64,000 nt of DNA from Candidatus Bathyarchaeota archaeon (GCA_963772455.1 CAVYXJ010000010.1:192001-256000), one strand, 5' to 3'; numbered from the stretch's first letter, positions 1 to 64,000 are shown. The notes: a model not told the origin generated them from the letters alone. Numbers and translations are program-made.

Positions 1-257
1 TATTTTATTTCATGTGGTGTAAGAAAAACTGGATGATACTTTTCATTGCTTAATAAATCAACAATTTGTTTTCTCTCTTCCACCTGTTTTTGATTAAGGT
101 AGATTCCTGGCCAACCAATCCAAAGGCTGTTGCCTAATTTGTGAATAGAATTAACACCAGTTGCCAATCCTCCTGTGGTAGGTTGAATCTGAAGTGTAGA
201 ATTCTTTTTATGTATTTGAATCGGTAACCTATTTGAAACAATCAAAATTCTATCCAT
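1..257 (-). CDS. otsA: Trehalose-6-phosphate synthase (GT20, possibly bifunctional TPS/TPP), 5' part; runs off the window
   Basis: Hand translation from ATG at 257: MDRILIVSNRLPIQIHKK...PTTGGLATGV...SLWIGWPG, with the classic GT20 N-terminal motifs VSNRLP, GGLA and WIGWPG. Not in the ORF track. Confidence 0.85.
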   Translation of the reverse strand, partial: MDRILIVSNRLPIQIHKKNSTLQIQPTTGGLATGVNSIHKLGNSLWIGWPGIYLNQKQVEERKQIVDLLSNEKYHPVFLTPHEIK

Positions 258-421
258 AAAAACTCGGCTCGGAATGATCATTAAAGTAAATTTTCTTGAA
301 TAAGTTTTGTGGCTAAACTTATTGAATAGTTAAAAGCCAGAAACTTGACAAACATTATTATCCGCGTGCAGTGATATTAATTTGTCGCAAGCGCGCCATC
401 GAATTTCTGAAGGTTATTTTT

Positions 422-1654
422 ATGTTACATGTAGAGCAACTTAGGAAAATCAGTCTTAACGATTATGTAGCAGTTGTTGGAGAAGAAGAAGTCAATTCGG
501 TTAAGGCTTTAGCCGAGAAACTGAAGGGAAAATCTGTTACACACGTCAATTCTACTGCTTACGGGGGCGGAGTAGCTGAAATGCTCCACAATCTGGTCCC
601 GTTAATGAAGGATGTAGGATTGGATGTTCACTGGGAAGTCATCAAAGGATCATTAGATTTTTTCAATGTAACCAAAAAAATTCATAATGCCCTCCAAGGA
701 ATGAACATAGAACTTACACCCGAAGAAATCAGAACATACCTGGAGTATAACAGACAAAACAGCGAATCGACAATATTGAATACTGATTTTGTAGTGATTC
801 ATGACAACCAGCCGGCTGCTATGATTCAGTTTCTTCCAGCAAGGAATGACAAATGGATTTGGCGATGCCACATAGACCTTTCAACTCCGAACACGTCAGT
901 TTGGGGTTTTCTTGAACCCTACATAAGTCGCTACGACGCAGCAATATTTACTTCCGAAAAATACGTCATCCCAAGTTTAAAGGTTCCAAAAATACTCATA
1001 AGACCGCCGTCAATTGACCCTTTAAGTGACAAGAACAAGGAAATTCCCGCAGAGACGGTTTCAGCGGTCTTAGAAAAGTTCGGTGTAAACCCTGAAAAAC
1101 CTATTATTACTCAGGTTGGGCGTTTTGACCCTTGGAAAGACCCCTTGGGAGTCATTGACGTTTACAGATTAGTGAAAAAGGAAATTCCTCAGGTTCAATT
1201 GCTACTCATCGCAGGCATGGCCACAGATGACCCTGAAGGATGGACTTACTTTGAGAAAACAGCCCGGCACGCAGGAGACGACAACGATGTTCACCTCTTA
1301 ACAGACCTTAAAGGCGTCAACGACATTGAAGTAAACGCTTTCCAAAATGCTTCGGACGTGATGCTTCAAATGTCCACTCGAGAAGGCTTCGGACTTACCG
1401 TAACTGAATCCCTATGGAAGGGCATTCCGGTAGTAGGAAGGCCTGTCGGAGGAATACCACTGCAAATAATCAACGGTACAAACGGTTACCTAGTGAATAC
1501 AGTGAACGAAGCAGCCGAAAAAACAATCCATCTGCTAAACCACAAAGAGGAAGCTCAACAGATGGGTGCAAAAGGCAAGGAACACGTCAAAAACAACTTC
1601 TTAATTGTTAATGATTTAAAAGATTACCTTAAACTTTTCATTGATCTCTTATAA
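422..1654 (+). CDS. treT: Trehalose glycosyltransferring synthase (GT4, TreT family)
   Basis: Motifs HVNSTAYGGGVAEML, WRCHID, GRFDPWKDP and EGFGLTVTESLWK. ATG at 422 preferred over GTG at 371. Confidence 0.85.
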   Translation: MLHVEQLRKISLNDYVAVVGEEEVNSVKALAEKLKGKSVTHVNSTAYGGGVAEMLHNLVPLMKDVGLDVHWEVIKGSLDFFNVTKKIHNALQGMNIELTPEEIRTYLEYNRQNSESTILNTDFVVIHDNQPAAMIQFLPARNDKWIWRCHIDLSTPNTSVWGFLEPYISRYDAAIFTSEKYVIPSLKVPKILIRPPSIDPLSDKNKEIPAETVSAVLEKFGVNPEKPIITQVGRFDPWKDPLGVIDVYRLVKKEIPQVQLLLIAGMATDDPEGWTYFEKTARHAGDDNDVHLLTDLKGVNDIEVNAFQNASDVMLQMSTREGFGLTVTESLWKGIPVVGRPVGGIPLQIINGTNGYLVNTVNEAAEKTIHLLNHKEEAQQMGAKGKEHVKNNFLIVNDLKDYLKLFIDLL

Positions 1655-1823
1655 TTTTGAAAATTTGGCAAAAATTCGGATAGATCGATTCAAACTGCAG
1701 AGAAATCAAACCCCAACGTATGCAATGTCTGATTGTACTTGACAATGAAAAAGGTTCATATTGAAAGTCAAAGATTTTGCTAAACCCTTTTATTGGAAAT
1801 ATTATTTTGGTATTCGTTAAGGT

Positions 1824-2009
1824 ATGAACATGGTAGAAATCAAAGTTAATGAAAAATGCAATGGATGCGAAACTTGCGTAAACGTCTGCCCAGTATGCGT
1901 TTATGAAATGAAAAATGGCAAATCTGTACCTGTTAGGGCCAGTGACTGTATAGTCTGCCGCACTTGCGAATCCTCATGTCCACAAGGCGCAATTCAAGTA
2001 ATAGAATAA
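1824..2009 (+). CDS. 2x[4Fe-4S] ferredoxin
   Basis: Two CxxCxxCxxxCP motifs (CNGCETCVNVCP, CIVCRTCESSCP) in 61 aa. Confidence 0.9.
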   Translation: MNMVEIKVNEKCNGCETCVNVCPVCVYEMKNGKSVPVRASDCIVCRTCESSCPQGAIQVIE

Positions 2010-2289
2010 GACTAAGATTTCAATTTCAAGTCTTTTTTTTGTCTATTAGTATGGTCTACTATTGAACATGTATAGTGGGAAAAAGCTCAAAAGGACCAGT
2101 GACCTCTCTGGCACTGATTGTAGAGCCTTTAGGAGTATAGCTACAAATTATCTCGTGCGTGAGCTTTCTAACTGTGGGTTGGCTGTTGACGTTGACAATA
2201 TCTAAAACGACTTTTTAGTTTTGATAGTAAAGTTTCTATATCAAATGAACTATCCCTATGCAATGGGCTATCGCGGGTAGTAGGTAATC

Positions 2290-2365
2290 GCGGTTGTAGT
2301 CTAGTTCGGTAGGACTGCAGCTTCCCAAGCTGTCGACTCGGGTTCAAATCCCGGCAACCGCACCA
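2290..2365 (+). tRNA. tRNA-Gly(CCC), with encoded CCA
   Basis: Acceptor stem GCGGTTG/CAACCGC, anticodon arm GCAGC-TT-CCC-AA-GCTGT, T-loop GGTTCAAATCC, discriminator A followed by CCA. Confidence 0.95.
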
Positions 2366-2421
2366 CCACAATTATCGGTAATGATTTGGGTTTGGGTCGC
2401 CTTTCTTTTTCCCATTTATTT

Positions 2422-2971
2422 TCATCTTGGAACCACTGTAACAAACTGTTCAGGTGATAGTTCCACAGTTGCGTAAACTGCTAGGGCTATGCTCCAGAAG
2501 ACATCGTCGTGTGTCCCATTGGGGTATGAGTAGCCTATATTGCCATCTTTACGTAAATCGTAACGTTCAACGTTTAACTCAGTGCATATGTCTCCTCGAT
2601 AGGGCTTTTCCCAACTTAGAGGCGGATAAAAAAACTTGTCATTCGACATTCGCTGTTTTAGCAAACTTGCTATTTCGCTTTTTCGGGGAACGCTAAAATT
2701 TACGCCTTCAGCGTTGTCTATGCCAGAATTTACCATTTCATTGATTATGCTTGGTCCTTCACGGGTGTAATCGACGCGGATTTTATCAAAACCGCCAAAA
2801 CGATCTTGAACCAACTTGATAAATCCCAATACATGCGCGTATGTGGTAGGTTGATGAAAAATCTTCAAGAACCGCAAATAAATCCTATCATTAAGGCTTT
2901 CCACAACGCTAAAAACGCAGTAATAGCGAGTTTGCGCAAGATTCTAAACCACCAAAGAACCTGCCCTCATA
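2422..2971 (-). pseudogene. Fragment of a viral terminase large subunit (C-terminal RNase H-like nuclease domain)
   Basis: ORF has VDYTREG, GVNFS..KSEIASLLKQ and HDDVFWSIALA. Upstream DNA reads EGRFFGGL-(frameshift)-LAQTRYYCVFSVVE, a degenerate GxDxAxxxD motif. No ATPase domain, and it lies next to the tRNA 3' end. Confidence 0.7.
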
Positions 2972-3143
2972 GACTTTTTAAGACAATGGTGGGCAAAGGT
3001 GCATTCTTTTTGAGTTTAGCCCTAAAGGTGTCAACATCAATAGGACAAGGCGCAGATGCAGAGCTAACAGTGGGATGATGGTCTATGATTGGAACCTGAA
3101 AGGTGATATGATCAGGGGGTGCATGGTCGATAATGGGTTCGGG

Positions 3144-3213
3144 AGTTGATGCAACTGATGCAATTGATGCAACTGATACAGCAGTGGTGGGGGAAACTGC
3201 TGCTGCATCAACT
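3144..3213. repeat. 9-bp tandem repeat (TGATGCAAY x3 plus one degenerate copy) inside a nested inverted repeat
   Basis: Copies at 3147, 3156, 3165 and 3174. AGTTGATGCA (3144-3153) is inverted to TGCATCAACT (3204-3213), with an inner CAGCAGT/ACTGCTG stem. Confidence 0.7.
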
Positions 3214-3258
3214 ACAGATAGAGAATTAATAATTCATTCTTGTTAAGCTGTTTGAAAG

Positions 3259-3450
3259 TTAAGTTTTTTCTTCTTTGTTTGAAGATAAAATTATTGTTAC
3301 TATTAAAGCTACAAAAACTAATGCTCCAACTGGAAGAAATACTCCAAACAGAATATCTCCAAGTGACTCAGCAAACACTATCATATAAACGGTAGCTATA
3401 ATGGCTACAGAAAACCAACAACTTACAATTGCTGCTGTCTTGAATTCCAT
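3259..3450 (-). CDS. Small two-TM membrane protein
   Basis: 63-aa ORF with two hydrophobic helices, ATG start and purine-rich SD-like sequence upstream. Confidence 0.6.
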   Translation of the reverse strand: MEFKTAAIVSCWFSVAIIATVYMIVFAESLGDILFGVFLPVGALVFVALIVTIILSSNKEEKT

Positions 3451-3620
3451 AAAACATTCCTAAACCTCTTTAGAATATCAGACTATTTATAGTTGGTTCT
3501 AGGTAAACAAACCACATTGGCTTAAGATATCGCTAATAATGTAGAGAATTTTATTCTAACGTGCATTCGTTTTATCCACAATAAAATAGATTGTTTCTGA
3601 TGATATTGGATGATGATCAC

Positions 3621-3821
3621 TTAATCTGCTTGCTTCTGTCCGCATTCTGGGCAAAAATGCATTGTAGAATCTATTCGAGTACGGCATTTAGGACATATTT
3701 TAAGAATAATCGGTTGATGTAGTAGTGTGCCGCAAAAGTTGCAGTAGTTAGAAATCGAAGCTACTTGAGACCTGCATTTTGGGCACTCAATAAATTGAGA
3801 ATTAGTTGGGACGGGCAACAT
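3621..3821 (-). CDS. Double zinc ribbon (DZR) protein
   Basis: Four CxxC knuckles (CPKC, CNFCG, CPKC, CPECG). Confidence 0.8.
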   Translation of the reverse strand: MLPVPTNSQFIECPKCRSQVASISNYCNFCGTLLHQPIILKICPKCRTRIDSTMHFCPECGQKQAD

Positions 3822-3874
3822 GATGAATGCAGAAAAAATCTTCTAACACCACACAATAAAGAGTGAATCGATGG

Positions 3875-6209
3875 TTATTTTAGGATTTTGAAAATGACGT
3901 ATCGGTCGTTTGAGTAGATTAGCTGTAAAAGTTTACTTTTAATCATTTGAGTGTCAAGTTTATTTCGATCGTAAACGATGAAGCCTATTTGGTTTTCTTG
4001 GATATAATCACGGAAACTTCGAGATGCCACAGTGAATGGGGCTGGTTCAAAATTGAATAATCCTTGCAATGTATCCTGCGAAAGTGTTGGAAAACTGTTT
4101 TTTGACATAGTTAGAACTTGGTAAGAACGCGAAACAGTTTGGTTCACGTTTAGGTCGTTGAATTGATATTGGAACCTGACTGCGTCAATCTGCCGATTTG
4201 CCAAAACGCCGATGTTTCCCCATTCGGGCAAATCATTAAATTTAAACGCAAAAGCCAAATCATCTTCGCTGTCATAGACTCCAATGTAATTATCTTTCAA
4301 GTTTGCATTTGCAAAGCTGGCTACAGCCCAGTCAGTTCCATCAGCGGTCTTTATCGGTGAAGGTGCATCCCATGGGTTAACCCAATCCAACAAACCAGGA
4401 ATTTGGACCTTGTCAAAGTGATACTTAAGATCAAAGAAAGTGCTCAAATAAAGTGAAGCATTCACGATTTCACTCTTTATTGGCGTTAGCATCCAAGATA
4501 CTTTAAGCGGATAACTTGTATTTTCAACAACCACCGTCTTTGTTAAAACAATAAAATCGTTAGAGTAAATATACTCAATCTTTTTTGGCATACTTTGCTC
4601 ATCAAAAATAAGTTGTTTACTCAAACTCGAGAGTTTAAGTTCATAATCTGTGCCATTTACGGTGTAGGCAAGTAAGTCTCCAGTGCCTGAAACAAAAGAA
4701 ATCCTGCTCCAAACCTGATCAATAGAAACATAGGTTTCTTCAGCAATGTCGCCTTTGGCCTCATAACCTCTAATTAGAGTATTTGGATGCTCAACTTCAT
4801 AAGACAGACTCAAAACTGACTCAGCAATTTCATTTCTCTGCACCGTATGATCTGTTTGCGCAATCACGCTCTTGCCTGAAAACTCTTGGAACCAAAAACC
4901 AGGAACCTCAGTCACAGTAACATTGCCATTAAATTCAGGGTAATTGGATCTTAACCAAACTCCAGCATCATACGCTTTCAAGTCTGTAGTAGAATAGAAA
5001 ACACTGGCTTCCATAATTTTTCCATAAACTATGTCGGAACGATAAACCACCATCACAGACAACAAAACAATTATGGAGACAGTGATTATTTTCACCCAGT
5101 TTTTCTTAAAAATCTGTCTTTTTCTAAGATAGTAAGCTGATACTTTATCAGACTATGAAAACAACGGAAATGCTTGCAAGAATCGCCATCAAAGGCGTCA
5201 AGTAATAGACAAACCAACTAAAAGGCATGTACAAACCAAAAAGATACGATTCAGCAAAGAAAAACGGCACAAAAAAACCAAGAAACAAAGTGACAAAGAG
5301 AATGAGTTTCTTCTGTTTCTTTAAAACATAATAAGAAACAAAAATACCGCCCAACGCCAAGAAAAATATAAAGCCAAAATTAATTATAAAAGCGTTAAAA
5401 CTTACAGCAGGAATCTGATACGCGTAGGCTTTTATTGCGAAAAACACGTATTCAATAACAATATCAAGATAACCAATCATGGCTTGAAAATAATAGAGGA
5501 AAAACGCTATTCCTCCACCTAAAATTAATGCCAAAACAACTTTTAGGTAAGCGCCTTTGGATTTTATTAACATAAAAATCAAAATCGGCGGCATTATGAA
5601 AATTGAGAGAAACGCTGCAAGCTGATGAGATAAAACAACTCCGAAAGCCGCAAAAAAAGTTACAACCAAGAATCCAAAACGCTCAACCGCCAAGGGTGTA
5701 TAGAGAAAAACCAAAACCATAAACGCCAAAGCTAAAACGGTAGTATAACCGCCGAATTGGTTAACCTCAAACATAGGAAAACACATCAACAATAAAACAG
5801 CAGCTACAGCCCCAACTCTTCTGTCAAAAAATCTTCTACCAATCAAATAGACAGAGAGAAACAATAGCCAATCAACTATTACTGCTAAAATTTTAACTAA
5901 AAAGATCATTTGACCAATGTCGGTTGCTCCTGTAAGAGAAACAAACATTGCAAGCACAATCTCATAGAGCGGCGGAGTCCAACCCAGATTAGCTAAAGGA
6001 ATTTTTCCAGTATTTAAAAAAATTTGTGCTTTTTCAAGGTGAACTGCAGGATCATTTCCTAAAACCACACCGTTCATTGATATGAGCACATAGAATATGG
6101 CAAAGATCAATGCAGAAAAAATCGCAACGAAAGCAAACTCGATTTTTTTCTCACTATACTTTGCACGCAAAGAGGCGATAATGCCAACTTGACTACTTGA
6201 GGTTCCCAT
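3875..6209 (-). CDS. GT-C fold membrane glycosyltransferase with a large extracytoplasmic C-terminal domain (one frameshift near 5150)
   Basis: ORFs 5148..6263 and 3875..5095 join across a single-base shift. GNDPAVH loop, many TM helices, and STT3-like AGVWLRSNYP...PGFWF segment. Confidence 0.65.
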
Positions 6210-8591
6210 TGACTTTAAAGATGGCGATTTCGTTGTTAATAACTTTGCTACTTTCCGCATCATTCATGTATACCAAGCTAAATGAGGGGTCTTTGAGGAA
6301 TTTGGGATACAAGTCTGGATATCGGCATGCAATGTATGAAACGTTATAGCTTTTTATTTCTGCTTTGTAATTGAAGACTTGCTCAAAATCTACGTTTTCT
6401 GTACTTTGATAAGAATTCAGGTTGAGAGCCAATTGATTGTTTAATAAACTGCTTTTTCTTGCTTGATCACGATAAATACTCAAGTCATCAGAAATTGAAT
6501 AAGCACTAGCCGAAATTTGCGTTTGCGCATGTTGTTTTCCTTCCAAGTTGTATTGTAATAGTATAATGCTGCAATGGATTTCCAAGAAATATAGGTCTTT
6601 CTCTGGTTGATTTGAAGTAAAGATTAATTGACCAATAACTTTGACATCTTCAGCCAACAAACCAATCGTCTTCGGGTCACCAATTGAAATTTATTCTTTT
6701 CCATTACTCTTTACGTTTACAATCAAGCCAATCCAAAACAACCCCAGGAACAGTAGAATCTATTGTCGTTGTTAAATTCACAAAACGTTGTCCCCTCATG
6801 GACAGTAGTTTGCTGAGTATAATTGAAGTATTCGTTGCCTCTGATAACTGTTGTAGTTGCCTCAAGAATGAGACTTTGATTGTAATCAGCAACTGTTGTT
6901 TTCATGCCCATCTCTTTTACTTCAAGAGCATCAAGATACACCGATTGATTGCAACGTTTCATTGAATTCCATTAATATGATACCTGATTTGGGTTTCATT
7001 GCTGCTAAAAATAAAGAAAGAATAGGGGTAATACGTCCAGTTAAGCGTCGCCAAAATCTCAGGATTATGCCTTACAAGGTATCCGCCATCTTCTCGAACT
7101 TGAACCAACCCATTATCAATCAAATAATCCGTATCGAGTAGGTTTCTGGCAAACAAGGTTTTGTTGTATTCATCATTATTCGTTAAATACTGTGGATCAA
7201 CAGCACTATAGGTGGGTCGCTGAGCAAAACCCGCCAAACCACCAACCATACAATGCGTCGGAGACAAAAGTTGCATCTGTAGGTGTATTGGTTTTTGCCC
7301 ATTGAATTGCTTCAAAACCCTGATCATCCATAGTTTGATAGAATTGCTGAATTGATTGTCCAGCATTATATACTGGACCCATAAAAATAGGCAATGCAAC
7401 AAAAGAGATGAGAAGGAAAAACAAAACAAACACTGAATAGATTCTCTTTTGCGTTAAAGATGATAAGAAACGTGTAATCCTTACATTGGTAACTTTGTCT
7501 GCTCTATTAACCAAAGGAATTAACTTGTTTACGACCTCTGCAAAAAAACCCGAACCATGCTCAATTAATACAGCTGTAAAAATAATTAATGGCAAAATTA
7601 GGTAGTATAGAAAACGGTTAGAATCAATCGGGAACCCCACCAAATAACTAAATGTCATCACTAAGGGCACAAAAAGCCACATGGACAAAACAAACGTTGG
7701 CAAAACAAGAAAACGCCCAAAATATTTTTTTGAGAAAACAAGAAATCCAGCAAGGACACCAAAAAGAGGTAACAATAATTCAATCGGCCACGTTTGGGTT
7801 GCAATAGTCGCTAAGTCAATTGTGTTTGGACTTGCAGGATCAACAGACAACGAAGAATTATGCGATAGATAAACAGGAACAGCTTGAATAATGAACGGAG
7901 CAACCAGGATAGCACCAAAAACAACTGGTAAAAGCCAATAGAACCCCGTTTTTCGAGTGGTTCCCAACCTTTTAGGCGTTATGAACACAAAAAGCACTGA
8001 GAAGAAGATTAAAGCAACAAAAACAGCTGCACTTAATGAATGCGTTAAAAATATTGAACTTGCAAAAATCGAACCAGTAACCAAGAAAGGTACTTTTGAA
8101 AAGCGCTCTCTTTGTACATACAAGTACAATGTCAAGGGGATTAACAGAAGTGTTATGACGTTTGGGTATCCCCCCCACATAAGCATTTCAATGTCGAAAC
8201 GCGAAATCGCCGCTAAAAAAGCAACGATGTAAGCTGCTGGCTCTGACCAAACAGATTTAGTGATCAAAAATGCAGCAAAAACAATCAATGAAGAAAACAA
8301 CGAAACAACTAATGTTTGGGCTATATAATCAGGTAAACCAGTCATCAATATTATACTCGAAGTAAAAATGTGGTATCCTGGAAAAGTAAGTGATATTCCT
8401 CCACCCATGTGAAAAAAATTATAGAAGAAATCAACGTTTCCATGACCAGTAATTGAGTAAATTACGCTATTATGTAAACCAATATCAGCGCCAGAAGGAA
8501 AACCATCCCACAGCATCAGAACCAAACGATAAATGAAGGAAAAAGTAAAGATTAACAACAATAAGAGATACTTTCTGTTTACTTTGAGCAT
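6193..8591 (-). CDS. GT-C fold membrane glycosyltransferase, paralog of the adjacent gene (several frameshifts in about 6660-7230)
   Basis: GADIGLH loop, WGGYPN, multi-TM, and AIQWAKTNTPTDATFVSDALYGWWFGGF. Consecutive ORF pieces continue to KVNGNLK* overlapping the next start. Confidence 0.65.
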
Positions 8592-8698
8592 TTACTTTCC
8601 TGCTTGGTCGCTTACTATGGACTTGTTGGTAAAAGGTTAAATATTGATTTCGAGTATAAAAAGCCCAGAGTATCTAAAAAGGAAAAAAAGGTGTTTAA

Positions 8699-9124
8699 AT
8701 GTCTTGGCTTAAATCTATGATGGAAAAAGAACCACCAGAACCAGAAAATCCAATCGGCATAGTCGTAATCGGTAACATCGAACCAGACATGCACGACACT
8801 GCAAAAGAAGCAGTCAGACGCTCACTAAAACGCGCAGGATTCAAAACAATTGACGTTGGAAAAAGTGTTTCACCACAAGTTTTCATTGACAAAGCAAAAG
8901 AAAACAATGCAAACTTGATTGCAATTTCAGTTAACACTGTTCCAGCAAAAAACAACATCGCAAAACTTGATGAACTCTTAAAAGCAGCAGGTCTCAAAGA
9001 CAAAGTCGGCATAATCATGGGCGGCGCAGCAGTCAAAAAAGAAGATGCAGACGCAATCGGTGCACTTTTCGGCAAGAACAAGGAAGAAGCTCCTGAACTT
9101 GCAAAGAAAGCATTGAAGAAATAA
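8699..9124 (+). CDS. Stand-alone cobalamin (corrinoid)-binding protein lacking the N-terminal cap domain
   Basis: B12-binding Rossmann motifs VIGNIEPDMHDTAK (DxHxxG variant), IAIS and IMGGA in 141 aa. Confidence 0.85.
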   Translation: MSWLKSMMEKEPPEPENPIGIVVIGNIEPDMHDTAKEAVRRSLKRAGFKTIDVGKSVSPQVFIDKAKENNANLIAISVNTVPAKNNIAKLDELLKAAGLKDKVGIIMGGAAVKKEDADAIGALFGKNKEEAPELAKKALKK

Positions 9125-9143
9125 ATCCATCAGATGTGGAAAA

Positions 9144-10055
9144 ATGTCCTTTAAATTCAATACCCCACAAAAAATATATGACCTCGCCGGAGCAAAAATA
9201 GGCGGTCAACCGGGAGAAAATCCAACCTTTTTGATCGGCTCCATCTTTTGGCTAGGCCAAAAAATGGTTACCGATGCAAACAAAGGAATTTTTGATGCTA
9301 AAGCAGCCGAACAAATCATTAACACATGCCAAACCCAAAGCGACATAACCGGAGTCAAATTTGCACTAGACATCGTCGGCACAACAGAATTAGCATTCGA
9401 AAAATACATCGACTTCGTACCGAAACACACTGATGCACCACTCATGCTAGATGCAATGAGTCCAAAGACCCGTATGGGCGCAGCAACATTAGCAAAAAAG
9501 ATGGGTCTAGCAGACAGATGCCTCTACAACTCCGTCTACAAAGGAGTTATGGATGCTGAACTTGCAAACCTAAAAGACAGTGGCATCAAGATGTCCATTG
9601 TTCTTGCTGACGATCCAAAAGACACTACACTAGAAGGCAAAATGAAAGTAATTGTTGAAGCACTCGCACTAGCAGACAAAGGCGGCATCACAAAACCCCT
9701 AATCGACACAGCCATCCCAGCATTCGAACCAGACATGGGCACAGCCGTCAGAACCATACCAATAATGAAAGAAAAGTACGGTCACCCTGTAGGCTTAGGC
9801 AGCGGAAACGTTGTCACAACCATGGGTTGGGTCAAAGCAAACGTCGCAAAAGAATTCCGCCCAGGATGCAGAACAGCAACAAACTCAATCATGCAAATGG
9901 CAGGCGCAAACTGGCTAATGATCGGTCCAGCAGAACAGGCAGAATGGGTATTCCCAGCAGTCGCAGTCACAGACACATACATCGCTTCAGCAGCCGGTGA
10001 CCTTGGAACAAGGCCTCTCGAAGAATCTCATCCAATCTACAAGATGTTCATGTAA
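9144..10055 (+). CDS. mtrH: MtrH/MtgA-family methyl-pterin:corrinoid methyltransferase
   Basis: N-terminal FKF...KIGGQPGENPTFLIGSIFW, LYNSV, LIDTA, GHPVGLGSGN and C-terminal HPIYKMF, all typical of the MtrH family. Confidence 0.85.
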   Translation: MSFKFNTPQKIYDLAGAKIGGQPGENPTFLIGSIFWLGQKMVTDANKGIFDAKAAEQIINTCQTQSDITGVKFALDIVGTTELAFEKYIDFVPKHTDAPLMLDAMSPKTRMGAATLAKKMGLADRCLYNSVYKGVMDAELANLKDSGIKMSIVLADDPKDTTLEGKMKVIVEALALADKGGITKPLIDTAIPAFEPDMGTAVRTIPIMKEKYGHPVGLGSGNVVTTMGWVKANVAKEFRPGCRTATNSIMQMAGANWLMIGPAEQAEWVFPAVAVTDTYIASAAGDLGTRPLEESHPIYKMFM

Positions 10056-10104
10056 AAATTTTCTTCCTTTATTTTTTATTTTTTTTAAATTTTGAGGTAA
10101 AAAT

Positions 10105-10515
10105 CTGAAACCAATAAACTGGTTTGAAATAATCTTAGGTTTTACAATTTTAACACTACTGACTGTCTATCTTACCCCAAACAATACAGATTTATCAATT
10201 ACCTTAGTTCCAAGATATATTCTAAGTTTTATTTTTATCTCTTTTTTACCAGGTTACTGCCTTGTAAACATTTTATTCTTAGGAAAAAACAGCATAGATC
10301 TTGTAGAACAATTAGTGTTGTCAGTTGCTCTAAGTTTTGGGTTAACAGGGTTGATAGGTTTATTCTTGGGGTTATCGCCTATCGGGATTAATTTTACTTC
10401 AATCACAGTTTCACTTAGCCTGTTAGTTCTAATTCTAGCAACAATTGCATTGATTAGAAAAAGAAGAGAATTATCAAGGTCTAATGTGCAGGTACCTGAG
10501 CAAGTAAGCGCCTGA
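10105..10515 (+). CDS. DUF1616-like membrane protein (apparent CTG start)
   Basis: Frame of ORF 10315..10515 stays open to CTG at 10105 behind a GAGGT SD. Contains RYILSFIFISFLPGYCLVNILF...DLVEQLVLSVALS. Confidence 0.6.
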   Translation: MKPINWFEIILGFTILTLLTVYLTPNNTDLSITLVPRYILSFIFISFLPGYCLVNILFLGKNSIDLVEQLVLSVALSFGLTGLIGLFLGLSPIGINFTSITVSLSLLVLILATIALIRKRRELSRSNVQVPEQVSA

Positions 10516-11853
10516 AGTTTTCACTGCAGCGATACCATAGACATTGCCTTTGAGCAGCATCTTAAACACATAGCTAACTCGTAAATAGAAATCCTGGTAA
10601 GCCTTGTAACGAAGCTCAACTAGTTTCTCCATGCTTAAAGAAGGCGTCTCAAAAGTTGGACCAGCAGTATCATACTTATCAAAATCGGTAACTCTTAGCC
10701 AACCATTCTTCTTTACCAATTCATACATTGGTGTTCCAGGATAAGGCGTGGCAATATAGAAACCCACATCATCAGGATTCAACTCTTTAACGAAACGGAT
10801 AGTTTCTCGAGCAGTCTGTTCGGTTTCACCTGGAAACCCCAAAACAACATTAGCAATAGTCATCAATCCCAACTGATGCGCGGTCTTGTATGCCAATCTG
10901 GTTTGATCCAGCTTAATGCGTTTGTTCATAGCTCCAAGAATAGCTTCAGAACCAGACTCTACTCCTAACCAAACTGCAAAACAACCCGCATCCCGCATAG
11001 TTTTCAACAATTCTCGGTCAACCATATCAACGCGAGTGCCGCAATCCCATTTTATATGCAACTTTCTAGCTTGCAGTTCCTCACAAATTTTGATAACCCG
11101 GTTGCGGTCAACACTAAATGCATCATCATAAAACGTAACTTGGTCAACACCATACCTGTCATGGACCAACTGCATTTCATCTACAACGTTTTTAGGACTG
11201 CGCATTCGATAGCCTCTGCCAAACATGCGCACAGTGCTGCAGAAGTCACACCAAAAGACACATCCACGACTGCTTACCAACGGGAAAATTATTTTACCAT
11301 TATGCTTTAGACTTTCAAGCGGCATCAAGTGATGAGCTGGAAAAGGAAGAGAATCTAAATCTTCAATGAAAGGCCTATCTCCATTGCGAACAATTTTATC
11401 CGCGTTTCTATAAGTGATGCCTAACACCTCATTGAAGCTGGATTTATTCTGGATCTTATCCATAAGCTCAATGAACGTTTGCTCACCCTCTCGACGCACA
11501 ACAATATCTAAACTTTGAGATTCTTGAAGCGCGTTTTCATCCCAAAAGGACCCATGTGACCCGCCAAGCATCGTGACTGCTTGCGGCTGAACTTGTTTAG
11601 CAATTTCGATTAACTTCATTGCAGAATTATAAAGCAGCGTTGTTGCAGTTACCCCAATTATGTCAGATGGCGTATGTGAAATACGCTCGCGAAAGCTTTC
11701 ATAATTAAGTTTCTCAGCTTGACAATCGATTACTGTAACCTGGTGACCTGCATTCTCCGCAACAGCACCCAAATACCCTAATCCTAACGGAATAAACGGT
11801 GGATGCGAATGGCCACTTTGTGGATAAGGCGGATTAACTAGGGTAATTTTCAT
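10474..11853 (-). CDS. Cobalamin-dependent radical SAM enzyme (class B) #1
   Basis: N-terminal B12-binding domain (PLGLGYLGA, GGSH), SSRGCVFWCDFC, FYDD, GVESGS and PYPGT. Confidence 0.9.
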   Translation of the reverse strand: MKITLVNPPYPQSGHSHPPFIPLGLGYLGAVAENAGHQVTVIDCQAEKLNYESFRERISHTPSDIIGVTATTLLYNSAMKLIEIAKQVQPQAVTMLGGSHGSFWDENALQESQSLDIVVRREGEQTFIELMDKIQNKSSFNEVLGITYRNADKIVRNGDRPFIEDLDSLPFPAHHLMPLESLKHNGKIIFPLVSSRGCVFWCDFCSTVRMFGRGYRMRSPKNVVDEMQLVHDRYGVDQVTFYDDAFSVDRNRVIKICEELQARKLHIKWDCGTRVDMVDRELLKTMRDAGCFAVWLGVESGSEAILGAMNKRIKLDQTRLAYKTAHQLGLMTIANVVLGFPGETEQTARETIRFVKELNPDDVGFYIATPYPGTPMYELVKKNGWLRVTDFDKYDTAGPTFETPSLSMEKLVELRYKAYQDFYLRVSYVFKMLLKGNVYGIAAVKTSGAYLLRYLHIRP

Positions 11854-11990
11854 TTCAGATAGCCTGTGCAAAGGAGATTCTATGTTGGATTAAATATATT
11901 GCTTTCTTTAATTTCCAAAAAATAAGGCTCAATTGTTATTTGATATTTGATTTATTATGAATAAAAAATATTGAGTAAAGAAACGATTGT

Positions 11991-13377
11991 TTAGGAGAGT
12001 TTTATGTGCATTGCCCTAAGAGCATACGCCGCGGATGTTTTAAGTCCAGATCTCCCATATGTTCCGCCTTTGAGCATCATCTTAAACACGTAGCTAGGTC
12101 GCAAGTAAAACTTTTGATGTGCCTTGTATTTAATTTCCCGAATCTTTTCCATACTTAACTCAGGGGTCTCAAAAGTCGGGGTAGCTGTATCATATTTGTT
12201 AAAGTCGGTTACTCGAAGCCACCCGTTTTTAACTACTTGCTCATACATTGGGGTACCCGGATACGGTGTTGCTACATAGAAACCAATATCATCTGGGTTT
12301 AATGAATTGATAAAGTTGATTGTCTCCCAAGCAGTCTCCTCTGTTTCACCAGGAAAACCGATGACAGCACTGGCTATGGTCATCATACCAGCCTTCTGCG
12401 ACATCTTGAAAGCTGCGCGGACTCCTTCAGGCTTTATTTTTTTATGCATCTGATCTAAGATTCTTTCTGAACCAGACTCAACACCAAACCATATGGTTAT
12501 GCATCCAGCATCATGCATTTTTTCAAGTAATTCTTTGTCAACGGCATCAACTCGGGTTTCACAATCCCAAGTAACATCTAATTTACGGGCTTTGATATCC
12601 GCGCACATTTCAAGTGTATGCTGACGGTTAACTGTGAATGCGTCGTCGTAAAATGTGAATTGGCTCTGCCCATACTTGTTATGCAGCATCTCCATATCGT
12701 CTACAACCATTTTGGGACTACGTACACGGTAACCTCTGCCAAACATTCGTACTGTGCTGCAGAAGTCACACCATTGGACACATCCACGACTGGTTACTAT
12801 TGGAAAAATAGTTTTTCCCATGCGGTGATAGGAGTCCAAGAGGAAGCAAATGATAAGCTGGAGAAGGCAACGAATCTAGTTCGAGCAGGAAGGGTCTGTC
12901 TTCATTACGTATGATTTTTCCGTTGCTCCCACGGAATGTGGTGCCTAAGACTCCTTCAAAATTCTTTTTCGCTTCAATACGCTGCAATAATTCAAGAAAC
13001 GTCAATTCGCCTTCACGACGCACAATTACGTCAATAGCCTGAGATTCGTTTAGGGCGTTTTCATCCCAAAAGCTCACGTGGCTTCCGCCAATCATTGTAA
13101 CTGCGTTTGGCTGTTCTTCTTTTGTAATTTCCATTATTGTTTTAGCTGAATTATAAAGAAGCGTAGTTGACGTTACTCCAACTACTTCAGATGGAACCTG
13201 CTTAATTTTTTGTCTGAAGGTATCATAAGTTAATTTTTCACCTTGGCAGTCGATTACTGTGACTTGGTGTCCTTCTTTTTCGGCGACTGCTCCCAGATAG
13301 GCTAAGCCCAATGGGATGAAGGGTGGATGTGAATGTGCATTTGGAGGATAGGGTGGATTAATGAGAGTAATTTTCAA
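11991..13377 (-). CDS. Cobalamin-dependent radical SAM enzyme (class B) #2 (single frameshift near 12838)
   Basis: ORFs 12766..13377 and 11991..12839 join by removing one G. TSRGCVQWCDFC. Close paralog of #1. Confidence 0.88.
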
Positions 13378-13646
13378 GGTAGTTTCGCCCTTTTAGTGAT
13401 GGTTGTACGCTAGATGGATTATATAGTTTTCTAAATAAAACCAAAAACACGAAAAACCATGCTTTAAGAAGAAAAGGCTCTTAAAACAAATCGGTTAATG
13501 GTGTCTAAAAGAAAGAAGGCAATGTCCACTTGTTTAATTACGATTAGGGTTCATCTTGGTGATGCTAGTGCTCAAAGCGAACTGTCTAACCCATTTTTAT
13601 CAGTTGCTATCTGACTTTTTGTTGAGTAAGCTAAAAGTTTGGGGGT

Positions 13647-13781
13647 TTAACGCCTGAAGGTAAGCATGTGTGCTTTATGAGTAACCATTCGGTGATTGCG
13701 AAGTTCCTCGGGATTTTGAAAACTTGATGAACAAATTCTGCATTTAAATTTTTCTTGGATTAATTTTTCGTAAGTATACAT
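13647..13781 (-). CDS. 44-aa classical C2H2 zinc-finger microprotein
   Basis: Hand translation MYTYEKLIQEKFKCRICSSSFQNPEELRNHRMVTHKAHMLTFRR matches F-x-C-x2-C-x3-F-x5-L-x2-H-x4-H. GAGAAGG SD-like sequence upstream. Confidence 0.8.
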   Translation of the reverse strand: MYTYEKLIQEKFKCRICSSSFQNPEELRNHRMVTHKAHMLTFRR

Positions 13782-14004
13782 CAAATATAGCCTTCTCAAT
13801 TGTTCTCTTGCAAAAATAAGTCTTTTACAAGCTCATTAGATAATGGGTTCTGCATGCTTATAAATGCATGATGCTTTATTATCCAAAACAAGGTTAAACC
13901 AAGCGTTAATGCTTGATACGGTTTGTTCTAATAGGCATCCTAAATAGTTACGGTGTATAGTAATAGCTGAAATCCTGTTGGAAAGTCAAGGAGGGACAAT
14001 ACGA

Positions 14005-14169
14005 TTGAAGAAAAAGACCAAACTTAAGAGTAAAGGAACAAAATACTACCAGAATACTCACGGCAAAGTCTACAGAGTAAAACCAAACCCTAAAGCAAAC
14101 AAACGAAAGCTTTTGCAAAAACGCCAGAGAAAAATAGATGCACAAATTAAGGCAACTACAACAGCCTAA
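14005..14169 (+). CDS. Small highly basic protein (54 aa)
   Basis: TTG start behind an AAGGAGG SD. K/R-rich sequence followed by T-rich tract. Confidence 0.65.
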   Translation: MKKKTKLKSKGTKYYQNTHGKVYRVKPNPKANKRKLLQKRQRKIDAQIKATTTA

Positions 14170-14497
14170 ACTTTCCCCTTATAATTCCGACTTAATTATA
14201 ATTTTTATTTATTAATTCTATATTCTTGTTGCTTCATTTTACTAAGTGAAGAGTTTCATTTGTTATTTGGTTATATCAACTGAGCAATTGGTCATTTTCA
14301 AGTACCCCTCAAAAGGCAAATGATCAGCCTTGAATCTGACTATAAATTAATTGAATTCTATTCTGGGACGAAGCAATTTTGAGAAGAATCGGACAAAACC
14401 ATATCAACGAACAGGATGCAAAGGTTGCATTTACAAACCAAACTCTTTCTGATAGAACCAATGTCCCGTCAACATTTGGCTAACTCTAAACGAATGA

Positions 14498-14740
14498 TTA
14501 AACTGTACCATTTGGGTGTTTTAACATCCAACTCTCAGCAAACGTGTCAGCTTTAGATTTAGAGGGGTAATCAGGTGAGATTGTTTTACCTTCTTCCTTA
14601 CCGCTTTTTCCAGACTCGAAGAGCCGAACATGATAGTCGTTGCTGAAATCTTTTTTTGAAACAATTACAGTTTGCCCAGTTACATCGTTAAGGTAACCAC
14701 AATCGTGACTCAGCATCTTCCAACCCTTAATTATCTTCAT
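14498..14740 (-). CDS. Hypothetical protein (80 aa)
   Basis: ATG-started ORF with protein-like composition and an AAGGTAGTGAAG purine tract upstream. Confidence 0.6.
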   Translation of the reverse strand: MKIIKGWKMLSHDCGYLNDVTGQTVIVSKKDFSNDYHVRLFESGKSGKEEGKTISPDYPSKSKADTFAESWMLKHPNGTV

Positions 14741-14873
14741 ATTCTATCTTCACTACCTTATTTTTTTCAGTCTTTTGAAATATAAAATCTGCGCACAATC
14801 AAATATAATTAGGATACATCTAACTTAAAACTATAGAGCAAAAAAAATAAAAACTAAAAAGAAGAAAAGGAAA

Positions 14874-15776
14874 TTACTTGTAGAGTTTTTCCCAGCGGCT
14901 AAATAGATCCAATACTTCGTCGCCGCCGTGATCTTTGAGGAATTCACGTGTTTCCTTATCTTCGGCTGCTTCTTTCTGGAACTTTTGAATATATTCAGCT
15001 TTTTCAGCAAGGAAAATGATTCCATCAACGCCTTGTCTTGCAACTCGGGTTGCAACAGTCATGATCTGTTTTGTTGGTGCAACAGTATCCCAAGTTTCGT
15101 TTGGACCGCGAACGTAGAAATTTACAAAGACTGGCTTTTTGAGGAAGCTTTTGTAGCCTCTTGCGATTGTTTCCCAGTACCAAGGTGTTGGATATGCTTT
15201 GCTGAACATTGGTATGACAAAGTAGTCAGCGTATTGTGCCATGGCTTCAAAGTCATATCCGAAGCGTTCTTTGCCCATTAATGGGTCAGGAAGACAGTTA
15301 ACGAAGAGGGGTTTACCGGATACTACTTCTTTAACTTCAGCAAGGAAGTCAGTTACCACTTTTGCTCTCCAATCAACCCATTTTAAGCCACTTTTTCTTT
15401 GTTGTTCTATGCATCTTGGGCAAGTGCAGAAATGTTGGTCGGCAAAATGTTGGCTGCTGATGCTAATTCCTGGGGTGATTTTAGCAGTTTCAGCGATAAT
15501 TTTTAAGTTATATTCTCTGGCTTCTGGGTTAGTCATGCATACGACGTCCCAGCGCAAGTTAAAGCGTTTGTTTGTACGGAGTGCTGGACCAAAAGAGCTT
15601 ACCGATACCCAGTCAGGCCGTTTTGCAGCCATGTTATTGTCGCCGAAAACTGCGATGTTAGTGTACATTTTTGGATTTGGTTTTCCAACGATTCCTGATT
15701 CTGATTTTTGACGATAGAAGTTATAGTCGACGCCTTCAACAGGCTCGGGTTGATAGAGAAATACGCCGAATTTCAA
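14874..15776 (-). CDS. Glycoside-hydrolase-like TIM-barrel protein with a four-Cys metal site (paralog A)
   Basis: VVCMTNP...HFADQHFCTCPRC, a C...CxCxxC pattern as in GH42/GHL-type barrels. Similar along its length to 17182..18066. Confidence 0.55.
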   Translation of the reverse strand: MKFGVFLYQPEPVEGVDYNFYRQKSESGIVGKPNPKMYTNIAVFGDNNMAAKRPDWVSVSSFGPALRTNKRFNLRWDVVCMTNPEAREYNLKIIAETAKITPGISISSQHFADQHFCTCPRCIEQQRKSGLKWVDWRAKVVTDFLAEVKEVVSGKPLFVNCLPDPLMGKERFGYDFEAMAQYADYFVIPMFSKAYPTPWYWETIARGYKSFLKKPVFVNFYVRGPNETWDTVAPTKQIMTVATRVARQGVDGIIFLAEKAEYIQKFQKEAAEDKETREFLKDHGGDEVLDLFSRWEKLYK

Positions 15777-15845
15777 GTTTAATACACCATTTTTCTGTTG
15801 TTTTTGTTTACGGAATAAAAGTGCAAGTTATTTAAGTCTTTTCAG

Positions 15846-16883
15846 TTAAGGCGCAGATTGCGCGTTTCTAACAATATTGATCAAAGTATGTTTTAAGAAA
15901 GGAGGCAAATCTACAAATTCATAATTTGGTGTTTTTGTACTTTCAAGTTTGTTTTGTGTACACAGCCCAAAGAATTTACTTGTCTGTATCCAATCCTTAA
16001 AGTCAGCTGGCAAAAGGTTCTTTTTGAAGTCATCATCCATCTTCGCCGCCGCCAATAAGAGCATCAAATAAACATGGTTCTTTTTTAGAATTTCAGCCAA
16101 GCTCTCTGCGTTTACTGTTAACCCCTCTACTTTGGATATTTCAGACACCAACTTCTCAACTGAAAGATGGCGTTCCTTGAGTCTGTCCAACACAGTTCGA
16201 CATGCCCATACTGGTTCCTGCTTGAGCAACGCTTCTGTAACAGCTTTTCTTGTACAAAAACCCACAAGCTTGCCCAGCTTTGAGGCTGGACCCCCCAAAC
16301 TTAACGGTCTGCCTAAACAATTTGAAGCAATTGTAACGCTATCAGTTATCGAACCTGTCGCCGAATCACCTGTATACCTACTTCGAATATCAAAATCTCT
16401 TAGCACTGCCGATTTTGCTTCAGTAGCAGTGATTAATGCAGCGACCATACAACTCTCCGACGGGTTACCATCGATTAATACGATAATGTTTATTGTGCCG
16501 ACAATTTCTTGAACATCCATCTCTTCCCCTGATGACTCACCATGTGAACATCCAGCCGTTGCAATTACATTTACAGAAAAATCGGTATCTTTCTTTGAAA
16601 CTAAACTATAATTTTTTATTTTTGCAGCTGTGACCATCGCAAGGTAATCTTTAGTTAATCCAACCTTTGCCGCGGATGAAGTTATAAGTTCTAGAGGGTT
16701 AAGGTGCAAGGAACGGTCACTGTATCCTTCAGGTACGCCTACATTGAGGACGGCTTTAACCTGCTTGAACCCGCCATTATAGAAAGCTGAGCTAACTGTC
16801 TTTAAAGAAGAATCGCAGAAAACAGCTATAACATTTTCTTTAACGATAAGGTTAACGTTGTTTGCGAGGCTAATTTGCTCCAA
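15846..16883 (-). CDS. cbiZ: Adenosylcobinamide amidohydrolase CbiZ with a C-terminal CobZ-like extension
   Basis: GTINIIVLIDG, ALITATEAKS, ATGSITDSV and GPASKLGKLVG. C-terminal RLKERHLS...LLLAA...LPPFL resembles archaeal CobZ. Confidence 0.8.
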   Translation of the reverse strand: MEQISLANNVNLIVKENVIAVFCDSSLKTVSSAFYNGGFKQVKAVLNVGVPEGYSDRSLHLNPLELITSSAAKVGLTKDYLAMVTAAKIKNYSLVSKKDTDFSVNVIATAGCSHGESSGEEMDVQEIVGTINIIVLIDGNPSESCMVAALITATEAKSAVLRDFDIRSRYTGDSATGSITDSVTIASNCLGRPLSLGGPASKLGKLVGFCTRKAVTEALLKQEPVWACRTVLDRLKERHLSVEKLVSEISKVEGLTVNAESLAEILKKNHVYLMLLLAAAKMDDDFKKNLLPADFKDWIQTSKFFGLCTQNKLESTKTPNYEFVDLPPFLKHTLINIVRNAQSAP

Positions 16884-16904
16884 ATTCGCCCTAAGCCTCC
16901 AATC

Positions 16905-17123
16905 CTATTTTTTTTGGGTGCTAACAGTTATAGTGATGGCTTTACTAGGGCACAAATTCACACAAACTCCACACTTTGTACATTGAACAAGAGTGATAAC
17001 TTGGGGTTTTCTATTCTTGCCTTCTTCTAATGCACCCTGTGGACAAACACCAATACAGATTTGCCCCGTGCAGGGACCACATTTAGTTGCGTCAATTGTG
17101 ATTGGAGATTTATGCTTGTCCAT
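16905..17123 (-). CDS. [4Fe-4S] dicluster ferredoxin
   Basis: CGPCTGQICIGVCP and CTKCGVCVNLCP. Confidence 0.85.
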   Translation of the reverse strand: MDKHKSPITIDATKCGPCTGQICIGVCPQGALEEGKNRKPQVITLVQCTKCGVCVNLCPSKAITITVSTQKK

Positions 17124-17181
17124 TTGAATCAACAATTAAATAAGCGCCAAGAATATATTTGTTGCGAGCAAGGAATTGGGC

Positions 17182-18066
17182 ATGAAAATAGGCTTAGTCA
17201 CATACAAACCTGAATATGTTGAGGGCTTTGACCTTCACGTTTACTATTCCAAATGGGTCGACGGACAAGTTTTTCCTGCGGCAAAAGGCATGCAAAACGA
17301 TGTTACAGTTTTATGTGATGCCAAAGCAATCCGTGAAGACCCAAGCCTTGTCGCCCTTTCAAAAACCGGTCCGGCGCTGCGAAGCAATAAGAGAAGTCAT
17401 TTTGTCTTTGACTATGTTTGCCCGACACATCCAAGTTACCGGGCTAAAGTTATGGATTACATCGAAGGATTAAGCAAAGAAAAAATTCTTGGTGTAACAC
17501 TTAATCTCTATCATTTTCCAGACCAAGACTTCTGTATCTGCCCCAGGTGCACAGAACAAAGGCAGAAGAGCGGTCTAAACTGGACACAATGGCGAGCTCA
17601 AACAATCACAGAATTGCTAAAAGAAGCTAAATCGAAAATTAGTGGAACGTTTGCTGTTGAAATTTACCCCGATCCAGTTTTAGCTAAAGAACGTTTTGGC
17701 ATAGACCTTGAAGCAATCGGGAACCTGGTGGATTATTTCCATGTACCCTTATCCTCACGCGATTATTTAACAAGCTATTGGGTAGATATACTAACTCGGG
17801 ATTTCGTTGCAATCCTAAAAAAGCCAATTGTTGTTGAGTTGAGTGCCGAAATGCCAACAGATGAAAAACTCAACGCCCTACTTAGAACAACAGCTTATAT
17901 TTCACGGCATAACTTGGACGCAGTATTGCTACTTGTTCATGATTCTGAAAACGCCCGACAAGTCGCACAATTTGCTGTACACAACAGTGACTTTCGAGAC
18001 TGGATAGAAAAATACGAGTTTACAGAAATGCAACGCGTCGTGGATGGTTGGGCTAAACTTTACTGA
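17182..18066 (+). CDS. Glycoside-hydrolase-like TIM-barrel protein with a four-Cys metal site (paralog B)
   Basis: GPALRSNKR, YVCPTHP, HFPDQDFCICPRC, QKSGLNWTQWRA and PDPVLAKERFG, all shared with paralog A. Confidence 0.55.
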   Translation: MKIGLVTYKPEYVEGFDLHVYYSKWVDGQVFPAAKGMQNDVTVLCDAKAIREDPSLVALSKTGPALRSNKRSHFVFDYVCPTHPSYRAKVMDYIEGLSKEKILGVTLNLYHFPDQDFCICPRCTEQRQKSGLNWTQWRAQTITELLKEAKSKISGTFAVEIYPDPVLAKERFGIDLEAIGNLVDYFHVPLSSRDYLTSYWVDILTRDFVAILKKPIVVELSAEMPTDEKLNALLRTTAYISRHNLDAVLLLVHDSENARQVAQFAVHNSDFRDWIEKYEFTEMQRVVDGWAKLY

Positions 18067-18805
18067 GTTGTGCTCTGTAGTCTCTAAGCATTTTCATATC
18101 CAGATCCGCGCTCAATATGGAGTCTTTGGGTGAGTCAGCAACTTCACCAAGAACACCCCAAGGTGCAATGATGGCACTTCGGCCTCCCCGCATATTTGAA
18201 CAAACATTCCCAACTTTAAGTATATAGAAACCAAAGTTTTTTGCAATCCCAACTGTAAGTGGGTGGCCTTGAACAGTTGGGTGGGTCCCCATAGCAGCCA
18301 CTGGTAACGAGACAATTTCTGCGCCCAGGGCTGCAACAGCCTTGACAACCTCAGGGTTGAAGGTGTCTGCACAAACTATCATTCCTAACTTGCCAAAATC
18401 AGTGTTTACAACCATTGGTAAGGATCCTTTGGTTACACCCGCTTCAATTTCAGCTTTTATTGGACTAATTTTCTTATATTTTGCCAACAATTCGCCATTT
18501 CTCCAAAGAGTGCTTGTATTATAGTATTTTTCACATTCTTCTTCCAAAACCGTTCCACCAAGAAGATAAATGCCGTTGATAGTCTTGGAGATTTCTTTAA
18601 GGAAAGCTATAGTTTTTGAAGCGGTTTGTTTGCTGATTTTTGGGGCGTTGGTGAAGTCTGCCATACAATTTGGAACCGTGAAGTACTCTGGTAGAGCAAT
18701 TAATGCTGGGTTTTGTTCTGCGGCTTTAAGGACCGCAGTTTTGGCTGCTGTTAGGTTGTCTTCAAGTGTGTCACGGATTTCCATGTGGAGTATGCTTACT
18801 TTCAT
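18053..18805 (-). CDS. Carbon-nitrogen hydrolase (nitrilase superfamily amidase)
   Basis: Catalytic triad motifs LPEYF, YKK and IVCAD, plus GRSAIIAPWG. Confidence 0.85.
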   Translation of the reverse strand: MKVSILHMEIRDTLEDNLTAAKTAVLKAAEQNPALIALPEYFTVPNCMADFTNAPKISKQTASKTIAFLKEISKTINGIYLLGGTVLEEECEKYYNTSTLWRNGELLAKYKKISPIKAEIEAGVTKGSLPMVVNTDFGKLGMIVCADTFNPEVVKAVAALGAEIVSLPVAAMGTHPTVQGHPLTVGIAKNFGFYILKVGNVCSNMRGGRSAIIAPWGVLGEVADSPKDSILSADLDMKMLRDYRAQLSKV

Positions 18806-19021
18806 GTTAGAGCCTCAATTTATCGGATTATGACTTTTGTTTTTGAACATTTAAACTTAGTTGATGGCTATGTTAATTGATCATTTTGAATTATGAGTAG
18901 CATTATGTTCAAAAAACATGGTTATTTCTGCACAAATGTTTATCAATTACCGTCTTTTATATGCACGCGGATAAACTTATATACTGCCTGAACGACAAAC
19001 TCAGTAATGCGAGGGACAGAA

Positions 19022-20005
19022 ATGACAATTAATGAAACAGAAGTTAACAAACTCTTGCCTGAAGTAAGAACTTTAATCAATAAAGTCGTCAAGAAAAACA
19101 TGGCAGATGGCTTCCTCTTTTCTGCTGGAACAGACACCCAAATAATCGCTTATGAAGCAGTCAAATACAACCCAGACATCCCATGCCTTACCTTAGCCTT
19201 CAAACATGGACAACCCAAAGACACCGAATACGTCAAAAAGATGGTTGAACTCCTACATCTAAAGCATGAAACCTACCAATTTGGCAAAGAAGACGTAATG
19301 AAATTTTTCCCCAAAGTTGTAGAAGCACTCAAAAAATATGACCCAATGGAAATTCGAAACAGTCTCCCCGTATACATAGGTTTAACCCTTCTAAAACCAA
19401 AGGGTATAAAGACAGTTTTCACAGGAGACGCATTAGACGAACTTTTCGGTTACCCATGGCAATTCCACCTCTCAGAAGAACAATTCGCAGTAAAGCAACA
19501 AGAGATGTGGGCAGAAATGGGCTTTTCATCATTCCCAATGGCGGAATCTTTAGGAATGCAAATCAAAGCACCCTACCGAGACCCAGAATTTATGGCTTGG
19601 GCAATGAAGCTACCAATCAAATACAAAATTAACATGAACAACGGCGTAAAATACGGAAAATGGATATTGCGCAAAGCCTACGAAGACGTCATACCTAAGG
19701 ATATCATCTGGAGACCCAAAGCACCACTCGAAGCAGGAACCGGAACAGAAACACTTCGAACATACTTCAACGACATGATAACTGACAAAGAGTTTAACGA
19801 GAAGAAAGAAGCAATCAAAACAGCAGACGATGTGGAAATTCAGGACAAAGAACAGCTTCTTTACTACGAGGTCTTCCGCAAGAAATTCGGCAAACCCAAA
19901 GATGTCTTCCCAAAGATTGAAGGCGGAGTTCAGTGCCCCAAGTGCCACAGTTACATCAAAACTAAAATCCAGTTCTGCAAAACCTGCGGAGCTTACCCCA
20001 TCTAA
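19022..20005 (+). CDS. Asparagine-synthetase-like ATP-dependent amide ligase (no glutaminase domain) with a C-terminal Zn ribbon
   Basis: PP-loop variant FSAGTDT, TGDALDELFGYP, KWILRKAYE...WRPK, and CPKC...CKTCGAYP. Confidence 0.8.
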   Translation: MTINETEVNKLLPEVRTLINKVVKKNMADGFLFSAGTDTQIIAYEAVKYNPDIPCLTLAFKHGQPKDTEYVKKMVELLHLKHETYQFGKEDVMKFFPKVVEALKKYDPMEIRNSLPVYIGLTLLKPKGIKTVFTGDALDELFGYPWQFHLSEEQFAVKQQEMWAEMGFSSFPMAESLGMQIKAPYRDPEFMAWAMKLPIKYKINMNNGVKYGKWILRKAYEDVIPKDIIWRPKAPLEAGTGTETLRTYFNDMITDKEFNEKKEAIKTADDVEIQDKEQLLYYEVFRKKFGKPKDVFPKIEGGVQCPKCHSYIKTKIQFCKTCGAYPI

Positions 20006-20105
20006 TTTTCTTTCTATTTTTTAATCTTTTGAATATAGCTAATTTTGGGAAAACCTTAATTCTTTAGTTTTATTATTTGTGAAAACTAAAGAGAGAGAAT
20101 AATAC

Positions 20106-21149
20106 TTGGCTAATCTATCACAACTCAAATTTGCAATGGCAACATCTATTTTCTTATCAGCCTTCATATTTGGACTTCTAGTATTTGTCATAGTATACTT
20201 CTTGCAGTTAGACGTTTTTTCCGGTTTACTCTTAGCTTTAGGCGGCTCAGCATTATTCATTTTGTTTCAGTATGCGGTCGGTCCAGCTATCGTGGCTGCA
20301 ACAACCCATCTGCATTATCTAAAGCCCGGTGAAAACCTATGGCTTGAATCCACTGTCAAGGAGTTAGCTGACAAAAGCGGTCTACCTATGCCCAAACTAG
20401 CTACAGTTCCAAATAATACGCCAAACGCATTTACTTTTGGACGAACCACCAGCAGTGCAACCTTGGCTGTGCATGAAGGTCTTCTAAGACAGCTAAACGA
20501 AAACGAGGTAAAAGGAGTCATAGCCCACGAGCTGGGTCACATAAAACATAAAGACTACATCGTCATGACGGTGCTCTCAGCGTTACCACTGATTGCTTAC
20601 TATATTGCCCAAATTACGCTATATGCTGGAGCCTTTAGTGGTGGACGTAGAAACAGCAAAGATAACTCAGGAGCAGCTATCATTGCTATTGGCGTAATAG
20701 CGTTCATAGTTTACATAATTACATTTTTGATCGTCATGCGCCTTAGCCGACTCCGAGAACATTACGCAGACGCTTATTCCGCTTATGTGACTAACTCTCC
20801 CCGAGAACTCGAAAGTGCATTAGCAAAGATCACGTACGGTCTTTCCATCTCTCCCAAAGCACCCGAGGGAGCAAGAGCATTTTATATCGAAGACCCAGGT
20901 CAAGCAAAACAAGAAGTCCAACAAATAATGGACAAGAAAGACGCATACGATTTAGACCATGATGGTGTTTTAGATGAGCGTGAGTTGCACCTGGCAATGG
21001 AAAAAGAATCAAAGAGCACATGGGTTCAAATGAACAGCCTCTTTGCAACTCATCCACCCACATTTAAGCGCATTTTACTCTTACGCGAGATTGAACAAGA
21101 AATGCAAACAGGACAATACAGTAACGACAAAATGTACACTCACGTGTAG
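20106..21149 (+). CDS. htpX: HtpX-family (M48) membrane zinc metalloprotease
   Basis: PNAFTFG, AHELGH, SRLREHYAD and FATHPP. Confidence 0.9.
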   Translation: MANLSQLKFAMATSIFLSAFIFGLLVFVIVYFLQLDVFSGLLLALGGSALFILFQYAVGPAIVAATTHLHYLKPGENLWLESTVKELADKSGLPMPKLATVPNNTPNAFTFGRTTSSATLAVHEGLLRQLNENEVKGVIAHELGHIKHKDYIVMTVLSALPLIAYYIAQITLYAGAFSGGRRNSKDNSGAAIIAIGVIAFIVYIITFLIVMRLSRLREHYADAYSAYVTNSPRELESALAKITYGLSISPKAPEGARAFYIEDPGQAKQEVQQIMDKKDAYDLDHDGVLDERELHLAMEKESKSTWVQMNSLFATHPPTFKRILLLREIEQEMQTGQYSNDKMYTHV

Positions 21150-21244
21150 AAAACCAGTTTTTTGGTTAAAATTGTTGAAAACTATGCGAAGACTAATATC
21201 TCTGCGGAATCGATTTACTATAAAACTTCCCTGAGCGAGAAATA

Positions 21245-21454
21245 ATGTCAACGACCTATTGTCCTGAATGCGGCGGAGAATGCCATTACATGATAGGCAC
21301 CAAACTCTATGTCTGCAAAAGCTGCGGTTTATCAGTAACTCAACAAGAACTCATGGATTTGCGAGAAAAAAACAGACCAAAACGAGAAACTGAGGACGAC
21401 GAACGAGAGAACCGCAGAAAAGACTACCTTAAATGGTGGCTAAGCAAGAAATAG
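21245..21454 (+). CDS. Small CPxCG zinc-finger protein
   Basis: CPECGG...CKSCG followed by a charged helix. Confidence 0.75.
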   Translation: MSTTYCPECGGECHYMIGTKLYVCKSCGLSVTQQELMDLREKNRPKRETEDDERENRRKDYLKWWLSKK

Positions 21455-21599
21455 ATTTGATTGGAAAAGAAAGCGACTCTTCTTGTTAGCCTTGACTCTG
21501 TTTATTAATTTTTTCAAAGTCATTATCAGATTAATAGCATAAATCAAGCAAACTGTATAAAAGAAAACAACAATAATTTTACAATTAAGGAAATCTATC

Positions 21600-22424
21600 A
21601 TGAAAGTAGACATTGAAATCATCTGCATTGGTAATGAACTCCTTATCGGAAAAGTAAAAGACACAAACGCATACTACCTATCCAAACAAGCCACTAAACT
21701 TGGTGCAAACGTTAAACGCGTAACTCTAATTCAAGATACGCTAGAAGAAATATCCAGTGCCATCCGCGAAGCGATTGCACGAAAACCCCGGTTCATAATC
21801 ACCACAGGAGGGTTAGGACCTACTTTCGATGACAAAACCCTTCAAGGTCTTGCCAAAGCATTAAACCGCAAACTAGAAGTAAACTCAAAAGCATTAGAGA
21901 TTGTTAAACAAAAATGCTTAGAATACGCAAGAAAACGTCAATTGTCAACAGAAATAGAATTGACTCTACCAAGAGTTAAAATGGCGACCCTACCAGAGAA
22001 AACTGAGGTTGTGAACAATCCTGTTGGGACTGCACCTGGAGTAAGTGTTGAGGTGCAGGGAACTGTTTTGTTTGCCCTTCCCGGTGTACCTGTTGAGACG
22101 GAAGCGATTTTTAATGAAACCATTACCCCACTAATCAAACAAGCAGTAGGTAGCAATGTGTTTTGTGAGCGAAGCATTTTTGCCGATAACATAATTGAGT
22201 CACGTTTAGCTCCATTAATTGACAAAGTAATGGTCGATAATGTTGAAGTCTATGTTAAGTCACATCCGATGCGTTCGGAAAATAAACCTCACGTTGAACT
22301 TCATCTGACAATTATAGCGAGTCAAGAACAGAAGCCCGCTGAAAAACTCGCTAAAGCCGCCAAAGAACTTACCAGTTTAATCGAGGCAAATGATGGATTA
22401 GTCATTGTTGATGTAGAGGAGTAA
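21600..22424 (+). CDS. CinA N-terminal-like (COG1058, MocF fold) protein
   Basis: IGNELLIGKVKDTN, TTGGLGPTFDDKT, NPVGTAPG and LPGVP. Confidence 0.85.
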   Translation: MKVDIEIICIGNELLIGKVKDTNAYYLSKQATKLGANVKRVTLIQDTLEEISSAIREAIARKPRFIITTGGLGPTFDDKTLQGLAKALNRKLEVNSKALEIVKQKCLEYARKRQLSTEIELTLPRVKMATLPEKTEVVNNPVGTAPGVSVEVQGTVLFALPGVPVETEAIFNETITPLIKQAVGSNVFCERSIFADNIIESRLAPLIDKVMVDNVEVYVKSHPMRSENKPHVELHLTIIASQEQKPAEKLAKAAKELTSLIEANDGLVIVDVEE

Positions 22425-22489
22425 TTTAGGTAAGAACTTTAACTAAAGTTTGAAAACAAAATAAAATAAAAAGTTAAGAAAAGGAAAAA

Positions 22490-23668
22490 TTAGGCTTTTT
22501 TGGCATTCTCAAGTTCTTTCTTGAGCAGCTCAGCTTTGTCAGTTTTTTCCCATGGAAAATCTGCATCTTCTCTTCCAAAGTGACCGAACACTGCTGTTTT
22601 CTTGTAAATGGGTCTAAGTAAGTTTAACTGGTCGATGATTGCTTTAGGTCTCATGTCGAAATATTTTATTACTAATTCCAAGATTTTTTCGTCAGATAGT
22701 TTGCCTGTTTCGTAAGTGTTTACTAGTACTGAGATTGGTTTTGCGACGCCGATAGCGTAGGAAATTTGAACTTCGCATTGATCAGCGAGGCCTGAGGCAA
22801 CTACGTTTTTGGCTATGTATCTTGCCATATAGCATCCTGAGCGGTCTACTTTTGATGGGTCTTTGCCGCTGAAACATCCGCCGCCATGGCTTCCAACTCC
22901 GCCGTATGTGTCGACGATGATTTTTCTTCCTGTTAATCCTGAATCAGCTAATGTTCCGCCGATAACAAATCTGCCTGTTCCATTGATTACATAATTTATA
23001 TCTGGCGCCATCATTTCAGCCGGGATGACGTTTTTAATTACTTTTTCAATTATATCATTTTTTAAGGTTTTATCATCAACAGTTCCATTGTTTTGAGCTG
23101 CAATTACTACTGTTTTGACACATTTTGGTTTGCAACAGTCGTATTCGACTGTAACTTGTGACTTGCAATCTGGGCGTAGATATGGCATGATTTTTGTTTT
23201 TCTGCATTCAGCTAAACGTTTAACAAGTTTTTGAGCCAACATGATTGGCAAAGGCATAAGCTCTTTTGTTTCATTGGATGCATAGCCGAACACCATTCCT
23301 TGATCACCGGCACCTTGTTCATGGCCTTTGGATTCGGTTACTCCCATAGAAATGTCCGGAGACTGTTCAGTTAATGAAACTAAAACGCCGCATGTTTCCC
23401 AGTCTAAGCCATCTTTTGCGTTGTCGAAACCAATTTCTTTGAGTGTTTGGCGAACAATTTTTGGGATGTTAACGTAGGAGCATGTTGTAATTTGACCCGT
23501 AATCATTACGGTTCCCTGCATAACAAGAGTTTCGCAGTCAACTCTTGCTTTTGGATCGCAAGTGAATATTGCGTCTAAAACGCTATCGGATATTTGGTCT
23601 GCAACTTTATCTGGGTGACCCTCTCCAACTGACTCGGATGTAAACAAATATTTACCGTTTTTTTTCAT
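22490..23668 (-). CDS. metK: S-adenosylmethionine synthetase, bacterial/eukaryal type
   Basis: [30 protein letters not shown] and [16 protein letters not shown]. Confidence 0.95.
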
Positions 23669-23830
23669 TGGAATCTCTTCCTTCTAAACGTGTGTTAGCC
23701 ATAGTAACCTGCTTTTTTTCTTAAAAGGCTTTCGACAATATAAGCAATTAATCAATAGATAATTGCTCACCAAAGGGTTTGCAGAAACAATTTTAGATTC
23801 CGTTGACACACAAACCTCCAGAGGGATTAT

Positions 23831-24208
23831 GTGAAAAAATTTGTAATAACCTCGAATGCACCAAAACCAATTGGACCATACAGTCAAGCTATTGAAGCTG
23901 GAAATTTTCTGTATGTTTCTGGACAGTTAGCAATTGACCCAAAAGAAGGCAAAATAATTGTTGAGAATATCCAGCTCCAAACACGTCAAGTTATGGAAAA
24001 CATTAAAGCAATCTTGCAAGCAGCTGGGTATAGTCTAAAAGAGGTAGTTCAATCTACTGTGTATCTGTCTTCGATGGCATTGTTTAAGGAATTTAACAAC
24101 GAATATACGAACTACTTTGAATCAGATTATCCTGCTCGAGCAACAGTTGGTGCAGAACTTAAGGCAGGCGCACTTGTTGAAATTTCAGTCATCGCTTACA
24201 AGGACTGA
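23831..24208 (+). CDS. ridA: RidA/YjgF family enamine deaminase
   Basis: APKPIGPYSQA, SGQL, FNNEY...PARATV and LVEI. Confidence 0.9.
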   Translation: MKKFVITSNAPKPIGPYSQAIEAGNFLYVSGQLAIDPKEGKIIVENIQLQTRQVMENIKAILQAAGYSLKEVVQSTVYLSSMALFKEFNNEYTNYFESDYPARATVGAELKAGALVEISVIAYKD

Positions 24209-24267
24209 TTGCACTTCCTTTAAGAAGTTATAAAAACCAGTCAACGCTTAGTACAAATAGACAAGAC

Positions 24268-24894
24268 ATGGCTGCATCACTCAAGAAATTCATGCAACAA
24301 ATCGCTGGAAAAAAAGCTCCAGGACCATCAACATCATTCACAATATTCCATGTCTTCTATGCATTGGAGCTTATGGCACAAAAGCCACTTGGTAGAAATA
24401 AATTAGCGGAAAAACTTAACGTTGGAGATGGTGCTGTTCGTACAATTATTAGCAGACTCAGAGAAGCAGATCTTATTGAAACCTCAAAAGAAGGATGCAA
24501 CCTTACAAAAAAAGGCATAGAAATTTGGAAGCAATTTGAAGAAATTTTTCCAAAAAGAATCGAAATTCCACACTCAGAGCTGGCTGCATCTGAATTTAAT
24601 TTTGCTTTCTTAGTCAAGAATAGCGGACAGAAAGTTGGATCTGGAATTGACCAACGTGACGCTGCTATTATTGCTGGTGCACGCAAAGCCTTAGTAATTG
24701 TTTACCAGAATGGACATTTAATCATCGAGTCCGTAAGTGACTGTATTGAGCAAAAGTATCCTAAGGCCTCGAATTTAATTCTTAAAGAGTTAAACCCAAA
24801 TGACAACGATGTTATCATTATTGCTGGTGCTGAATCTATTTTGAAAGCTAAACGTGGAGCGTTTGCGGCAAGCTGGTCGCTAGTACAAGTTTAA
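24268..24894 (+). CDS. Archaeal winged-helix protein with a DUF4443-like C-terminal domain
   Basis: LGRNKLAEKLNVGDGAVRTIISRL HTH and GIDQRDAAIIAGA. Confidence 0.7.
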   Translation: MAASLKKFMQQIAGKKAPGPSTSFTIFHVFYALELMAQKPLGRNKLAEKLNVGDGAVRTIISRLREADLIETSKEGCNLTKKGIEIWKQFEEIFPKRIEIPHSELAASEFNFAFLVKNSGQKVGSGIDQRDAAIIAGARKALVIVYQNGHLIIESVSDCIEQKYPKASNLILKELNPNDNDVIIIAGAESILKAKRGAFAASWSLVQV

Positions 24895-25652
24895 GTTGTA
24901 TATTTTTCTCCTTCGTTCAAAATTCGTTCAAGTAATGTGTTAACGTTGACCATGCCTTCGTTTGTTTTGGAAGAAACGGGCATTAATAGGAATTGTAAGC
25001 CCAATTTGTTGATTGCTTGCATCATGTTTCGACTGAAAAGTCGTTTTGTTCCTTCAAGCTTTTGTTCTATTGCATCTTCAAGAGCGTTGGTGTTTGCTGA
25101 CCAATTTGCTATTGCTTGTACATCCTTCTTTGGCACTAAATCGCTCTTTGAAAGCAGATGAACCTGCGGCTGGAAAAACCTGTTATATACTGCTGCAGCC
25201 AAGAACATGTTTGAAACATAATTTAATGGATTAATTGAAAAGACAGCGTCGAAGAGGTAGATTAGGGCTTTTGGCTCTTTTGTTAATTCATCAACGATGT
25301 ATGGTCCACTTGCGCGGAAAGCAAAAAGTTCCATTTGACCGGGAGTGTCTACAAGGACGAAGTCGGCGTGAGCGTCATCGATGTCTCTTGTTAAATTTTC
25401 TATTTCATCCGCAATCAAGTCAGCAGCCATAATCATGGCGCCATTGGGACCTAAACTGTATTTATCCATAATGTCATCAACATTAACATAGTTGCGCACA
25501 TCAACGTCCGGCTGATAGGGTAACTTTAGCGCACCAGGATCCAAATTAACAACGGCCACATCCTGTTTTGACATTTTTAGCCATTCGGCAAACGCAGCTG
25601 TGAAAAGGGATTTGCCTGAACCAGCAGTCCCAATAATAAATGCTAAAGGCAC
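24891..25652 (-). CDS. GPN-loop GTPase
   Basis: GTAGSGKS, NLDPG, LGPNGA and DTPGQMELF. Confidence 0.92.
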   Translation of the reverse strand: MPLAFIIGTAGSGKSLFTAAFAEWLKMSKQDVAVVNLDPGALKLPYQPDVDVRNYVNVDDIMDKYSLGPNGAMIMAADLIADEIENLTRDIDDAHADFVLVDTPGQMELFAFRASGPYIVDELTKEPKALIYLFDAVFSINPLNYVSNMFLAAAVYNRFFQPQVHLLSKSDLVPKKDVQAIANWSANTNALEDAIEQKLEGTKRLFSRNMMQAINKLGLQFLLMPVSSKTNEGMVNVNTLLERILNEGEKYTT

Positions 25653-25841
25653 GATTTTATCTCCGCTTACGAGTGAACTGCGTTGGAAATAATAACCTTT
25701 CTACTTAGTGCCTTAGTCATTTTAGGAGCATATGCTCTTTTTATTTTTACTTGGATGTGCGGTTATTGTGGTCCCAAATTATTTCTTGAGAAAATTCTCA
25801 TAAAAAGATTCGCTGATACTGCTCGCTTGATTCAATTCTTT

Positions 25842-25872
25842 AGTCAATAAATATTGACTTGTTTTTAGTCAA
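25842..25872. promoter_or_regulatory. Overlapping inverted repeats, candidate operator
   Basis: AGTCAATA-AA-TATTGACT overlapping TTGACT-N7-AGTCAA in the divergent intergenic region. Confidence 0.35.
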
Positions 25873-26110
25873 GAAATCCTTACGAGAACCCTTTAATCCG
25901 CAAAACCCGGATTTTAAGTAGGGATTGGATATGGACTACATTAATGAAATATCCGATTTGAACCATAAACTGATTTTCCCTGACTTATACCTAAAGTTGA
26001 ATGTATCTTCTTGCGCTGAAGTAGCAAGGAGCTCTAGGCAAGAGTTCATTGTTAAGCAAATTACCGTTACTATTGAAAAGGCGAAACCTATTGCAAAGGG
26101 GCAGGGTTAA

Positions 26111-27214
26111 GTGGCGAAGCTCAATCAACTCAGAGGGCGCGCCGTTAACGTTGATCTAATTCGAACAATAGCTATGGTGGGAGTTCTCCTGCTTCATGCT
26201 TCAGGTCGATTCTCAATAACTCCTAATGAACTCAATCAACTGACTCCAGTAGAATTTGCCCGTTGGGGCGTCGTTGATATTTACCAAAGTGTAGCAGTTC
26301 CTCTGGGTGTTCCATTATTTTTAATGCTCAGTGGAGCACTTTTGTTGCAGCCTTCAAAAACTGATGAAAGCCTCCGAGTCTTCTTTAAGAAACGATGGGT
26401 AAGAATAGGTTTGCCCACTTTTTTTTGGGGCGTCGCCTATTTTGCGTGGGACTTCTTAGTACAAAAAATACCGTTTTCTGAAGCCGCAATTATCCAAGGC
26501 ATACTCAATGGTCCTTACACTCAGTTGTGGTACCTCTATGTGCTCGTTGGCCTTTATCTTCTGACTCCGCTCCTACGCGTAATTATAGCTCATGCAGATG
26601 AGAGTTTGATAAAATACTTTGTAATACTGTGGGTCGTTGGGGTAGCTGTCATACCTTTCTTCAGTTTATTTACATCATACCAGTTGAATAGTAATGTCTT
26701 TGTGATTTCAGGATATGCGGGATTCTTCGTTTTAGGCACATACCTATCAACAGTTCAAATACGTCGCAAAACTCTCTCGATTCTTATTATTCTTGGGATT
26801 GGTTTGACTGCGGTTGCAACCTACGTGTTAGCTGCGACTGTTGGAGGCAAGGAAATGTATTTCTTTCAACAATATTTTAGCCCCACAGTCATTTTAGCCT
26901 CAGTTATGTTGTTTCTGCTATTATTCACAGTGAAGCCTCCAGTCGTTCAGAAAGAAAATGAGAACCGCCCTGTCAAAGTCTCTGGAAGCAGTAGACTAAT
27001 TCAACTTATCAGCCAAAACACTTTAGGTATATTCTTCATCCACGTCATGATAATTGAATCTATTCAACTTGGCTACTTCGGTTTCTCGATTAACCGTAAC
27101 ATACTAGATCCAATCATTGAAATCCCATTATTGACAGCAATCGTATTGCTTGTTTCGCTTGCAATAATTCTTTTACTAAAAAAGATACCATATCTAAAGA
27201 GACTGATTGATTGA
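26111..27214 (+). CDS. Acyltransferase-3 (YiaH/WecH-like) membrane O-acyltransferase
   Basis: DLIRTIAMVGVLLLH, VPLFLMLSGALLL, FFKKRWVRI and LWYLY, with about 10 TM segments. Confidence 0.85.
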   Translation: MAKLNQLRGRAVNVDLIRTIAMVGVLLLHASGRFSITPNELNQLTPVEFARWGVVDIYQSVAVPLGVPLFLMLSGALLLQPSKTDESLRVFFKKRWVRIGLPTFFWGVAYFAWDFLVQKIPFSEAAIIQGILNGPYTQLWYLYVLVGLYLLTPLLRVIIAHADESLIKYFVILWVVGVAVIPFFSLFTSYQLNSNVFVISGYAGFFVLGTYLSTVQIRRKTLSILIILGIGLTAVATYVLAATVGGKEMYFFQQYFSPTVILASVMLFLLLFTVKPPVVQKENENRPVKVSGSSRLIQLISQNTLGIFFIHVMIIESIQLGYFGFSINRNILDPIIEIPLLTAIVLLVSLAIILLLKKIPYLKRLID

Positions 27215-27930
27215 AGACCCAGATTATTAAAAAACGAAAATTTCTGGTAATTGGCTTAGCAATCCTGTTCGTATTGTCAGGAATAACAGTGCACTTCATT
27301 TTGGACAACGCAAACAAAAACTCAGTTGCTCTCCGTGTTGCTTGTGTCGGCGACAGCCTCACACAGTCAACCGCTTATCCATATGACCTCTGGATGCTTC
27401 TTGGCAACACTGATTTTACTGTTCGCAACTTTGGCGCGGGCTCCACAACTGTTTTGCTTAATTCTGAGACGCCATACATGAAAACAAACATTTTTCAAAA
27501 TGCCTTGGAATTTCAACCTAACATAATAATCATTATGCTGGGAACCAACGATGCTCAACCAAGCCTTCACCGATACAATACAAGTTTCGTGGATGACTAT
27601 GTGAAGTTGGTTGCCGCTTTCCAAGGGCTTTCAAGTAAACCAAAAATATGGATTGTCCTGCCACCGCCAATTTTCAGCAATCAAGATAACAAAATCGATC
27701 AAGAATACTTCAAACTTACAATAATTCCAGCCATCGAACAGGTAGCACGTGAGACTAATTTGCCAATCGTCGATGTTTATTCAGCTTTGATCAGCCACCC
27801 TAATTTTTTTTCTGATGGTTTACACGTTAATAGCGAGGGTGCAAAATTAATTGCTGACCAGATATACAAGGCTATATTCCCAGTAACCCAACGAGAAGAT
27901 CAATTTATAGGTCAAACGGAAAAGAAGTAA
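27211..27930 (+). CDS. Membrane-anchored SGNH/GDSL esterase
   Basis: N-terminal TM, GDSLT, NFG, MLGTND and DGLH. Start overlaps the AT3 stop codon. Confidence 0.88.
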   Translation: MKTQIIKKRKFLVIGLAILFVLSGITVHFILDNANKNSVALRVACVGDSLTQSTAYPYDLWMLLGNTDFTVRNFGAGSTTVLLNSETPYMKTNIFQNALEFQPNIIIIMLGTNDAQPSLHRYNTSFVDDYVKLVAAFQGLSSKPKIWIVLPPPIFSNQDNKIDQEYFKLTIIPAIEQVARETNLPIVDVYSALISHPNFFSDGLHVNSEGAKLIADQIYKAIFPVTQREDQFIGQTEKK

Positions 27931-27944
27931 AAGAAAAAGTTGAG

Positions 27945-29071
27945 TTACTGTTTGCCCATTGGGTTTTTGCGTAATGCTTCGATTGCTTTGGGATCTTCCT
28001 GCAAGATCTTAGGTATATAGTTGCATGCCGGATCTGATTCGAATAGGTCACCTGTGTAGAATTCTGCGCGTGTTCTGCATCCTCCGCATATCTCTCTATA
28101 TTCGCAAATTCCGCATCTGCCCTTGAGATTGCTCTTGTCACGTAGCTTAAGGTGTAATTCGCTCTTCTGGAGATTTTCCCATGCAGTTCGTAGTTTCGTT
28201 TCTTTGACATTGCCGATGCGGTAGCCTTCGTGGAAGCCGCAGCTTCGGTAGTCACCGTTTTCAGTGATGCCGATGTAGTTGCCGCCTATTGTGCATTTTC
28301 CAAGATATCCTTCGTTGTACCATTGCCAGAAGTCAGCAGGGTTTTTTTGTCGGACTATGCGCGCGTAAAAGGGTGCATAAACGTTGACTTTGACTTTTCC
28401 GTAGAGTTTACGTTGGATGTCGTAAATTTCATTGAACGCAGTTTCGTATTGTTCTGGTGTTGGAGCTATATCCTCCATGTGTTCTCCTGCTCTTCCGACT
28501 GGAACAAGGTTGTGGTAGACTAGCATGCGGGCTTTGTATTCTTCTGCGAGAGCAGCTGGATGAGCCATCTGATGGATGTTGTGCTTAGTCATGGTTGTGA
28601 CCAAGGCAGTCTAGCAACCCGACTTCACTAAGTTTTTTCATGGCGTGTAAGGCTTTGTCATAACCGCCTTTTCGTGCGGATCATGTCGTTTGTATCTTTG
28701 TTACCATCAATGCTGATTGCCGTGTGAACTTCATATTTGCGCAGTTTATCAAAGCGTTCCTCATCCCAAGCAAAGCCGCTTGTGATTAAGCTGACTTTCA
28801 TGCCGTGCTTTTTCTCTGCGTATTCGATAACTTCCCAAACGTCAGGTCTAACCAACGGTTCTCCGCCGCTAATTCCTAACCATTGCGAACCGAATTCTGC
28901 CATTTCATCAACCATATGTTTAGCCTGGGCAGTGTTCAGCTCTTGATCTTTTGCATATTCCTTGGTGTAACTACAATATGTGCAGCTGCCTACACAGTTG
29001 CGGGTGCATCGCCAAACAACCATGAACAATGGGGCTGTGATTGGATTCATTGAATTATTCATTGAATTCAC
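27945..29071 (-). CDS. Radical SAM/SPASM protein #1 (two frameshifts near 28605-28670)
   Basis: CVGSCTYC, SGGEPL and SIDG. SPASM CTIGG...GDYRSC...GNV...CGICEYREICGGCRTRA...DPAC. Confidence 0.85.
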
Positions 29072-29174
29072 AGAGTCAAGTTAAATTCGGCTAATCGATA
29101 TAAAACTTCCCCTAAAAAATTGAATTTCTATTTTTTTGTAAAAAATGCAGAAAATTCTGTTATGTTAGAAAAGC

Positions 29175-29630
29175 TTATTCTTTTTCAATTTGGTTTTTGC
29201 GTCTTTTTTGAAGCAATCCTTCTATTGTGAATACTGCCATTGCCAAACCTGTGATTAGTGTTAAGAGAAGAAAGAAAACTTTGAATTCTAGATTTTCACT
29301 CGAAAAATGAATGAATAAAACAACTAGTTCAACTAACAAAATTGATAAGAAAATCAGCGAATATAACCACATTTTTGGCATTAATCGATGTCCAAGCCAT
29401 AAATGTCCCTCAATTTGGGCTTTGCGTTTAACAGTATATTCACCATAATCATTTTTTTGCAGGTAACCTAAGTCTTCAAGTTTCTGTAGATGTCTGTAAG
29501 CAACACTTGGACTGCTGAGGTTGACTCCTTTCATAACGTCTCTGGGGCCTACAGGCTTCCCTTTTTTTACGGCGTGCAAATAGACATTTAACGTTATTCC
29601 TTCAAGTTCAACCTTATCGTTATTAGTCAA
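29175..29630 (-). CDS. Winged-helix DNA-binding protein with two C-terminal TM helices
   Basis: PVGPRDVMKGVNLSSPSVAYRHLQKLEDLG followed by two hydrophobic helices. Paralog of 52567..53001. Confidence 0.75.
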   Translation of the reverse strand: MTNNDKVELEGITLNVYLHAVKKGKPVGPRDVMKGVNLSSPSVAYRHLQKLEDLGYLQKNDYGEYTVKRKAQIEGHLWLGHRLMPKMWLYSLIFLSILLVELVVLFIHFSSENLEFKVFFLLLTLITGLAMAVFTIEGLLQKRRKNQIEKE

Positions 29631-29951
29631 GTTATTTCACCTCATCTGAAGGATAATTACTTTTTGCGTGTATTAGCTTTACCTAAAAATTTTTTTTTCG
29701 AAGGTTTTGTCCGAAAAAGATTCTCTGAACACTTAGGTGCAATTCCAATCTGTACAATATTTCTTCGAAAGATTTCATTGAGAAAATATTTCTTCATGAA
29801 CGCACATTTTAAAACTGTATTTATAAATTTCAATATTTATCGGATACTGAGTAAGAAATTAAGTTAAATAACGCAAAAATCTTTCTCTTTCCGAAAGAGT
29901 TTAATATTTAACGCTTAGATAGCACTCTTAACATTTAAGAGGTAAAACAAA

Positions 29952-31067
29952 ATGAGCAAAGAAACCCCTCAAGATCTAGTTGTTAAATCCGCTCCCCACA
30001 TAACCGGTCCAATGTCCAAGAATCGTCTAATGCAATACACTTTTTTCGCCCTTCTTGCAGTTACAATCGTCTCAGCCGCTTTATGGTCTCAAACTACAAC
30101 TGTCTCAGGATGGAACTTAGGCTTAACCGTTGGTATCTGTGCACTATTAGCAGTCGGCATAGCCGTCGGAGTAGATTTGCTAATAGGCAAAATCACCTCC
30201 GATAGTGAAGTAAACACTTGGTCTGCAGCAGTCTTCGGCTTAATCGTGACTTGTTGTTATACACTGGGTACACCTTCCATGAACACTGAAGTAGGATTAC
30301 CCGTTGAAGCTCCACTAGCATTTGTCTATGTTGCCATAATTTCACTTTTAGGTATGCTGGTGTTTAAGAAACTTATGGGCTTAGCCGGCAGAAAGCTAGT
30401 AAACCCCGCAGCAGCAGCCAAATTCCTCGTACTTTTGCCAACTGTCACAACAACGCTTCTTGCAATCGACCACCTTAAATCAGGTCCCCTCCAAGTTCCT
30501 TCACTAGCAGGCGGAATCAGCGCATTATCAGTCATTTCAGGTAACGGCGGCGCAGCATTCGGCAGCTACATACAAGGATGTTATGCCAACCCATCCACAA
30601 TTGCCTCAGGTATGCCTGACATTACATCTTTAATGATCCTGGCAAAGTATCATGGATGGATAGGCGGAGCATCAAGCGTTGCAGTAATTATAGCTGGTGT
30701 AGCCCTCTTTATCTTGGCGCGAAAATACATCAAATGGAAAATTACCGTAAGCTACCTCGTCGCAATTGCAGTCCTTTCATTGATGTTCTCCTTCATCTTC
30801 GCAGACGGTGACTTAACCACAAGACTCCTCTTCGAGGTATTCATGGGTAGTTCGATATTCCTAGCGTTCTTCATGGCAACAGACCCTGCAACAACACCCT
30901 TAACTAGCATAGGACAAGTCATCTTCGGAATCGGATTAGCGATATTGACAATTCTTATACAGACATATCTGAACTTCTTCGGCGGTGCACTTATGGCATT
31001 ACTCATTATGAACTTGACAGTGCCACTCCTTGACCGAATAGGTATACACAAACCCTTTGGGAGATGA
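29952..31067 (+). CDS. rnfD: RnfD/NqrB-family membrane subunit
   Basis: SAPHI, NPAAAA, GWIGGASS and FFMATDPATTP, multi-TM. Confidence 0.8.
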   Translation: MSKETPQDLVVKSAPHITGPMSKNRLMQYTFFALLAVTIVSAALWSQTTTVSGWNLGLTVGICALLAVGIAVGVDLLIGKITSDSEVNTWSAAVFGLIVTCCYTLGTPSMNTEVGLPVEAPLAFVYVAIISLLGMLVFKKLMGLAGRKLVNPAAAAKFLVLLPTVTTTLLAIDHLKSGPLQVPSLAGGISALSVISGNGGAAFGSYIQGCYANPSTIASGMPDITSLMILAKYHGWIGGASSVAVIIAGVALFILARKYIKWKITVSYLVAIAVLSLMFSFIFADGDLTTRLLFEVFMGSSIFLAFFMATDPATTPLTSIGQVIFGIGLAILTILIQTYLNFFGGALMALLIMNLTVPLLDRIGIHKPFGR

Positions 31068-32365
31068 ACAAAATGACAAACTATGTTGAAATAAAAGAAC
31101 ACAAAGAGAAAGCAAGAATCACACCCATAGAAGTATTCCCCGACCCAAAAGTCGCCATAGTCTTAACCTACCAACATACCGGAGCAATGAACAAACCTCT
31201 GGTCTCTGTTGGAGACACTGTTGCCATGGGACAAAAAATCGCAGACTCAAAAGAAAAAATAGCCGCTCCAGTACACAGCCCAATCTCCGGCAAAGTCATA
31301 AAAATCGGCGATATATACAACAGCTGCTACTCAGAATGCTCTGAAGCCATCTGGATTGAAAACGACAATAAAAACACAAAAGATAAGACACTAACACCCA
31401 TTGCTGAATCCGAACTTAAAAACACACCAAACGATGTTTTAATAAAACGAATACGGGACGCAGGTATCATAGGTTTAGGCGGTGCAGGATTTCCAACTAG
31501 CATAAAACTTTCAGTGCCCCAAGACAAACCAATAAAGACCCTTATCGTAAACGCTGCAGAAGGCGAACCATACGATACTGCCGACGAGAGGTTAATGATT
31601 GAAAAAGCTGAAAACCTACTTAGAGGCGTTAGAGTTGTTCGCAAAATCCTAGGAAACCCCAAAGTTATCGTTGCTACAAAAGTCAGCAAAATAGAAGCTG
31701 TACCTAAACTGGAAGCAGTCTTCGGCAAAGAACCAGACACACAAGTTATCGCTAAACACCTCAGTTACCAACAAGGTGACGCAAGCGTTCTCCAAAAAGC
31801 AATTTTGGGCTATGAACAACCACCAGGCAAACGCTCATACGAAAGCGGCACCATAGTGCAAAACGTTGCAACCCTAAACGCAATTGCAAACGCAGTTTTC
31901 GAAGGCGAACCATTAATCTCAAGAGTCACAACACTAAACGGCGACGTCAAAGAACCAAAGAACATACTTGTCAAAATAGGCACTCCAATAAGTAGCATCC
32001 TTAGCGCCTACAACGTCGACACAAACGACCTTAAGCAGGTAGTAGTTGGCGGCGTTATGATGGGAAACGCAATCCAAACAATCGAAGCTCCAATAACGAA
32101 ACGAACATCAAGCATAATCGTGTTCACTAAAAGTAAAAGCAAAAAAGACCAAAAGCAAACTGCATGTATACACTGCTCAAATTGCATTAGCTCTTGCCCA
32201 GTAAAATTGCATCCAATAATGATCTACGACGCTATCATGAAAGGCAATTTTGAAAAAGCGGAAAAACTATGGATGAAAGACTGCATAGCGTGTGGAACAT
32301 GTTCATTCGTTTGTCCAGCGAGACTGCCACTTTCAGGGATAATTTGCGGTTCGAAAAGCACTTGA
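31064..32365 (+). CDS. rnfC: RnfC (RsxC) flavin/Fe-S subunit
   Basis: QHTGA, PVHSPISGKV, GLGGAGFPT, NAAEGEPY, GGVMMG, CIHCSNCISSCP and CIACGTCSFVCP. Confidence 0.88.
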   Translation: MNKMTNYVEIKEHKEKARITPIEVFPDPKVAIVLTYQHTGAMNKPLVSVGDTVAMGQKIADSKEKIAAPVHSPISGKVIKIGDIYNSCYSECSEAIWIENDNKNTKDKTLTPIAESELKNTPNDVLIKRIRDAGIIGLGGAGFPTSIKLSVPQDKPIKTLIVNAAEGEPYDTADERLMIEKAENLLRGVRVVRKILGNPKVIVATKVSKIEAVPKLEAVFGKEPDTQVIAKHLSYQQGDASVLQKAILGYEQPPGKRSYESGTIVQNVATLNAIANAVFEGEPLISRVTTLNGDVKEPKNILVKIGTPISSILSAYNVDTNDLKQVVVGGVMMGNAIQTIEAPITKRTSSIIVFTKSKSKKDQKQTACIHCSNCISSCPVKLHPIMIYDAIMKGNFEKAEKLWMKDCIACGTCSFVCPARLPLSGIICGSKST

Positions 32366-32372
32366 AATAAAT

Positions 32373-32420
32373 AACCGTAAAAAATTACGGTTCCACAATT
32401 CTTTCTTTTATTATTTTTAA
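32373..32420 (+). terminator. Hairpin AACCGTAA-N4-TTACGGTT followed by T-rich tract after rnfC
   Basis: Perfect 8-bp inverted repeat at 32373-32392 just downstream of the stop codon. Confidence 0.45.
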
Positions 32421-32532
32421 TTGCAAAAATTAAAGAATTATTTTTAGATGACTTTTTTTGCTTTATGAATAACATAGTAAGCATTAAGCTTATATTCACG
32501 CCACAACGTAAAATAATTAAAAGGGATAAAAA

Positions 32533-33237
32533 TTGGAAACACCAAAATTTAAACTAGCAGACATACTCTACGGCATAATCATACCATTGATACTAGTGCT
32601 CTTGATCTATATTCTCGCAATCTACGTTAACCCTGGCGGACAATATCACGTACTCGGTACAGAAGGTTTCGTCGCCACACTCGGAGTCATCTTTTCTCAA
32701 GGCTTTGCCCAAATGATTGTTCTCGGCATACCATTAGTTCTTGGTTTGCTTTGGAACAAATGGGCTGGTGGAGCAGCAGGCTTCATCATGGGCGGCATGT
32801 ACTATGTAGCAGCTGCAGGTCTCTACAATGGATACTACGCAGGTGTAGCCGCAACAAATCCAGGCTATTCTGTTAATTTCTATGGCGACATCAGTATGCT
32901 CTTCTGGCTCGTCAACGGAGTCATCATTGGCTACGTCGCAGGATCACTAAACAACGGATCATCAAACTTCAAACGTATGCTAGGCGCAGGCTTAACCGCA
33001 TCAATCATGGTGGCAGTCCTCCAGTCATACTTGAACTACACAATTTCGCTTGACTTCAAACCCGCAGGCGGCGTGATGGGTCAATATTCTCCAAGAGGCA
33101 TGGCTCAAGGAGCTTGGGTAGCAGACCCTGTTAACGCCATCGTTATCAACTTCTTGCCAGGAATTCTCTTAGGCGTAATCGTACCAATACTAGCTAAAGT
33201 AATGACATGGTATGGTATGCAGCCACAGAGGCACTAA
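32533..33237 (+). CDS. Multi-TM membrane protein, ECF S-component-like
   Basis: About 6 TM helices and a Gly-rich WAGGAAGFIMG segment. Family assignment is tentative. Confidence 0.45.
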   Translation: METPKFKLADILYGIIIPLILVLLIYILAIYVNPGGQYHVLGTEGFVATLGVIFSQGFAQMIVLGIPLVLGLLWNKWAGGAAGFIMGGMYYVAAAGLYNGYYAGVAATNPGYSVNFYGDISMLFWLVNGVIIGYVAGSLNNGSSNFKRMLGAGLTASIMVAVLQSYLNYTISLDFKPAGGVMGQYSPRGMAQGAWVADPVNAIVINFLPGILLGVIVPILAKVMTWYGMQPQRH

Positions 33238-33354
33238 AACAATCCATTTCCTTTTCTTTTTTATTTTTTAAACCAATAAACTTGTTATTTTTAGCCAACT
33301 TTTGCTAATATAATATAGAATTTAAACAAAAATAGTTTATACAAAAAGGAAAAA

Positions 33355-34639
33355 TTATTTTGTTTGGTTAGGCGCGAATTCCCAAGCAATATTTCCCTTC
33401 CAAATTTCGCCCAGCTTGGTAATTCTGACTTCCTTATCGTCAATTTCAATTAGGCCCTTTTCTTTTAATTTTTCCAGCTGTTTTGGAAATACCTTTCTCT
33501 GGTGTTGTTCCAAATTTTTCCAGAAACTCTTTTTTGCTCACAGGCAATCGTAGGTAAAGCCGCGTCATTGTTCGTCGCATCATATCTTCATTTGTAGATT
33601 CCGAAAGTCTGCAGATAGGTAATTTTCCAGATTTTACCGTTTCCATATAATTATTTATATTTTCAATGTTAGAATATGAAAACTTTTGAAGATAACCCAT
33701 AAAGCAGCCCGCGCCTGTGGTCAATATTCCTCCCCATGGCCAACCATTAAGACAATTCTCACGCATATGCCACTCTACACGGCTGTAGCGATCATGACCC
33801 ACTGCCTTGTAGCCAGCATCCGTAAGCATCTTGTATGCAGCTAAAAACATTTCTTTTTCATACTCGGCATTGCCTTGGGGCGGAGAAGTACCGTCTTTAA
33901 TCATTTTTTCAAGAATCGTTCCAGGATCCACATGTAGAGAGTAAGCATCAACTTCAGCATCCAATTCAATGGTTTTCTTAAGGGTGCTAATCCAACTTTC
34001 CATAGTTTGACCTGGCAAATTATACATAAGGTCAACACAAACGACTAAACCAAGTTTTCTTGCATATTTAATTGCTTTTTCAACGTCGGCAGCACTATCT
34101 GGCAAGCACAAAGCTTTTCGCAATTTATCGTCAAATGTTTGGGCACCCATGTCCATTTGATAGACGCCGTATTTGGCTAGTTTCTCAATTTTTGGAAGTG
34201 CCAGAGTTTTTGATGACCCTGTGACTTTTATAAAATATTCTTTGCTAGTGTTAAAGTTAGCTTTGCAGAAATCGATTAAATCAATTATTTGCTCTGCGCT
34301 AAGTACACTGGGGGTTCCGCCTCCCAAGACGATTTCGTCAAAGACGCTTGTTTTTACATATTTTGTTTTAGCGTACATAGCTAATTCTTTTTTAAGTAAG
34401 TCAAGATACGGTTCAAGCTGTACTTTGCTTGAAGCTGTAGTTGGAAAATAGCAGAAAGCACATTTTGAGTCACAAACTGAAACCCATGGTTGCAACTCCA
34501 TTAACCTGCCTGAAGTGTTCTCAGTGCTTAAGAACTTCATGAAGGCTTCATACGCCTCAGGCTTTATACCCGGATAATCTCGGTACGTATACGGCGGCCA
34601 GTTTTCTCTTGTACCGTAAGCTTCAGAGGTTTTTGTCAT
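33355..34639 (-). CDS. HemN-like (class C) radical SAM enzyme (frameshift near 33495)
   Basis: VCDSKCAFC, GGGTPS, GAQTF and DLMYNLPGQT. The corrected C-terminus continues VFPKQLEKLKEKGLIEIDDKEVRITKLG to a stop at 33355. Confidence 0.85.
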
Positions 34640-34862
34640 CTAAAGGATCCTCTTGATGTAGTTTTAGAAACCGTTCGAATATGTTATAAAGTTTCCGCAA
34701 AAATATCTGGTAAGGAGATAAGTAAATTTTTGGAATGCTTTAATTTTTAGAACTTTTTTAGATGATAAAGTTGTTGGTGTTTTTGAGGGATTTATGAAAT
34801 ATGCATAGTTTTATAAACAAATCGTAAGATAAACATCGCATACAATTAAGGAGTAAGAAAAA

Positions 34863-37600
34863 ATGCAGAAAAATAAAATAGCAACTATTGCAATTTGCAT
34901 AATACTATTGGTTTCAATGTTAGGAGCTTTATCAACCTTAACAAGCGCGCACACACCTTCTTGGACTATTCCAACGTTTCCCCACATCTATGTTGCAACC
35001 GATCCGATAGGCGTTGGTCAAAAGGCATCAATTTACATGTTTGTGACACCAACATATGCCGATACACAAATACTTAACGACTACAGATTCCGTAACTACA
35101 AACTCATCATCACAGCGCCCAGCGGGGCAGTGACAGAACAGAATTTCCCCTATATTGTGGACACGACATCTAACCAGGGTACATCATTTGTTCCCAATGA
35201 AGTCGGCACATACAACTTGACTTTCATATTCCCTGAACAAAAGGTCAACGACTACTCACATTTGCCGGGCTCTGCGTTCGAAAACGATACTTATATGGGC
35301 GGTACTGCATCAGCAACTCTCACGGTCACGCAGGAACCAGTGCTGGAAATTTCTTATCCTCCACTCCCAACGGAATACTGGACACGACCGATCTTTGGTG
35401 AAAATACAATGTGGAACGTAATTTCATCAAACTGGTTAGGTGGCGGCATGCCAGGTTATGGCGGGTCAACTGGGCCAAACCAACGAGTCTTCTCAGGTGA
35501 TTCCATAGGTTCTTTAACGTCGCACATCATGTGGACTAAGACTCTTGATCAACCTGGAGGAGTAGCCGGCGGAAACAACTTTGATATCCCAGGAAGCACG
35601 TGGTTCGAAGGTACAGCTTATTCACAAAGATACGTCAACCCGATAATTGTAGCTGGAAGACTATACTACCAAGAACCCCTATTCTCAACTGGCACCGGCA
35701 CTGAGCCGGATCAGGTCCAGCAGGTCCCACAGTATGCGTTGACTTGTTCACAGGTAAAGAAGTCTGGCGACGAGCCGATGTACCCGCATTATCATTTGCA
35801 TACGTACAAGACATGCAAAACCCCGACTACCACGGAGTTCGCCCAGCAATGCTCGCGACAACCAACTTTGCCCAAGTATACGATGCAGCCACAGGGACAA
35901 ACGTATTCAACGTAAGCAATGTTCCCAGCGGCACAAACGTCGTCGGTCCAAACGGAGAAGTCATAAAATACATGTTCGTCAACAACGGCACAAATGCAAG
36001 CCCCGCTTACTATCTATGTCAATGGAACTCAAGCAGGTTCTGGGGACAAGGTAGCATGCAGCAACTAAACCTGCAGACTGTCACTCAAAGCACAACAGTA
36101 AACGTTTCGCAGACAACCTACGTTAACGGAGTTTCAACGACCACAATCACACCAGTAACATCAACATCCACATTTGTGAATGCCAGCAGAGCCATAATGT
36201 ATGATACCATAAATTCAGTAACCCCCGCAGACCAGAACGTATCAATATCTTGGCGCAACAACCAACCTGGAAACCCAAGTATAGTAGGAGCAATCTATGG
36301 TGACATTTTGCTTTGCATGAACGGTTCACGCCCAACCTCACTAGCACCGACCGGCAATAATCCATACAACTACTTTGCAGTTAATCTCAACGCCTCCGTT
36401 GGACCAATCGGCCAAGTTCTGTGGAGAAACACTGTACAACCCCAGGTAGATCCGAAAGATGGCAACATTACAAACGTCTCATTCGCAGGACTTGACAAAG
36501 CTGGTTACTTCTGTGAATCCTACAGGCAAACCTCTCAATTCGCATTCTTTAACCTACGAACAGGCGAATTCATCAAATTGAGCGACCCACAACCAGCCCT
36601 TGACTACTATGGCAGCACTGGATCCGGCTCGCTGCACAACGTCGTTGCTTTTGGTCGAGTCTACTCAGGCGCATACTCTGGTATATTGTACTGCTATGAT
36701 ATGGCAACTGGCAATGTACTTTGGACATACGGTAACGGCGGCGTTCCTGGCAACAACACAGACAGTGGCTTGGAAGTTCCAGGTCATTACCCAATCTTCG
36801 TCAAAGCTATTGGCGGTAGAAACCTTAACGACGGAGTCATCTACACTATTGTCACAGAGCACACTTTTGCAACACCAATCTACAAGAATGCATTAACACG
36901 AGCAATTAACGCATCTGACGGAAGCGAAATTTATACATTCACTGCAGTCACAGGCGAATTTGGCGCTGGCAGCTTTGCCATAGCCGACAGCTACACCAAC
37001 TTCTTCAACAGCTATGACTCAAGAATCTACACCCTCGGCAAAGGACCCAGCGAAACTACAGTCACAGTTGGTCCTAAGAGTTCAACAATCGGCGGTAACG
37101 TAGTAATTGAAGGTTCAGTCACAGATGTTTCCGTAGGTTTACAGACCACTGAGATACAAGGACGCTTTCCAGCAGGTGTTCCAGTTTGCTCTGACAGCAG
37201 CATGAAAGACTGGATGGCTTATATCCACCAGCAACAGCCGAAACCAGCCAGCTTCACAGGTGTTAACGTGAACATTGTCCTTATAGACTCAAACGGCAAC
37301 TACCAAGGTCCATTCACAACAACCACTGACAGCGAAGGGTACTACAGCCTAACATATACACCAAACATTTCAGGCGACTTCAAGGTTTACGCATACTTCG
37401 ACGGTACTAACGGTTACTGGCCATCCAATACAGAAACCACATTCAATATGGTGGAATCACCAGCAACACCTACTCCAGCCGCAACCGCAGCTCCATCAAT
37501 GGCTGATCAATACTTCCTACCTATGTCAGCAGCCATAATTGTCGCAATAGTTGTAATCGGTGCATTACTAGCTCTATTGATGCTAAGAAAACGACCCTAA
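34863..37600 (+). CDS. Large secreted, C-terminally anchored PQQ-type beta-propeller surface protein A (frameshift near 35705)
   Basis: Signal peptide, LPTEYWTRPI, YSQRYVNPIIV, GILYCYDMATGNVLWTYG, PT-rich linker, TM helix and RKRP. AAGGAG SD. Confidence 0.8.
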
Positions 37601-37601
37601 T

Positions 37602-37637
37602 AAGGTCAAATCAACCTTTTTCTTTTTTTGTTTTTTA
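37602..37637 (+). terminator. Hairpin plus poly-T terminator
   Basis: AAGGT-N7-ACCTT followed by long T tracts. Confidence 0.5.
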
Positions 37638-37698
37638 AAAATTAGAAACCAGATATTTTAAATTCAATCAATAAAAGAATTATCTTTATAAGAAATTT

Positions 37699-39105
37699 TT
37701 AAAGTAGGTTTTTCGCTCGCCAAAGCATATAATTAGCAGCGGTTCGAGTCATTATTTTACTGTACAAATTACCCTTCAAATAGCCTTTCACTGCTTGTCG
37801 CATGACATATTTTGGTGAATAGAACTTGTTATAGAAGTTCTTGCGCATCGCTGCTATTTCTTTGGCAGGTAGTGCGGGGTCTTCAAAAATTGGGTTCATT
37901 GTATTGTAGAGTTCCCACTTTTCAGACATTTTCCATCCATTCTTCTCAACTATCTCGCGAAGGCATGTTCCAGGATAAGGAGTTGCATGGCAAAGCCACA
38001 CGTCATCTGGTTCTACTTTGCGAACAAAATCTAATGTTTCCTGCAGTGTTTCTTTGGTTTCGCCAGGATAACCCAAGATAACTGAGACGGTGACGAATAT
38101 GCCTGCTTCTTTGGTCCATTTAATTGCATTCTCAATTTGTTCAGTTGAAACTCTTTTCTTTAATATGTCGCGCATCCGTTGGCAACCCGCTTCTACACCA
38201 AACATGGTTTCGCTGCAGTGAGCTTTGCTCATTTTGGCTAAAACTTCTTTAGTGACAACATCAGCCCGTGTTCCACAACCCCATGGCAAATTGATTTTTC
38301 TTTCAATTATTCCATCGCATATGTCCATTGTACGTTTCTTATCAAAAGTTAAGGTGTCATCTTGGAAGGCTATCCCTTCAGCTCCATATTCATCTCTGAG
38401 CCATTCTAACTCGTCAAGAACGTTTTTTGGACTTCTTGCTCTGAATTGTGAGCCGAACATTTGGGTAGCAACGCAGAAGGGACACTGGAAAGGGCAGCCT
38501 CTGCTGCTGATTATTGGCAGGAGGTTTTTTCCTGTGATGTTGTATTTTTCCATTGGAAGATACTTGTAGGCTGGTCGTGGTAGGGAATCGAGGTCTTGGA
38601 TGAATTGTCGTTGATCAGTTTTTATTATTTGGTTGTCTTTTCGAAAGGTTATTCCTTTTATTTCGCCAAGTGGAATTTGCTTGGCTATTTCAACTATTGT
38701 TTCTTCTCCCTCTCCCCTCACGATTAAATCAACAGCTTTTTCAGTGCTGAGAATTTCTGCGTCCGCAAAAGTTGCATGCGGTCCACCCATCACAACTTTA
38801 GAGTCTGGGCAGGTCTCTTTTGCTATTCGAGCACATTTGAGTGCTGATTCAATGGTGGGAGTCATGGAGCCAACGCCTACTATTGTAGGTTGGAAATTTT
38901 CCAGTTCGGTTTTGATTTTTTGGTGATCAAAATCAAGGACGGGGGAATCAATGATTTTTACTTCAAAACCGTTTTGCTCAAGTACTGCTGCCATATAGGC
39001 TAAGCCTAAAGGAGGAAAAAGCGGATGATGCGCAACCTTCTCTAACAGTGGCGGAGTTACCAACGCTACTTTAGTTTTAGTTGCATTCATCACAATACCA
39101 GTCAA
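37699..39105 (-). CDS. Cobalamin-dependent radical SAM enzyme (class B) #3
   Basis: PPLGLAYMAA, GGPHAT, SSRGCPFQCPFC, FQDD and PYPGT. Confidence 0.9.
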   Translation of the reverse strand: MTGIVMNATKTKVALVTPPLLEKVAHHPLFPPLGLAYMAAVLEQNGFEVKIIDSPVLDFDHQKIKTELENFQPTIVGVGSMTPTIESALKCARIAKETCPDSKVVMGGPHATFADAEILSTEKAVDLIVRGEGEETIVEIAKQIPLGEIKGITFRKDNQIIKTDQRQFIQDLDSLPRPAYKYLPMEKYNITGKNLLPIISSRGCPFQCPFCVATQMFGSQFRARSPKNVLDELEWLRDEYGAEGIAFQDDTLTFDKKRTMDICDGIIERKINLPWGCGTRADVVTKEVLAKMSKAHCSETMFGVEAGCQRMRDILKKRVSTEQIENAIKWTKEAGIFVTVSVILGYPGETKETLQETLDFVRKVEPDDVWLCHATPYPGTCLREIVEKNGWKMSEKWELYNTMNPIFEDPALPAKEIAAMRKNFYNKFYSPKYVMRQAVKGYLKGNLYSKIMTRTAANYMLWRAKNLL

Positions 39106-39107
39106 TG

Positions 39108-40202
39108 CTATTTTTTACGTAAGCTCTCAGGTATATAGGCGCATGCTGGATCAGATTCAGTGATGTCGCCTGTGTAAGCGTACGCTCGATTTCTGCATCC
39201 GCCGCAAATTTCACGATATTCGCAGACGCCGCATTTGCCTTTCAATACGTTTCGATCTTGGAATTTATTATAGTACTTGGAAGCTTTGATTTCATCCCAT
39301 GCCGTGGATAAACTTTTGCTTCGTATGTTTCCTAGCATCATAGGTTCGGACGGTTGTAGGTCAGTGTAAAAGCACGGAATCAAATCGCCATTTTCGGTTA
39401 CGCTAAGGTATCCTCCAAAGGCGAAGTAGGTGCATTTGCCATGAAATTCTTTTTCGTACCATTCGTCGAACTCTTTTTCGGGGATTCTCTGTTTTACTAC
39501 CCTAGAAAAGTGTGGGCAGTGAACATGAACTTCAAATTTGCCTCTGTATTTGGTTGTTATATCCCAGATGTGGTTGAGTACCCATTCGTATTGTTCTGGA
39601 GTGGGCGTTAGGTCCATTGTGGCTTTTGCCCGTCCACTGGGCACAAGATGATTGTACCAAACAAAGTTTGCATGATATTTATCAGCTAATTCGGCAACGT
39701 GGTCAAGGTGCTTGTAATTTATAGTTGTGATAGCGCAAGCTAAACCGTTGAGAATTTTGCCCTTAGACAATTTTTCGATTGCAGCAAGAGCTTTCTTGTA
39801 TGAGCCTTCTCCGCGTAGTTGATCATTAATTTCTTCAGGTCCATCGATGCTTACTGAAGTCCAAACTTGATTTTTTACCAAGTTATCATATATTTTTCCA
39901 TCAACAAAGACCCCGTTGGTTAATAGACAGACGTTTAAGCCTTTATTTTTGGCATAAGTCACAATTTCAAAAATATCAGGGCGTGTTAAGGGTTCGCCGC
40001 CTTTTATGCCAAACCATCTTACTCCAAAGCTTTTAACTTCATCAACTAAGTGAAAGGCTTCTTGGGTTGTCATTTCTCTTAGAGAATGCGAGCCTGTCGC
40101 GTCGACGTTGCAGTATTTGCAGCGAGCATTGCAAGCGCCTGTTGCTCTCCAAGAAGTCATAAGTAAAGGACCCTTCTTCTCTGTCAAGTAAAATCCCCTC
40201 AA
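39108..40202 (-). CDS. Radical SAM/SPASM protein #2
   Basis: CNARCKYC and GGEPL. SPASM ...GDLIPC...GNI...CGVCEYREICGGCRNRA...DPAC. Paralog of 27945..29071. Confidence 0.9.
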   Translation of the reverse strand: MRGFYLTEKKGPLLMTSWRATGACNARCKYCNVDATGSHSLREMTTQEAFHLVDEVKSFGVRWFGIKGGEPLTRPDIFEIVTYAKNKGLNVCLLTNGVFVDGKIYDNLVKNQVWTSVSIDGPEEINDQLRGEGSYKKALAAIEKLSKGKILNGLACAITTINYKHLDHVAELADKYHANFVWYNHLVPSGRAKATMDLTPTPEQYEWVLNHIWDITTKYRGKFEVHVHCPHFSRVVKQRIPEKEFDEWYEKEFHGKCTYFAFGGYLSVTENGDLIPCFYTDLQPSEPMMLGNIRSKSLSTAWDEIKASKYYNKFQDRNVLKGKCGVCEYREICGGCRNRAYAYTGDITESDPACAYIPESLRKK

Positions 40203-40398
40203 GTTCCCTTCAATAATTCATTGTTTACTTTAAGGGTTCTTTTCGTGTTAAAAAAGATTGTGCGATTATTGTTTTATTCGGTTTTTTAATCTTTTTTTCA
40301 ATCTTTCTTGATAATTAAGATTTTTATACTTGATTTGTTGTTTTCCGCAAAGTTTATAGTGAAACAAACATCCTAATCATTCATTCTCGGGGGCTAGG

Positions 40399-42970
40399 AT
40401 TTCAACGCAAGTTAAAATCAAAGTTGCATTTATCTTGGCATTGTTGCTTATTTCATCAATTTTTGCAGTTTTCTCTTTACAATCAAATTCAAACCTCGTA
40501 AATGCACAAACAAGCGTTAGTGCAACTTCCACAAATCCTAATCTACTCCAATATGAGTGGCCACAATTCATGGGTGATTCTTCTTTCTCTCGTTTTTCAG
40601 CTGGACCCGCCCCAAATACCCCTGACATACTTTGGAAAGCCAACGTCTCAGGCATACAAACCTACCTTTCGGCTTTTAATGGTATGATCTACATAGGAAC
40701 CAACACATCAGTAGTTGCACTCAACCAACAAACCGGCAGCCAAATATGGAAGACAGATATTCCAATGCCGAAACCTTGGCCAATAGCCTATAAAATTGAT
40801 GATTCACACATGATTGTGGAAAGCACATGTCTTGACCCGAAAACAGGCAGAATACTTTGGACTAGCCCCGATTTCTGTGAGGATACGGGCATTTTCAGTG
40901 CCAACGTTTACAGTCCAGAAGAAAAAATGTTCTACATAAAAGTTGACTCGTATACTGAAGGCTGGAGTTTTGCGAATCCCTCAAACCCGCCAACGATGGT
41001 TTGGAGAACTTATGTGCCAGGCGGAGGCAGAACTGGAATCGGGACAACCTATGGAGAAGGGTTGGTTTTCCCTGGGTCTTTTGAGAACCAACAGATGGCA
41101 CTTGACGCAAAAACAGGTGCAGTTGTTTGGACGACTCTCACCAAGGGACCCATGATTTTTGACGGCGCTTATTCAGATGGAATGTTTCTACGTGGAGGCA
41201 CAGACGACAATACAATGTATTGTTTTAACGCTGCAGACGGCAAGATTCTATGGACATATACTCCAAATACAGATGGATATTTTACCACAGGTCCCGCAAT
41301 CGCTTATGGCAATGTTTATGAACTTAACAAAGACGGCAACCTCTATGCTATTGACTTGGCAACTGGGCAAACTTGCATGGAAATATCAAGGACCAGGCAC
41401 ACTTCTTTGGCCAGGATATCCTACAGTTGCCGACGGCAAGGTTTATGCCACAACTGGGCAAGCCGCGCAGTATGGTGGTGCCGTTGGTACTTCCGAGTTT
41501 GTCTGCTTAAACGCTTACAATGGACAACTTATCTGGAAGCTTCCTATCGAAGCGTTAGCTCCAAGAGAATCAGTTGCAGTGGCTTATGGACATCTATATC
41601 TGATTCCAGGAACTGTAACCGATGCTGTTGACGCCACTTCAGGAAGCGAATACAACAGTTTCAACCAAGTATGGGCAATAGGAACTCCTGATATCCCGAC
41701 TAGTGACTGGCCAATGTGGCGCGCTGACGCATCTCATTCTTCGACGGCTCAAACTGGACCTTCAAACCTGTCTTTAGCTTGGCAATTCACGACAAACGGT
41801 TCAGTTATCTCTTCTCCCAGTGTTGTAAATGGAATAGTCTACGTTGGGTCCCAAGACAAAAGCATTTATGCTTTGGGTGCATGGAGCGGGAATTTAATTT
41901 GGAAATATACTACCCAAGATGCTCAAGTGTCTTCACCAGCAATTGCAAATGGTAAAGTTTACACGGGCGGTGATGATGGCTATGTTTACTGTCTTGACGC
42001 TTACAATGGAGCATTGAATTGGAAGACTTTTGTCAATGGCGACTTACCTTACACTTATGGGTCGTTTGTTTACAAATCGTCACCAGCGGTATCCGACGGC
42101 AGAGTCTTTGTTGGGTCTTTGGATGGTTTTATGTATGCACTTGACGCAAACAGTGGTAGCGTTATTTGGAAGTTCAAGACTGAAGGACCAATTCTTTCTT
42201 CGCCAGCGATTAATAGTGGCGCAGTTTACTTTACCTCAGAAGAACCCAATATTGCGTCTTTGTACAAAGTAGATGCCGCAAGCGGTTCTTTGGTATGGAA
42301 ATATCCAATTCCCTATGAATACCAATTTACGGGAGGCACTGAAATGATTGGTTCACCTTCAGTTGCAGATGGTATGGTATTTGCATCCTCGGACCTTAGA
42401 ACTTACTATGCTGTAAATACAAATACAGGCGAAACCATATGGACTTTCCGCGATCCAGACGCAATGGAATTCATAGCTTCCTCACCAATTTACGTAAACG
42501 GACAACTCTATATCATTGACAAGTTTAGCATGACATCCCTAAACGCAACCAACGGACACACAAACTGGAGCTTCTTCACAGGTGACGAACTATACGCTTC
42601 ACCATCTTACGCTGACGGCAAGATCTACATGATGACCAGCCAACGCCATATTTACGTTCTTGACGCAAACAATAACGGGGCAAAGCTCGCAAGCTACACT
42701 ACACCATCAGGAAGCTGGTCCTCCCCAACCTTAGCTAACGAAAGATTGTACATAGGAAACCACGATTGGAACGTATACTGCTTCGCAAACACAATAACTG
42801 CTACAGTCAACTCGCCTGCAGAAAATAATTTAACTCCACCTTCTCCTGCAATAATAATTGCGCTCATAGCAGCAATCGTAGCTTTGTCTATTGTGACGGT
42901 TTTTTATTTTAGTAGAAAAATTCGAAAACTAGCAAACCAAAAGGAACCACTTAAACTGTCTTCTCAATAA
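40399..42970 (+). CDS. Secreted double PQQ/BamB-type beta-propeller protein with a C-terminal TM anchor (frameshift near 41367; start ATT 40399 or TTG 40435)
   Basis: Two WPxF/M domain starts, many SSPxVxxGxVYVGSxDxxxYALDA...W repeats, C-terminal TM and basic tail. Confidence 0.8.
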
Positions 42971-43652
42971 AGGCAATAATTGTTGGAGTCTGAGCAGAAC
43001 CCGTTGCAGCCAATCGTTCCACCTTCTTTACCGAAAATTTAGGTGCTAAGATTTTTTCTAATTTTTCAACAGTATAAAAGTTTTTGTGGGAATCATAATT
43101 TAAACCCGCCATTCCTTCAGGAGTCTCGATGATTAAGAACCCGCGAGGTTTGAGAGTTCTATAGGCTTCATCTATGAAGTTTTCAGGCGCCCAGAGATGC
43201 TCAAGAACTTCTGAGGCAATAACTAGATCAAACGTTGCATCTGCAAAAGCCAATGTTTCGGCGTCACCTGCCATTATAGAGGAAACATTGCATTTATGAG
43301 CTGAAGTAGCTACAGTTGGCAAATCTACCGCTGCAACAAAGTGGCCTTTTTTAATTAATGGCTCACTTATGACGCCATCGCCGCAGCCTACATCCAAAAT
43401 CTTAAGGTCATCGCCGATGCTGCTGACCATTTCGTTGAAAATTTTGATTCTGTCAACATTTAATGTATTAACGCTTAAGAGTTCAGCATGCTCTTGCATC
43501 ATCATAATATGCATGTTAGCATCGTACTTTTGCCACTCAACCCATTTGCGTTTGCTTTTTTTGCGTTGTCCAAAGTTGATTTCCCTTGTGATGACCCATC
43601 TGAGTTGGTGTGGGTGCGTGAGCAGGTACTTGATGCCTGCAAGGGAAAACAC
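42951..43652 (-). CDS. Class I SAM-dependent methyltransferase
   Basis: ILDVGCGDG, GDAETLAF..FDLV and EVLEHL. GTG at 43652 directly follows the upstream rSAM stop. Confidence 0.85.
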   Translation of the reverse strand: MFSLAGIKYLLTHPHQLRWVITREINFGQRKKSKRKWVEWQKYDANMHIMMMQEHAELLSVNTLNVDRIKIFNEMVSSIGDDLKILDVGCGDGVISEPLIKKGHFVAAVDLPTVATSAHKCNVSSIMAGDAETLAFADATFDLVIASEVLEHLWAPENFIDEAYRTLKPRGFLIIETPEGMAGLNYDSHKNFYTVEKLEKILAPKFSVKKVERLAATGSAQTPTIIAFIEKTV

Positions 43653-43656
43653 AGCG

Positions 43657-45144
43657 CTAGGCTCCTTGCTGTTTACTCGGGGTGCTGTGTCCGCCGGGGC
43701 TCTTTTTGGGGTGATAAAGCCTTCTGAGAACCCATCGTGCGAAGCTGTTATTTGCGACAATATGGTTTAAGGCGCTTCGTGCCATGATTTGGCTGTAGAA
43801 GTCTCCCTTCAGCTTCTTTCGCAAGTAAAAGGTTGGAGACAAGTAATGGTCGTAGAAGTCTTTTTTTGTCTGATTCAACTTTTCCAGCGGCAAGAGAGTG
43901 TTTTGGAAGACTTGAGTTTGTTCGTGGTATAAGCTCCAGTCTTTTGCTAATTCTAAGCCTAAGCTTTTGGCAAAATCATAAAGCTCCGTGCCTGGGTAAG
44001 GAACTGCTTCACACATGTAGACGTAGTCTGGTTTTGTTTTGTAGATGAAATCAATTGTTTGCTGTAATTGCTCAGGTGTTTCAGTTGGATAGCCAATGAC
44101 AAGTGAAATGGCGACGGAAATTCCCGCTTCTTTTGCCCACTTTATGGCTTGAGCGTTCTGCTCAACAGTAGTGCCTTTACGCATCAAATTCAACATTTGT
44201 TGACTGCCCGATTCAACGCCGAAGTGAACAAGTTGGCAACCTGAACTTCTCAGTTTGGTTAACAGTTCTTTGGAGACTTTGTCGACTCTTGTTCTGCAAT
44301 CCCACGGCAAATCAAATTTGCGGTTTTTCATTTCATCGCAGATGGCAATTGCTCTGTTCACGTCAAATGTGAAAGTGTCATCATAAAAGGCAAACGCTCC
44401 TCCTCCAAATTCGTCTCTTAACCATTCTAGTTCGTCAACGACTTTCTTTGGGCTTCTACCTCGGAAGCCTCTGCCGCACATTTTGTATCCTGCACAAAAG
44501 GCACAGCTAAATGGACAACCTCGACTAGTAATTATAGGTAAGTAAGTTTTGTCAAGAATTTTGTATTTGCCTACATCAAAGTGTTTGTGTGCTGGATAAG
44601 GAAGAGAATCAATATCCTCCATGAATGGACGGTCGGGATTGCGGATAACTTTGCCATCACTTTGAAAAGTTATTCCTGAAACTTGATTGAGGTTTTTAAG
44701 GTTACCCTCGGAAACTAAGTTTGCAAGTTCAAGCATAGTTTGCTCACCTTCACTGCGTACCACAATGTCGACATTTTGGCTCTCGGTGAAAACTTGCTCA
44801 TCCATAACGGTTACGTGTGGTCCACCAATCATGGTGACGGCTTTGGGTAAGGCTGCTTTTGCCGCTTTTAAAATGTCGAGTGCTGGATTGTACGTAAGTG
44901 TGGCGGATGTGACGCCGATTATATCGGGGTTTAGGCTCCTAAATTTGTCTTCGAGCTCCTTTTGTGTAGGGTGGGTAGTTTGGCAATCAACCACGTCCAC
45001 TTTGTACCCCTTTTCTTCAAGAACCGCTGTCAAATAACTAATGCCAAGTGGCAGGAAAATAGCTTGAGGCGCTTCGATTGGGTATGGTGGATTTACAAGT
45101 GCTACGTGGGCTTTCACGTTGGTTCCCCGATTTAGTATTCCCAA
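43657..45144 (-). CDS. Cobalamin-dependent radical SAM enzyme (class B) #4
   Basis: PLGISYLTA, GGPHVT, TSRGCPFSCAFC, FYDD and GVESGS. Confidence 0.9.
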   Translation of the reverse strand: MGILNRGTNVKAHVALVNPPYPIEAPQAIFLPLGISYLTAVLEEKGYKVDVVDCQTTHPTQKELEDKFRSLNPDIIGVTSATLTYNPALDILKAAKAALPKAVTMIGGPHVTVMDEQVFTESQNVDIVVRSEGEQTMLELANLVSEGNLKNLNQVSGITFQSDGKVIRNPDRPFMEDIDSLPYPAHKHFDVGKYKILDKTYLPIITSRGCPFSCAFCAGYKMCGRGFRGRSPKKVVDELEWLRDEFGGGAFAFYDDTFTFDVNRAIAICDEMKNRKFDLPWDCRTRVDKVSKELLTKLRSSGCQLVHFGVESGSQQMLNLMRKGTTVEQNAQAIKWAKEAGISVAISLVIGYPTETPEQLQQTIDFIYKTKPDYVYMCEAVPYPGTELYDFAKSLGLELAKDWSLYHEQTQVFQNTLLPLEKLNQTKKDFYDHYLSPTFYLRKKLKGDFYSQIMARSALNHIVANNSFARWVLRRLYHPKKSPGGHSTPSKQQGA

Positions 45145-45283
45145 ACGGCTGATGGAACTATTATGTGTTTTGCAGATAAGCCTAAAAGTGGTTTTTCTTC
45201 GAGTTTGACGTAGAGCACAAGGCTTTTTACTTCAAGCATCAACTATCCAATTAATGTCGGCAATAACTGGAGAAATTTGGCAT

Positions 45284-46835
45284 TTGTCAGCGGATTTGGC
45301 AATAATTAACGCTAATATTCTAACAATGAACCCAAACCGGCCCACAGCCCAAGCCCTTGCCATTAACAAAAACAAAATCATCAAAGTTGGCACTAACAAA
45401 GAAATAGGCCAATTAATCAACGAAAAAACCAAAGTCCTGAACTTTGAAGGCAAAACGGTCGTTCCGGGTTTGATCGATACCCACATCCATGTTGCAGACT
45501 ATGGACGATGCCTAATGTGGCTTGACTTAACTACGGCACAATCCATCAGTGAGCTGCAAAGTTTGCTTAAAGAAAAAGCTAGACAAACATCTGCTGGCAG
45601 GTGGATTGTCGGTCGTGGATGGAATCAGGATCAATTCAAAGAAAAACGCATGCCAACAGCCGCAGATTTGGATGCAGTTTCACCAAACAACCCAGTAATC
45701 CTCTATCATGGAACCGCAATGATTTGTGCAGTAAACACCAAAGCACTCCAAAAGGCAGGAGTAACTAAGCAAACCTCGTTGCCTAGCGGCGGCGTTATCG
45801 AAAAAAACTCTGCGACAGGTGAACTGACGGGCATTTTCCGGGACCGCGCTACTAACCTAATTTGGCAAGCTGTTCCCGAACCCACGGCATCTGAGCTTTT
45901 AGAGGCAACGGATTTGGCTTGCCAAAAAATCTCCGCCGCTGGCTTAACCAGTGTTCATTGGATGGTGTTGTCGGAAGTTGAGCTAGAGATTATTCAAAAT
46001 TTGCATGCAATGGGAAGGTTGCCATTAAGGGTTAATGTGGTTGTTCCGCAAGAACTCTTAGAGAAAACAATTGGATTCATGACCAACAATGTTTCAGTTT
46101 TGCGAATAGGCGGCGTTACGATTGCTGCGGACGGATACTTGGATTCAAAGGAAGCTGCACTTCTTGAGCCTTACATTGATGAGCCAAAGAACAGTGGCAA
46201 ACTGCTTTGTACCGAGGAAGAGTTGGCTGCTTCAGTTGCCAAAGCGTTAGCTGCTGGAGTTCAGCCTATAATACTTGCAATGGGCGACAAAGCAATCGAT
46301 ATGACCCTAAAAATTATTGAGCAAAGACACAAAAGCAACGTTCGCTTTCGCATCGAGCAGGCAGCTGTCCTAAATAATGACTTAATTCACCGTTTAAAGA
46401 AACAGGAAATTGTGGTTTCGGTTCAGCCCAAAGTTATCTCAACGGAATTTTCGGTTTGGTCAGCCATACAACGACTCGGCTTGGAACGCGCAAGGTGGCT
46501 TGCATCCGCTAAAAACGCTTCTTGACGAGGGCGTGAAAGTAGCGGGTGGTTCTGATTGCCCCATGGAACCTTTAAGTCCTCTGCTTGGAATCCAAGAGGT
46601 TGTGTTGCGACCAGAGTTTCCTGAGCAGCGATTAAGCGTTGAAGAAGCATTGAGAATGTACACTTTGGATGCTGCTTATTCTTCGTGTGAAGAGAATGTT
46701 AAAGGGTCAATCGAAGAGGGAAAACTAGCAGATTTGACAGTTCTATCAGATGATCCGGTGACTGTTGAACCCGAGAAAATCAAGGATATAAAGGTTGAAT
46801 TTGTCATAATAGATGGAAAAATATTGATCGTTTGA
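45284..46835 (+). CDS. YtcJ/NfdA-like amidohydrolase (Amidohydro_3) with degenerate metal site (frameshift near 46500)
   Basis: PGLIDTHIH, GRGWNQD, GGSDCP and GSIEEGKLADL. Confidence 0.8.
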
Positions 46836-46863
46836 CTTCTATTTTTTTAGAAATGTAACGATA

Positions 46864-48312
46864 TCATTTCTTCTTCAGGAGCATTTTCGTTGTCTTCAGC
46901 GGATGCCTCATCGCTCGCAAAATTTTTTCCTGAGTAAACCTCGGATTAACCAAATTCGCTTTCATGCATAACTCCTGCAAATCTCTCGCAGACCATTGGG
47001 GTGTTTCAACCTGTGGTTCTGTTGCCGCTAAAGCAAAGTCGCAAAAACCCTCTCGGAGAAACCCTCCATCTTTTGCCTGTTCATAAAATGCTGTTCCATA
47101 GAGTGGCATGGCTATGCTGAAGATGAATGTTTCAGCTCCCAGCGTACGAAGTTTGTGCGCGAATTCTATGGTTTTTTCAATGTCTCCTTTGGTTTCACCA
47201 ATTAAACCCATTACGAAGAAACATCCAACTTTAATGCCAACTTTCTTGCAAAGGACAACTGCTTGTTCGACGGCTTTTAGGTCCTGGTTCTTTTTGATAA
47301 CATCATTTACGATGTGTTGAACTCCTGATTCAGGTGCGATGCGAATTTTTTTACACCCTGCTGATTTCATCTTGCGAAGTAGTGCCTCATCGAGAGAATC
47401 TGCTCTGATTCCGTTGGGGGTAAACCACTCAAACTTCAAATTTCTCTTAACTATTAATTCGCAGATTTCAACCATCCGTTGCCTATCAAAGGTCATGTTG
47501 TCGTCAGAAAAATCAACCTGTTCAATACCGAATGTTTTGATTAATTGCTCTAATTCGTCAACAACATTTTTTGGGCTTCGAGGTCGCCACTGTTTACCCC
47601 ATACTATACAGTTTGAGCAGAAAACACAGTTGTATGGGCAGCCTCTGCTGGTGATTACGATAGTGTAGGGTTTGTAGATTTCGCCTCTAAGTGGATTCTG
47701 TTTAACAGCCTGAGTGTATACCTCCATGGGCAGTAAATGTCTTGCTGGAAAGGGCAATGAATCTAAATTCACAATTAATTGACGTTTGGCATTCAGAATC
47801 ACTTTGCCATTTTCGCTAAAGCCCACTCCAGTGATGTCCTTGAATTCATTTTTTCCAGTTTCCAGTGCCTCAACTAACTCAGAAATAGTATTCTCAGGTT
47901 CTCCAATTGCCACAAAATCCACATCAATGTTTTCTAAGCAAGCCTGCGGACGTGAAGAAGGATGCAGTCCAAACAATATAACAACAATCTCTCTGTTGAC
48001 ATTTTTAACAATTGATACAACTTCAAATGCAGTTTTGGACCAGCCAGAAAATGGGATCTCAATCGCAACCACGTCAGGTTTAAAATCTGAAATTCGCTTT
48101 GCAATTGATTCTGCACTCAAACCCACTCGATACTTGGATTCATCCAACTCCTCAAGGTTCTCCCAACCTTCAGTTGGAGCATCGATAATGCTAACCGCGT
48201 GTTTCTTTTCTAGAACGGCTGCCACCGTTGCCATTACGATGGGTGGAAAAACGTTAGGCTTCCCCCAGACTTTAGGCTGAATCCTTGGCGGGTTAATGAG
48301 GCAAACACGCAT
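46864..48312 (-). CDS. Cobalamin-dependent radical SAM enzyme (class B) #5 (divergent)
   Basis: N-terminal B12 domain (GLHPS), TSRGCPYNCVFC, FSDDN, APESG and PLYGT. Confidence 0.88.
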   Translation of the reverse strand: MRVCLINPPRIQPKVWGKPNVFPPIVMATVAAVLEKKHAVSIIDAPTEGWENLEELDESKYRVGLSAESIAKRISDFKPDVVAIEIPFSGWSKTAFEVVSIVKNVNREIVVILFGLHPSSRPQACLENIDVDFVAIGEPENTISELVEALETGKNEFKDITGVGFSENGKVILNAKRQLIVNLDSLPFPARHLLPMEVYTQAVKQNPLRGEIYKPYTIVITSRGCPYNCVFCSNCIVWGKQWRPRSPKNVVDELEQLIKTFGIEQVDFSDDNMTFDRQRMVEICELIVKRNLKFEWFTPNGIRADSLDEALLRKMKSAGCKKIRIAPESGVQHIVNDVIKKNQDLKAVEQAVVLCKKVGIKVGCFFVMGLIGETKGDIEKTIEFAHKLRTLGAETFIFSIAMPLYGTAFYEQAKDGGFLREGFCDFALAATEPQVETPQWSARDLQELCMKANLVNPRFTQEKILRAMRHPLKTTKMLLKKK

Positions 48313-48365
48313 GCAAGAGGCACTTCTGTCTCAAAATACCCTTATGCTTTGATTAAAACTTTGCA

Positions 48366-49385
48366 CTAAATTGGGATGAACCAGAATAACCTCACCAATA
48401 CGAGTACGGCGACACAAAGTAACCCCCAGAGAATAATTGTCACATCGCGAATTCGCAAAGCTCCTAAAATCTTCTCGCCGGTCAAAGGCTCCTGTGCATC
48501 TCCAAGGATGTATTGTCCGGGTTTTTGAAGTTGTATCCTGAGAGCTCCAGCCACGGCGCCCATTGGCCAACCGTGGTTACGACTGGGAGTTTTTTTGTGA
48601 TCTCGCAAGGCGATTCTCCAGGCGTTAGCTGCATCCATGCGAAGGATTGCCGCAGCAACTATCATGAACAATGCCGTTAGCCTAGTGGGAATGAAGTTGA
48701 CGAAATTGTCAAGATTTGCGCTAAACCATCCAGTGTTAATGTGCTCTTTAGTTTTGAAGCCGACCATACCATCAAGCGTGTTTATTGCACGAAAAGCAAT
48801 AGCTCCAGTAACACCAAAGAGGGCAAAAGACATCATAGGTGAGAGTTTAAAGTCAATTAGATTTTCCGACATGGATTCGATTACTGCACTTCCCATTTGA
48901 GTCCCGTTTAAGTCCTTTGATTCTCTCCTTGAGAAATGACTGTACTTTTTTGCTTCAATCAAATTATTTTCATCAATGGCTTTGGCTGCGGCTTTTGCCC
49001 AATCTGTTTCTAATTTAATGCAAATTGTCATTTTTACTAAAATTACGGCGATGAAACTGTATACCAAGACGTTAATATAAAATGGAATGAATGTGAAAAT
49101 TGCCCATAAGCCAAAAAAAACTGGCAATGTAAACGAGGCAATTACTGTTAAACCCAACAAGACTCCCAAAAACTTTTCTATTTTTGCATCAGGATTTTTA
49201 AAATAAGGTTCAATTTTCTTTGTAAATTTACCCATCAACACTGTCGGGTGCAACTTGAATATCCATTTCTCTGGGTAGTTGGGTGACGGGTCGCCAAGAA
49301 CTAAATCTAACAGGATGGCTAAAACCAAAATACTAATTGCGACTAATGCATTTATAATATTTAACTCCATGAGTTGCCATCCCAT
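48366..49385 (-). CDS. cbiB: Adenosylcobinamide-phosphate synthase CbiB
   Basis: LDLVLGDP...HP, ESMSEN, AINTLDGMVG, DNFVNFIPTRL and PSRNHGWPMGAVAGAL. Confidence 0.9.
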   Translation of the reverse strand: MGWQLMELNIINALVAISILVLAILLDLVLGDPSPNYPEKWIFKLHPTVLMGKFTKKIEPYFKNPDAKIEKFLGVLLGLTVIASFTLPVFFGLWAIFTFIPFYINVLVYSFIAVILVKMTICIKLETDWAKAAAKAIDENNLIEAKKYSHFSRRESKDLNGTQMGSAVIESMSENLIDFKLSPMMSFALFGVTGAIAFRAINTLDGMVGFKTKEHINTGWFSANLDNFVNFIPTRLTALFMIVAAAILRMDAANAWRIALRDHKKTPSRNHGWPMGAVAGALRIQLQKPGQYILGDAQEPLTGEKILGALRIRDVTIILWGLLCVAVLVLVRLFWFIPI

Positions 49386-49608
49386 TTCGAATACTTCAAG
49401 TAAACAGTTAATATTAATTACGGTGAACAGTCTTAAACACGGAATTAATGGTGCACAATATTTTTCTAAACTATTTTGACTGATTACTATGCATTTTTAA
49501 CGTTTTATTTTTGAAATTAATTATTTTACAATTATTTTTTTACACTAGTCTTATTAATCAATCAAGCGTTGTTATTGCAGCATAAAACTTAAAGGAGAAT
49601 AAAAAAAA

Positions 49609-52374
49609 ATGCAATTTGTCAAAAATAAAACAGCAGCTATTTCGATTGCACTCGTATTAATTATTTCAATGGGAGCATCAATGCTACTAATACCAGCAAC
49701 CGATGCACACACACCTGCATATCAGATTAAATCTTACGCTCTTGTAGAGGCCCTACCTCATACAACAGGGCTAGGTCAAACAGTCGTTGTATACGCCTTC
49801 CTAGGAAATGCACCTCCACCAGGATCAGCAGAAACAAACAGCTACAGATTCCACAACTACACAGTTACTTTCGTAGCACCTTCCGGCAAAACCGACGTAA
49901 AGCACTATGATACTATCTTTGACACAACTGGTGCCCAAACTATTCAATTTACCCCTGATGAAGTCGGCACATACAACATCACATTCGTTTACGGTGGACA
50001 AACACTATCAGTCGGCGGAGTTGACCAACCAGTTGGCTCAGCAAACCTTGGCGACATTTATCTACCAAGCACTGCAACTACAACACTTATTGTTCAGCAA
50101 GACCCAATAACTGAATACCCTGCAAGCTACCCTATTCCAACTGAATATTGGACACGCCCAATTTACGGAGAGAACCCCTACTGGTGGAAAATTTCATCCA
50201 ACTGGTTAGGTACAGGTTCACCAGTTAATTCAGCCGTAAGCGCTGGCACCATTACAGGCATAGGCATGTCATCACTTGTCCAAAGATTCCCCGGTGACGC
50301 CGTAGGTTCTCTAACAAGCCACATTATGTGGACCAAGTCAATTCAATCAGGCGGAGTCGTCGGAGGAGGCAACTTTGAAATTCAAGGCGACACCTACTTT
50401 GAAGGTTCTGCTTACAGCCAACGATACACCAACCCAATAATCGTCAACGGTCATCTCTACTACAATCCACCCCTATCATTCAGAGGCTCCAATGCCGGAC
50501 CAACCACATGCGTTGATCTACGCACAGGGCAAGTCATCTGGCAACGCAGCGACGTACCAGTCATAAACTTTGCAATGATCTGGGATCTTCAAAACGGCAA
50601 CCAACATGGTGTTTACCCAGCACTCTTATGTACCAACAACTTTGCTCGAGTCTTTGATGCAGACACCGGCGATCAGCTATTCAACGTAACAGGCGTTCCC
50701 ACAGGCACCACAGTACAAGGTCCAAACGGAGAACAACTAAGATATATAATATCAAACCAAGGCACTCCGCCACTAATCCAAACTACAACTTGGCCTTATG
50801 GAACTCAACTCTACTATGGTCAGGAACTTTCTTCCGCCCAGGAACAACACAATCAGGCAACTCACCCGACTTAATCAATGCAACCAGCCCAACAGGTACC
50901 GCTCCAGGTAGCGCCATTTCAACACCACCAAGCACAACATCACAATCAGTAGTCAACGGAAGCATCTTTGATTCTTCGAACTTGCAAAACCGTTTCAGCT
51001 GGAACGTTTCAATTGCATCCTGGCGCAACACCATGACCTCCGCACCAACCGTACTTAATGCAATATACGATGACTACATGATTTGCAGAAACGGTTCGTA
51101 TCCATCATTGACAGGACAAACAAACGCAGACGGCTCACTGGTTAACGCAAACTACACATACTTCAAAGTAGACATCAACCCGAAATCCTGCAACATTCGG
51201 TCAAGTACTATGGTGGAGAACAATTAACGTGCCGATGGACAGAAGCATTACCTACGGTGGATTAGATCCTACAGTCGGTATCTTCGCTGAAGGAATAAAA
51301 GAAACTAGAAACTTCATCGCATACAAGGTATCTGATGGCTCTACAGCATGGGGTCCATCACCATCACAAACAGCTCTTGACTACTTCGGTAACCCAATAT
51401 ACCCATACATCGCAAGCCAACTTGCATTCGGCAAACTCTACAGCTACGCTTACGGTGGAATACTCTACTGTTATGATCTGAAAACTGGTAATCTTGACTG
51501 GACTTATGGTAACGGAGGCGTTGCAGGCAACAACACTGACAGTGGCTACCAAGCCCCAGGCTACTATCCTGGCTTCATACAAGCAGTCGGTGGTCATAGT
51601 CTTGATGATGGAGTACTATACATTGCTGTCACAGAACACACAATAGAAACACCAATCTTCAAAGGCTCATTCACACGCGCAATCAACGCGAGCAACGGAG
51701 CAGAACTCTGGACTATCAACGATTATACAGGAGAATTCGGAGCAGTAAGCTACGCTATTGCAGACGGATACACCAACTTCTTCAACGGTATTGACAACCA
51801 AATCTACACCTTAGGCAGAGGACCAACCGCAATGACAGTATCAGCACCAAATATTGCAGCAGCATCAGGCCAACCAGTAGTCATCGCAGGTACACTTTCA
51901 GACGTCTCATCAGGCACAAAGCAAGATCAGTTAGCATCACGCTTCGCCAACGGTGTTCCACTCGCTAATGATATGATCATGGGCGACTGGATGGGATACC
52001 TCTACCAGCAAAAACCATTGCCAACCAACTTCTTAGGCGTAACAGTTGACATAAGCGTACTTGACTCAAACGGCAACTATAGAAGCATAGGCACAACCAC
52101 AACCGACGCAACAGGCAAATACAACATAGTTTGGACTCCAGACATTTCAGGAACATACCAAGTTGTCGCAACCTTTGCAGGCACTAACGGCTATTGGCCA
52201 GCATCTGCAACAACAGCATTCAACGTAATGGCAGAACATCCAACCGCTACACCAGCACCAACACAAGCACCATCAAACGCTGACCTATACTTCGTTCCCG
52301 CAATCGCAGGGCTGTTTGTCTTCGTAGCCATCATCGGCATCGTCATTATCCTGGTTCTCAGGAAACGACCATAA
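49609..52374 (+). CDS. Large secreted, C-terminally anchored PQQ-type beta-propeller surface protein B (frameshifts near 50768 and 51188)
   Basis: Colinear paralog of 34863..37600 (PTEYWTRPI, GSLTSHIMWTK, GILYCYDLKTG, NNTDSG). Ends in TM and RKRP. Confidence 0.8.
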
Positions 52375-52381
52375 AAACCCA

Positions 52382-52421
52382 AAGTGGATAAAACCACTTC
52401 CTCTTTTATTTTTTTGTTTTT
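52382..52421 (+). terminator. Hairpin plus poly-T terminator
   Basis: AAGTGG-ATAAAA-CCACTT followed by T-rich tract. Confidence 0.55.
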
Positions 52422-52566
52422 GATTTAGCAATAAATAAGCCTATTATTCTATTTCTTAAAGAAAAAAAAATTTTCCGACTTATTATTTGTAGAAACATTT
52501 GCGATTTAGTAAAAGAAAGCTTGGTTTTTTAAGGGGAAACGACGATAATGGAGGAGTGGTGTCTGC

Positions 52567-53001
52567 TTGGAGCATGAGGAAGAATTAAACGCAACAACCT
52601 TCCAAAGTTACCTCTATTTAGTTAAAGTGGGCAAACCCGTTGGACCGCGAGATTTGATGCGTGGAGCTAACCTCAGTAGCCCAAGCGTTGCCTATAGAAA
52701 TCTCCAAAAACTCATAGATTTAGGTCTAGTGGTTAAAGACACATACGGAAATTATGTTGTTAAGGAAAAATTAGGCATGAAAGGATATGTATGGTTGGGA
52801 AAAACCCTTATCCCAAACTTTGCCATCTTTGGATTTATTTTTGTAGGTGTTCTAATTGCTGAAATTGCAGTTTTAGCTCCCCACTTAATTGTAGGTGCAC
52901 CCGTTGAAGAGTCATTTTGGCTTTTGACGATAGTAACCATTGTTGCTGCAGTAGTTTTTTTGGTTCAAGCTTTGCAATTTAGAAAGAAAACTAAAAGTTA
53001 A
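52567..53001 (+). CDS. Winged-helix DNA-binding protein with two C-terminal TM helices
   Basis: PVGPRDLMRGANLSSPSVAYRNLQKLIDLG plus two TM helices. Paralog of 29175..29630. Confidence 0.75.
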   Translation: MEHEEELNATTFQSYLYLVKVGKPVGPRDLMRGANLSSPSVAYRNLQKLIDLGLVVKDTYGNYVVKEKLGMKGYVWLGKTLIPNFAIFGFIFVGVLIAEIAVLAPHLIVGAPVEESFWLLTIVTIVAAVVFLVQALQFRKKTKS

Positions 53002-53103
53002 GCCATCGACAATGGATGCTGAAAGTGGCTTTTAGGTTATTCTGTTGAATGCTTTGCAACTGAGAAAACGATATATTTGTAGTTAAGAAGGAAGAAAAAG
53101 AGT

Positions 53104-54486
53104 TCATCTTCTTAGTTTAAGTTTAATATTCGCTGCAAAATGCACACCAACAATAAGTGCCGTAGAAAGTCTAAATCTTCTCTTTTTGTCAAAGAAGAAG
53201 GCTCTACGTAGATAGTAATGATGAAACGCGCCTTCCCTAAGCTTGCCTAGTACCTTCATGCTTAGCTGTGGTGTCTCAAAAATCGGTTTTGTAGTATCGT
53301 ACAAATCAAAGTCTGTTATTCTAAGCCATCCCTTCTCCTTCACCAAATCGTACATGGGTGTTCCTGGAAAAGGTGTTGCAACATTGTAGAATCCCACTGC
53401 GTCTGGTGCAACTTTTTCTACGAACTTGATGGTTTTCCATGCACTCTCTTTAGTTTCTCCTGGGAAACCAAGGATAACGTTTGGAACAGGAATCAAACCT
53501 GCTTCGCGAACCCAACTTAAGACTTTCATGGTTAATTCTGGAGAAATGCCTTTTTTCATGGCGTCCAAAACTTGTTGAGTACCCGACTCAACGCCAAACC
53601 ATACCGAAACGCAACCAGATGTTTTCATCTTGGCAAGCAGCTCTTGGGTTAACATGTCAACGCGCGTTCCGCAGTTCCATTCAATCTTCAAACCACGCGT
53701 GAGAATTTCATTGCAGAGTGCTTCTGTTCTTGACTGATCTACTGTGAAAGCGTCGTCGCAGAACGTAAATTTTTTCACACCATACGTTTTGTGTAGCAGC
53801 TCTAATTCGTCAACCACATTTTTGGGGCTTCGCATACGGTACTTTCTTCCATGCATCCTCACTGTTGTACAGAATTCACACCAGTAAACACAGCCTCGGC
53901 TAGTTGCCAAATATAGGATGTCTTCTAATTCGCGAAACTTCTCCATTGGCCAAAGGTGACGCGCTGGAAAAGGTAGACTATCTAAATCCTCGATATATGG
54001 TCTATCGGGGTTCCTCACAATTTTTCCGTTATTTCGACAAGTCGTGCCTAAAACGTCGCTGTAACTTTTCCCTGATTCAATCCGCTGAACCAATTCAAGC
54101 ACAGTGTTTTCGCCTTCACGTCTAACTACGATATCTAGTTCTGGGCATTCTTCTAGGGCATGGTCATCCCAAAAAGTGACGTGAGAACCACCAGCAATTG
54201 TTATGCAGTTAGGACAAACTTCTTTGGCTATTTTAACAAGCTTCAAAGCCGCACGATAAGTTAGCGTTGATGAAGTTACCCCCACAATATCTGGTTGGCG
54301 TTTGCTAATTTCGTTCTTGAAATCTTCAGGTGAAAGTTTCAACAACTGACAATCAATGACGTCAACTTTGTACTGGTTTTTCTCTAAAACTGCAGCCAAA
54401 TATCCCAAACCCAATAGTGCGAAAGGCATATGCATAGCTGCACCAACAGGGGCTGCAGGGTTAACCAAGGTTACGTGAGGATTCAT
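53104..54486 (-). CDS. Cobalamin-dependent radical SAM enzyme (class B) #6
   Basis: LGLGYLAA, GGSHVTFWD, TSRGCVYWCEFC and GVESG. Confidence 0.9.
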   Translation of the reverse strand: MNPHVTLVNPAAPVGAAMHMPFALLGLGYLAAVLEKNQYKVDVIDCQLLKLSPEDFKNEISKRQPDIVGVTSSTLTYRAALKLVKIAKEVCPNCITIAGGSHVTFWDDHALEECPELDIVVRREGENTVLELVQRIESGKSYSDVLGTTCRNNGKIVRNPDRPYIEDLDSLPFPARHLWPMEKFRELEDILYLATSRGCVYWCEFCTTVRMHGRKYRMRSPKNVVDELELLHKTYGVKKFTFCDDAFTVDQSRTEALCNEILTRGLKIEWNCGTRVDMLTQELLAKMKTSGCVSVWFGVESGTQQVLDAMKKGISPELTMKVLSWVREAGLIPVPNVILGFPGETKESAWKTIKFVEKVAPDAVGFYNVATPFPGTPMYDLVKEKGWLRITDFDLYDTTKPIFETPQLSMKVLGKLREGAFHHYYLRRAFFFDKKRRFRLSTALIVGVHFAANIKLKLRR

Positions 54487-54625
54487 TCGACTTCACATTT
54501 ATTCTTCAAAAGAAGATGATTAATGCTTAAACTTTTCGCCTAAACAGAGAAAAAGACTTTGATATTAAAAAAACCAAATAATTAAGCTATTCATTTATGA
54601 AAACCATATTGGTTATCCTTTTTTC

Positions 54626-55663
54626 TTAGGACTCGATAGAAGAATCAAACCAGTGTTTAGGCGTAAGTTCGTTTTCTAACAATGAAGGGAATAGGTTGAG
54701 AGGCCATCCTGGGAGCATCGGTGTTAAGAAAATATCGGTTTTTTCTAGACCAAAAATTTTCCTGATTTTTTTCTTTGCCTCAAACATTTTATCAAAATCC
54801 TCAACCACAATTGCAACGTACAAGTCGTAAGTGCCGATGAGTCTTATGATTACGATAACGTTTGGTATCTGGAGTAAATGGCCGTAAATCTCTGCCATCT
54901 TACTTCTGTTCGAGACTTTTATGTAAAAGTTAGCGATCGCATTGTATCCGAGCTTACTCAGGTTAAGTGTAACTGCGGAAAGTGTAATCAAATTCTGTCT
55001 TAGTTTTTTGTATCTTTGAATTACTGTTTTAGTTGATACGCCGAGCTGTTGGGCAATTTTCCTAAATGGTGTTCTGGCTTTTTGGCAAAGTACCAATGCG
55101 ATTTTTCTATCAATTTCATCAATTTCTAAAGGTGCTTGGTCTAGATTGACCAAAGCAGGTCTTTGAATGCTCTTGATTTCGTTTTGAAGTTTAAGCGGAT
55201 TAATGATTAGGTTTTGAGGAAATTCAATATTTATTGCTTCAGCCCAAATTAAAGCATCAACGTGCTCGATTTTATGGTTTGATTCTAAATCCTCAATGAT
55301 TCCTGATAACTTGTTTAGATCTCTCAAAGCTACTTTTCCAAAGAAATTATATTTTCCAAAATGGCTAACCACTTGAGAAATGTATGGCTTACTGTCAAGG
55401 TATTTTATAACTTCATTTTCGTTTTCAGTATCAGTTATAATTCCTAGATCTATAATATGCCTATAACCAAGGCAATGGGGATTAACAAGCATTACCTCCC
55501 CCGTTATTACGCCTTCTCTGGATAAGCGTTTATATCGCATTCGAACTGCTCCAACAGTGATTTTGCATTCGGCAGCTATGTCTGTAAAACTTGTTCGGGC
55601 TTCAAGTAGGAGCATCTTTAATATTTTAGCATCTATTTCATCGATTTTTGTTGAGTTGCGCAA
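54626..55663 (-). CDS. Tandem (double) Lrp/AsnC-family transcriptional regulator
   Basis: Two IDEIDxKI...ART.F..IA HTH modules, each followed by an AsnC ligand domain (GKYN, GTYDL). Confidence 0.85.
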   Translation of the reverse strand: MRNSTKIDEIDAKILKMLLLEARTSFTDIAAECKITVGAVRMRYKRLSREGVITGEVMLVNPHCLGYRHIIDLGIITDTENENEVIKYLDSKPYISQVVSHFGKYNFFGKVALRDLNKLSGIIEDLESNHKIEHVDALIWAEAINIEFPQNLIINPLKLQNEIKSIQRPALVNLDQAPLEIDEIDRKIALVLCQKARTPFRKIAQQLGVSTKTVIQRYKKLRQNLITLSAVTLNLSKLGYNAIANFYIKVSNRSKMAEIYGHLLQIPNVIVIIRLIGTYDLYVAIVVEDFDKMFEAKKKIRKIFGLEKTDIFLTPMLPGWPLNLFPSLLENELTPKHWFDSSIES

Positions 55664-55851
55664 AGTTATTCACTTGAAAACGCTAAACATCCATATGGAC
55701 CATAAGGATTAGTAATTAAAGTTTTCTGGTACACATTCTATATTACATAAGATATTCAATATGTGTTTTGTGGAGTTTATAGCGAAAAAAAGATAAAAGC
55801 ATGTTAGCTATAGCTCGGTTATAAAATATTTATTGAATAAGGAGAATAATT

Positions 55852-56039
55852 GTGCAAACTTTTAAACGATACCAGTTGTAGCGATTGCGATATTCTTAAT
55901 CTCTTCCATAAGCGCATCCAAACTACTCATTCCAACCACTTACACACACTCCAAGTTGGAATATTGCCTTGTAAGCCTTCTTCAATGTTGCAACTAATTT
56001 GACCTACTTGCAATTCTGTTACCAAGAAAACGACCATAA
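55852..56039 (+). pseudogene. Internally deleted remnant of a third PQQ-propeller surface-protein paralog
   Basis: AAGGAGAATA SD, degenerate signal peptide (VAIAIFLISSISASKLLIPTT..H) fused to LAILLPRKRP*. The 3' flank resembles that at 52365-52415. Confidence 0.7.
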
Positions 56040-56174
56040 AAATCTAAAGTGAATAAAACCGTTGCCTCTTTTATTTTTTTATTTTAAGATCTCAAACTGA
56101 ATTTTCATACTATATATTAATTTGAAAATGCCATAACTCACACTAGAACTCTCTCTAAATGAGGCGCCAAATAT

Positions 56175-56987
56175 TTGCGAACAGATTCAGCTCTTAATGA
56201 ACAAATTCACCAAGCAAACATTGCAGTCCACCGAGTCGAAGCTCAATATTATGAATTATTGCATCCAGAAGTCTACAGTTTTCAAGAACAAAAAAGAATT
56301 ACTGCTAAATTGAAAAAAATCGATAAGCAAATTGCAACCAACCAAAGAAATGCCCTGGATGTGGGGGCTGGTACTGGCAACTTAACAGGCAAACTATTGC
56401 AAATGAATTACAACGTAATAGCGACGGATATTTCGCCAGAAATGTGTTTGATACTGAAGAAAAAATATGCTGCCTACTTGCCAGACAAGTTAACTGTAAT
56501 TAATTCGCCAATAGAAGATCTAAGTTTTAGCAAAGACCAATTTGATCTTATAACATTCTATTCTGTTCTACATCACTTGCCAAATTACCTTGAAGCTCTC
56601 AAAGGTCTCTCGATTTTCTTAAAGCAGGGAGGAATAATGTACATAGATCATGAAGCTTCGCCTTTCTACTGGAAAAACGAACCGAGCAATCTTGCGAGCA
56701 TTGTAAAAGACCTTTACTTTCATTCAAATCCAATTATCAATAGTTTATATTTCGGTCTAATCGGCTTAAAAATCCCAACAATCGATTACACTTTGTCGGA
56801 TTATTGGCATAAAAAAGAACATGCCCTAAACCAACACGCCATAATCCAGGTTTTCAAGACTGAGGGTTTTGAATTTTATAAACGAACAGATTACTACCAA
56901 CAAGCTACTTGGATTCCAAACCCACTGTATCCTATTTATCGGCTTTTGTGTAGCCCCGAAATGAGTTATTGGGTTGCAAAAAAATAA
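56175..56987 (+). CDS. Class I SAM-dependent methyltransferase
   Basis: ALDVGAGTG, TDISPEM and FDLITFYSVLHH. Confidence 0.85.
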   Translation: MRTDSALNEQIHQANIAVHRVEAQYYELLHPEVYSFQEQKRITAKLKKIDKQIATNQRNALDVGAGTGNLTGKLLQMNYNVIATDISPEMCLILKKKYAAYLPDKLTVINSPIEDLSFSKDQFDLITFYSVLHHLPNYLEALKGLSIFLKQGGIMYIDHEASPFYWKNEPSNLASIVKDLYFHSNPIINSLYFGLIGLKIPTIDYTLSDYWHKKEHALNQHAIIQVFKTEGFEFYKRTDYYQQATWIPNPLYPIYRLLCSPEMSYWVAKK

Positions 56988-57133
56988 TTCGCCTTTCGGC
57001 TCGTATTATAAATAACCAATTCTTATTTTTCGCTTTCAATCATTATTTGTTAAATCAATTTTTGGCATTTAGAACAAGCTCCGAACGTGAGCGAATTTAA
57101 ATATGCAAGTATTCTTGTGCATTTCAATAGAAG

Positions 57134-58408
57134 GTGGAGTCGTTGGCGTTAGACCCTGTACTTAGAGCAATAGTGACGATTTGCATCTTGGTTTTCTCAG
57201 CAAAAGTGCTCGGAGAAATTTTCTCTTGGAGAAAAATCCCATCCGTTTTAGGAGAATTAACCGCTGGAATCATTCTGGGTCCTTTCGCTTTAGGTTCCAT
57301 AATAGCGATAAATGGAACATCGATAATTCAAATCAATGAAATTGTTTTGGCATTCGGGGAAATAGGCGGCATCCTTATCCTTTTTATTGCTGGCTTGGAG
57401 ATGACTTTTAGAGATTTTCGAAAGGTCGGCACAGCCGGGTTTGTTATCGGGACAGTAGGCGTAATTATTCCCTTCATTATGGGTTATGGGCTTTCATTTG
57501 CTCTTGGGTTAGGAACAATAACTGGTTTAGTGGTTGGAGCCGCACTTGTAGCTACGAGCATTTCTATTACGGCTCTGGTATTACAGGAACTTAACCGAAG
57601 TCGAAACATCGAATCAAGAATGATGATTAGTGCTGGTGTTATCGATGACGTGTTGGGGTTGGCAATTTTAGGCGTAATTATCTCATTTCTTTCCACCTCA
57701 ACCGCAATTACTCCATTAAACGTCATTGTGGTAATTTTTACGTCACTTGGATTATGGCTTACATTGACAGTTTTCGCAGCATTTGCTCTTCCCAAAATAA
57801 TTAATTTTTTCTCAAAAGGTTCAGAAGCAACCACAGAGGCAGCAGCTACAGCATCATGTTTCGGAGCTTCTGCGCTAGCAGCTGTTTTGGGGTTATCACC
57901 AATTGTGGGTGCTTTTGCTGCTGGCATGGCTGTTGCGAGTTCTCATACAATTGAGAAGATCCGGGATTACACCAAGAAGATAAGCGTTATTTTTTCACCT
58001 GTTTTCTTCGGTTTGGCTGGAGCACAGCTTGACCTTAGGAGCTTTGTTACTTCCGACTGGTTCTTCTATGTCTTTTTTGTATCCCTCGTAATTGTAGCGG
58101 TCGTTAGCAAATTGGTCGGATGCGGTTTGCCTGCTGTCTTCTTTTTGAAAAGCCGTTCTAAAGGTCTCAAAGTAGGCTATGGAATGATTTCACGAGGAGA
58201 AGTAGGGTTAATTGTGGCTGGAGTTGCCATCTCTGCAGGAGCTATCACACAAAGTACTTACGCGGCAATTTTGGGAATGATTATGATAACGACTATTTTG
58301 GCTCCACTTCTTCTAAAAAGAGCCTATGATAAAGACGAATTTGAAGAACTACCGCCAGCTGGTGAAGATGACAACGCTCCTGATTATATACCGACCTATC
58401 CCCTTTAA
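57134..58408 (+). CDS. Cation:proton antiporter (CPA2/NapA type)
   Basis: VLGELTAGIILGP, ATSISIT, VIDDVLGL, FSPVFF and MISRGEVGLI. Confidence 0.9.
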   Translation: MESLALDPVLRAIVTICILVFSAKVLGEIFSWRKIPSVLGELTAGIILGPFALGSIIAINGTSIIQINEIVLAFGEIGGILILFIAGLEMTFRDFRKVGTAGFVIGTVGVIIPFIMGYGLSFALGLGTITGLVVGAALVATSISITALVLQELNRSRNIESRMMISAGVIDDVLGLAILGVIISFLSTSTAITPLNVIVVIFTSLGLWLTLTVFAAFALPKIINFFSKGSEATTEAAATASCFGASALAAVLGLSPIVGAFAAGMAVASSHTIEKIRDYTKKISVIFSPVFFGLAGAQLDLRSFVTSDWFFYVFFVSLVIVAVVSKLVGCGLPAVFFLKSRSKGLKVGYGMISRGEVGLIVAGVAISAGAITQSTYAAILGMIMITTILAPLLLKRAYDKDEFEELPPAGEDDNAPDYIPTYPL

Positions 58409-58618
58409 CAATGCTATGTCAAAGAGATAATTCAGGATAAAATACAATTTTAGAAGAAAAAATAACCAGCGAAACTATAAAATCAACAAGTCCTTGTCTC
58501 TTTAGAGAGGGTTTTTTCGTCATCTATTCCGTAAAACTGAATAATATCCAAATTATCGGTTTTGAGTGGAGCGATTTTTTTTATCATTGAAATAGTTTTC
58601 GTCGAAGAACAATTCCTC

Positions 58619-60046
58619 TTAAGCAACTCCTGTTCTCTTCCTCGTTCCGCCCATGATCCTGCGTTTTGCGAAGTTCACTGCGCCTTCACGGCGGATTCTT
58701 TTTAGTATCTGTTTGGGAGTCATGTGGAATTCTTTGAAGAATCGACGTTGTACCATCATGAGTGAGTCATAGTCGAACTCGTCGGTTTTTACGCTTAGCA
58801 AGAACTCATCCAACTTCACATAATTGCCCTTTTCTAGCAATTCGTTGTAGAGTCTACTGTCGGGGTAAGCGATGAAGGTATTGAATTGGCACCAGTCAGG
58901 GTTAAGTTTCTTGGCAAATTTGAGCGAGTCTTCCATGTCTTTTAGCGTCTCGTCGGGTAAGCCTATCATGAAGGAGCATGCTGTTTTTATCCCATTTTTT
59001 CTGCAGAGTTTAAACGCGTTTTCTACTTCTTGAGGTGTAGTATTTCTGCCGATTCGTTGGAGAATTTTTTGTGACGCAGATTCGACGCCAAACCAAATGG
59101 TCTTGCAACCTGCCTTACTCATCAACGATAAAAGATCGTTGTTAACAAGGTCCACGCGGGTATCGCAAACCCATTCTAAATCCAACTTGTTCTCAAGCAT
59201 CAAATTACAGAGTTCAGCAGTTTCTTTTTTTCGCAAAGTAAAGTTGTCGTTAATAAAATAGATTCCTTTCGTTCCATATTTGCTCTGTAGGTCTTGGATT
59301 TCTCCAATAACTCTTTGCGGACTGAAACATCTGCACATATTCCCCCATAACTTACGGGTTTCACAGAATCCACAATTATAGACGCATCCCCTTGAAATGC
59401 TCATTACATCGGCGGGTTTAGCATCCAAATACTCGATTGTTCGATCGTAGAGCTCAAGCGGCAATAGGTGCCTCGCTGGATACGGGATTTCATCCATATT
59501 CTCGATGAACTTGGGCGGGTTCTTGATGTTTTCACCATTACGCTTGACTGCAACGCCCGAGATAGCTGCGGAGGCTTTTTCGTTGCCACTCATTATTGTG
59601 GTTGCTAGTTCGGTAATTGCACGTTCACCCTCACCCATGACGACATAGTCAATTTCGGGGTTACTCAGCAAGCTATCAGGCATGTAAGAGGCGTGCCATC
59701 CCCCCACAACAATCTTGCAGTCAGCTTTTGCCTGTTTGATAGCCTTGGATGTTTCTACGCATCTTGGATAAGTAGCTGAACCGCAGGTTATTCCCACGAT
59801 TCCAGGGTTAATCTGCGTAATTAACTGCTTGATCTCTTCGGTTGATTTTTTCATAAGGTAGTTGTCGAGCATCTGCACTTTGAAGCCTGCTTTTTCTAGT
59901 GCTGCGGCCACGTACATTAATCCGATTGGAGGCAACCGTTTGCCAAGGTACCATGCACCGTTTTCAGGCGGAGCAGTGGTCATGAGCAGGACAGTGTTGT
60001 TTTCGGGTTTGGGTTTAGAATCTTTGGTTATTGGCTTGACGGGCAC
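58619..60046 (-). CDS. Cobalamin-dependent radical SAM enzyme (class B) #7
   Basis: PPIGLMYVAA, GGWHAS, SRGCVYNCGFC, NDNFT and GVESAS. Confidence 0.9.
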   Translation of the reverse strand: MPVKPITKDSKPKPENNTVLLMTTAPPENGAWYLGKRLPPIGLMYVAAALEKAGFKVQMLDNYLMKKSTEEIKQLITQINPGIVGITCGSATYPRCVETSKAIKQAKADCKIVVGGWHASYMPDSLLSNPEIDYVVMGEGERAITELATTIMSGNEKASAAISGVAVKRNGENIKNPPKFIENMDEIPYPARHLLPLELYDRTIEYLDAKPADVMSISRGCVYNCGFCETRKLWGNMCRCFSPQRVIGEIQDLQSKYGTKGIYFINDNFTLRKKETAELCNLMLENKLDLEWVCDTRVDLVNNDLLSLMSKAGCKTIWFGVESASQKILQRIGRNTTPQEVENAFKLCRKNGIKTACSFMIGLPDETLKDMEDSLKFAKKLNPDWCQFNTFIAYPDSRLYNELLEKGNYVKLDEFLLSVKTDEFDYDSLMMVQRRFFKEFHMTPKQILKRIRREGAVNFAKRRIMGGTRKRTGVA

Positions 60047-60383
60047 GGTTTTGCCTCTGTGGACGGGTGTGTTGTTCCTTTTGATGATTTGCGCTGTTTA
60101 TAGCTTTAACGGAACACTGCTATGCAGCTAGGTTTTATTGTGGTTTGCAAGTTTTGGGTCTGAAATAATCAATTCAACTTCAACATGCTAATGCCCAAAC
60201 AATCTCCAATGCTGACCTACCCCTAAATAGTTGGAATATAGTTTTTATTGCAAAAGCCAGAGGGTAATTCACTTAGAAACATTGTTGTTATCTATCCGTG
60301 CCTTATCCAAAGTCAAGTAAAATGCTTTTTCTAATTTTGTTTTAATTTATGTTTGTACATCATGTCTGTTAGAGTCGTATAAA

Positions 60384-60602
60384 ATGGTTAAAACTATCGC
60401 TATTAGTGATGAAGTTTACCAAAAGTTAATCATAATGAAAAGAGAGGACGAAAGCTTCAGTGAACTTTTTGACCGACTTGCTAAATGCCCGAATTCGCAT
60501 CAAGTTTTAACCAAGCTACGACTTTCAGTCGTATTAGAAAAAGAACAAAAAGATAAGATTCTAACTGAAATATCAAAGAAACGGTCTGAACGCAGAAGAT
60601 AA
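60384..60602 (+). CDS. vapB: Archaeal VapB-type antitoxin (DUF217-like)
   Basis: MVKTIAISDEVYQKL..MKREDESFSELFDRL pattern. Confidence 0.8.
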   Translation: MVKTIAISDEVYQKLIIMKREDESFSELFDRLAKCPNSHQVLTKLRLSVVLEKEQKDKILTEISKKRSERRR

Positions 60603-60787
60603 TTACTAGAAACGATGCAATCTGTTCAAGTAAGCTTAAGTTGGAGGCGGAAAAAACTGGCATCTCCATCGGTAGAATCGATACTATGGTCGCAGCAATT
60701 GCAATAAATAACAATGCTTCCCTGTACATGTTCAACCTGAAACATTTTGAGTCTCTAAAAACGCAATGGCTCAAACTCTTCAAGTAA
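60599..60787 (+). pseudogene. Truncated VapC (PIN) toxin, C-terminal half only
   Basis: Reads ...EKTGISIGRIDTMVAAIAINNNASLYMFNLKHFESL...* with no N-terminal DTN motif and no proper start. Confidence 0.7.
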
Positions 60788-60802
60788 TCAGTCATTTCGT
60801 CT

Positions 60803-61924
60803 TTACTGTTTGTTAGCGGTTAAGATGGTTCTTATTTTTTCTACAAGCTGCTGGTTGTCTTTGGCTGAGCGGACTGTAACACGGAAGTAATGGTCGTCTA
60901 ATCCCATGAAGGTACAGCAGTCGCGTATTAGGATGCGCTCCTGAGCAAGTAATTCTTTGAGCATGGTGGATGTGATTTGGGAGTTTGTGATTTTTACTAA
61001 CAGAAAATTGGTTACGGATGGGTAAACGTGTAAGCCTTCGATTTCGCTCAATGCTTTGGCGAGGGTTTCGCGGTTTTTGGCGATTGTTTCTTTTGTGTTC
61101 TGTATGAATTGTTTGTCATTTATGGCTGCCATCGTCACTAGACAGGCTAAGCCGTTGATGCTCCAGGGCAACCGCATCGTCTGCAACTTGTCGATAAGGT
61201 TTCCCGAGGCAACTGCATAACCAAATCTGATTCCCGCCATCCCGTAAAACTTTGTGACAGAACGAATAACAAAGAGGTTCTCGTAATCCTTCACCATCCC
61301 AGCCAATGTATTGTCCAAGCTTTTATCGGCAAATTCGATATAATTCTCGTCTATACTGAAGATAATGTCTTTCTTGTTGCAGAATTTAACCAGATCCAAA
61401 AGTTTCTCTTTGCTGTAGAGAATACCTGACGGGCTGTGAGGGTTGCATATGCAAATGATTTTGGTGTCGTCGGTTACTGCTTTTTTGATCTTGTCTGTTT
61501 CCATCTCAAAGTTTTCTGGTAACTGAACAAACACTGGTTCCCCGCCAACCCGAAGCGTTGCCTTCTCATATTCCGAAAAGGAAGGTACAGGAATCAATGC
61601 TTTGAAGCCTCTTGGCAGAATCTCTGTAATCATGTAGATGAGTTCAATTGAGCCATTGCCCAAAAGCAGGTTTTCTTCTTCAACTCCATGACCCACGTAT
61701 TTTGCGATTTCTTCTTTGAACTCTACAGGGTTTGGGTCTGGATAATAACGAATTAATTTTGCATTCTGCTTTACGGCTTCTATAGCTTTGGGTGATGGTC
61801 CTAGAAAGTTTATGGGTCCGCTGAATTCGAGCACGTCTTCGAGGGGTATGTTATATTTTCTGCTGAAACCCCAAATGTCGCCGCCGTGGCTGACGAATCT
61901 ACGTTTTTTACATGTGCTCGACAC
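60803..61924 (-). CDS. cobD: L-threonine-O-3-phosphate decarboxylase (CobD/HisC family)
   Basis: SHGGD, FSGPINFLGPS, YPDP, GNGSIELI, RSVTKFYGMAGIRFGY and ILIRDC. Confidence 0.8.
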   Translation of the reverse strand: MSSTCKKRRFVSHGGDIWGFSRKYNIPLEDVLEFSGPINFLGPSPKAIEAVKQNAKLIRYYPDPNPVEFKEEIAKYVGHGVEEENLLLGNGSIELIYMITEILPRGFKALIPVPSFSEYEKATLRVGGEPVFVQLPENFEMETDKIKKAVTDDTKIICICNPHSPSGILYSKEKLLDLVKFCNKKDIIFSIDENYIEFADKSLDNTLAGMVKDYENLFVIRSVTKFYGMAGIRFGYAVASGNLIDKLQTMRLPWSINGLACLVTMAAINDKQFIQNTKETIAKNRETLAKALSEIEGLHVYPSVTNFLLVKITNSQITSTMLKELLAQERILIRDCCTFMGLDDHYFRVTVRSAKDNQQLVEKIRTILTANKQ

Positions 61925-62462
61925 GTTTCTCTTCCTCCATTAGTCTACCCATTTCTTTTTCGACTTGTAAGTGTGCTTTATAGTGAGCGTTATACAAGTT
62001 TACGACTTTGTACAGCCAGTACACTGACCCTACGCCCAGCGTAACTAAAGTTATTATTGCATAAGTTTTTATCGGTATTGTCTGTGGCATAAATACTCGC
62101 TCTGGTAGAGCAGAGGCGAGGAAGTCGTCTTGCTTTTGTTCATGAACCGCTAAATCTCTTGACAATAAATAAAGGATTACAAAAACTGGGATAACAAGAA
62201 TAATGCTTGCGGTCCACACCTTCGTATTCATCTCGGAAAAACGTTCACTTTCAACTGGTGGCTCCTTTCCTTTACTTTTCAGATAAGCAGATACTCGATT
62301 TTCAAACTCCGGTTCCCTTCGGAAATGTCTGTTTCTTCCATCAACCAAACGGTAAAACATCGGAAAAAAAGCTATTCCGAAAGTAACAATTGCCCCCAGA
62401 AACCACATGGAAAACCAAACCTTTCGGTCACCCACAACTTTAGAGTCCATAATGTTTTCCAT
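61908..62462 (-). CDS. Conserved membrane protein (DUF4234-like repeats)
   Basis: Repeated IVTFGI...Y / LVTLGV..YWLYK helices. Overlaps the cobD start. Confidence 0.55.
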   Translation of the reverse strand: MENIMDSKVVGDRKVWFSMWFLGAIVTFGIAFFPMFYRLVDGRNRHFRREPEFENRVSAYLKSKGKEPPVESERFSEMNTKVWTASIILVIPVFVILYLLSRDLAVHEQKQDDFLASALPERVFMPQTIPIKTYAIITLVTLGVGSVYWLYKVVNLYNAHYKAHLQVEKEMGRLMEEEKRVEHM

Positions 62463-62546
62463 TTAGGCATCAATTACCCATTCAATTGCTAACAAGGTTG
62501 GCGTAGCCAAACTTTATAAGTTCTTCCATTGGCTTCTTAAAATCAA

Positions 62547-63245
62547 ATGCGCCTAAGCAATTTGCAGCTCTCTGTAGTTATTCCTGTTTATAATGAGGAG
62601 CAAACAGTCGGCAACATCATTGAGCGCACGAAAATAGCTCTGCAGCAACAAGGCTTAGATTTTGAAATAATTGTTGTTGATGATCGGTCACATGATAGAT
62701 CCTTTGAGGTGGCAAAAAGACATAGCGTTAGGCTCTTTTCTCTGAAACAGCATTTAGGCAAAGGCTATGTTCTTCGCGCTGGGTTCGCAAAAGCAAAAGG
62801 CGACATCATAGTCACCATTGACTCAGATGGGTCCCACCGACCGGAAGAATTAGCTGAAGTTTTGGCCCCTGTTCTCCAAGATAAAGCAGATATGGTGATA
62901 GGTTCCAGATACCTAAATCATAAACGAGTTGCTGCAAGAAAACTCAACCGATTTGGTGTACGGGTCTTCAATTTCCTAATTCAACTATTTACTGGAACAG
63001 CCTGCACCGATTCCCAGTCTGGCTTCCGCGCCATGAAACGGGAAGTTGTCGACAAGCTAAAGCTCTACGCTCGCGAATATGAAATAGAATCGGAAATGCT
63101 AGTTAAGACGGCCAAAGCAGGCTTTAGGGTAGCTGAAGTGCCGATTAGCTTTGAGCAGCGCACATATGGCCGCTCAGGTGTTGATCCTTTATGGGATGGT
63201 TCAAAAATTTTATACTCAATTTGGCTTGCTCGTTTTAGGGGATAA
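62547..63245 (+). CDS. GT2 glycosyltransferase, DPM-synthase-like
   Basis: VIPVYNEE, VDD, IDSDGSH, VIGSR, TDSQSGFRA and EVPISF. Confidence 0.9.
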   Translation: MRLSNLQLSVVIPVYNEEQTVGNIIERTKIALQQQGLDFEIIVVDDRSHDRSFEVAKRHSVRLFSLKQHLGKGYVLRAGFAKAKGDIIVTIDSDGSHRPEELAEVLAPVLQDKADMVIGSRYLNHKRVAARKLNRFGVRVFNFLIQLFTGTACTDSQSGFRAMKREVVDKLKLYAREYEIESEMLVKTAKAGFRVAEVPISFEQRTYGRSGVDPLWDGSKILYSIWLARFRG

Positions 63246-63248
63246 CAA

Positions 63249-64000
63249 ATGGCTGAAGACGGAACTGTGAAAGTTTCAATCGTTGTTGCATCTTACAACA
63301 GCCAAGACACAATAGAAGAATGCCTCAAATCCATCCTATCTTTGAATTATTCCGAGGGTTTTTTTGAGATTATCGTGATGGACGGTGGTTCCAAAGATGC
63401 CACAGTCAAAATTGCAGAGAAATATCCAATCAAAGTAGTTTCTATTCGTCTCAATGCTCCAGCAGCATATAATTATGCAATGAAAATTGCTTCACATCCG
63501 ATTCTGGGCTTCATAGATGCCGACGCCAAAGTCGAAGTTGAGTGGCTAAAAAAACTTGTGCCACATCTAAGCGACCCTGATGTAGCAGGAGTCAGCGGGA
63601 GTATCGAAACCTGGAATAGCGAGAATCCTTGGGCAAGAAGTATAGGGTACGAATTGAAAAACCGTTACAAACGTATAGGAAAGTATACCGGTCGTATAGC
63701 TACAATGAACTTGCTTCTCAAAAAAGCTGTCATTGAGGAAGCGGGCGGATGGGATGAGAAACTGCCAAGCCAATATGACACTGACCTTGGATTTCGTATC
63801 AGCGCTAAAGGCTACAAAATCGCCTATGAACCCAGCGCTGTGTGCTATCATTTTAACCGCCCAACACTTAAGACCTATTATAGGCAGCAGTTGCAGTACG
63901 GAAAAAACACCCTTAAACTCTACTTCAAACATGGGCATTTAGCGAAGGGTGATGAAATCACCGATGTTGGCATGAACATCCAGCCACTTCTGTTTTTGGT
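63249..64000 (+). CDS. GT2 glycosyltransferase, 5' part; runs off the window
   Basis: Hand translation MAEDGTVKVSIVVASYNSQDTIEECLKSIL...IIVMDGGSKD...FIDAD. Confidence 0.85.
   Translation, partial: MAEDGTVKVSIVVASYNSQDTIEECLKSILSLNYSEGFFEIIVMDGGSKDATVKIAEKYPIKVVSIRLNAPAAYNYAMKIASHPILGFIDADAKVEVEWLKKLVPHLSDPDVAGVSGSIETWNSENPWARSIGYELKNRYKRIGKYTGRIATMNLLLKKAVIEEAGGWDEKLPSQYDTDLGFRISAKGYKIAYEPSAVCYHFNRPTLKTYYRQQLQYGKNTLKLYFKHGHLAKGDEITDVGMNIQPLLFL

Follow-up and report, generated by a model that had tools for sequence, protein, structure and literature searches.

The analysed stretch of DNA, referred to here as the window, spans 64 kb. The host is a soil-type Bathyarchaeia archaeon of a Bathy-6-type lineage, with a genome completeness of 92%. 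A Pfam search of the window identifies ten radical SAM (rSAM) genes, all on the minus strand, in agreement with an earlier sequence-only reading: seven encode B12-binding enzymes (one frameshifted), two encode SPASM enzymes (one frameshifted) and one is HemN-like. Ten of the 45 PF04055 matches in the genome thus lie within 2.6% of its 2.445 Mb, where 1.18 are expected (Poisson P about 5e-7, a value that assumes independence, which tandem duplication violates). The eight highest PF04055 counts per 64 kb, the lowest of which is 5, include no window from elsewhere in the genome, so that rSAM density is far above the genome background. Seven of the genome's about 13–14 B12-binding rSAM genes are located here. 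None of the window rSAM enzymes reaches a curated NCBIfam cut-off, and none falls in a characterised housekeeping family. The genes do not form one operon, as had been noted; at least eight separate transcription units are interleaved with plus-strand genes.

Six of the B12-binding rSAM genes are intact, combine PF02310 and PF04055 domains and share invariant CxxxCxxC cysteines: W1 (10474..11871), W3 (37699..39105), W4 (43657..45144), W5 (46864..48312), W6 (53104..54486; 55% identical to W1) and W7 (58619..60046), representing orthogroups 1, 3, 4, 5, 6 and 7, respectively. W3 lies 2 nt downstream of the second SPASM gene, W5 lies 53 nt downstream of CbiB2 and W7 shares its strand with CobD2 (see below). 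The seventh gene, W2 (11991..13377), lies in tandem with its paralogue W1, to which it is 65% identical, and is broken by a frameshift; its B12 domain (12766-13377) and rSAM domain (11991-12839) occupy overlapping ORFs in different frames, with a homopolymer at the overlap. Intact tandem copies of this gene are present in genomes G014 and G015 and at several loci. The best NCBIfam score of W1 is to BchE (254.8 versus a cut-off of 481), and its orthologues in relatives are 78–89% identical. Mutual identity among the window paralogues is 28–65%, and every one has a 1:1 orthologue, at 70–92% identity, in six same-genus genomes. The orthogroups are separate and predate the genus, and some are common to a ‘Bathyarchaeum sp.’ contig. 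The combination of old paralogues with 1:1 orthologues across the genus argues for distinct, retained functions. Since the assembly has frameshifts in one B12-binding and one SPASM gene, the activity of these two here is uncertain. Class B rSAMs include many that are not methylases, such as the cyclase BchE. Ted is a class B rSAM that acts as a desaturase, according to the available part of a preprint (10.1101/2025.10.20.683597).

The first SPASM gene, SPASM1 (27945..29071), is also frame-split, with the SPASM domain at 27945-28604 and the rSAM domain at 28658-29071; the product is AhbD/NirJ-like, with scores far under the cut-offs. Conserved beside it is a membrane-anchored winged-helix protein (29175..29630, minus strand), which is 47% identical to a paralogue (52567..53001, plus strand) encoded divergently from W6. 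SPASM2 (39108..40202; PF04055 and PF13186) scores 216.9 against the AhbD cut-off of 500 and is 79–97% identical in relatives, where a PQQ-like propeller gene always adjoins it. The HemN-like gene (class C type; 33446..34639; PF04055) scores 161.8 against 400 for HutW and 144 against 205 for HemW, and is kept adjacent to W3 in relatives.

Electron supply had been attributed to rnfDC and ferredoxins, whose presence is confirmed. The RnfD-like (29952-31067; PF03116, 145 bits) and RnfC-like (31064-32365; TIGR01945, 395 bits versus a cut-off of 246) genes lie on the plus strand and are conserved in the cluster, but the genome search found no RnfA/E family member (PF02508), which makes RnfC/RnfD an orphan pair. 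Retained with them across genera is hyp234 (32533..33237, plus strand), a conserved Bathyarchaeia membrane protein with no Pfam match that also occurs in the compact clusters of other genera; its predicted structure (pLDDT 67; Foldseek best E 0.04) is possibly ECF S-component-like. At locus L065, one protein combines RnfD, ferredoxin and FrhB domains in a fusion encoded beside three B12-binding rSAMs. A 76-residue 2×[4Fe-4S] ferredoxin with two Cys motifs (16905..17135, minus strand) is encoded 21 nt upstream of CbiZ2 and is conserved with it in relatives. The other ferredoxin (61 residues; 1824-2009) lies beyond the range of the sequence-only reading.

The cbiZ, cbiB and cobD genes, proposed earlier as a B12 supply, are indeed present, but each is a divergent second copy. 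The canonical set is on contig C5 and comprises an adjacent CobD–CbiB pair and a BtuF–BtuC–BtuD–rSAM–DUF2284–CbiZ series, and its members pass curated cut-offs narrowly missed by the island copies. All three island genes are on the minus strand. CbiZ2 (15846..16883), an adenosylcobinamide amidohydrolase copy, scores 159.8 bits to PF01955 and is 33% identical to the C5 protein, which scores 196.6 bits and is encoded beside BtuFCD. CbiB2 (48366..49385), an adenosylcobinamide-phosphate synthase copy (PF03186, 234.9 bits), is 41–43% identical to its C5 counterpart; it passes TIGR00380 (227 versus 166) and falls below NF002281 (264.8 versus 273), whereas the C5 protein passes both. CobD2 (60803..61924), a threonine-phosphate-decarboxylase-like copy, scores 287.6 against the TIGR01140 cut-off of 290.55 and shares 35% identity with its C5 counterpart (299.9 to the same model). 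Its gene overlaps an upstream membrane protein gene (61908-62462), and two GT2 glycosyltransferase genes (62547..63998, plus strand) are conserved beside this pair. The two types of CbiB and the two of CobD all occur in 18/18 same-genus genomes; the W5–CbiB2 pair is kept in 6/6 and lies within 140 nt in 15/18. Judging from sequence divergence, the substrates of CobD2 and CbiB2 may have changed. CbiC, CbiD and ThiC/BzaF families were not found in the genome search, nor was CbiC in a 100%-complete same-genus genome, and these absences count for a demand for scavenged corrinoid. A DUF71–CobT–CobS operon is located 30 kb beyond the window.

Two class I methyltransferases noted previously are confirmed, one downstream of W4 (42951..43760, minus strand; PF08241) that is found in the clusters of other genera, and a second (56175..56987, plus strand). 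An Amidohydro_3 amidohydrolase gene (45254..46835, plus strand) is frameshift-split, with PF07969 in both ORFs; in other genera it is intact (528–544 residues) and adjoins CbiB2 or W5. The plus strand also encodes a secreted, anchored PQQ-like β-propeller (40435..42970; PF13570 and PF13360), a core cluster member in other genera. It is frameshifted near 41371, and contigs from runs X2 and X3 are one base shorter at this position, which would join the two frames. A secreted protein with a signal peptide and a C-terminal membrane helix (34863..37600, plus strand; frameshift-split) belongs to a family with about 25–33 BLAST matches genome-wide, including a second secreted, anchored member in the window (49609..52374, plus strand) split by two frameshifts. 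Nearby GT-C-like, AT3 and GT2 genes are confirmed. Profile searches, translations and small-ORF comparison revealed no lipid-synthesis or precursor-peptide gene in the window; the only conserved small ORF was rejected as a precursor peptide, being the shadow of an opposite-strand gene.

Two glycosidase-like barrel paralogues, 33% identical, flank the CbiZ2 region: one (14874..15776, minus strand), downstream of CbiZ2, has a weak DUF4015 match and the other (17176..18066, plus strand) has no Pfam or NCBIfam match. Upstream of W6, a fused double Lrp/AsnC protein (54626..55663, minus strand) matches NirdL-like_HTH (32.9 bits versus a cut-off of 27) and scores 43.7 against 140 for AhbA; it has two paralogues at C10:70-72 kb and may serve as a regulator or, alternatively, be AhbA/B- or NirDL-like.

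Other neighbours do not fill the roles proposed for them. The bacterial-type MetK (22490..23668, minus strand; TIGR01034, 553.7 bits versus a cut-off of 309) had been read as a dedicated SAM supply. It has no paralogue, and the search of the 92%-complete genome turned up no archaeal-type counterpart (PF01941). As the sole SAM synthetase recovered, MetK is therefore a housekeeping enzyme. The surrounding block (asparagine-synthase-like, M48 peptidase, MoCF, RidA and GPN ATPase genes) does not occur in the compact clusters that three other genera carry. A methyl supply had been ascribed to an MtrH and corrinoid pair on the plus strand. The short MtgC-like corrinoid protein (8699..9124; PF02310, 54.8 bits) is below the cut-off of all NCBIfam corrinoid-protein models and has a paralogue at C10:383390 (59%), and the single-copy MtrH/MtgA-like methyltransferase (9144..10055; PF02007, 258.9 bits) scores 265.4 against the TIGR01114 cut-off of 271.4. 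In class B rSAMs, the methyl group comes from SAM rather than from a pair of this kind. The pair matches the Bathyarchaeia Mtg O-demethylase module (MtgA/MtgC) described in the accessible part of PMC11697101. We read MetK, the Mtg pair and the genes of the housekeeping block as bystanders, outside the conserved core.

Conservation was assessed in the six same-genus genomes, in 18 same-genus genomes for the CbiB and CobD types, and in a family draw of 60 genera. Co-localisation is conserved in the six same-genus genomes, where synteny may simply reflect common descent, and in three other genera (G075, G080 and G040), where the same B12-binding rSAM orthogroups lie within 19–20 kb. In G075, an rSAM–rSAM–rSAM–CbiB2–rSAM run occupies one strand with gaps of 54–159 nt, and the cluster includes a DUF71 gene whose GEYH motif resembles the B12-salvage subgroup in the available text of PMC3541065. 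The G080 cluster packs CobD2, five B12-binding rSAMs, CbiB2, the amidohydrolase, a propeller, SPASM2 and the HemN-like gene into 18.7 kb; that of G040 is similar, and six further loci (L036, L049, L050, L060, L062 and L085) follow the same pattern. Island-type CbiB (49–79% identity) is present in 13/60 sampled genera, within 250 nt of a B12-binding rSAM gene in 8/13 genomes and within 4 kb in 11/13. These 13 genomes have 3–9 B12-binding rSAM matches each at E<=1e-60 (12/13 with at least five) versus 0–4 in the other 47, a contrast that may represent one evolutionary event because the CbiB2-bearing genera may form a single clade. The grouping is old, clade-specific, non-random and kept in relatives.

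The best explanation is that the locus is an old Bathy-6-type cluster, extended here to about 55 kb through gene insertion. The conserved core comprises five to seven long-diverged class B orthogroups, a SPASM and a HemN-like rSAM, a class I methyltransferase, the Amidohydro_3 hydrolase and the secreted PQQ-like β-propeller, in which are embedded CobD2 and CbiB2 (in this genus also CbiZ2 and the ferredoxin), the orphan RnfC/RnfD and a small membrane protein. We tentatively favour a radical tailoring pathway that has a dedicated cobamide line and acts on a putative shared substrate, although we put its chances slightly below even. CbiZ2, CobD2 and CbiB2 would rebuild scavenged corrinoids into the cobamide with which the rSAMs are loaded, and the ferredoxin and RnfCD would provide low-potential electrons. 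Each rSAM orthogroup would catalyse a different radical step, probably in most cases C-methylation, on a cytoplasmic substrate. The multi-step radical methylation pathway proposed from sequence alone is partly supported: it retains the rSAM concentration, its conservation and the physical link of cobamide genes, RnfCD and ferredoxin to the rSAMs, but loses MetK and the MtrH/corrinoid pair as suppliers.

The most interesting alternative, which we consider possible though unlikely, is that a corrinoid or related tetrapyrrole is itself the substrate of the rSAM array, which would yield a clade-specific cobamide or new cofactor. In this scheme, stripping of scavenged cobamides would fall to CbiZ2, the amidohydrolase and the DUF71 protein, and addition of a possibly different linker to CobD2 and CbiB2; the ring, linker or lower ligand would be altered by the rSAMs together with the methyltransferases. 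The cluster cobamide genes are divergent paralogues rather than sole copies; in G075, CbiB2 lies in the middle of an operon with four rSAMs, and the arrays of G080 and L060 have CobD2 and CbiB2 on their flanks. The amidohydrolase, a DUF71-B12-like gene, hyp234 (possibly S-component-like) and the two barrel proteins all have ties to B12 salvage, consistent with this alternative, and five cluster proteins are nearest to tetrapyrrole families (BchE, AhbD/NirJ, HemN/ChuW, NirDL-like and CbiB/CobD/CbiZ). However, any rSAM of class B, SPASM or class C type that lacks an assignment usually has BchE, AhbD or HemN as its top match, and these resemblances therefore weigh little. To our knowledge, no cobamide modification requires five to seven rSAMs. 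BzaD scores are 99–153 against a cut-off of 450, the genome search found no ThiC/BzaF-type 5-hydroxybenzimidazole synthase, and CobT and CobS lie apart, even though the accessible portion of PMC11697101 describes BzaCDE homologues, one at a B12 locus of the closed genome described there. Of the three targets suggested by the sequence-only reading, this cobamide or tetrapyrrole candidate, while unproven, has the most contextual support.

Improbable in our view is that SPASM2 and nearby rSAMs serve the secreted PQQ-like β-propellers, modifying them before export or making a peptide- or small-molecule-derived cofactor. A PQQ603-type gene adjoins SPASM2 in six/six same-genus genomes and in G075, G080 and G040, SPASM2 and W3 enclose a second, same-strand propeller gene in G014, G003, G015 and L084, and the available part of PMC11697101 credits Bathy-6 with dozens of such proteins and a PqqE-like ‘possible PQQ synthase’. 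However, no precursor ORF, PqqA-like or of another kind, came to light, PqqE scores 111 against 381, most of the 53 PQQ_2 matches in the genome are away from B12-binding rSAMs, and CbiB2 and CobD2 are left unexplained. It is similarly improbable that there is no functional unit, only a tandem-duplication hot spot whose order persists by descent while the enzymes serve unrelated processes. W1 and W2 form a tandem duplicate pair, relatives vary in which additional paralogues they carry, and housekeeping genes interrupt the present version; yet the orthogroups stay together, rearranged and compact, in genera where CbiB2 is only 53–61% identical, and CbiB2 presence tracks array size. Membrane-lipid tailoring (tetraether methylation, desaturation, cyclisation, or butanetriol/pentanetriol backbones) would liken the array to the Grs, Gmm, Cgm/Pgm and Ted lipid rSAMs of the same class, the main known archaeal lipid modifiers, with chemistry that suits several paralogues on one scaffold; Ted comes from a Bathyarchaeota genome, as given in the accessible preprint text (10.1101/2025.10.20.683597). 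We regard this as quite improbable: lipid-synthesis or AttH-like genes are in neither the window nor the compact clusters, and scores to the lipid rSAM model TIGR04072 are 101–155 against 360. The anaerobic conversion of lignin-derived aromatics, speculated for Bathy-6 rSAMs in the available part of PMC11697101, where secreted propellers are also proposed to act on lignin, seems very improbable. The Mtg pair adjoins W1 throughout the genus, but W1 and MtrH converge tail to tail and are therefore not co-transcribed, the compact clusters lack the pair and no aromatic-catabolism genes were found in the cluster.

The abundance of B12-binding rSAM enzymes in Bathy-6 has already been published, whereas we did not find the tie between their array and paralogous cobamide genes described in the literature. 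In bacteria, operon-specific cofactor-handling genes such as PduO, PduS and EutT accompany B12-dependent enzymes. By analogy, the putative dedicated second cobamide line of the radical tailoring pathway would parallel these genes of the pdu and eut operons.

The radical SAM (rSAM) complement of the window consists of seven genes for B12-binding enzymes (B12-rSAMs; W1–W7), two for SPASM-type enzymes and one for a HemN-like enzyme. Scans of 59 ORFs with Pfam and NCBIfam bear out the gene inventory drawn up in the sequence-only reading. Six of the B12-rSAM genes are intact and lie on the minus strand (W1, 10474–11871; W3, 37699–39105; W4, 43657–45144; W5, 46864–48312; W6, 53104–54486; W7, 58619–60046), each encoding a B12-binding domain and a radical SAM core. 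The seventh (W2, 11991–13377) is divided into two overlapping ORFs in different frames, with a homopolymer adjoining. In all seven, the split gene included, the N-terminal domain matches PF02310 with 45.7–92.6 bits and the core matches PF04055 with 75.8–89.3 bits. The cysteines of the CxxxCxxC motif (C204, C208 and C211) are invariant in an alignment of the six intact proteins. The SPASM genes are located at 39108–40202 (SPASM2) and 27945–29071 (SPASM1, split over two frames), and the HemN-like gene at 33446–34639.

None of the ten rSAM proteins reaches a curated NCBIfam cut-off. Among the named class B families, the B12-rSAMs score at best 254.8 for BchE (cut-off 481) and 249.2 for HpnJ (578), with 152.5 for TIGR04014 (360) and 210.5 for Sden_1168 (575); they also fall below the cut-offs of the HpnR, PhpK and MCR glutamine C-methyltransferase models. 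The six intact proteins score 99.1–153.2 bits for the B12 lower-ligand enzyme BzaD (TIGR04385; 450). SPASM2 is similarly below the thresholds for AhbD (216.9 versus 500), NirJ (156.5 versus 515) and PqqE (111.1 versus 381), and the HemN-like protein below those for HutW (161.8 versus 400), HemW (144.2 versus 205.4) and HemN (109 versus 325). The best solved structures for the B12-rSAMs are AprD4 (E 8e-45, rSAM core only), 9ccb, OxsB and TokK, with the Trp C2-methyltransferase 6wte and CysS also near. Class B includes members that do not methylate, such as BchE, OxsB and Ted. Judged by domains, motif and nearest structures, the window probably encodes true class B, SPASM and class-C-like rSAM enzymes, none assigned to a curated family.

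Frame breaks (at least seven) affect six genes of the window: W2, SPASM1, a PQQ-like β-propeller (40435–42970), an Amidohydro_3 amidohydrolase (45254–46835) and two large secreted proteins (34863–37600 and 49609–52374), one of them broken twice. Short A or T runs adjoin each of the three break sites that were read. At position 41371, contigs of two public runs have one base fewer, which would join the propeller ORFs into a frame of ~845 aa; based on this one checked site, the breaks look like assembly errors or strain variants and not decay. Elsewhere in the assembly, B12-rSAM ORFs at the end of one contig (C7:485224–486578) and the start of the contig carrying the window (C10:251–943) are 92% identical over 230 aa, perhaps as copies of a single repeated gene at which the assembly broke.

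Radical SAM genes are concentrated in the window. PF04055 matches 45 times in the source genome (2.445 Mb in 24 contigs, 92% complete). The 64-kb window accounts for 10 of these matches, where 1.18 would be expected (Poisson P ~5e-7). None of the eight highest 64-kb counts, the lowest of which is 5, comes from elsewhere in the genome, and 7 of its ~13–14 B12-rSAM genes sit here; a similar density genome-wide is therefore not seen. The array is also diverse. W1 is 65% identical to W2 and 55% to W6, W3 and W4 are 38–43% identical to those three and to each other, and W5 and W7 are 28–35% identical to the remaining B12-rSAMs of the window. With relatives added, the tree resolves separate orthogroups that are older than the genus, some of which take in sequences of a contig titled ‘Candidatus Bathyarchaeum sp.’. 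All 18 same-genus genomes contain 6–19 B12-rSAM family matches, and 12 genomes from 11 other families of the order contain 0–5. Recoding at in-frame TAG or TGA codons in several B12-rSAM matches was considered and rejected: for W5 of the source genome and its G001 orthologue the match extends 33–36 nt beyond the ORF end, so the codon is an ordinary terminal stop.

Co-localization is conserved among relatives. A tblastn search of six same-genus genomes, with every protein of the window as query, recovered a 1:1 orthologue with 70–92% identity for each B12-rSAM and a nearly complete island, with some blocks rearranged. In three other genera the same orthogroups occupy 19–20 kb with hardly any unrelated genes, and the CbiB of these genera is 53–61% identical to that of the window. 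In one genome (G075) the cluster opens with SPASM2; the propeller and the amidohydrolase come next, then a DUF71 gene and hyp234 (a membrane protein, 32533–33237 in the window). A one-strand run with gaps of 54–159 nt (L104:7419–14546) follows, made up of W1-like, W3-like, W5, the island-type CbiB (CbiB2) and W6. Beyond W6 come methyltransferase 1 (window position 42951–43760), an aldo-keto reductase that carries an Fe-S domain, W7 and a further SPASM rSAM. The second genome (G080) has the order GT2b, GT2a, hyp184, CobD2 (the island copy of CobD), W7, W1-like, W5, CbiB2, amidohydrolase, W4, propeller, SPASM2, W3 and the HemN-like gene, and the third (G040) is arranged similarly. Six further loci (L036, L049, L050, L060, L062 and L085) have CobD2–W7–methyltransferase–W1-like–W3-like–W5-like–CbiB2 in ~9 kb. 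Neighbours of the outgroup homologues (L094, L096 and L097) are unrelated and give no functional hint. That the window's genes form no functional unit at all is improbable in our estimation.

The compact clusters lack the block of MetK, an asparagine-synthase-like gene, an M48 peptidase, MoCF, RidA and a GPN ATPase, and they also lack the corrinoid protein/MtrH pair and the AT3/GDSL pair. Because of this absence, these genes are best read as insertions or neighbours and not as pathway members.

Two further features of the island's surroundings were observed. A tRNA gene (2290–2362) is followed by a truncated terminase-like ORF (2422–2904) in a repeat region (2290–3217). Inverted copies of this tRNA/terminase DNA (82–90% identical, 234–537 nt) lie 1.7–3.5 kb past the window end (C10:257679–259543), next to a complete gene for Terminase_6N. 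Inverted provirus-like repeats thus flank the island and could mediate its inversion. Within the island, the genes at 29175–29630 (minus strand) and 52567–53001 (plus strand) encode 47% identical paralogues with an N-terminal winged helix and C-terminal membrane helices. Both adjoin an rSAM gene and persist in relatives, and they are possible membrane-bound regulators of the cluster.

The island carries a second set of cobamide genes. A blastp search of the window proteins against all ORFs of the genome identified paralogues on another contig (C5) of CbiB2 (48366–49385; 41% identity), CobD2 (60803–61924; 35%) and CbiZ2 (15846–16883; 33%). On C5, CobD adjoins CbiB, and CbiZ follows BtuF-BtuC-BtuD, a SPASM rSAM and DUF2284. 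CbiB2 is above the cut-off of TIGR00380 (227.1 versus 165.9) and below that of NF002281 (264.8 versus 273), whereas the C5 copy is above both (298.1 and 337.1). CobD2, whose substrate may be either Thr-P or Ser-P, scores 287.6 for the L-threonine-O-3-phosphate decarboxylase model TIGR01140, just under the cut-off of 290.55, and C5 CobD scores 299.9, above it. The PF01955 score of CbiZ2 is 159.8 bits (gathering score 27) and that of C5 CbiZ 196.6. Both CbiB types and both CobD types are present in 18/18 same-genus genomes, where the canonical CobD and CbiB genes are mutually adjacent with no listed B12-rSAM alongside. Among the matches listed, 15 of these 18 genomes have a B12-rSAM no more than 140 nt from CbiB2; in the other three the nearest listed B12-rSAM is 0.8–2 kb away, with 93 matches outside those listed. 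A complex prediction for CbiB2 and W5 scored 0.00, which speaks neither for nor against binding.

In a family survey based on an even draw of 60 genera, with B12-rSAM matches counted at E<=1e-60, island-type CbiB (49–79% identity) co-occurs with array size. The 13 carriers have 3–9 B12-rSAM matches each (at least five in 12 of them), and the 47 genomes without this type have 0–4. The genera with CbiB2 may be one clade, in which case the contrast may reflect a single evolutionary event. Among the matches listed (11 were not), the distance from CbiB2 to a B12-rSAM is at most 250 nt in 8/13 carriers, at most 1 kb in 9/13 and at most 4 kb in 11/13. CbiC, which marks de novo corrin synthesis, was detected in 7/61 genomes, each of which also carries CbiB2; neither the source genome nor a 100%-complete same-genus genome yielded a match. 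CbiD and ThiC/BzaF were likewise not found in the source genome, and to judge from this gene content the genus looks like a corrinoid salvager that still retains two linker-enzyme sets. DUF71 genes occur within the G075 cluster and upstream of CobT-CobS in the source genome (C10:285.9–288.4 kb), and the GEYH motif of both resembles the signature that PMC3541065 gives for the B12-salvage subgroup. The only Rfam match in the window at gathering thresholds is the tRNA at 2290–2362, and no riboswitch was found.

On C10 outside the window, a UbiA prenyltransferase gene and a gene for an rSAM that carries an HMPTM zinc ribbon accompany a second CobS-like gene (276084–277052), and a DUF71-CobT-CobS operon with frameshifted CobS is accompanied by an ECF CbiQ/CbiO/CbiO module (285885–292740). 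In the window, the ferredoxin–CbiZ2 genes are flanked on either side by paralogous glycosidase-like barrels that have a Cys-rich stretch in common (14874–18066); two more paralogues are encoded at C5:65353 and C7:284081. A locus at C10:70183–79613 (L107) encodes two tandem double-Lrp/AsnC proteins and a 649-aa SPASM rSAM that scores 363–368 bits for NirJ2/AhbD (cut-off 500); compared with the island SPASM genes, this locus is the stronger candidate for a pathway of the Ahb or heme-d1 type. The island also encodes a double-Lrp/AsnC protein, which the two paralogues at C10:70–72 kb resemble and which is a candidate for either a siroheme decarboxylase or a regulator.

About half of the genes that had been proposed to supply the rSAM enzymes belong to housekeeping or another pathway. 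MetK (22490–23668), a bacterial-type enzyme without a paralogue, is the only SAM synthetase found in the genome; the PF01941 family gave no match in this 92%-complete genome, and the control was positive in four archaeal genomes. MetK is therefore a housekeeping enzyme and not a dedicated SAM supply. The corrinoid protein (PF02310, 54.8 bits) and MtrH (PF02007, 258.9 bits) are encoded 19 nt apart and converge tail to tail with W1. They correspond to MtgC and MtgA of the Bathyarchaeia O-demethylase system, as outlined in the part of PMC11697101 devoted to it. MtrH scores 196 for the NCBIfam MtgA model of glycine-betaine type (cut-off 550). As far as MtgA and MtgC are concerned, the defining arrangement of the Mtg module (adjacent MtrH-family methyltransferase and corrinoid protein) is present, and the pair, absent from compact clusters, matches an O-demethylase module and not the methyl supply once suggested.

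RnfC is above its cut-off (TIGR01945, 395.2 versus 246), and RnfD matches PF03116 with 145.2 and TIGR01946 with 92 (cut-off 207). The RnfA/RnfE family (PF02508) gave no match in the 92%-complete genome and positive controls in four reference genomes; RnfC and RnfD are therefore a genuine pair but, judged by RnfA/RnfE, an orphaned one. They are kept in the cluster together with hyp234. On a ‘Bathyarchaeum sp.’ contig, three B12-rSAMs and SPASM2 are immediately followed by a 752-aa protein (L065:5693–7948) in which an RnfD domain is joined to a 2x[4Fe-4S] ferredoxin and to an FrhB/FdhB domain, which supports a probable cluster-linked redox role for RnfC and RnfD. A 76-aa ferredoxin is encoded 21 nt upstream of CbiZ2. 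The hyp234 model (pLDDT 67; Atlas score 0.86) has no Foldseek hit at E<=0.001, and its weak hits are mostly ECF S-components; a resemblance to that group is a lead only.

In the search for a RiPP precursor gene, no ORF of at least 35 aa was found in the gaps by SPASM2/W3, W4, W5 or W6. Two small ORFs elsewhere were rejected as precursor genes. The 50-aa ORF at 10254–10406 (minus strand, downstream of W1) has synonymous/nonsynonymous counts of 1280/1343, versus 1785/706 on the opposite strand, and is a shadow of a plus-strand frame (10096–10515). This frame, open in 13 sequences without stops, encodes a conserved small multi-helix membrane protein; it follows MtrH and runs convergently into the 3′ end of W1, which it overlaps. 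The 47-aa ORF at 58483–58626 gave partial matches only (15–62 aa, 40–87% identity).

We tentatively favour, with somewhat less than even confidence, a conserved radical tailoring pathway that has its own cobamide-maturation line and redox module, as gene content and order suggest. CbiZ2, CobD2 and CbiB2 would provision the rSAM enzymes and RnfCD with ferredoxin would reduce them; the enzymes would share one substrate, with methylation as the main chemistry. Bathyarchaeia are among the most abundant uncultured archaea of anoxic soils and sediments, and their many B12-rSAMs lack an explanation. The bare rSAM count is here replaced by a defined conserved gene set with named orthogroups, a five-gene one-operon minimal form in one genus and a CbiB/CobD/CbiZ partner line.

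The nature of the substrate divides the remaining readings. A corrinoid or tetrapyrrole is possible, if unlikely: CbiB2 lies inside an rSAM operon, the amidohydrolase, the DUF71 gene and the possibly S-component-like membrane protein are core or frequent members, and five cluster families have tetrapyrrole enzymes as their closest named kin, but such enzymes are the usual default hits of unassigned rSAMs. A fuller scheme, in which this B12-dependent pathway remodels B12 itself or makes a related new cofactor, we regard as distinctly unlikely. Divergent CobD2 and CbiB2 would join an amino-alcohol phosphate, which may differ from the usual aminopropanol phosphate, to a scaffold that is a corrinoid or another carboxylate. 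Class B rSAMs, five to seven in number, would then tailor it together with the methyltransferase and the SPASM and HemN-like enzymes; the rSAM that invariably comes after CbiB2 could, for example, C-methylate the linker in the manner of Fom3. A cobamide or cofactor specific to the clade would result, perhaps one that serves the secreted propellers of the cluster. If the enzymes do tailor corrinoids, they would represent a new branch of cobamide chemistry; if not, the tailoring pathway that we favour would be an archaeal case of pathway-dedicated cofactor provisioning for rSAMs. Maturation of the propellers, or synthesis of a cofactor for them, is improbable. The propeller gene accompanies the compact clusters; adjacency of rSAM and propeller genes as a general rule was rejected, since elsewhere in the genome B12-rSAM genes do not adjoin PQQ_2 genes. 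Lipid tailoring seems quite improbable, with lipid-modifying B12-rSAMs belonging to the same enzyme class and the window B12-rSAMs scoring 101–155 for the lipid rSAM model TIGR04072 (cut-off 360). Least probable is the conversion of lignin aromatics, a role in lignin metabolism that PMC11697101 raises for Bathy-6 rSAMs as speculation. The gene context offers the propeller, lipid and lignin readings, and that of no functional unit, little backing or none.

The high abundance of B12-rSAMs in Bathy-6 genomes, the same lineage type as the source genome, is already known: the relevant sections of PMC11697101 (ISME Commun 2024) report that each genome has 7–20 B12-rSAM genes of COG1032 and dozens of PQQ-domain proteins that are secreted. 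They also describe a PqqE-like gene, homologues of BzaCDE, one of which is at a B12 locus, CbiZ beside BtuFCD and an MtgA/MtgC module. The article credits most of those genomes with a near-complete de novo B12 pathway, unlike the source genome, in which CbiC and CbiD were not found. The existence of the rSAM genes as a conserved cluster, its compact form elsewhere and its tie to a second CbiB/CobD/CbiZ set appear not to have been described in the available text of that article or of the literature on Bathyarchaeia rSAMs and cobamides; Figs S7 and S10 and Table S4 of PMC11697101 may overlap with these points.

Several characterized systems resemble the cluster in part. Multi-rSAM natural-product clusters such as that of polytheonamide (PoyB/C/D) likewise combine several class B rSAMs, other rSAMs and a class I methyltransferase; here no precursor-peptide gene was found and ApyD scores are 129–237 (cut-off 750). 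The archaeal B12-rSAMs Grs, Gmm and Cgm/Pgm, which reportedly modify lipids, belong with Ted to the same enzyme class as the window enzymes and partly to the same phylum. Lipid B12-rSAM homologues perform different chemistries on one scaffold, and Ted homologues are no shorter than 500 aa, their genes overlapping one of AttH-like type, according to the portion of a preprint that treats them (10.1101/2025.10.20.683597). The cluster, unlike these, has no lipid genes in its context. The bza operon (BzaA/B or BzaF, BzaC, BzaD and BzaE), said to direct anaerobic synthesis of the benzimidazole lower ligand, shares with the cluster the placement of B12-rSAM methyltransferases and a class I methyltransferase among cob genes. 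It reportedly has two rSAMs in place of five to seven and is associated with CobT, whereas the cluster is flanked by CbiB/CobD paralogues, leaves the BzaD cut-off unmet (99–153 versus 450) and is in a genome with no ThiC-like BzaF. Bacterial B12-dependent pathways embed cobalamin-handling genes (PduO, PduS, PduGH and EutT) in their operons, PduS being an RnfC-like flavo-FeS protein, and Dehalococcoides has cobamide-salvage genes beside its reductive-dehalogenase islands. The cluster differs in that it embeds the linker enzymes CbiB, CobD and CbiZ and not an adenosyltransferase, and in that its B12 users are class B rSAMs. Like the pdu and eut operons and the Dehalococcoides islands, it has its own cofactor-processing copies beside B12 users, beyond the housekeeping ones.
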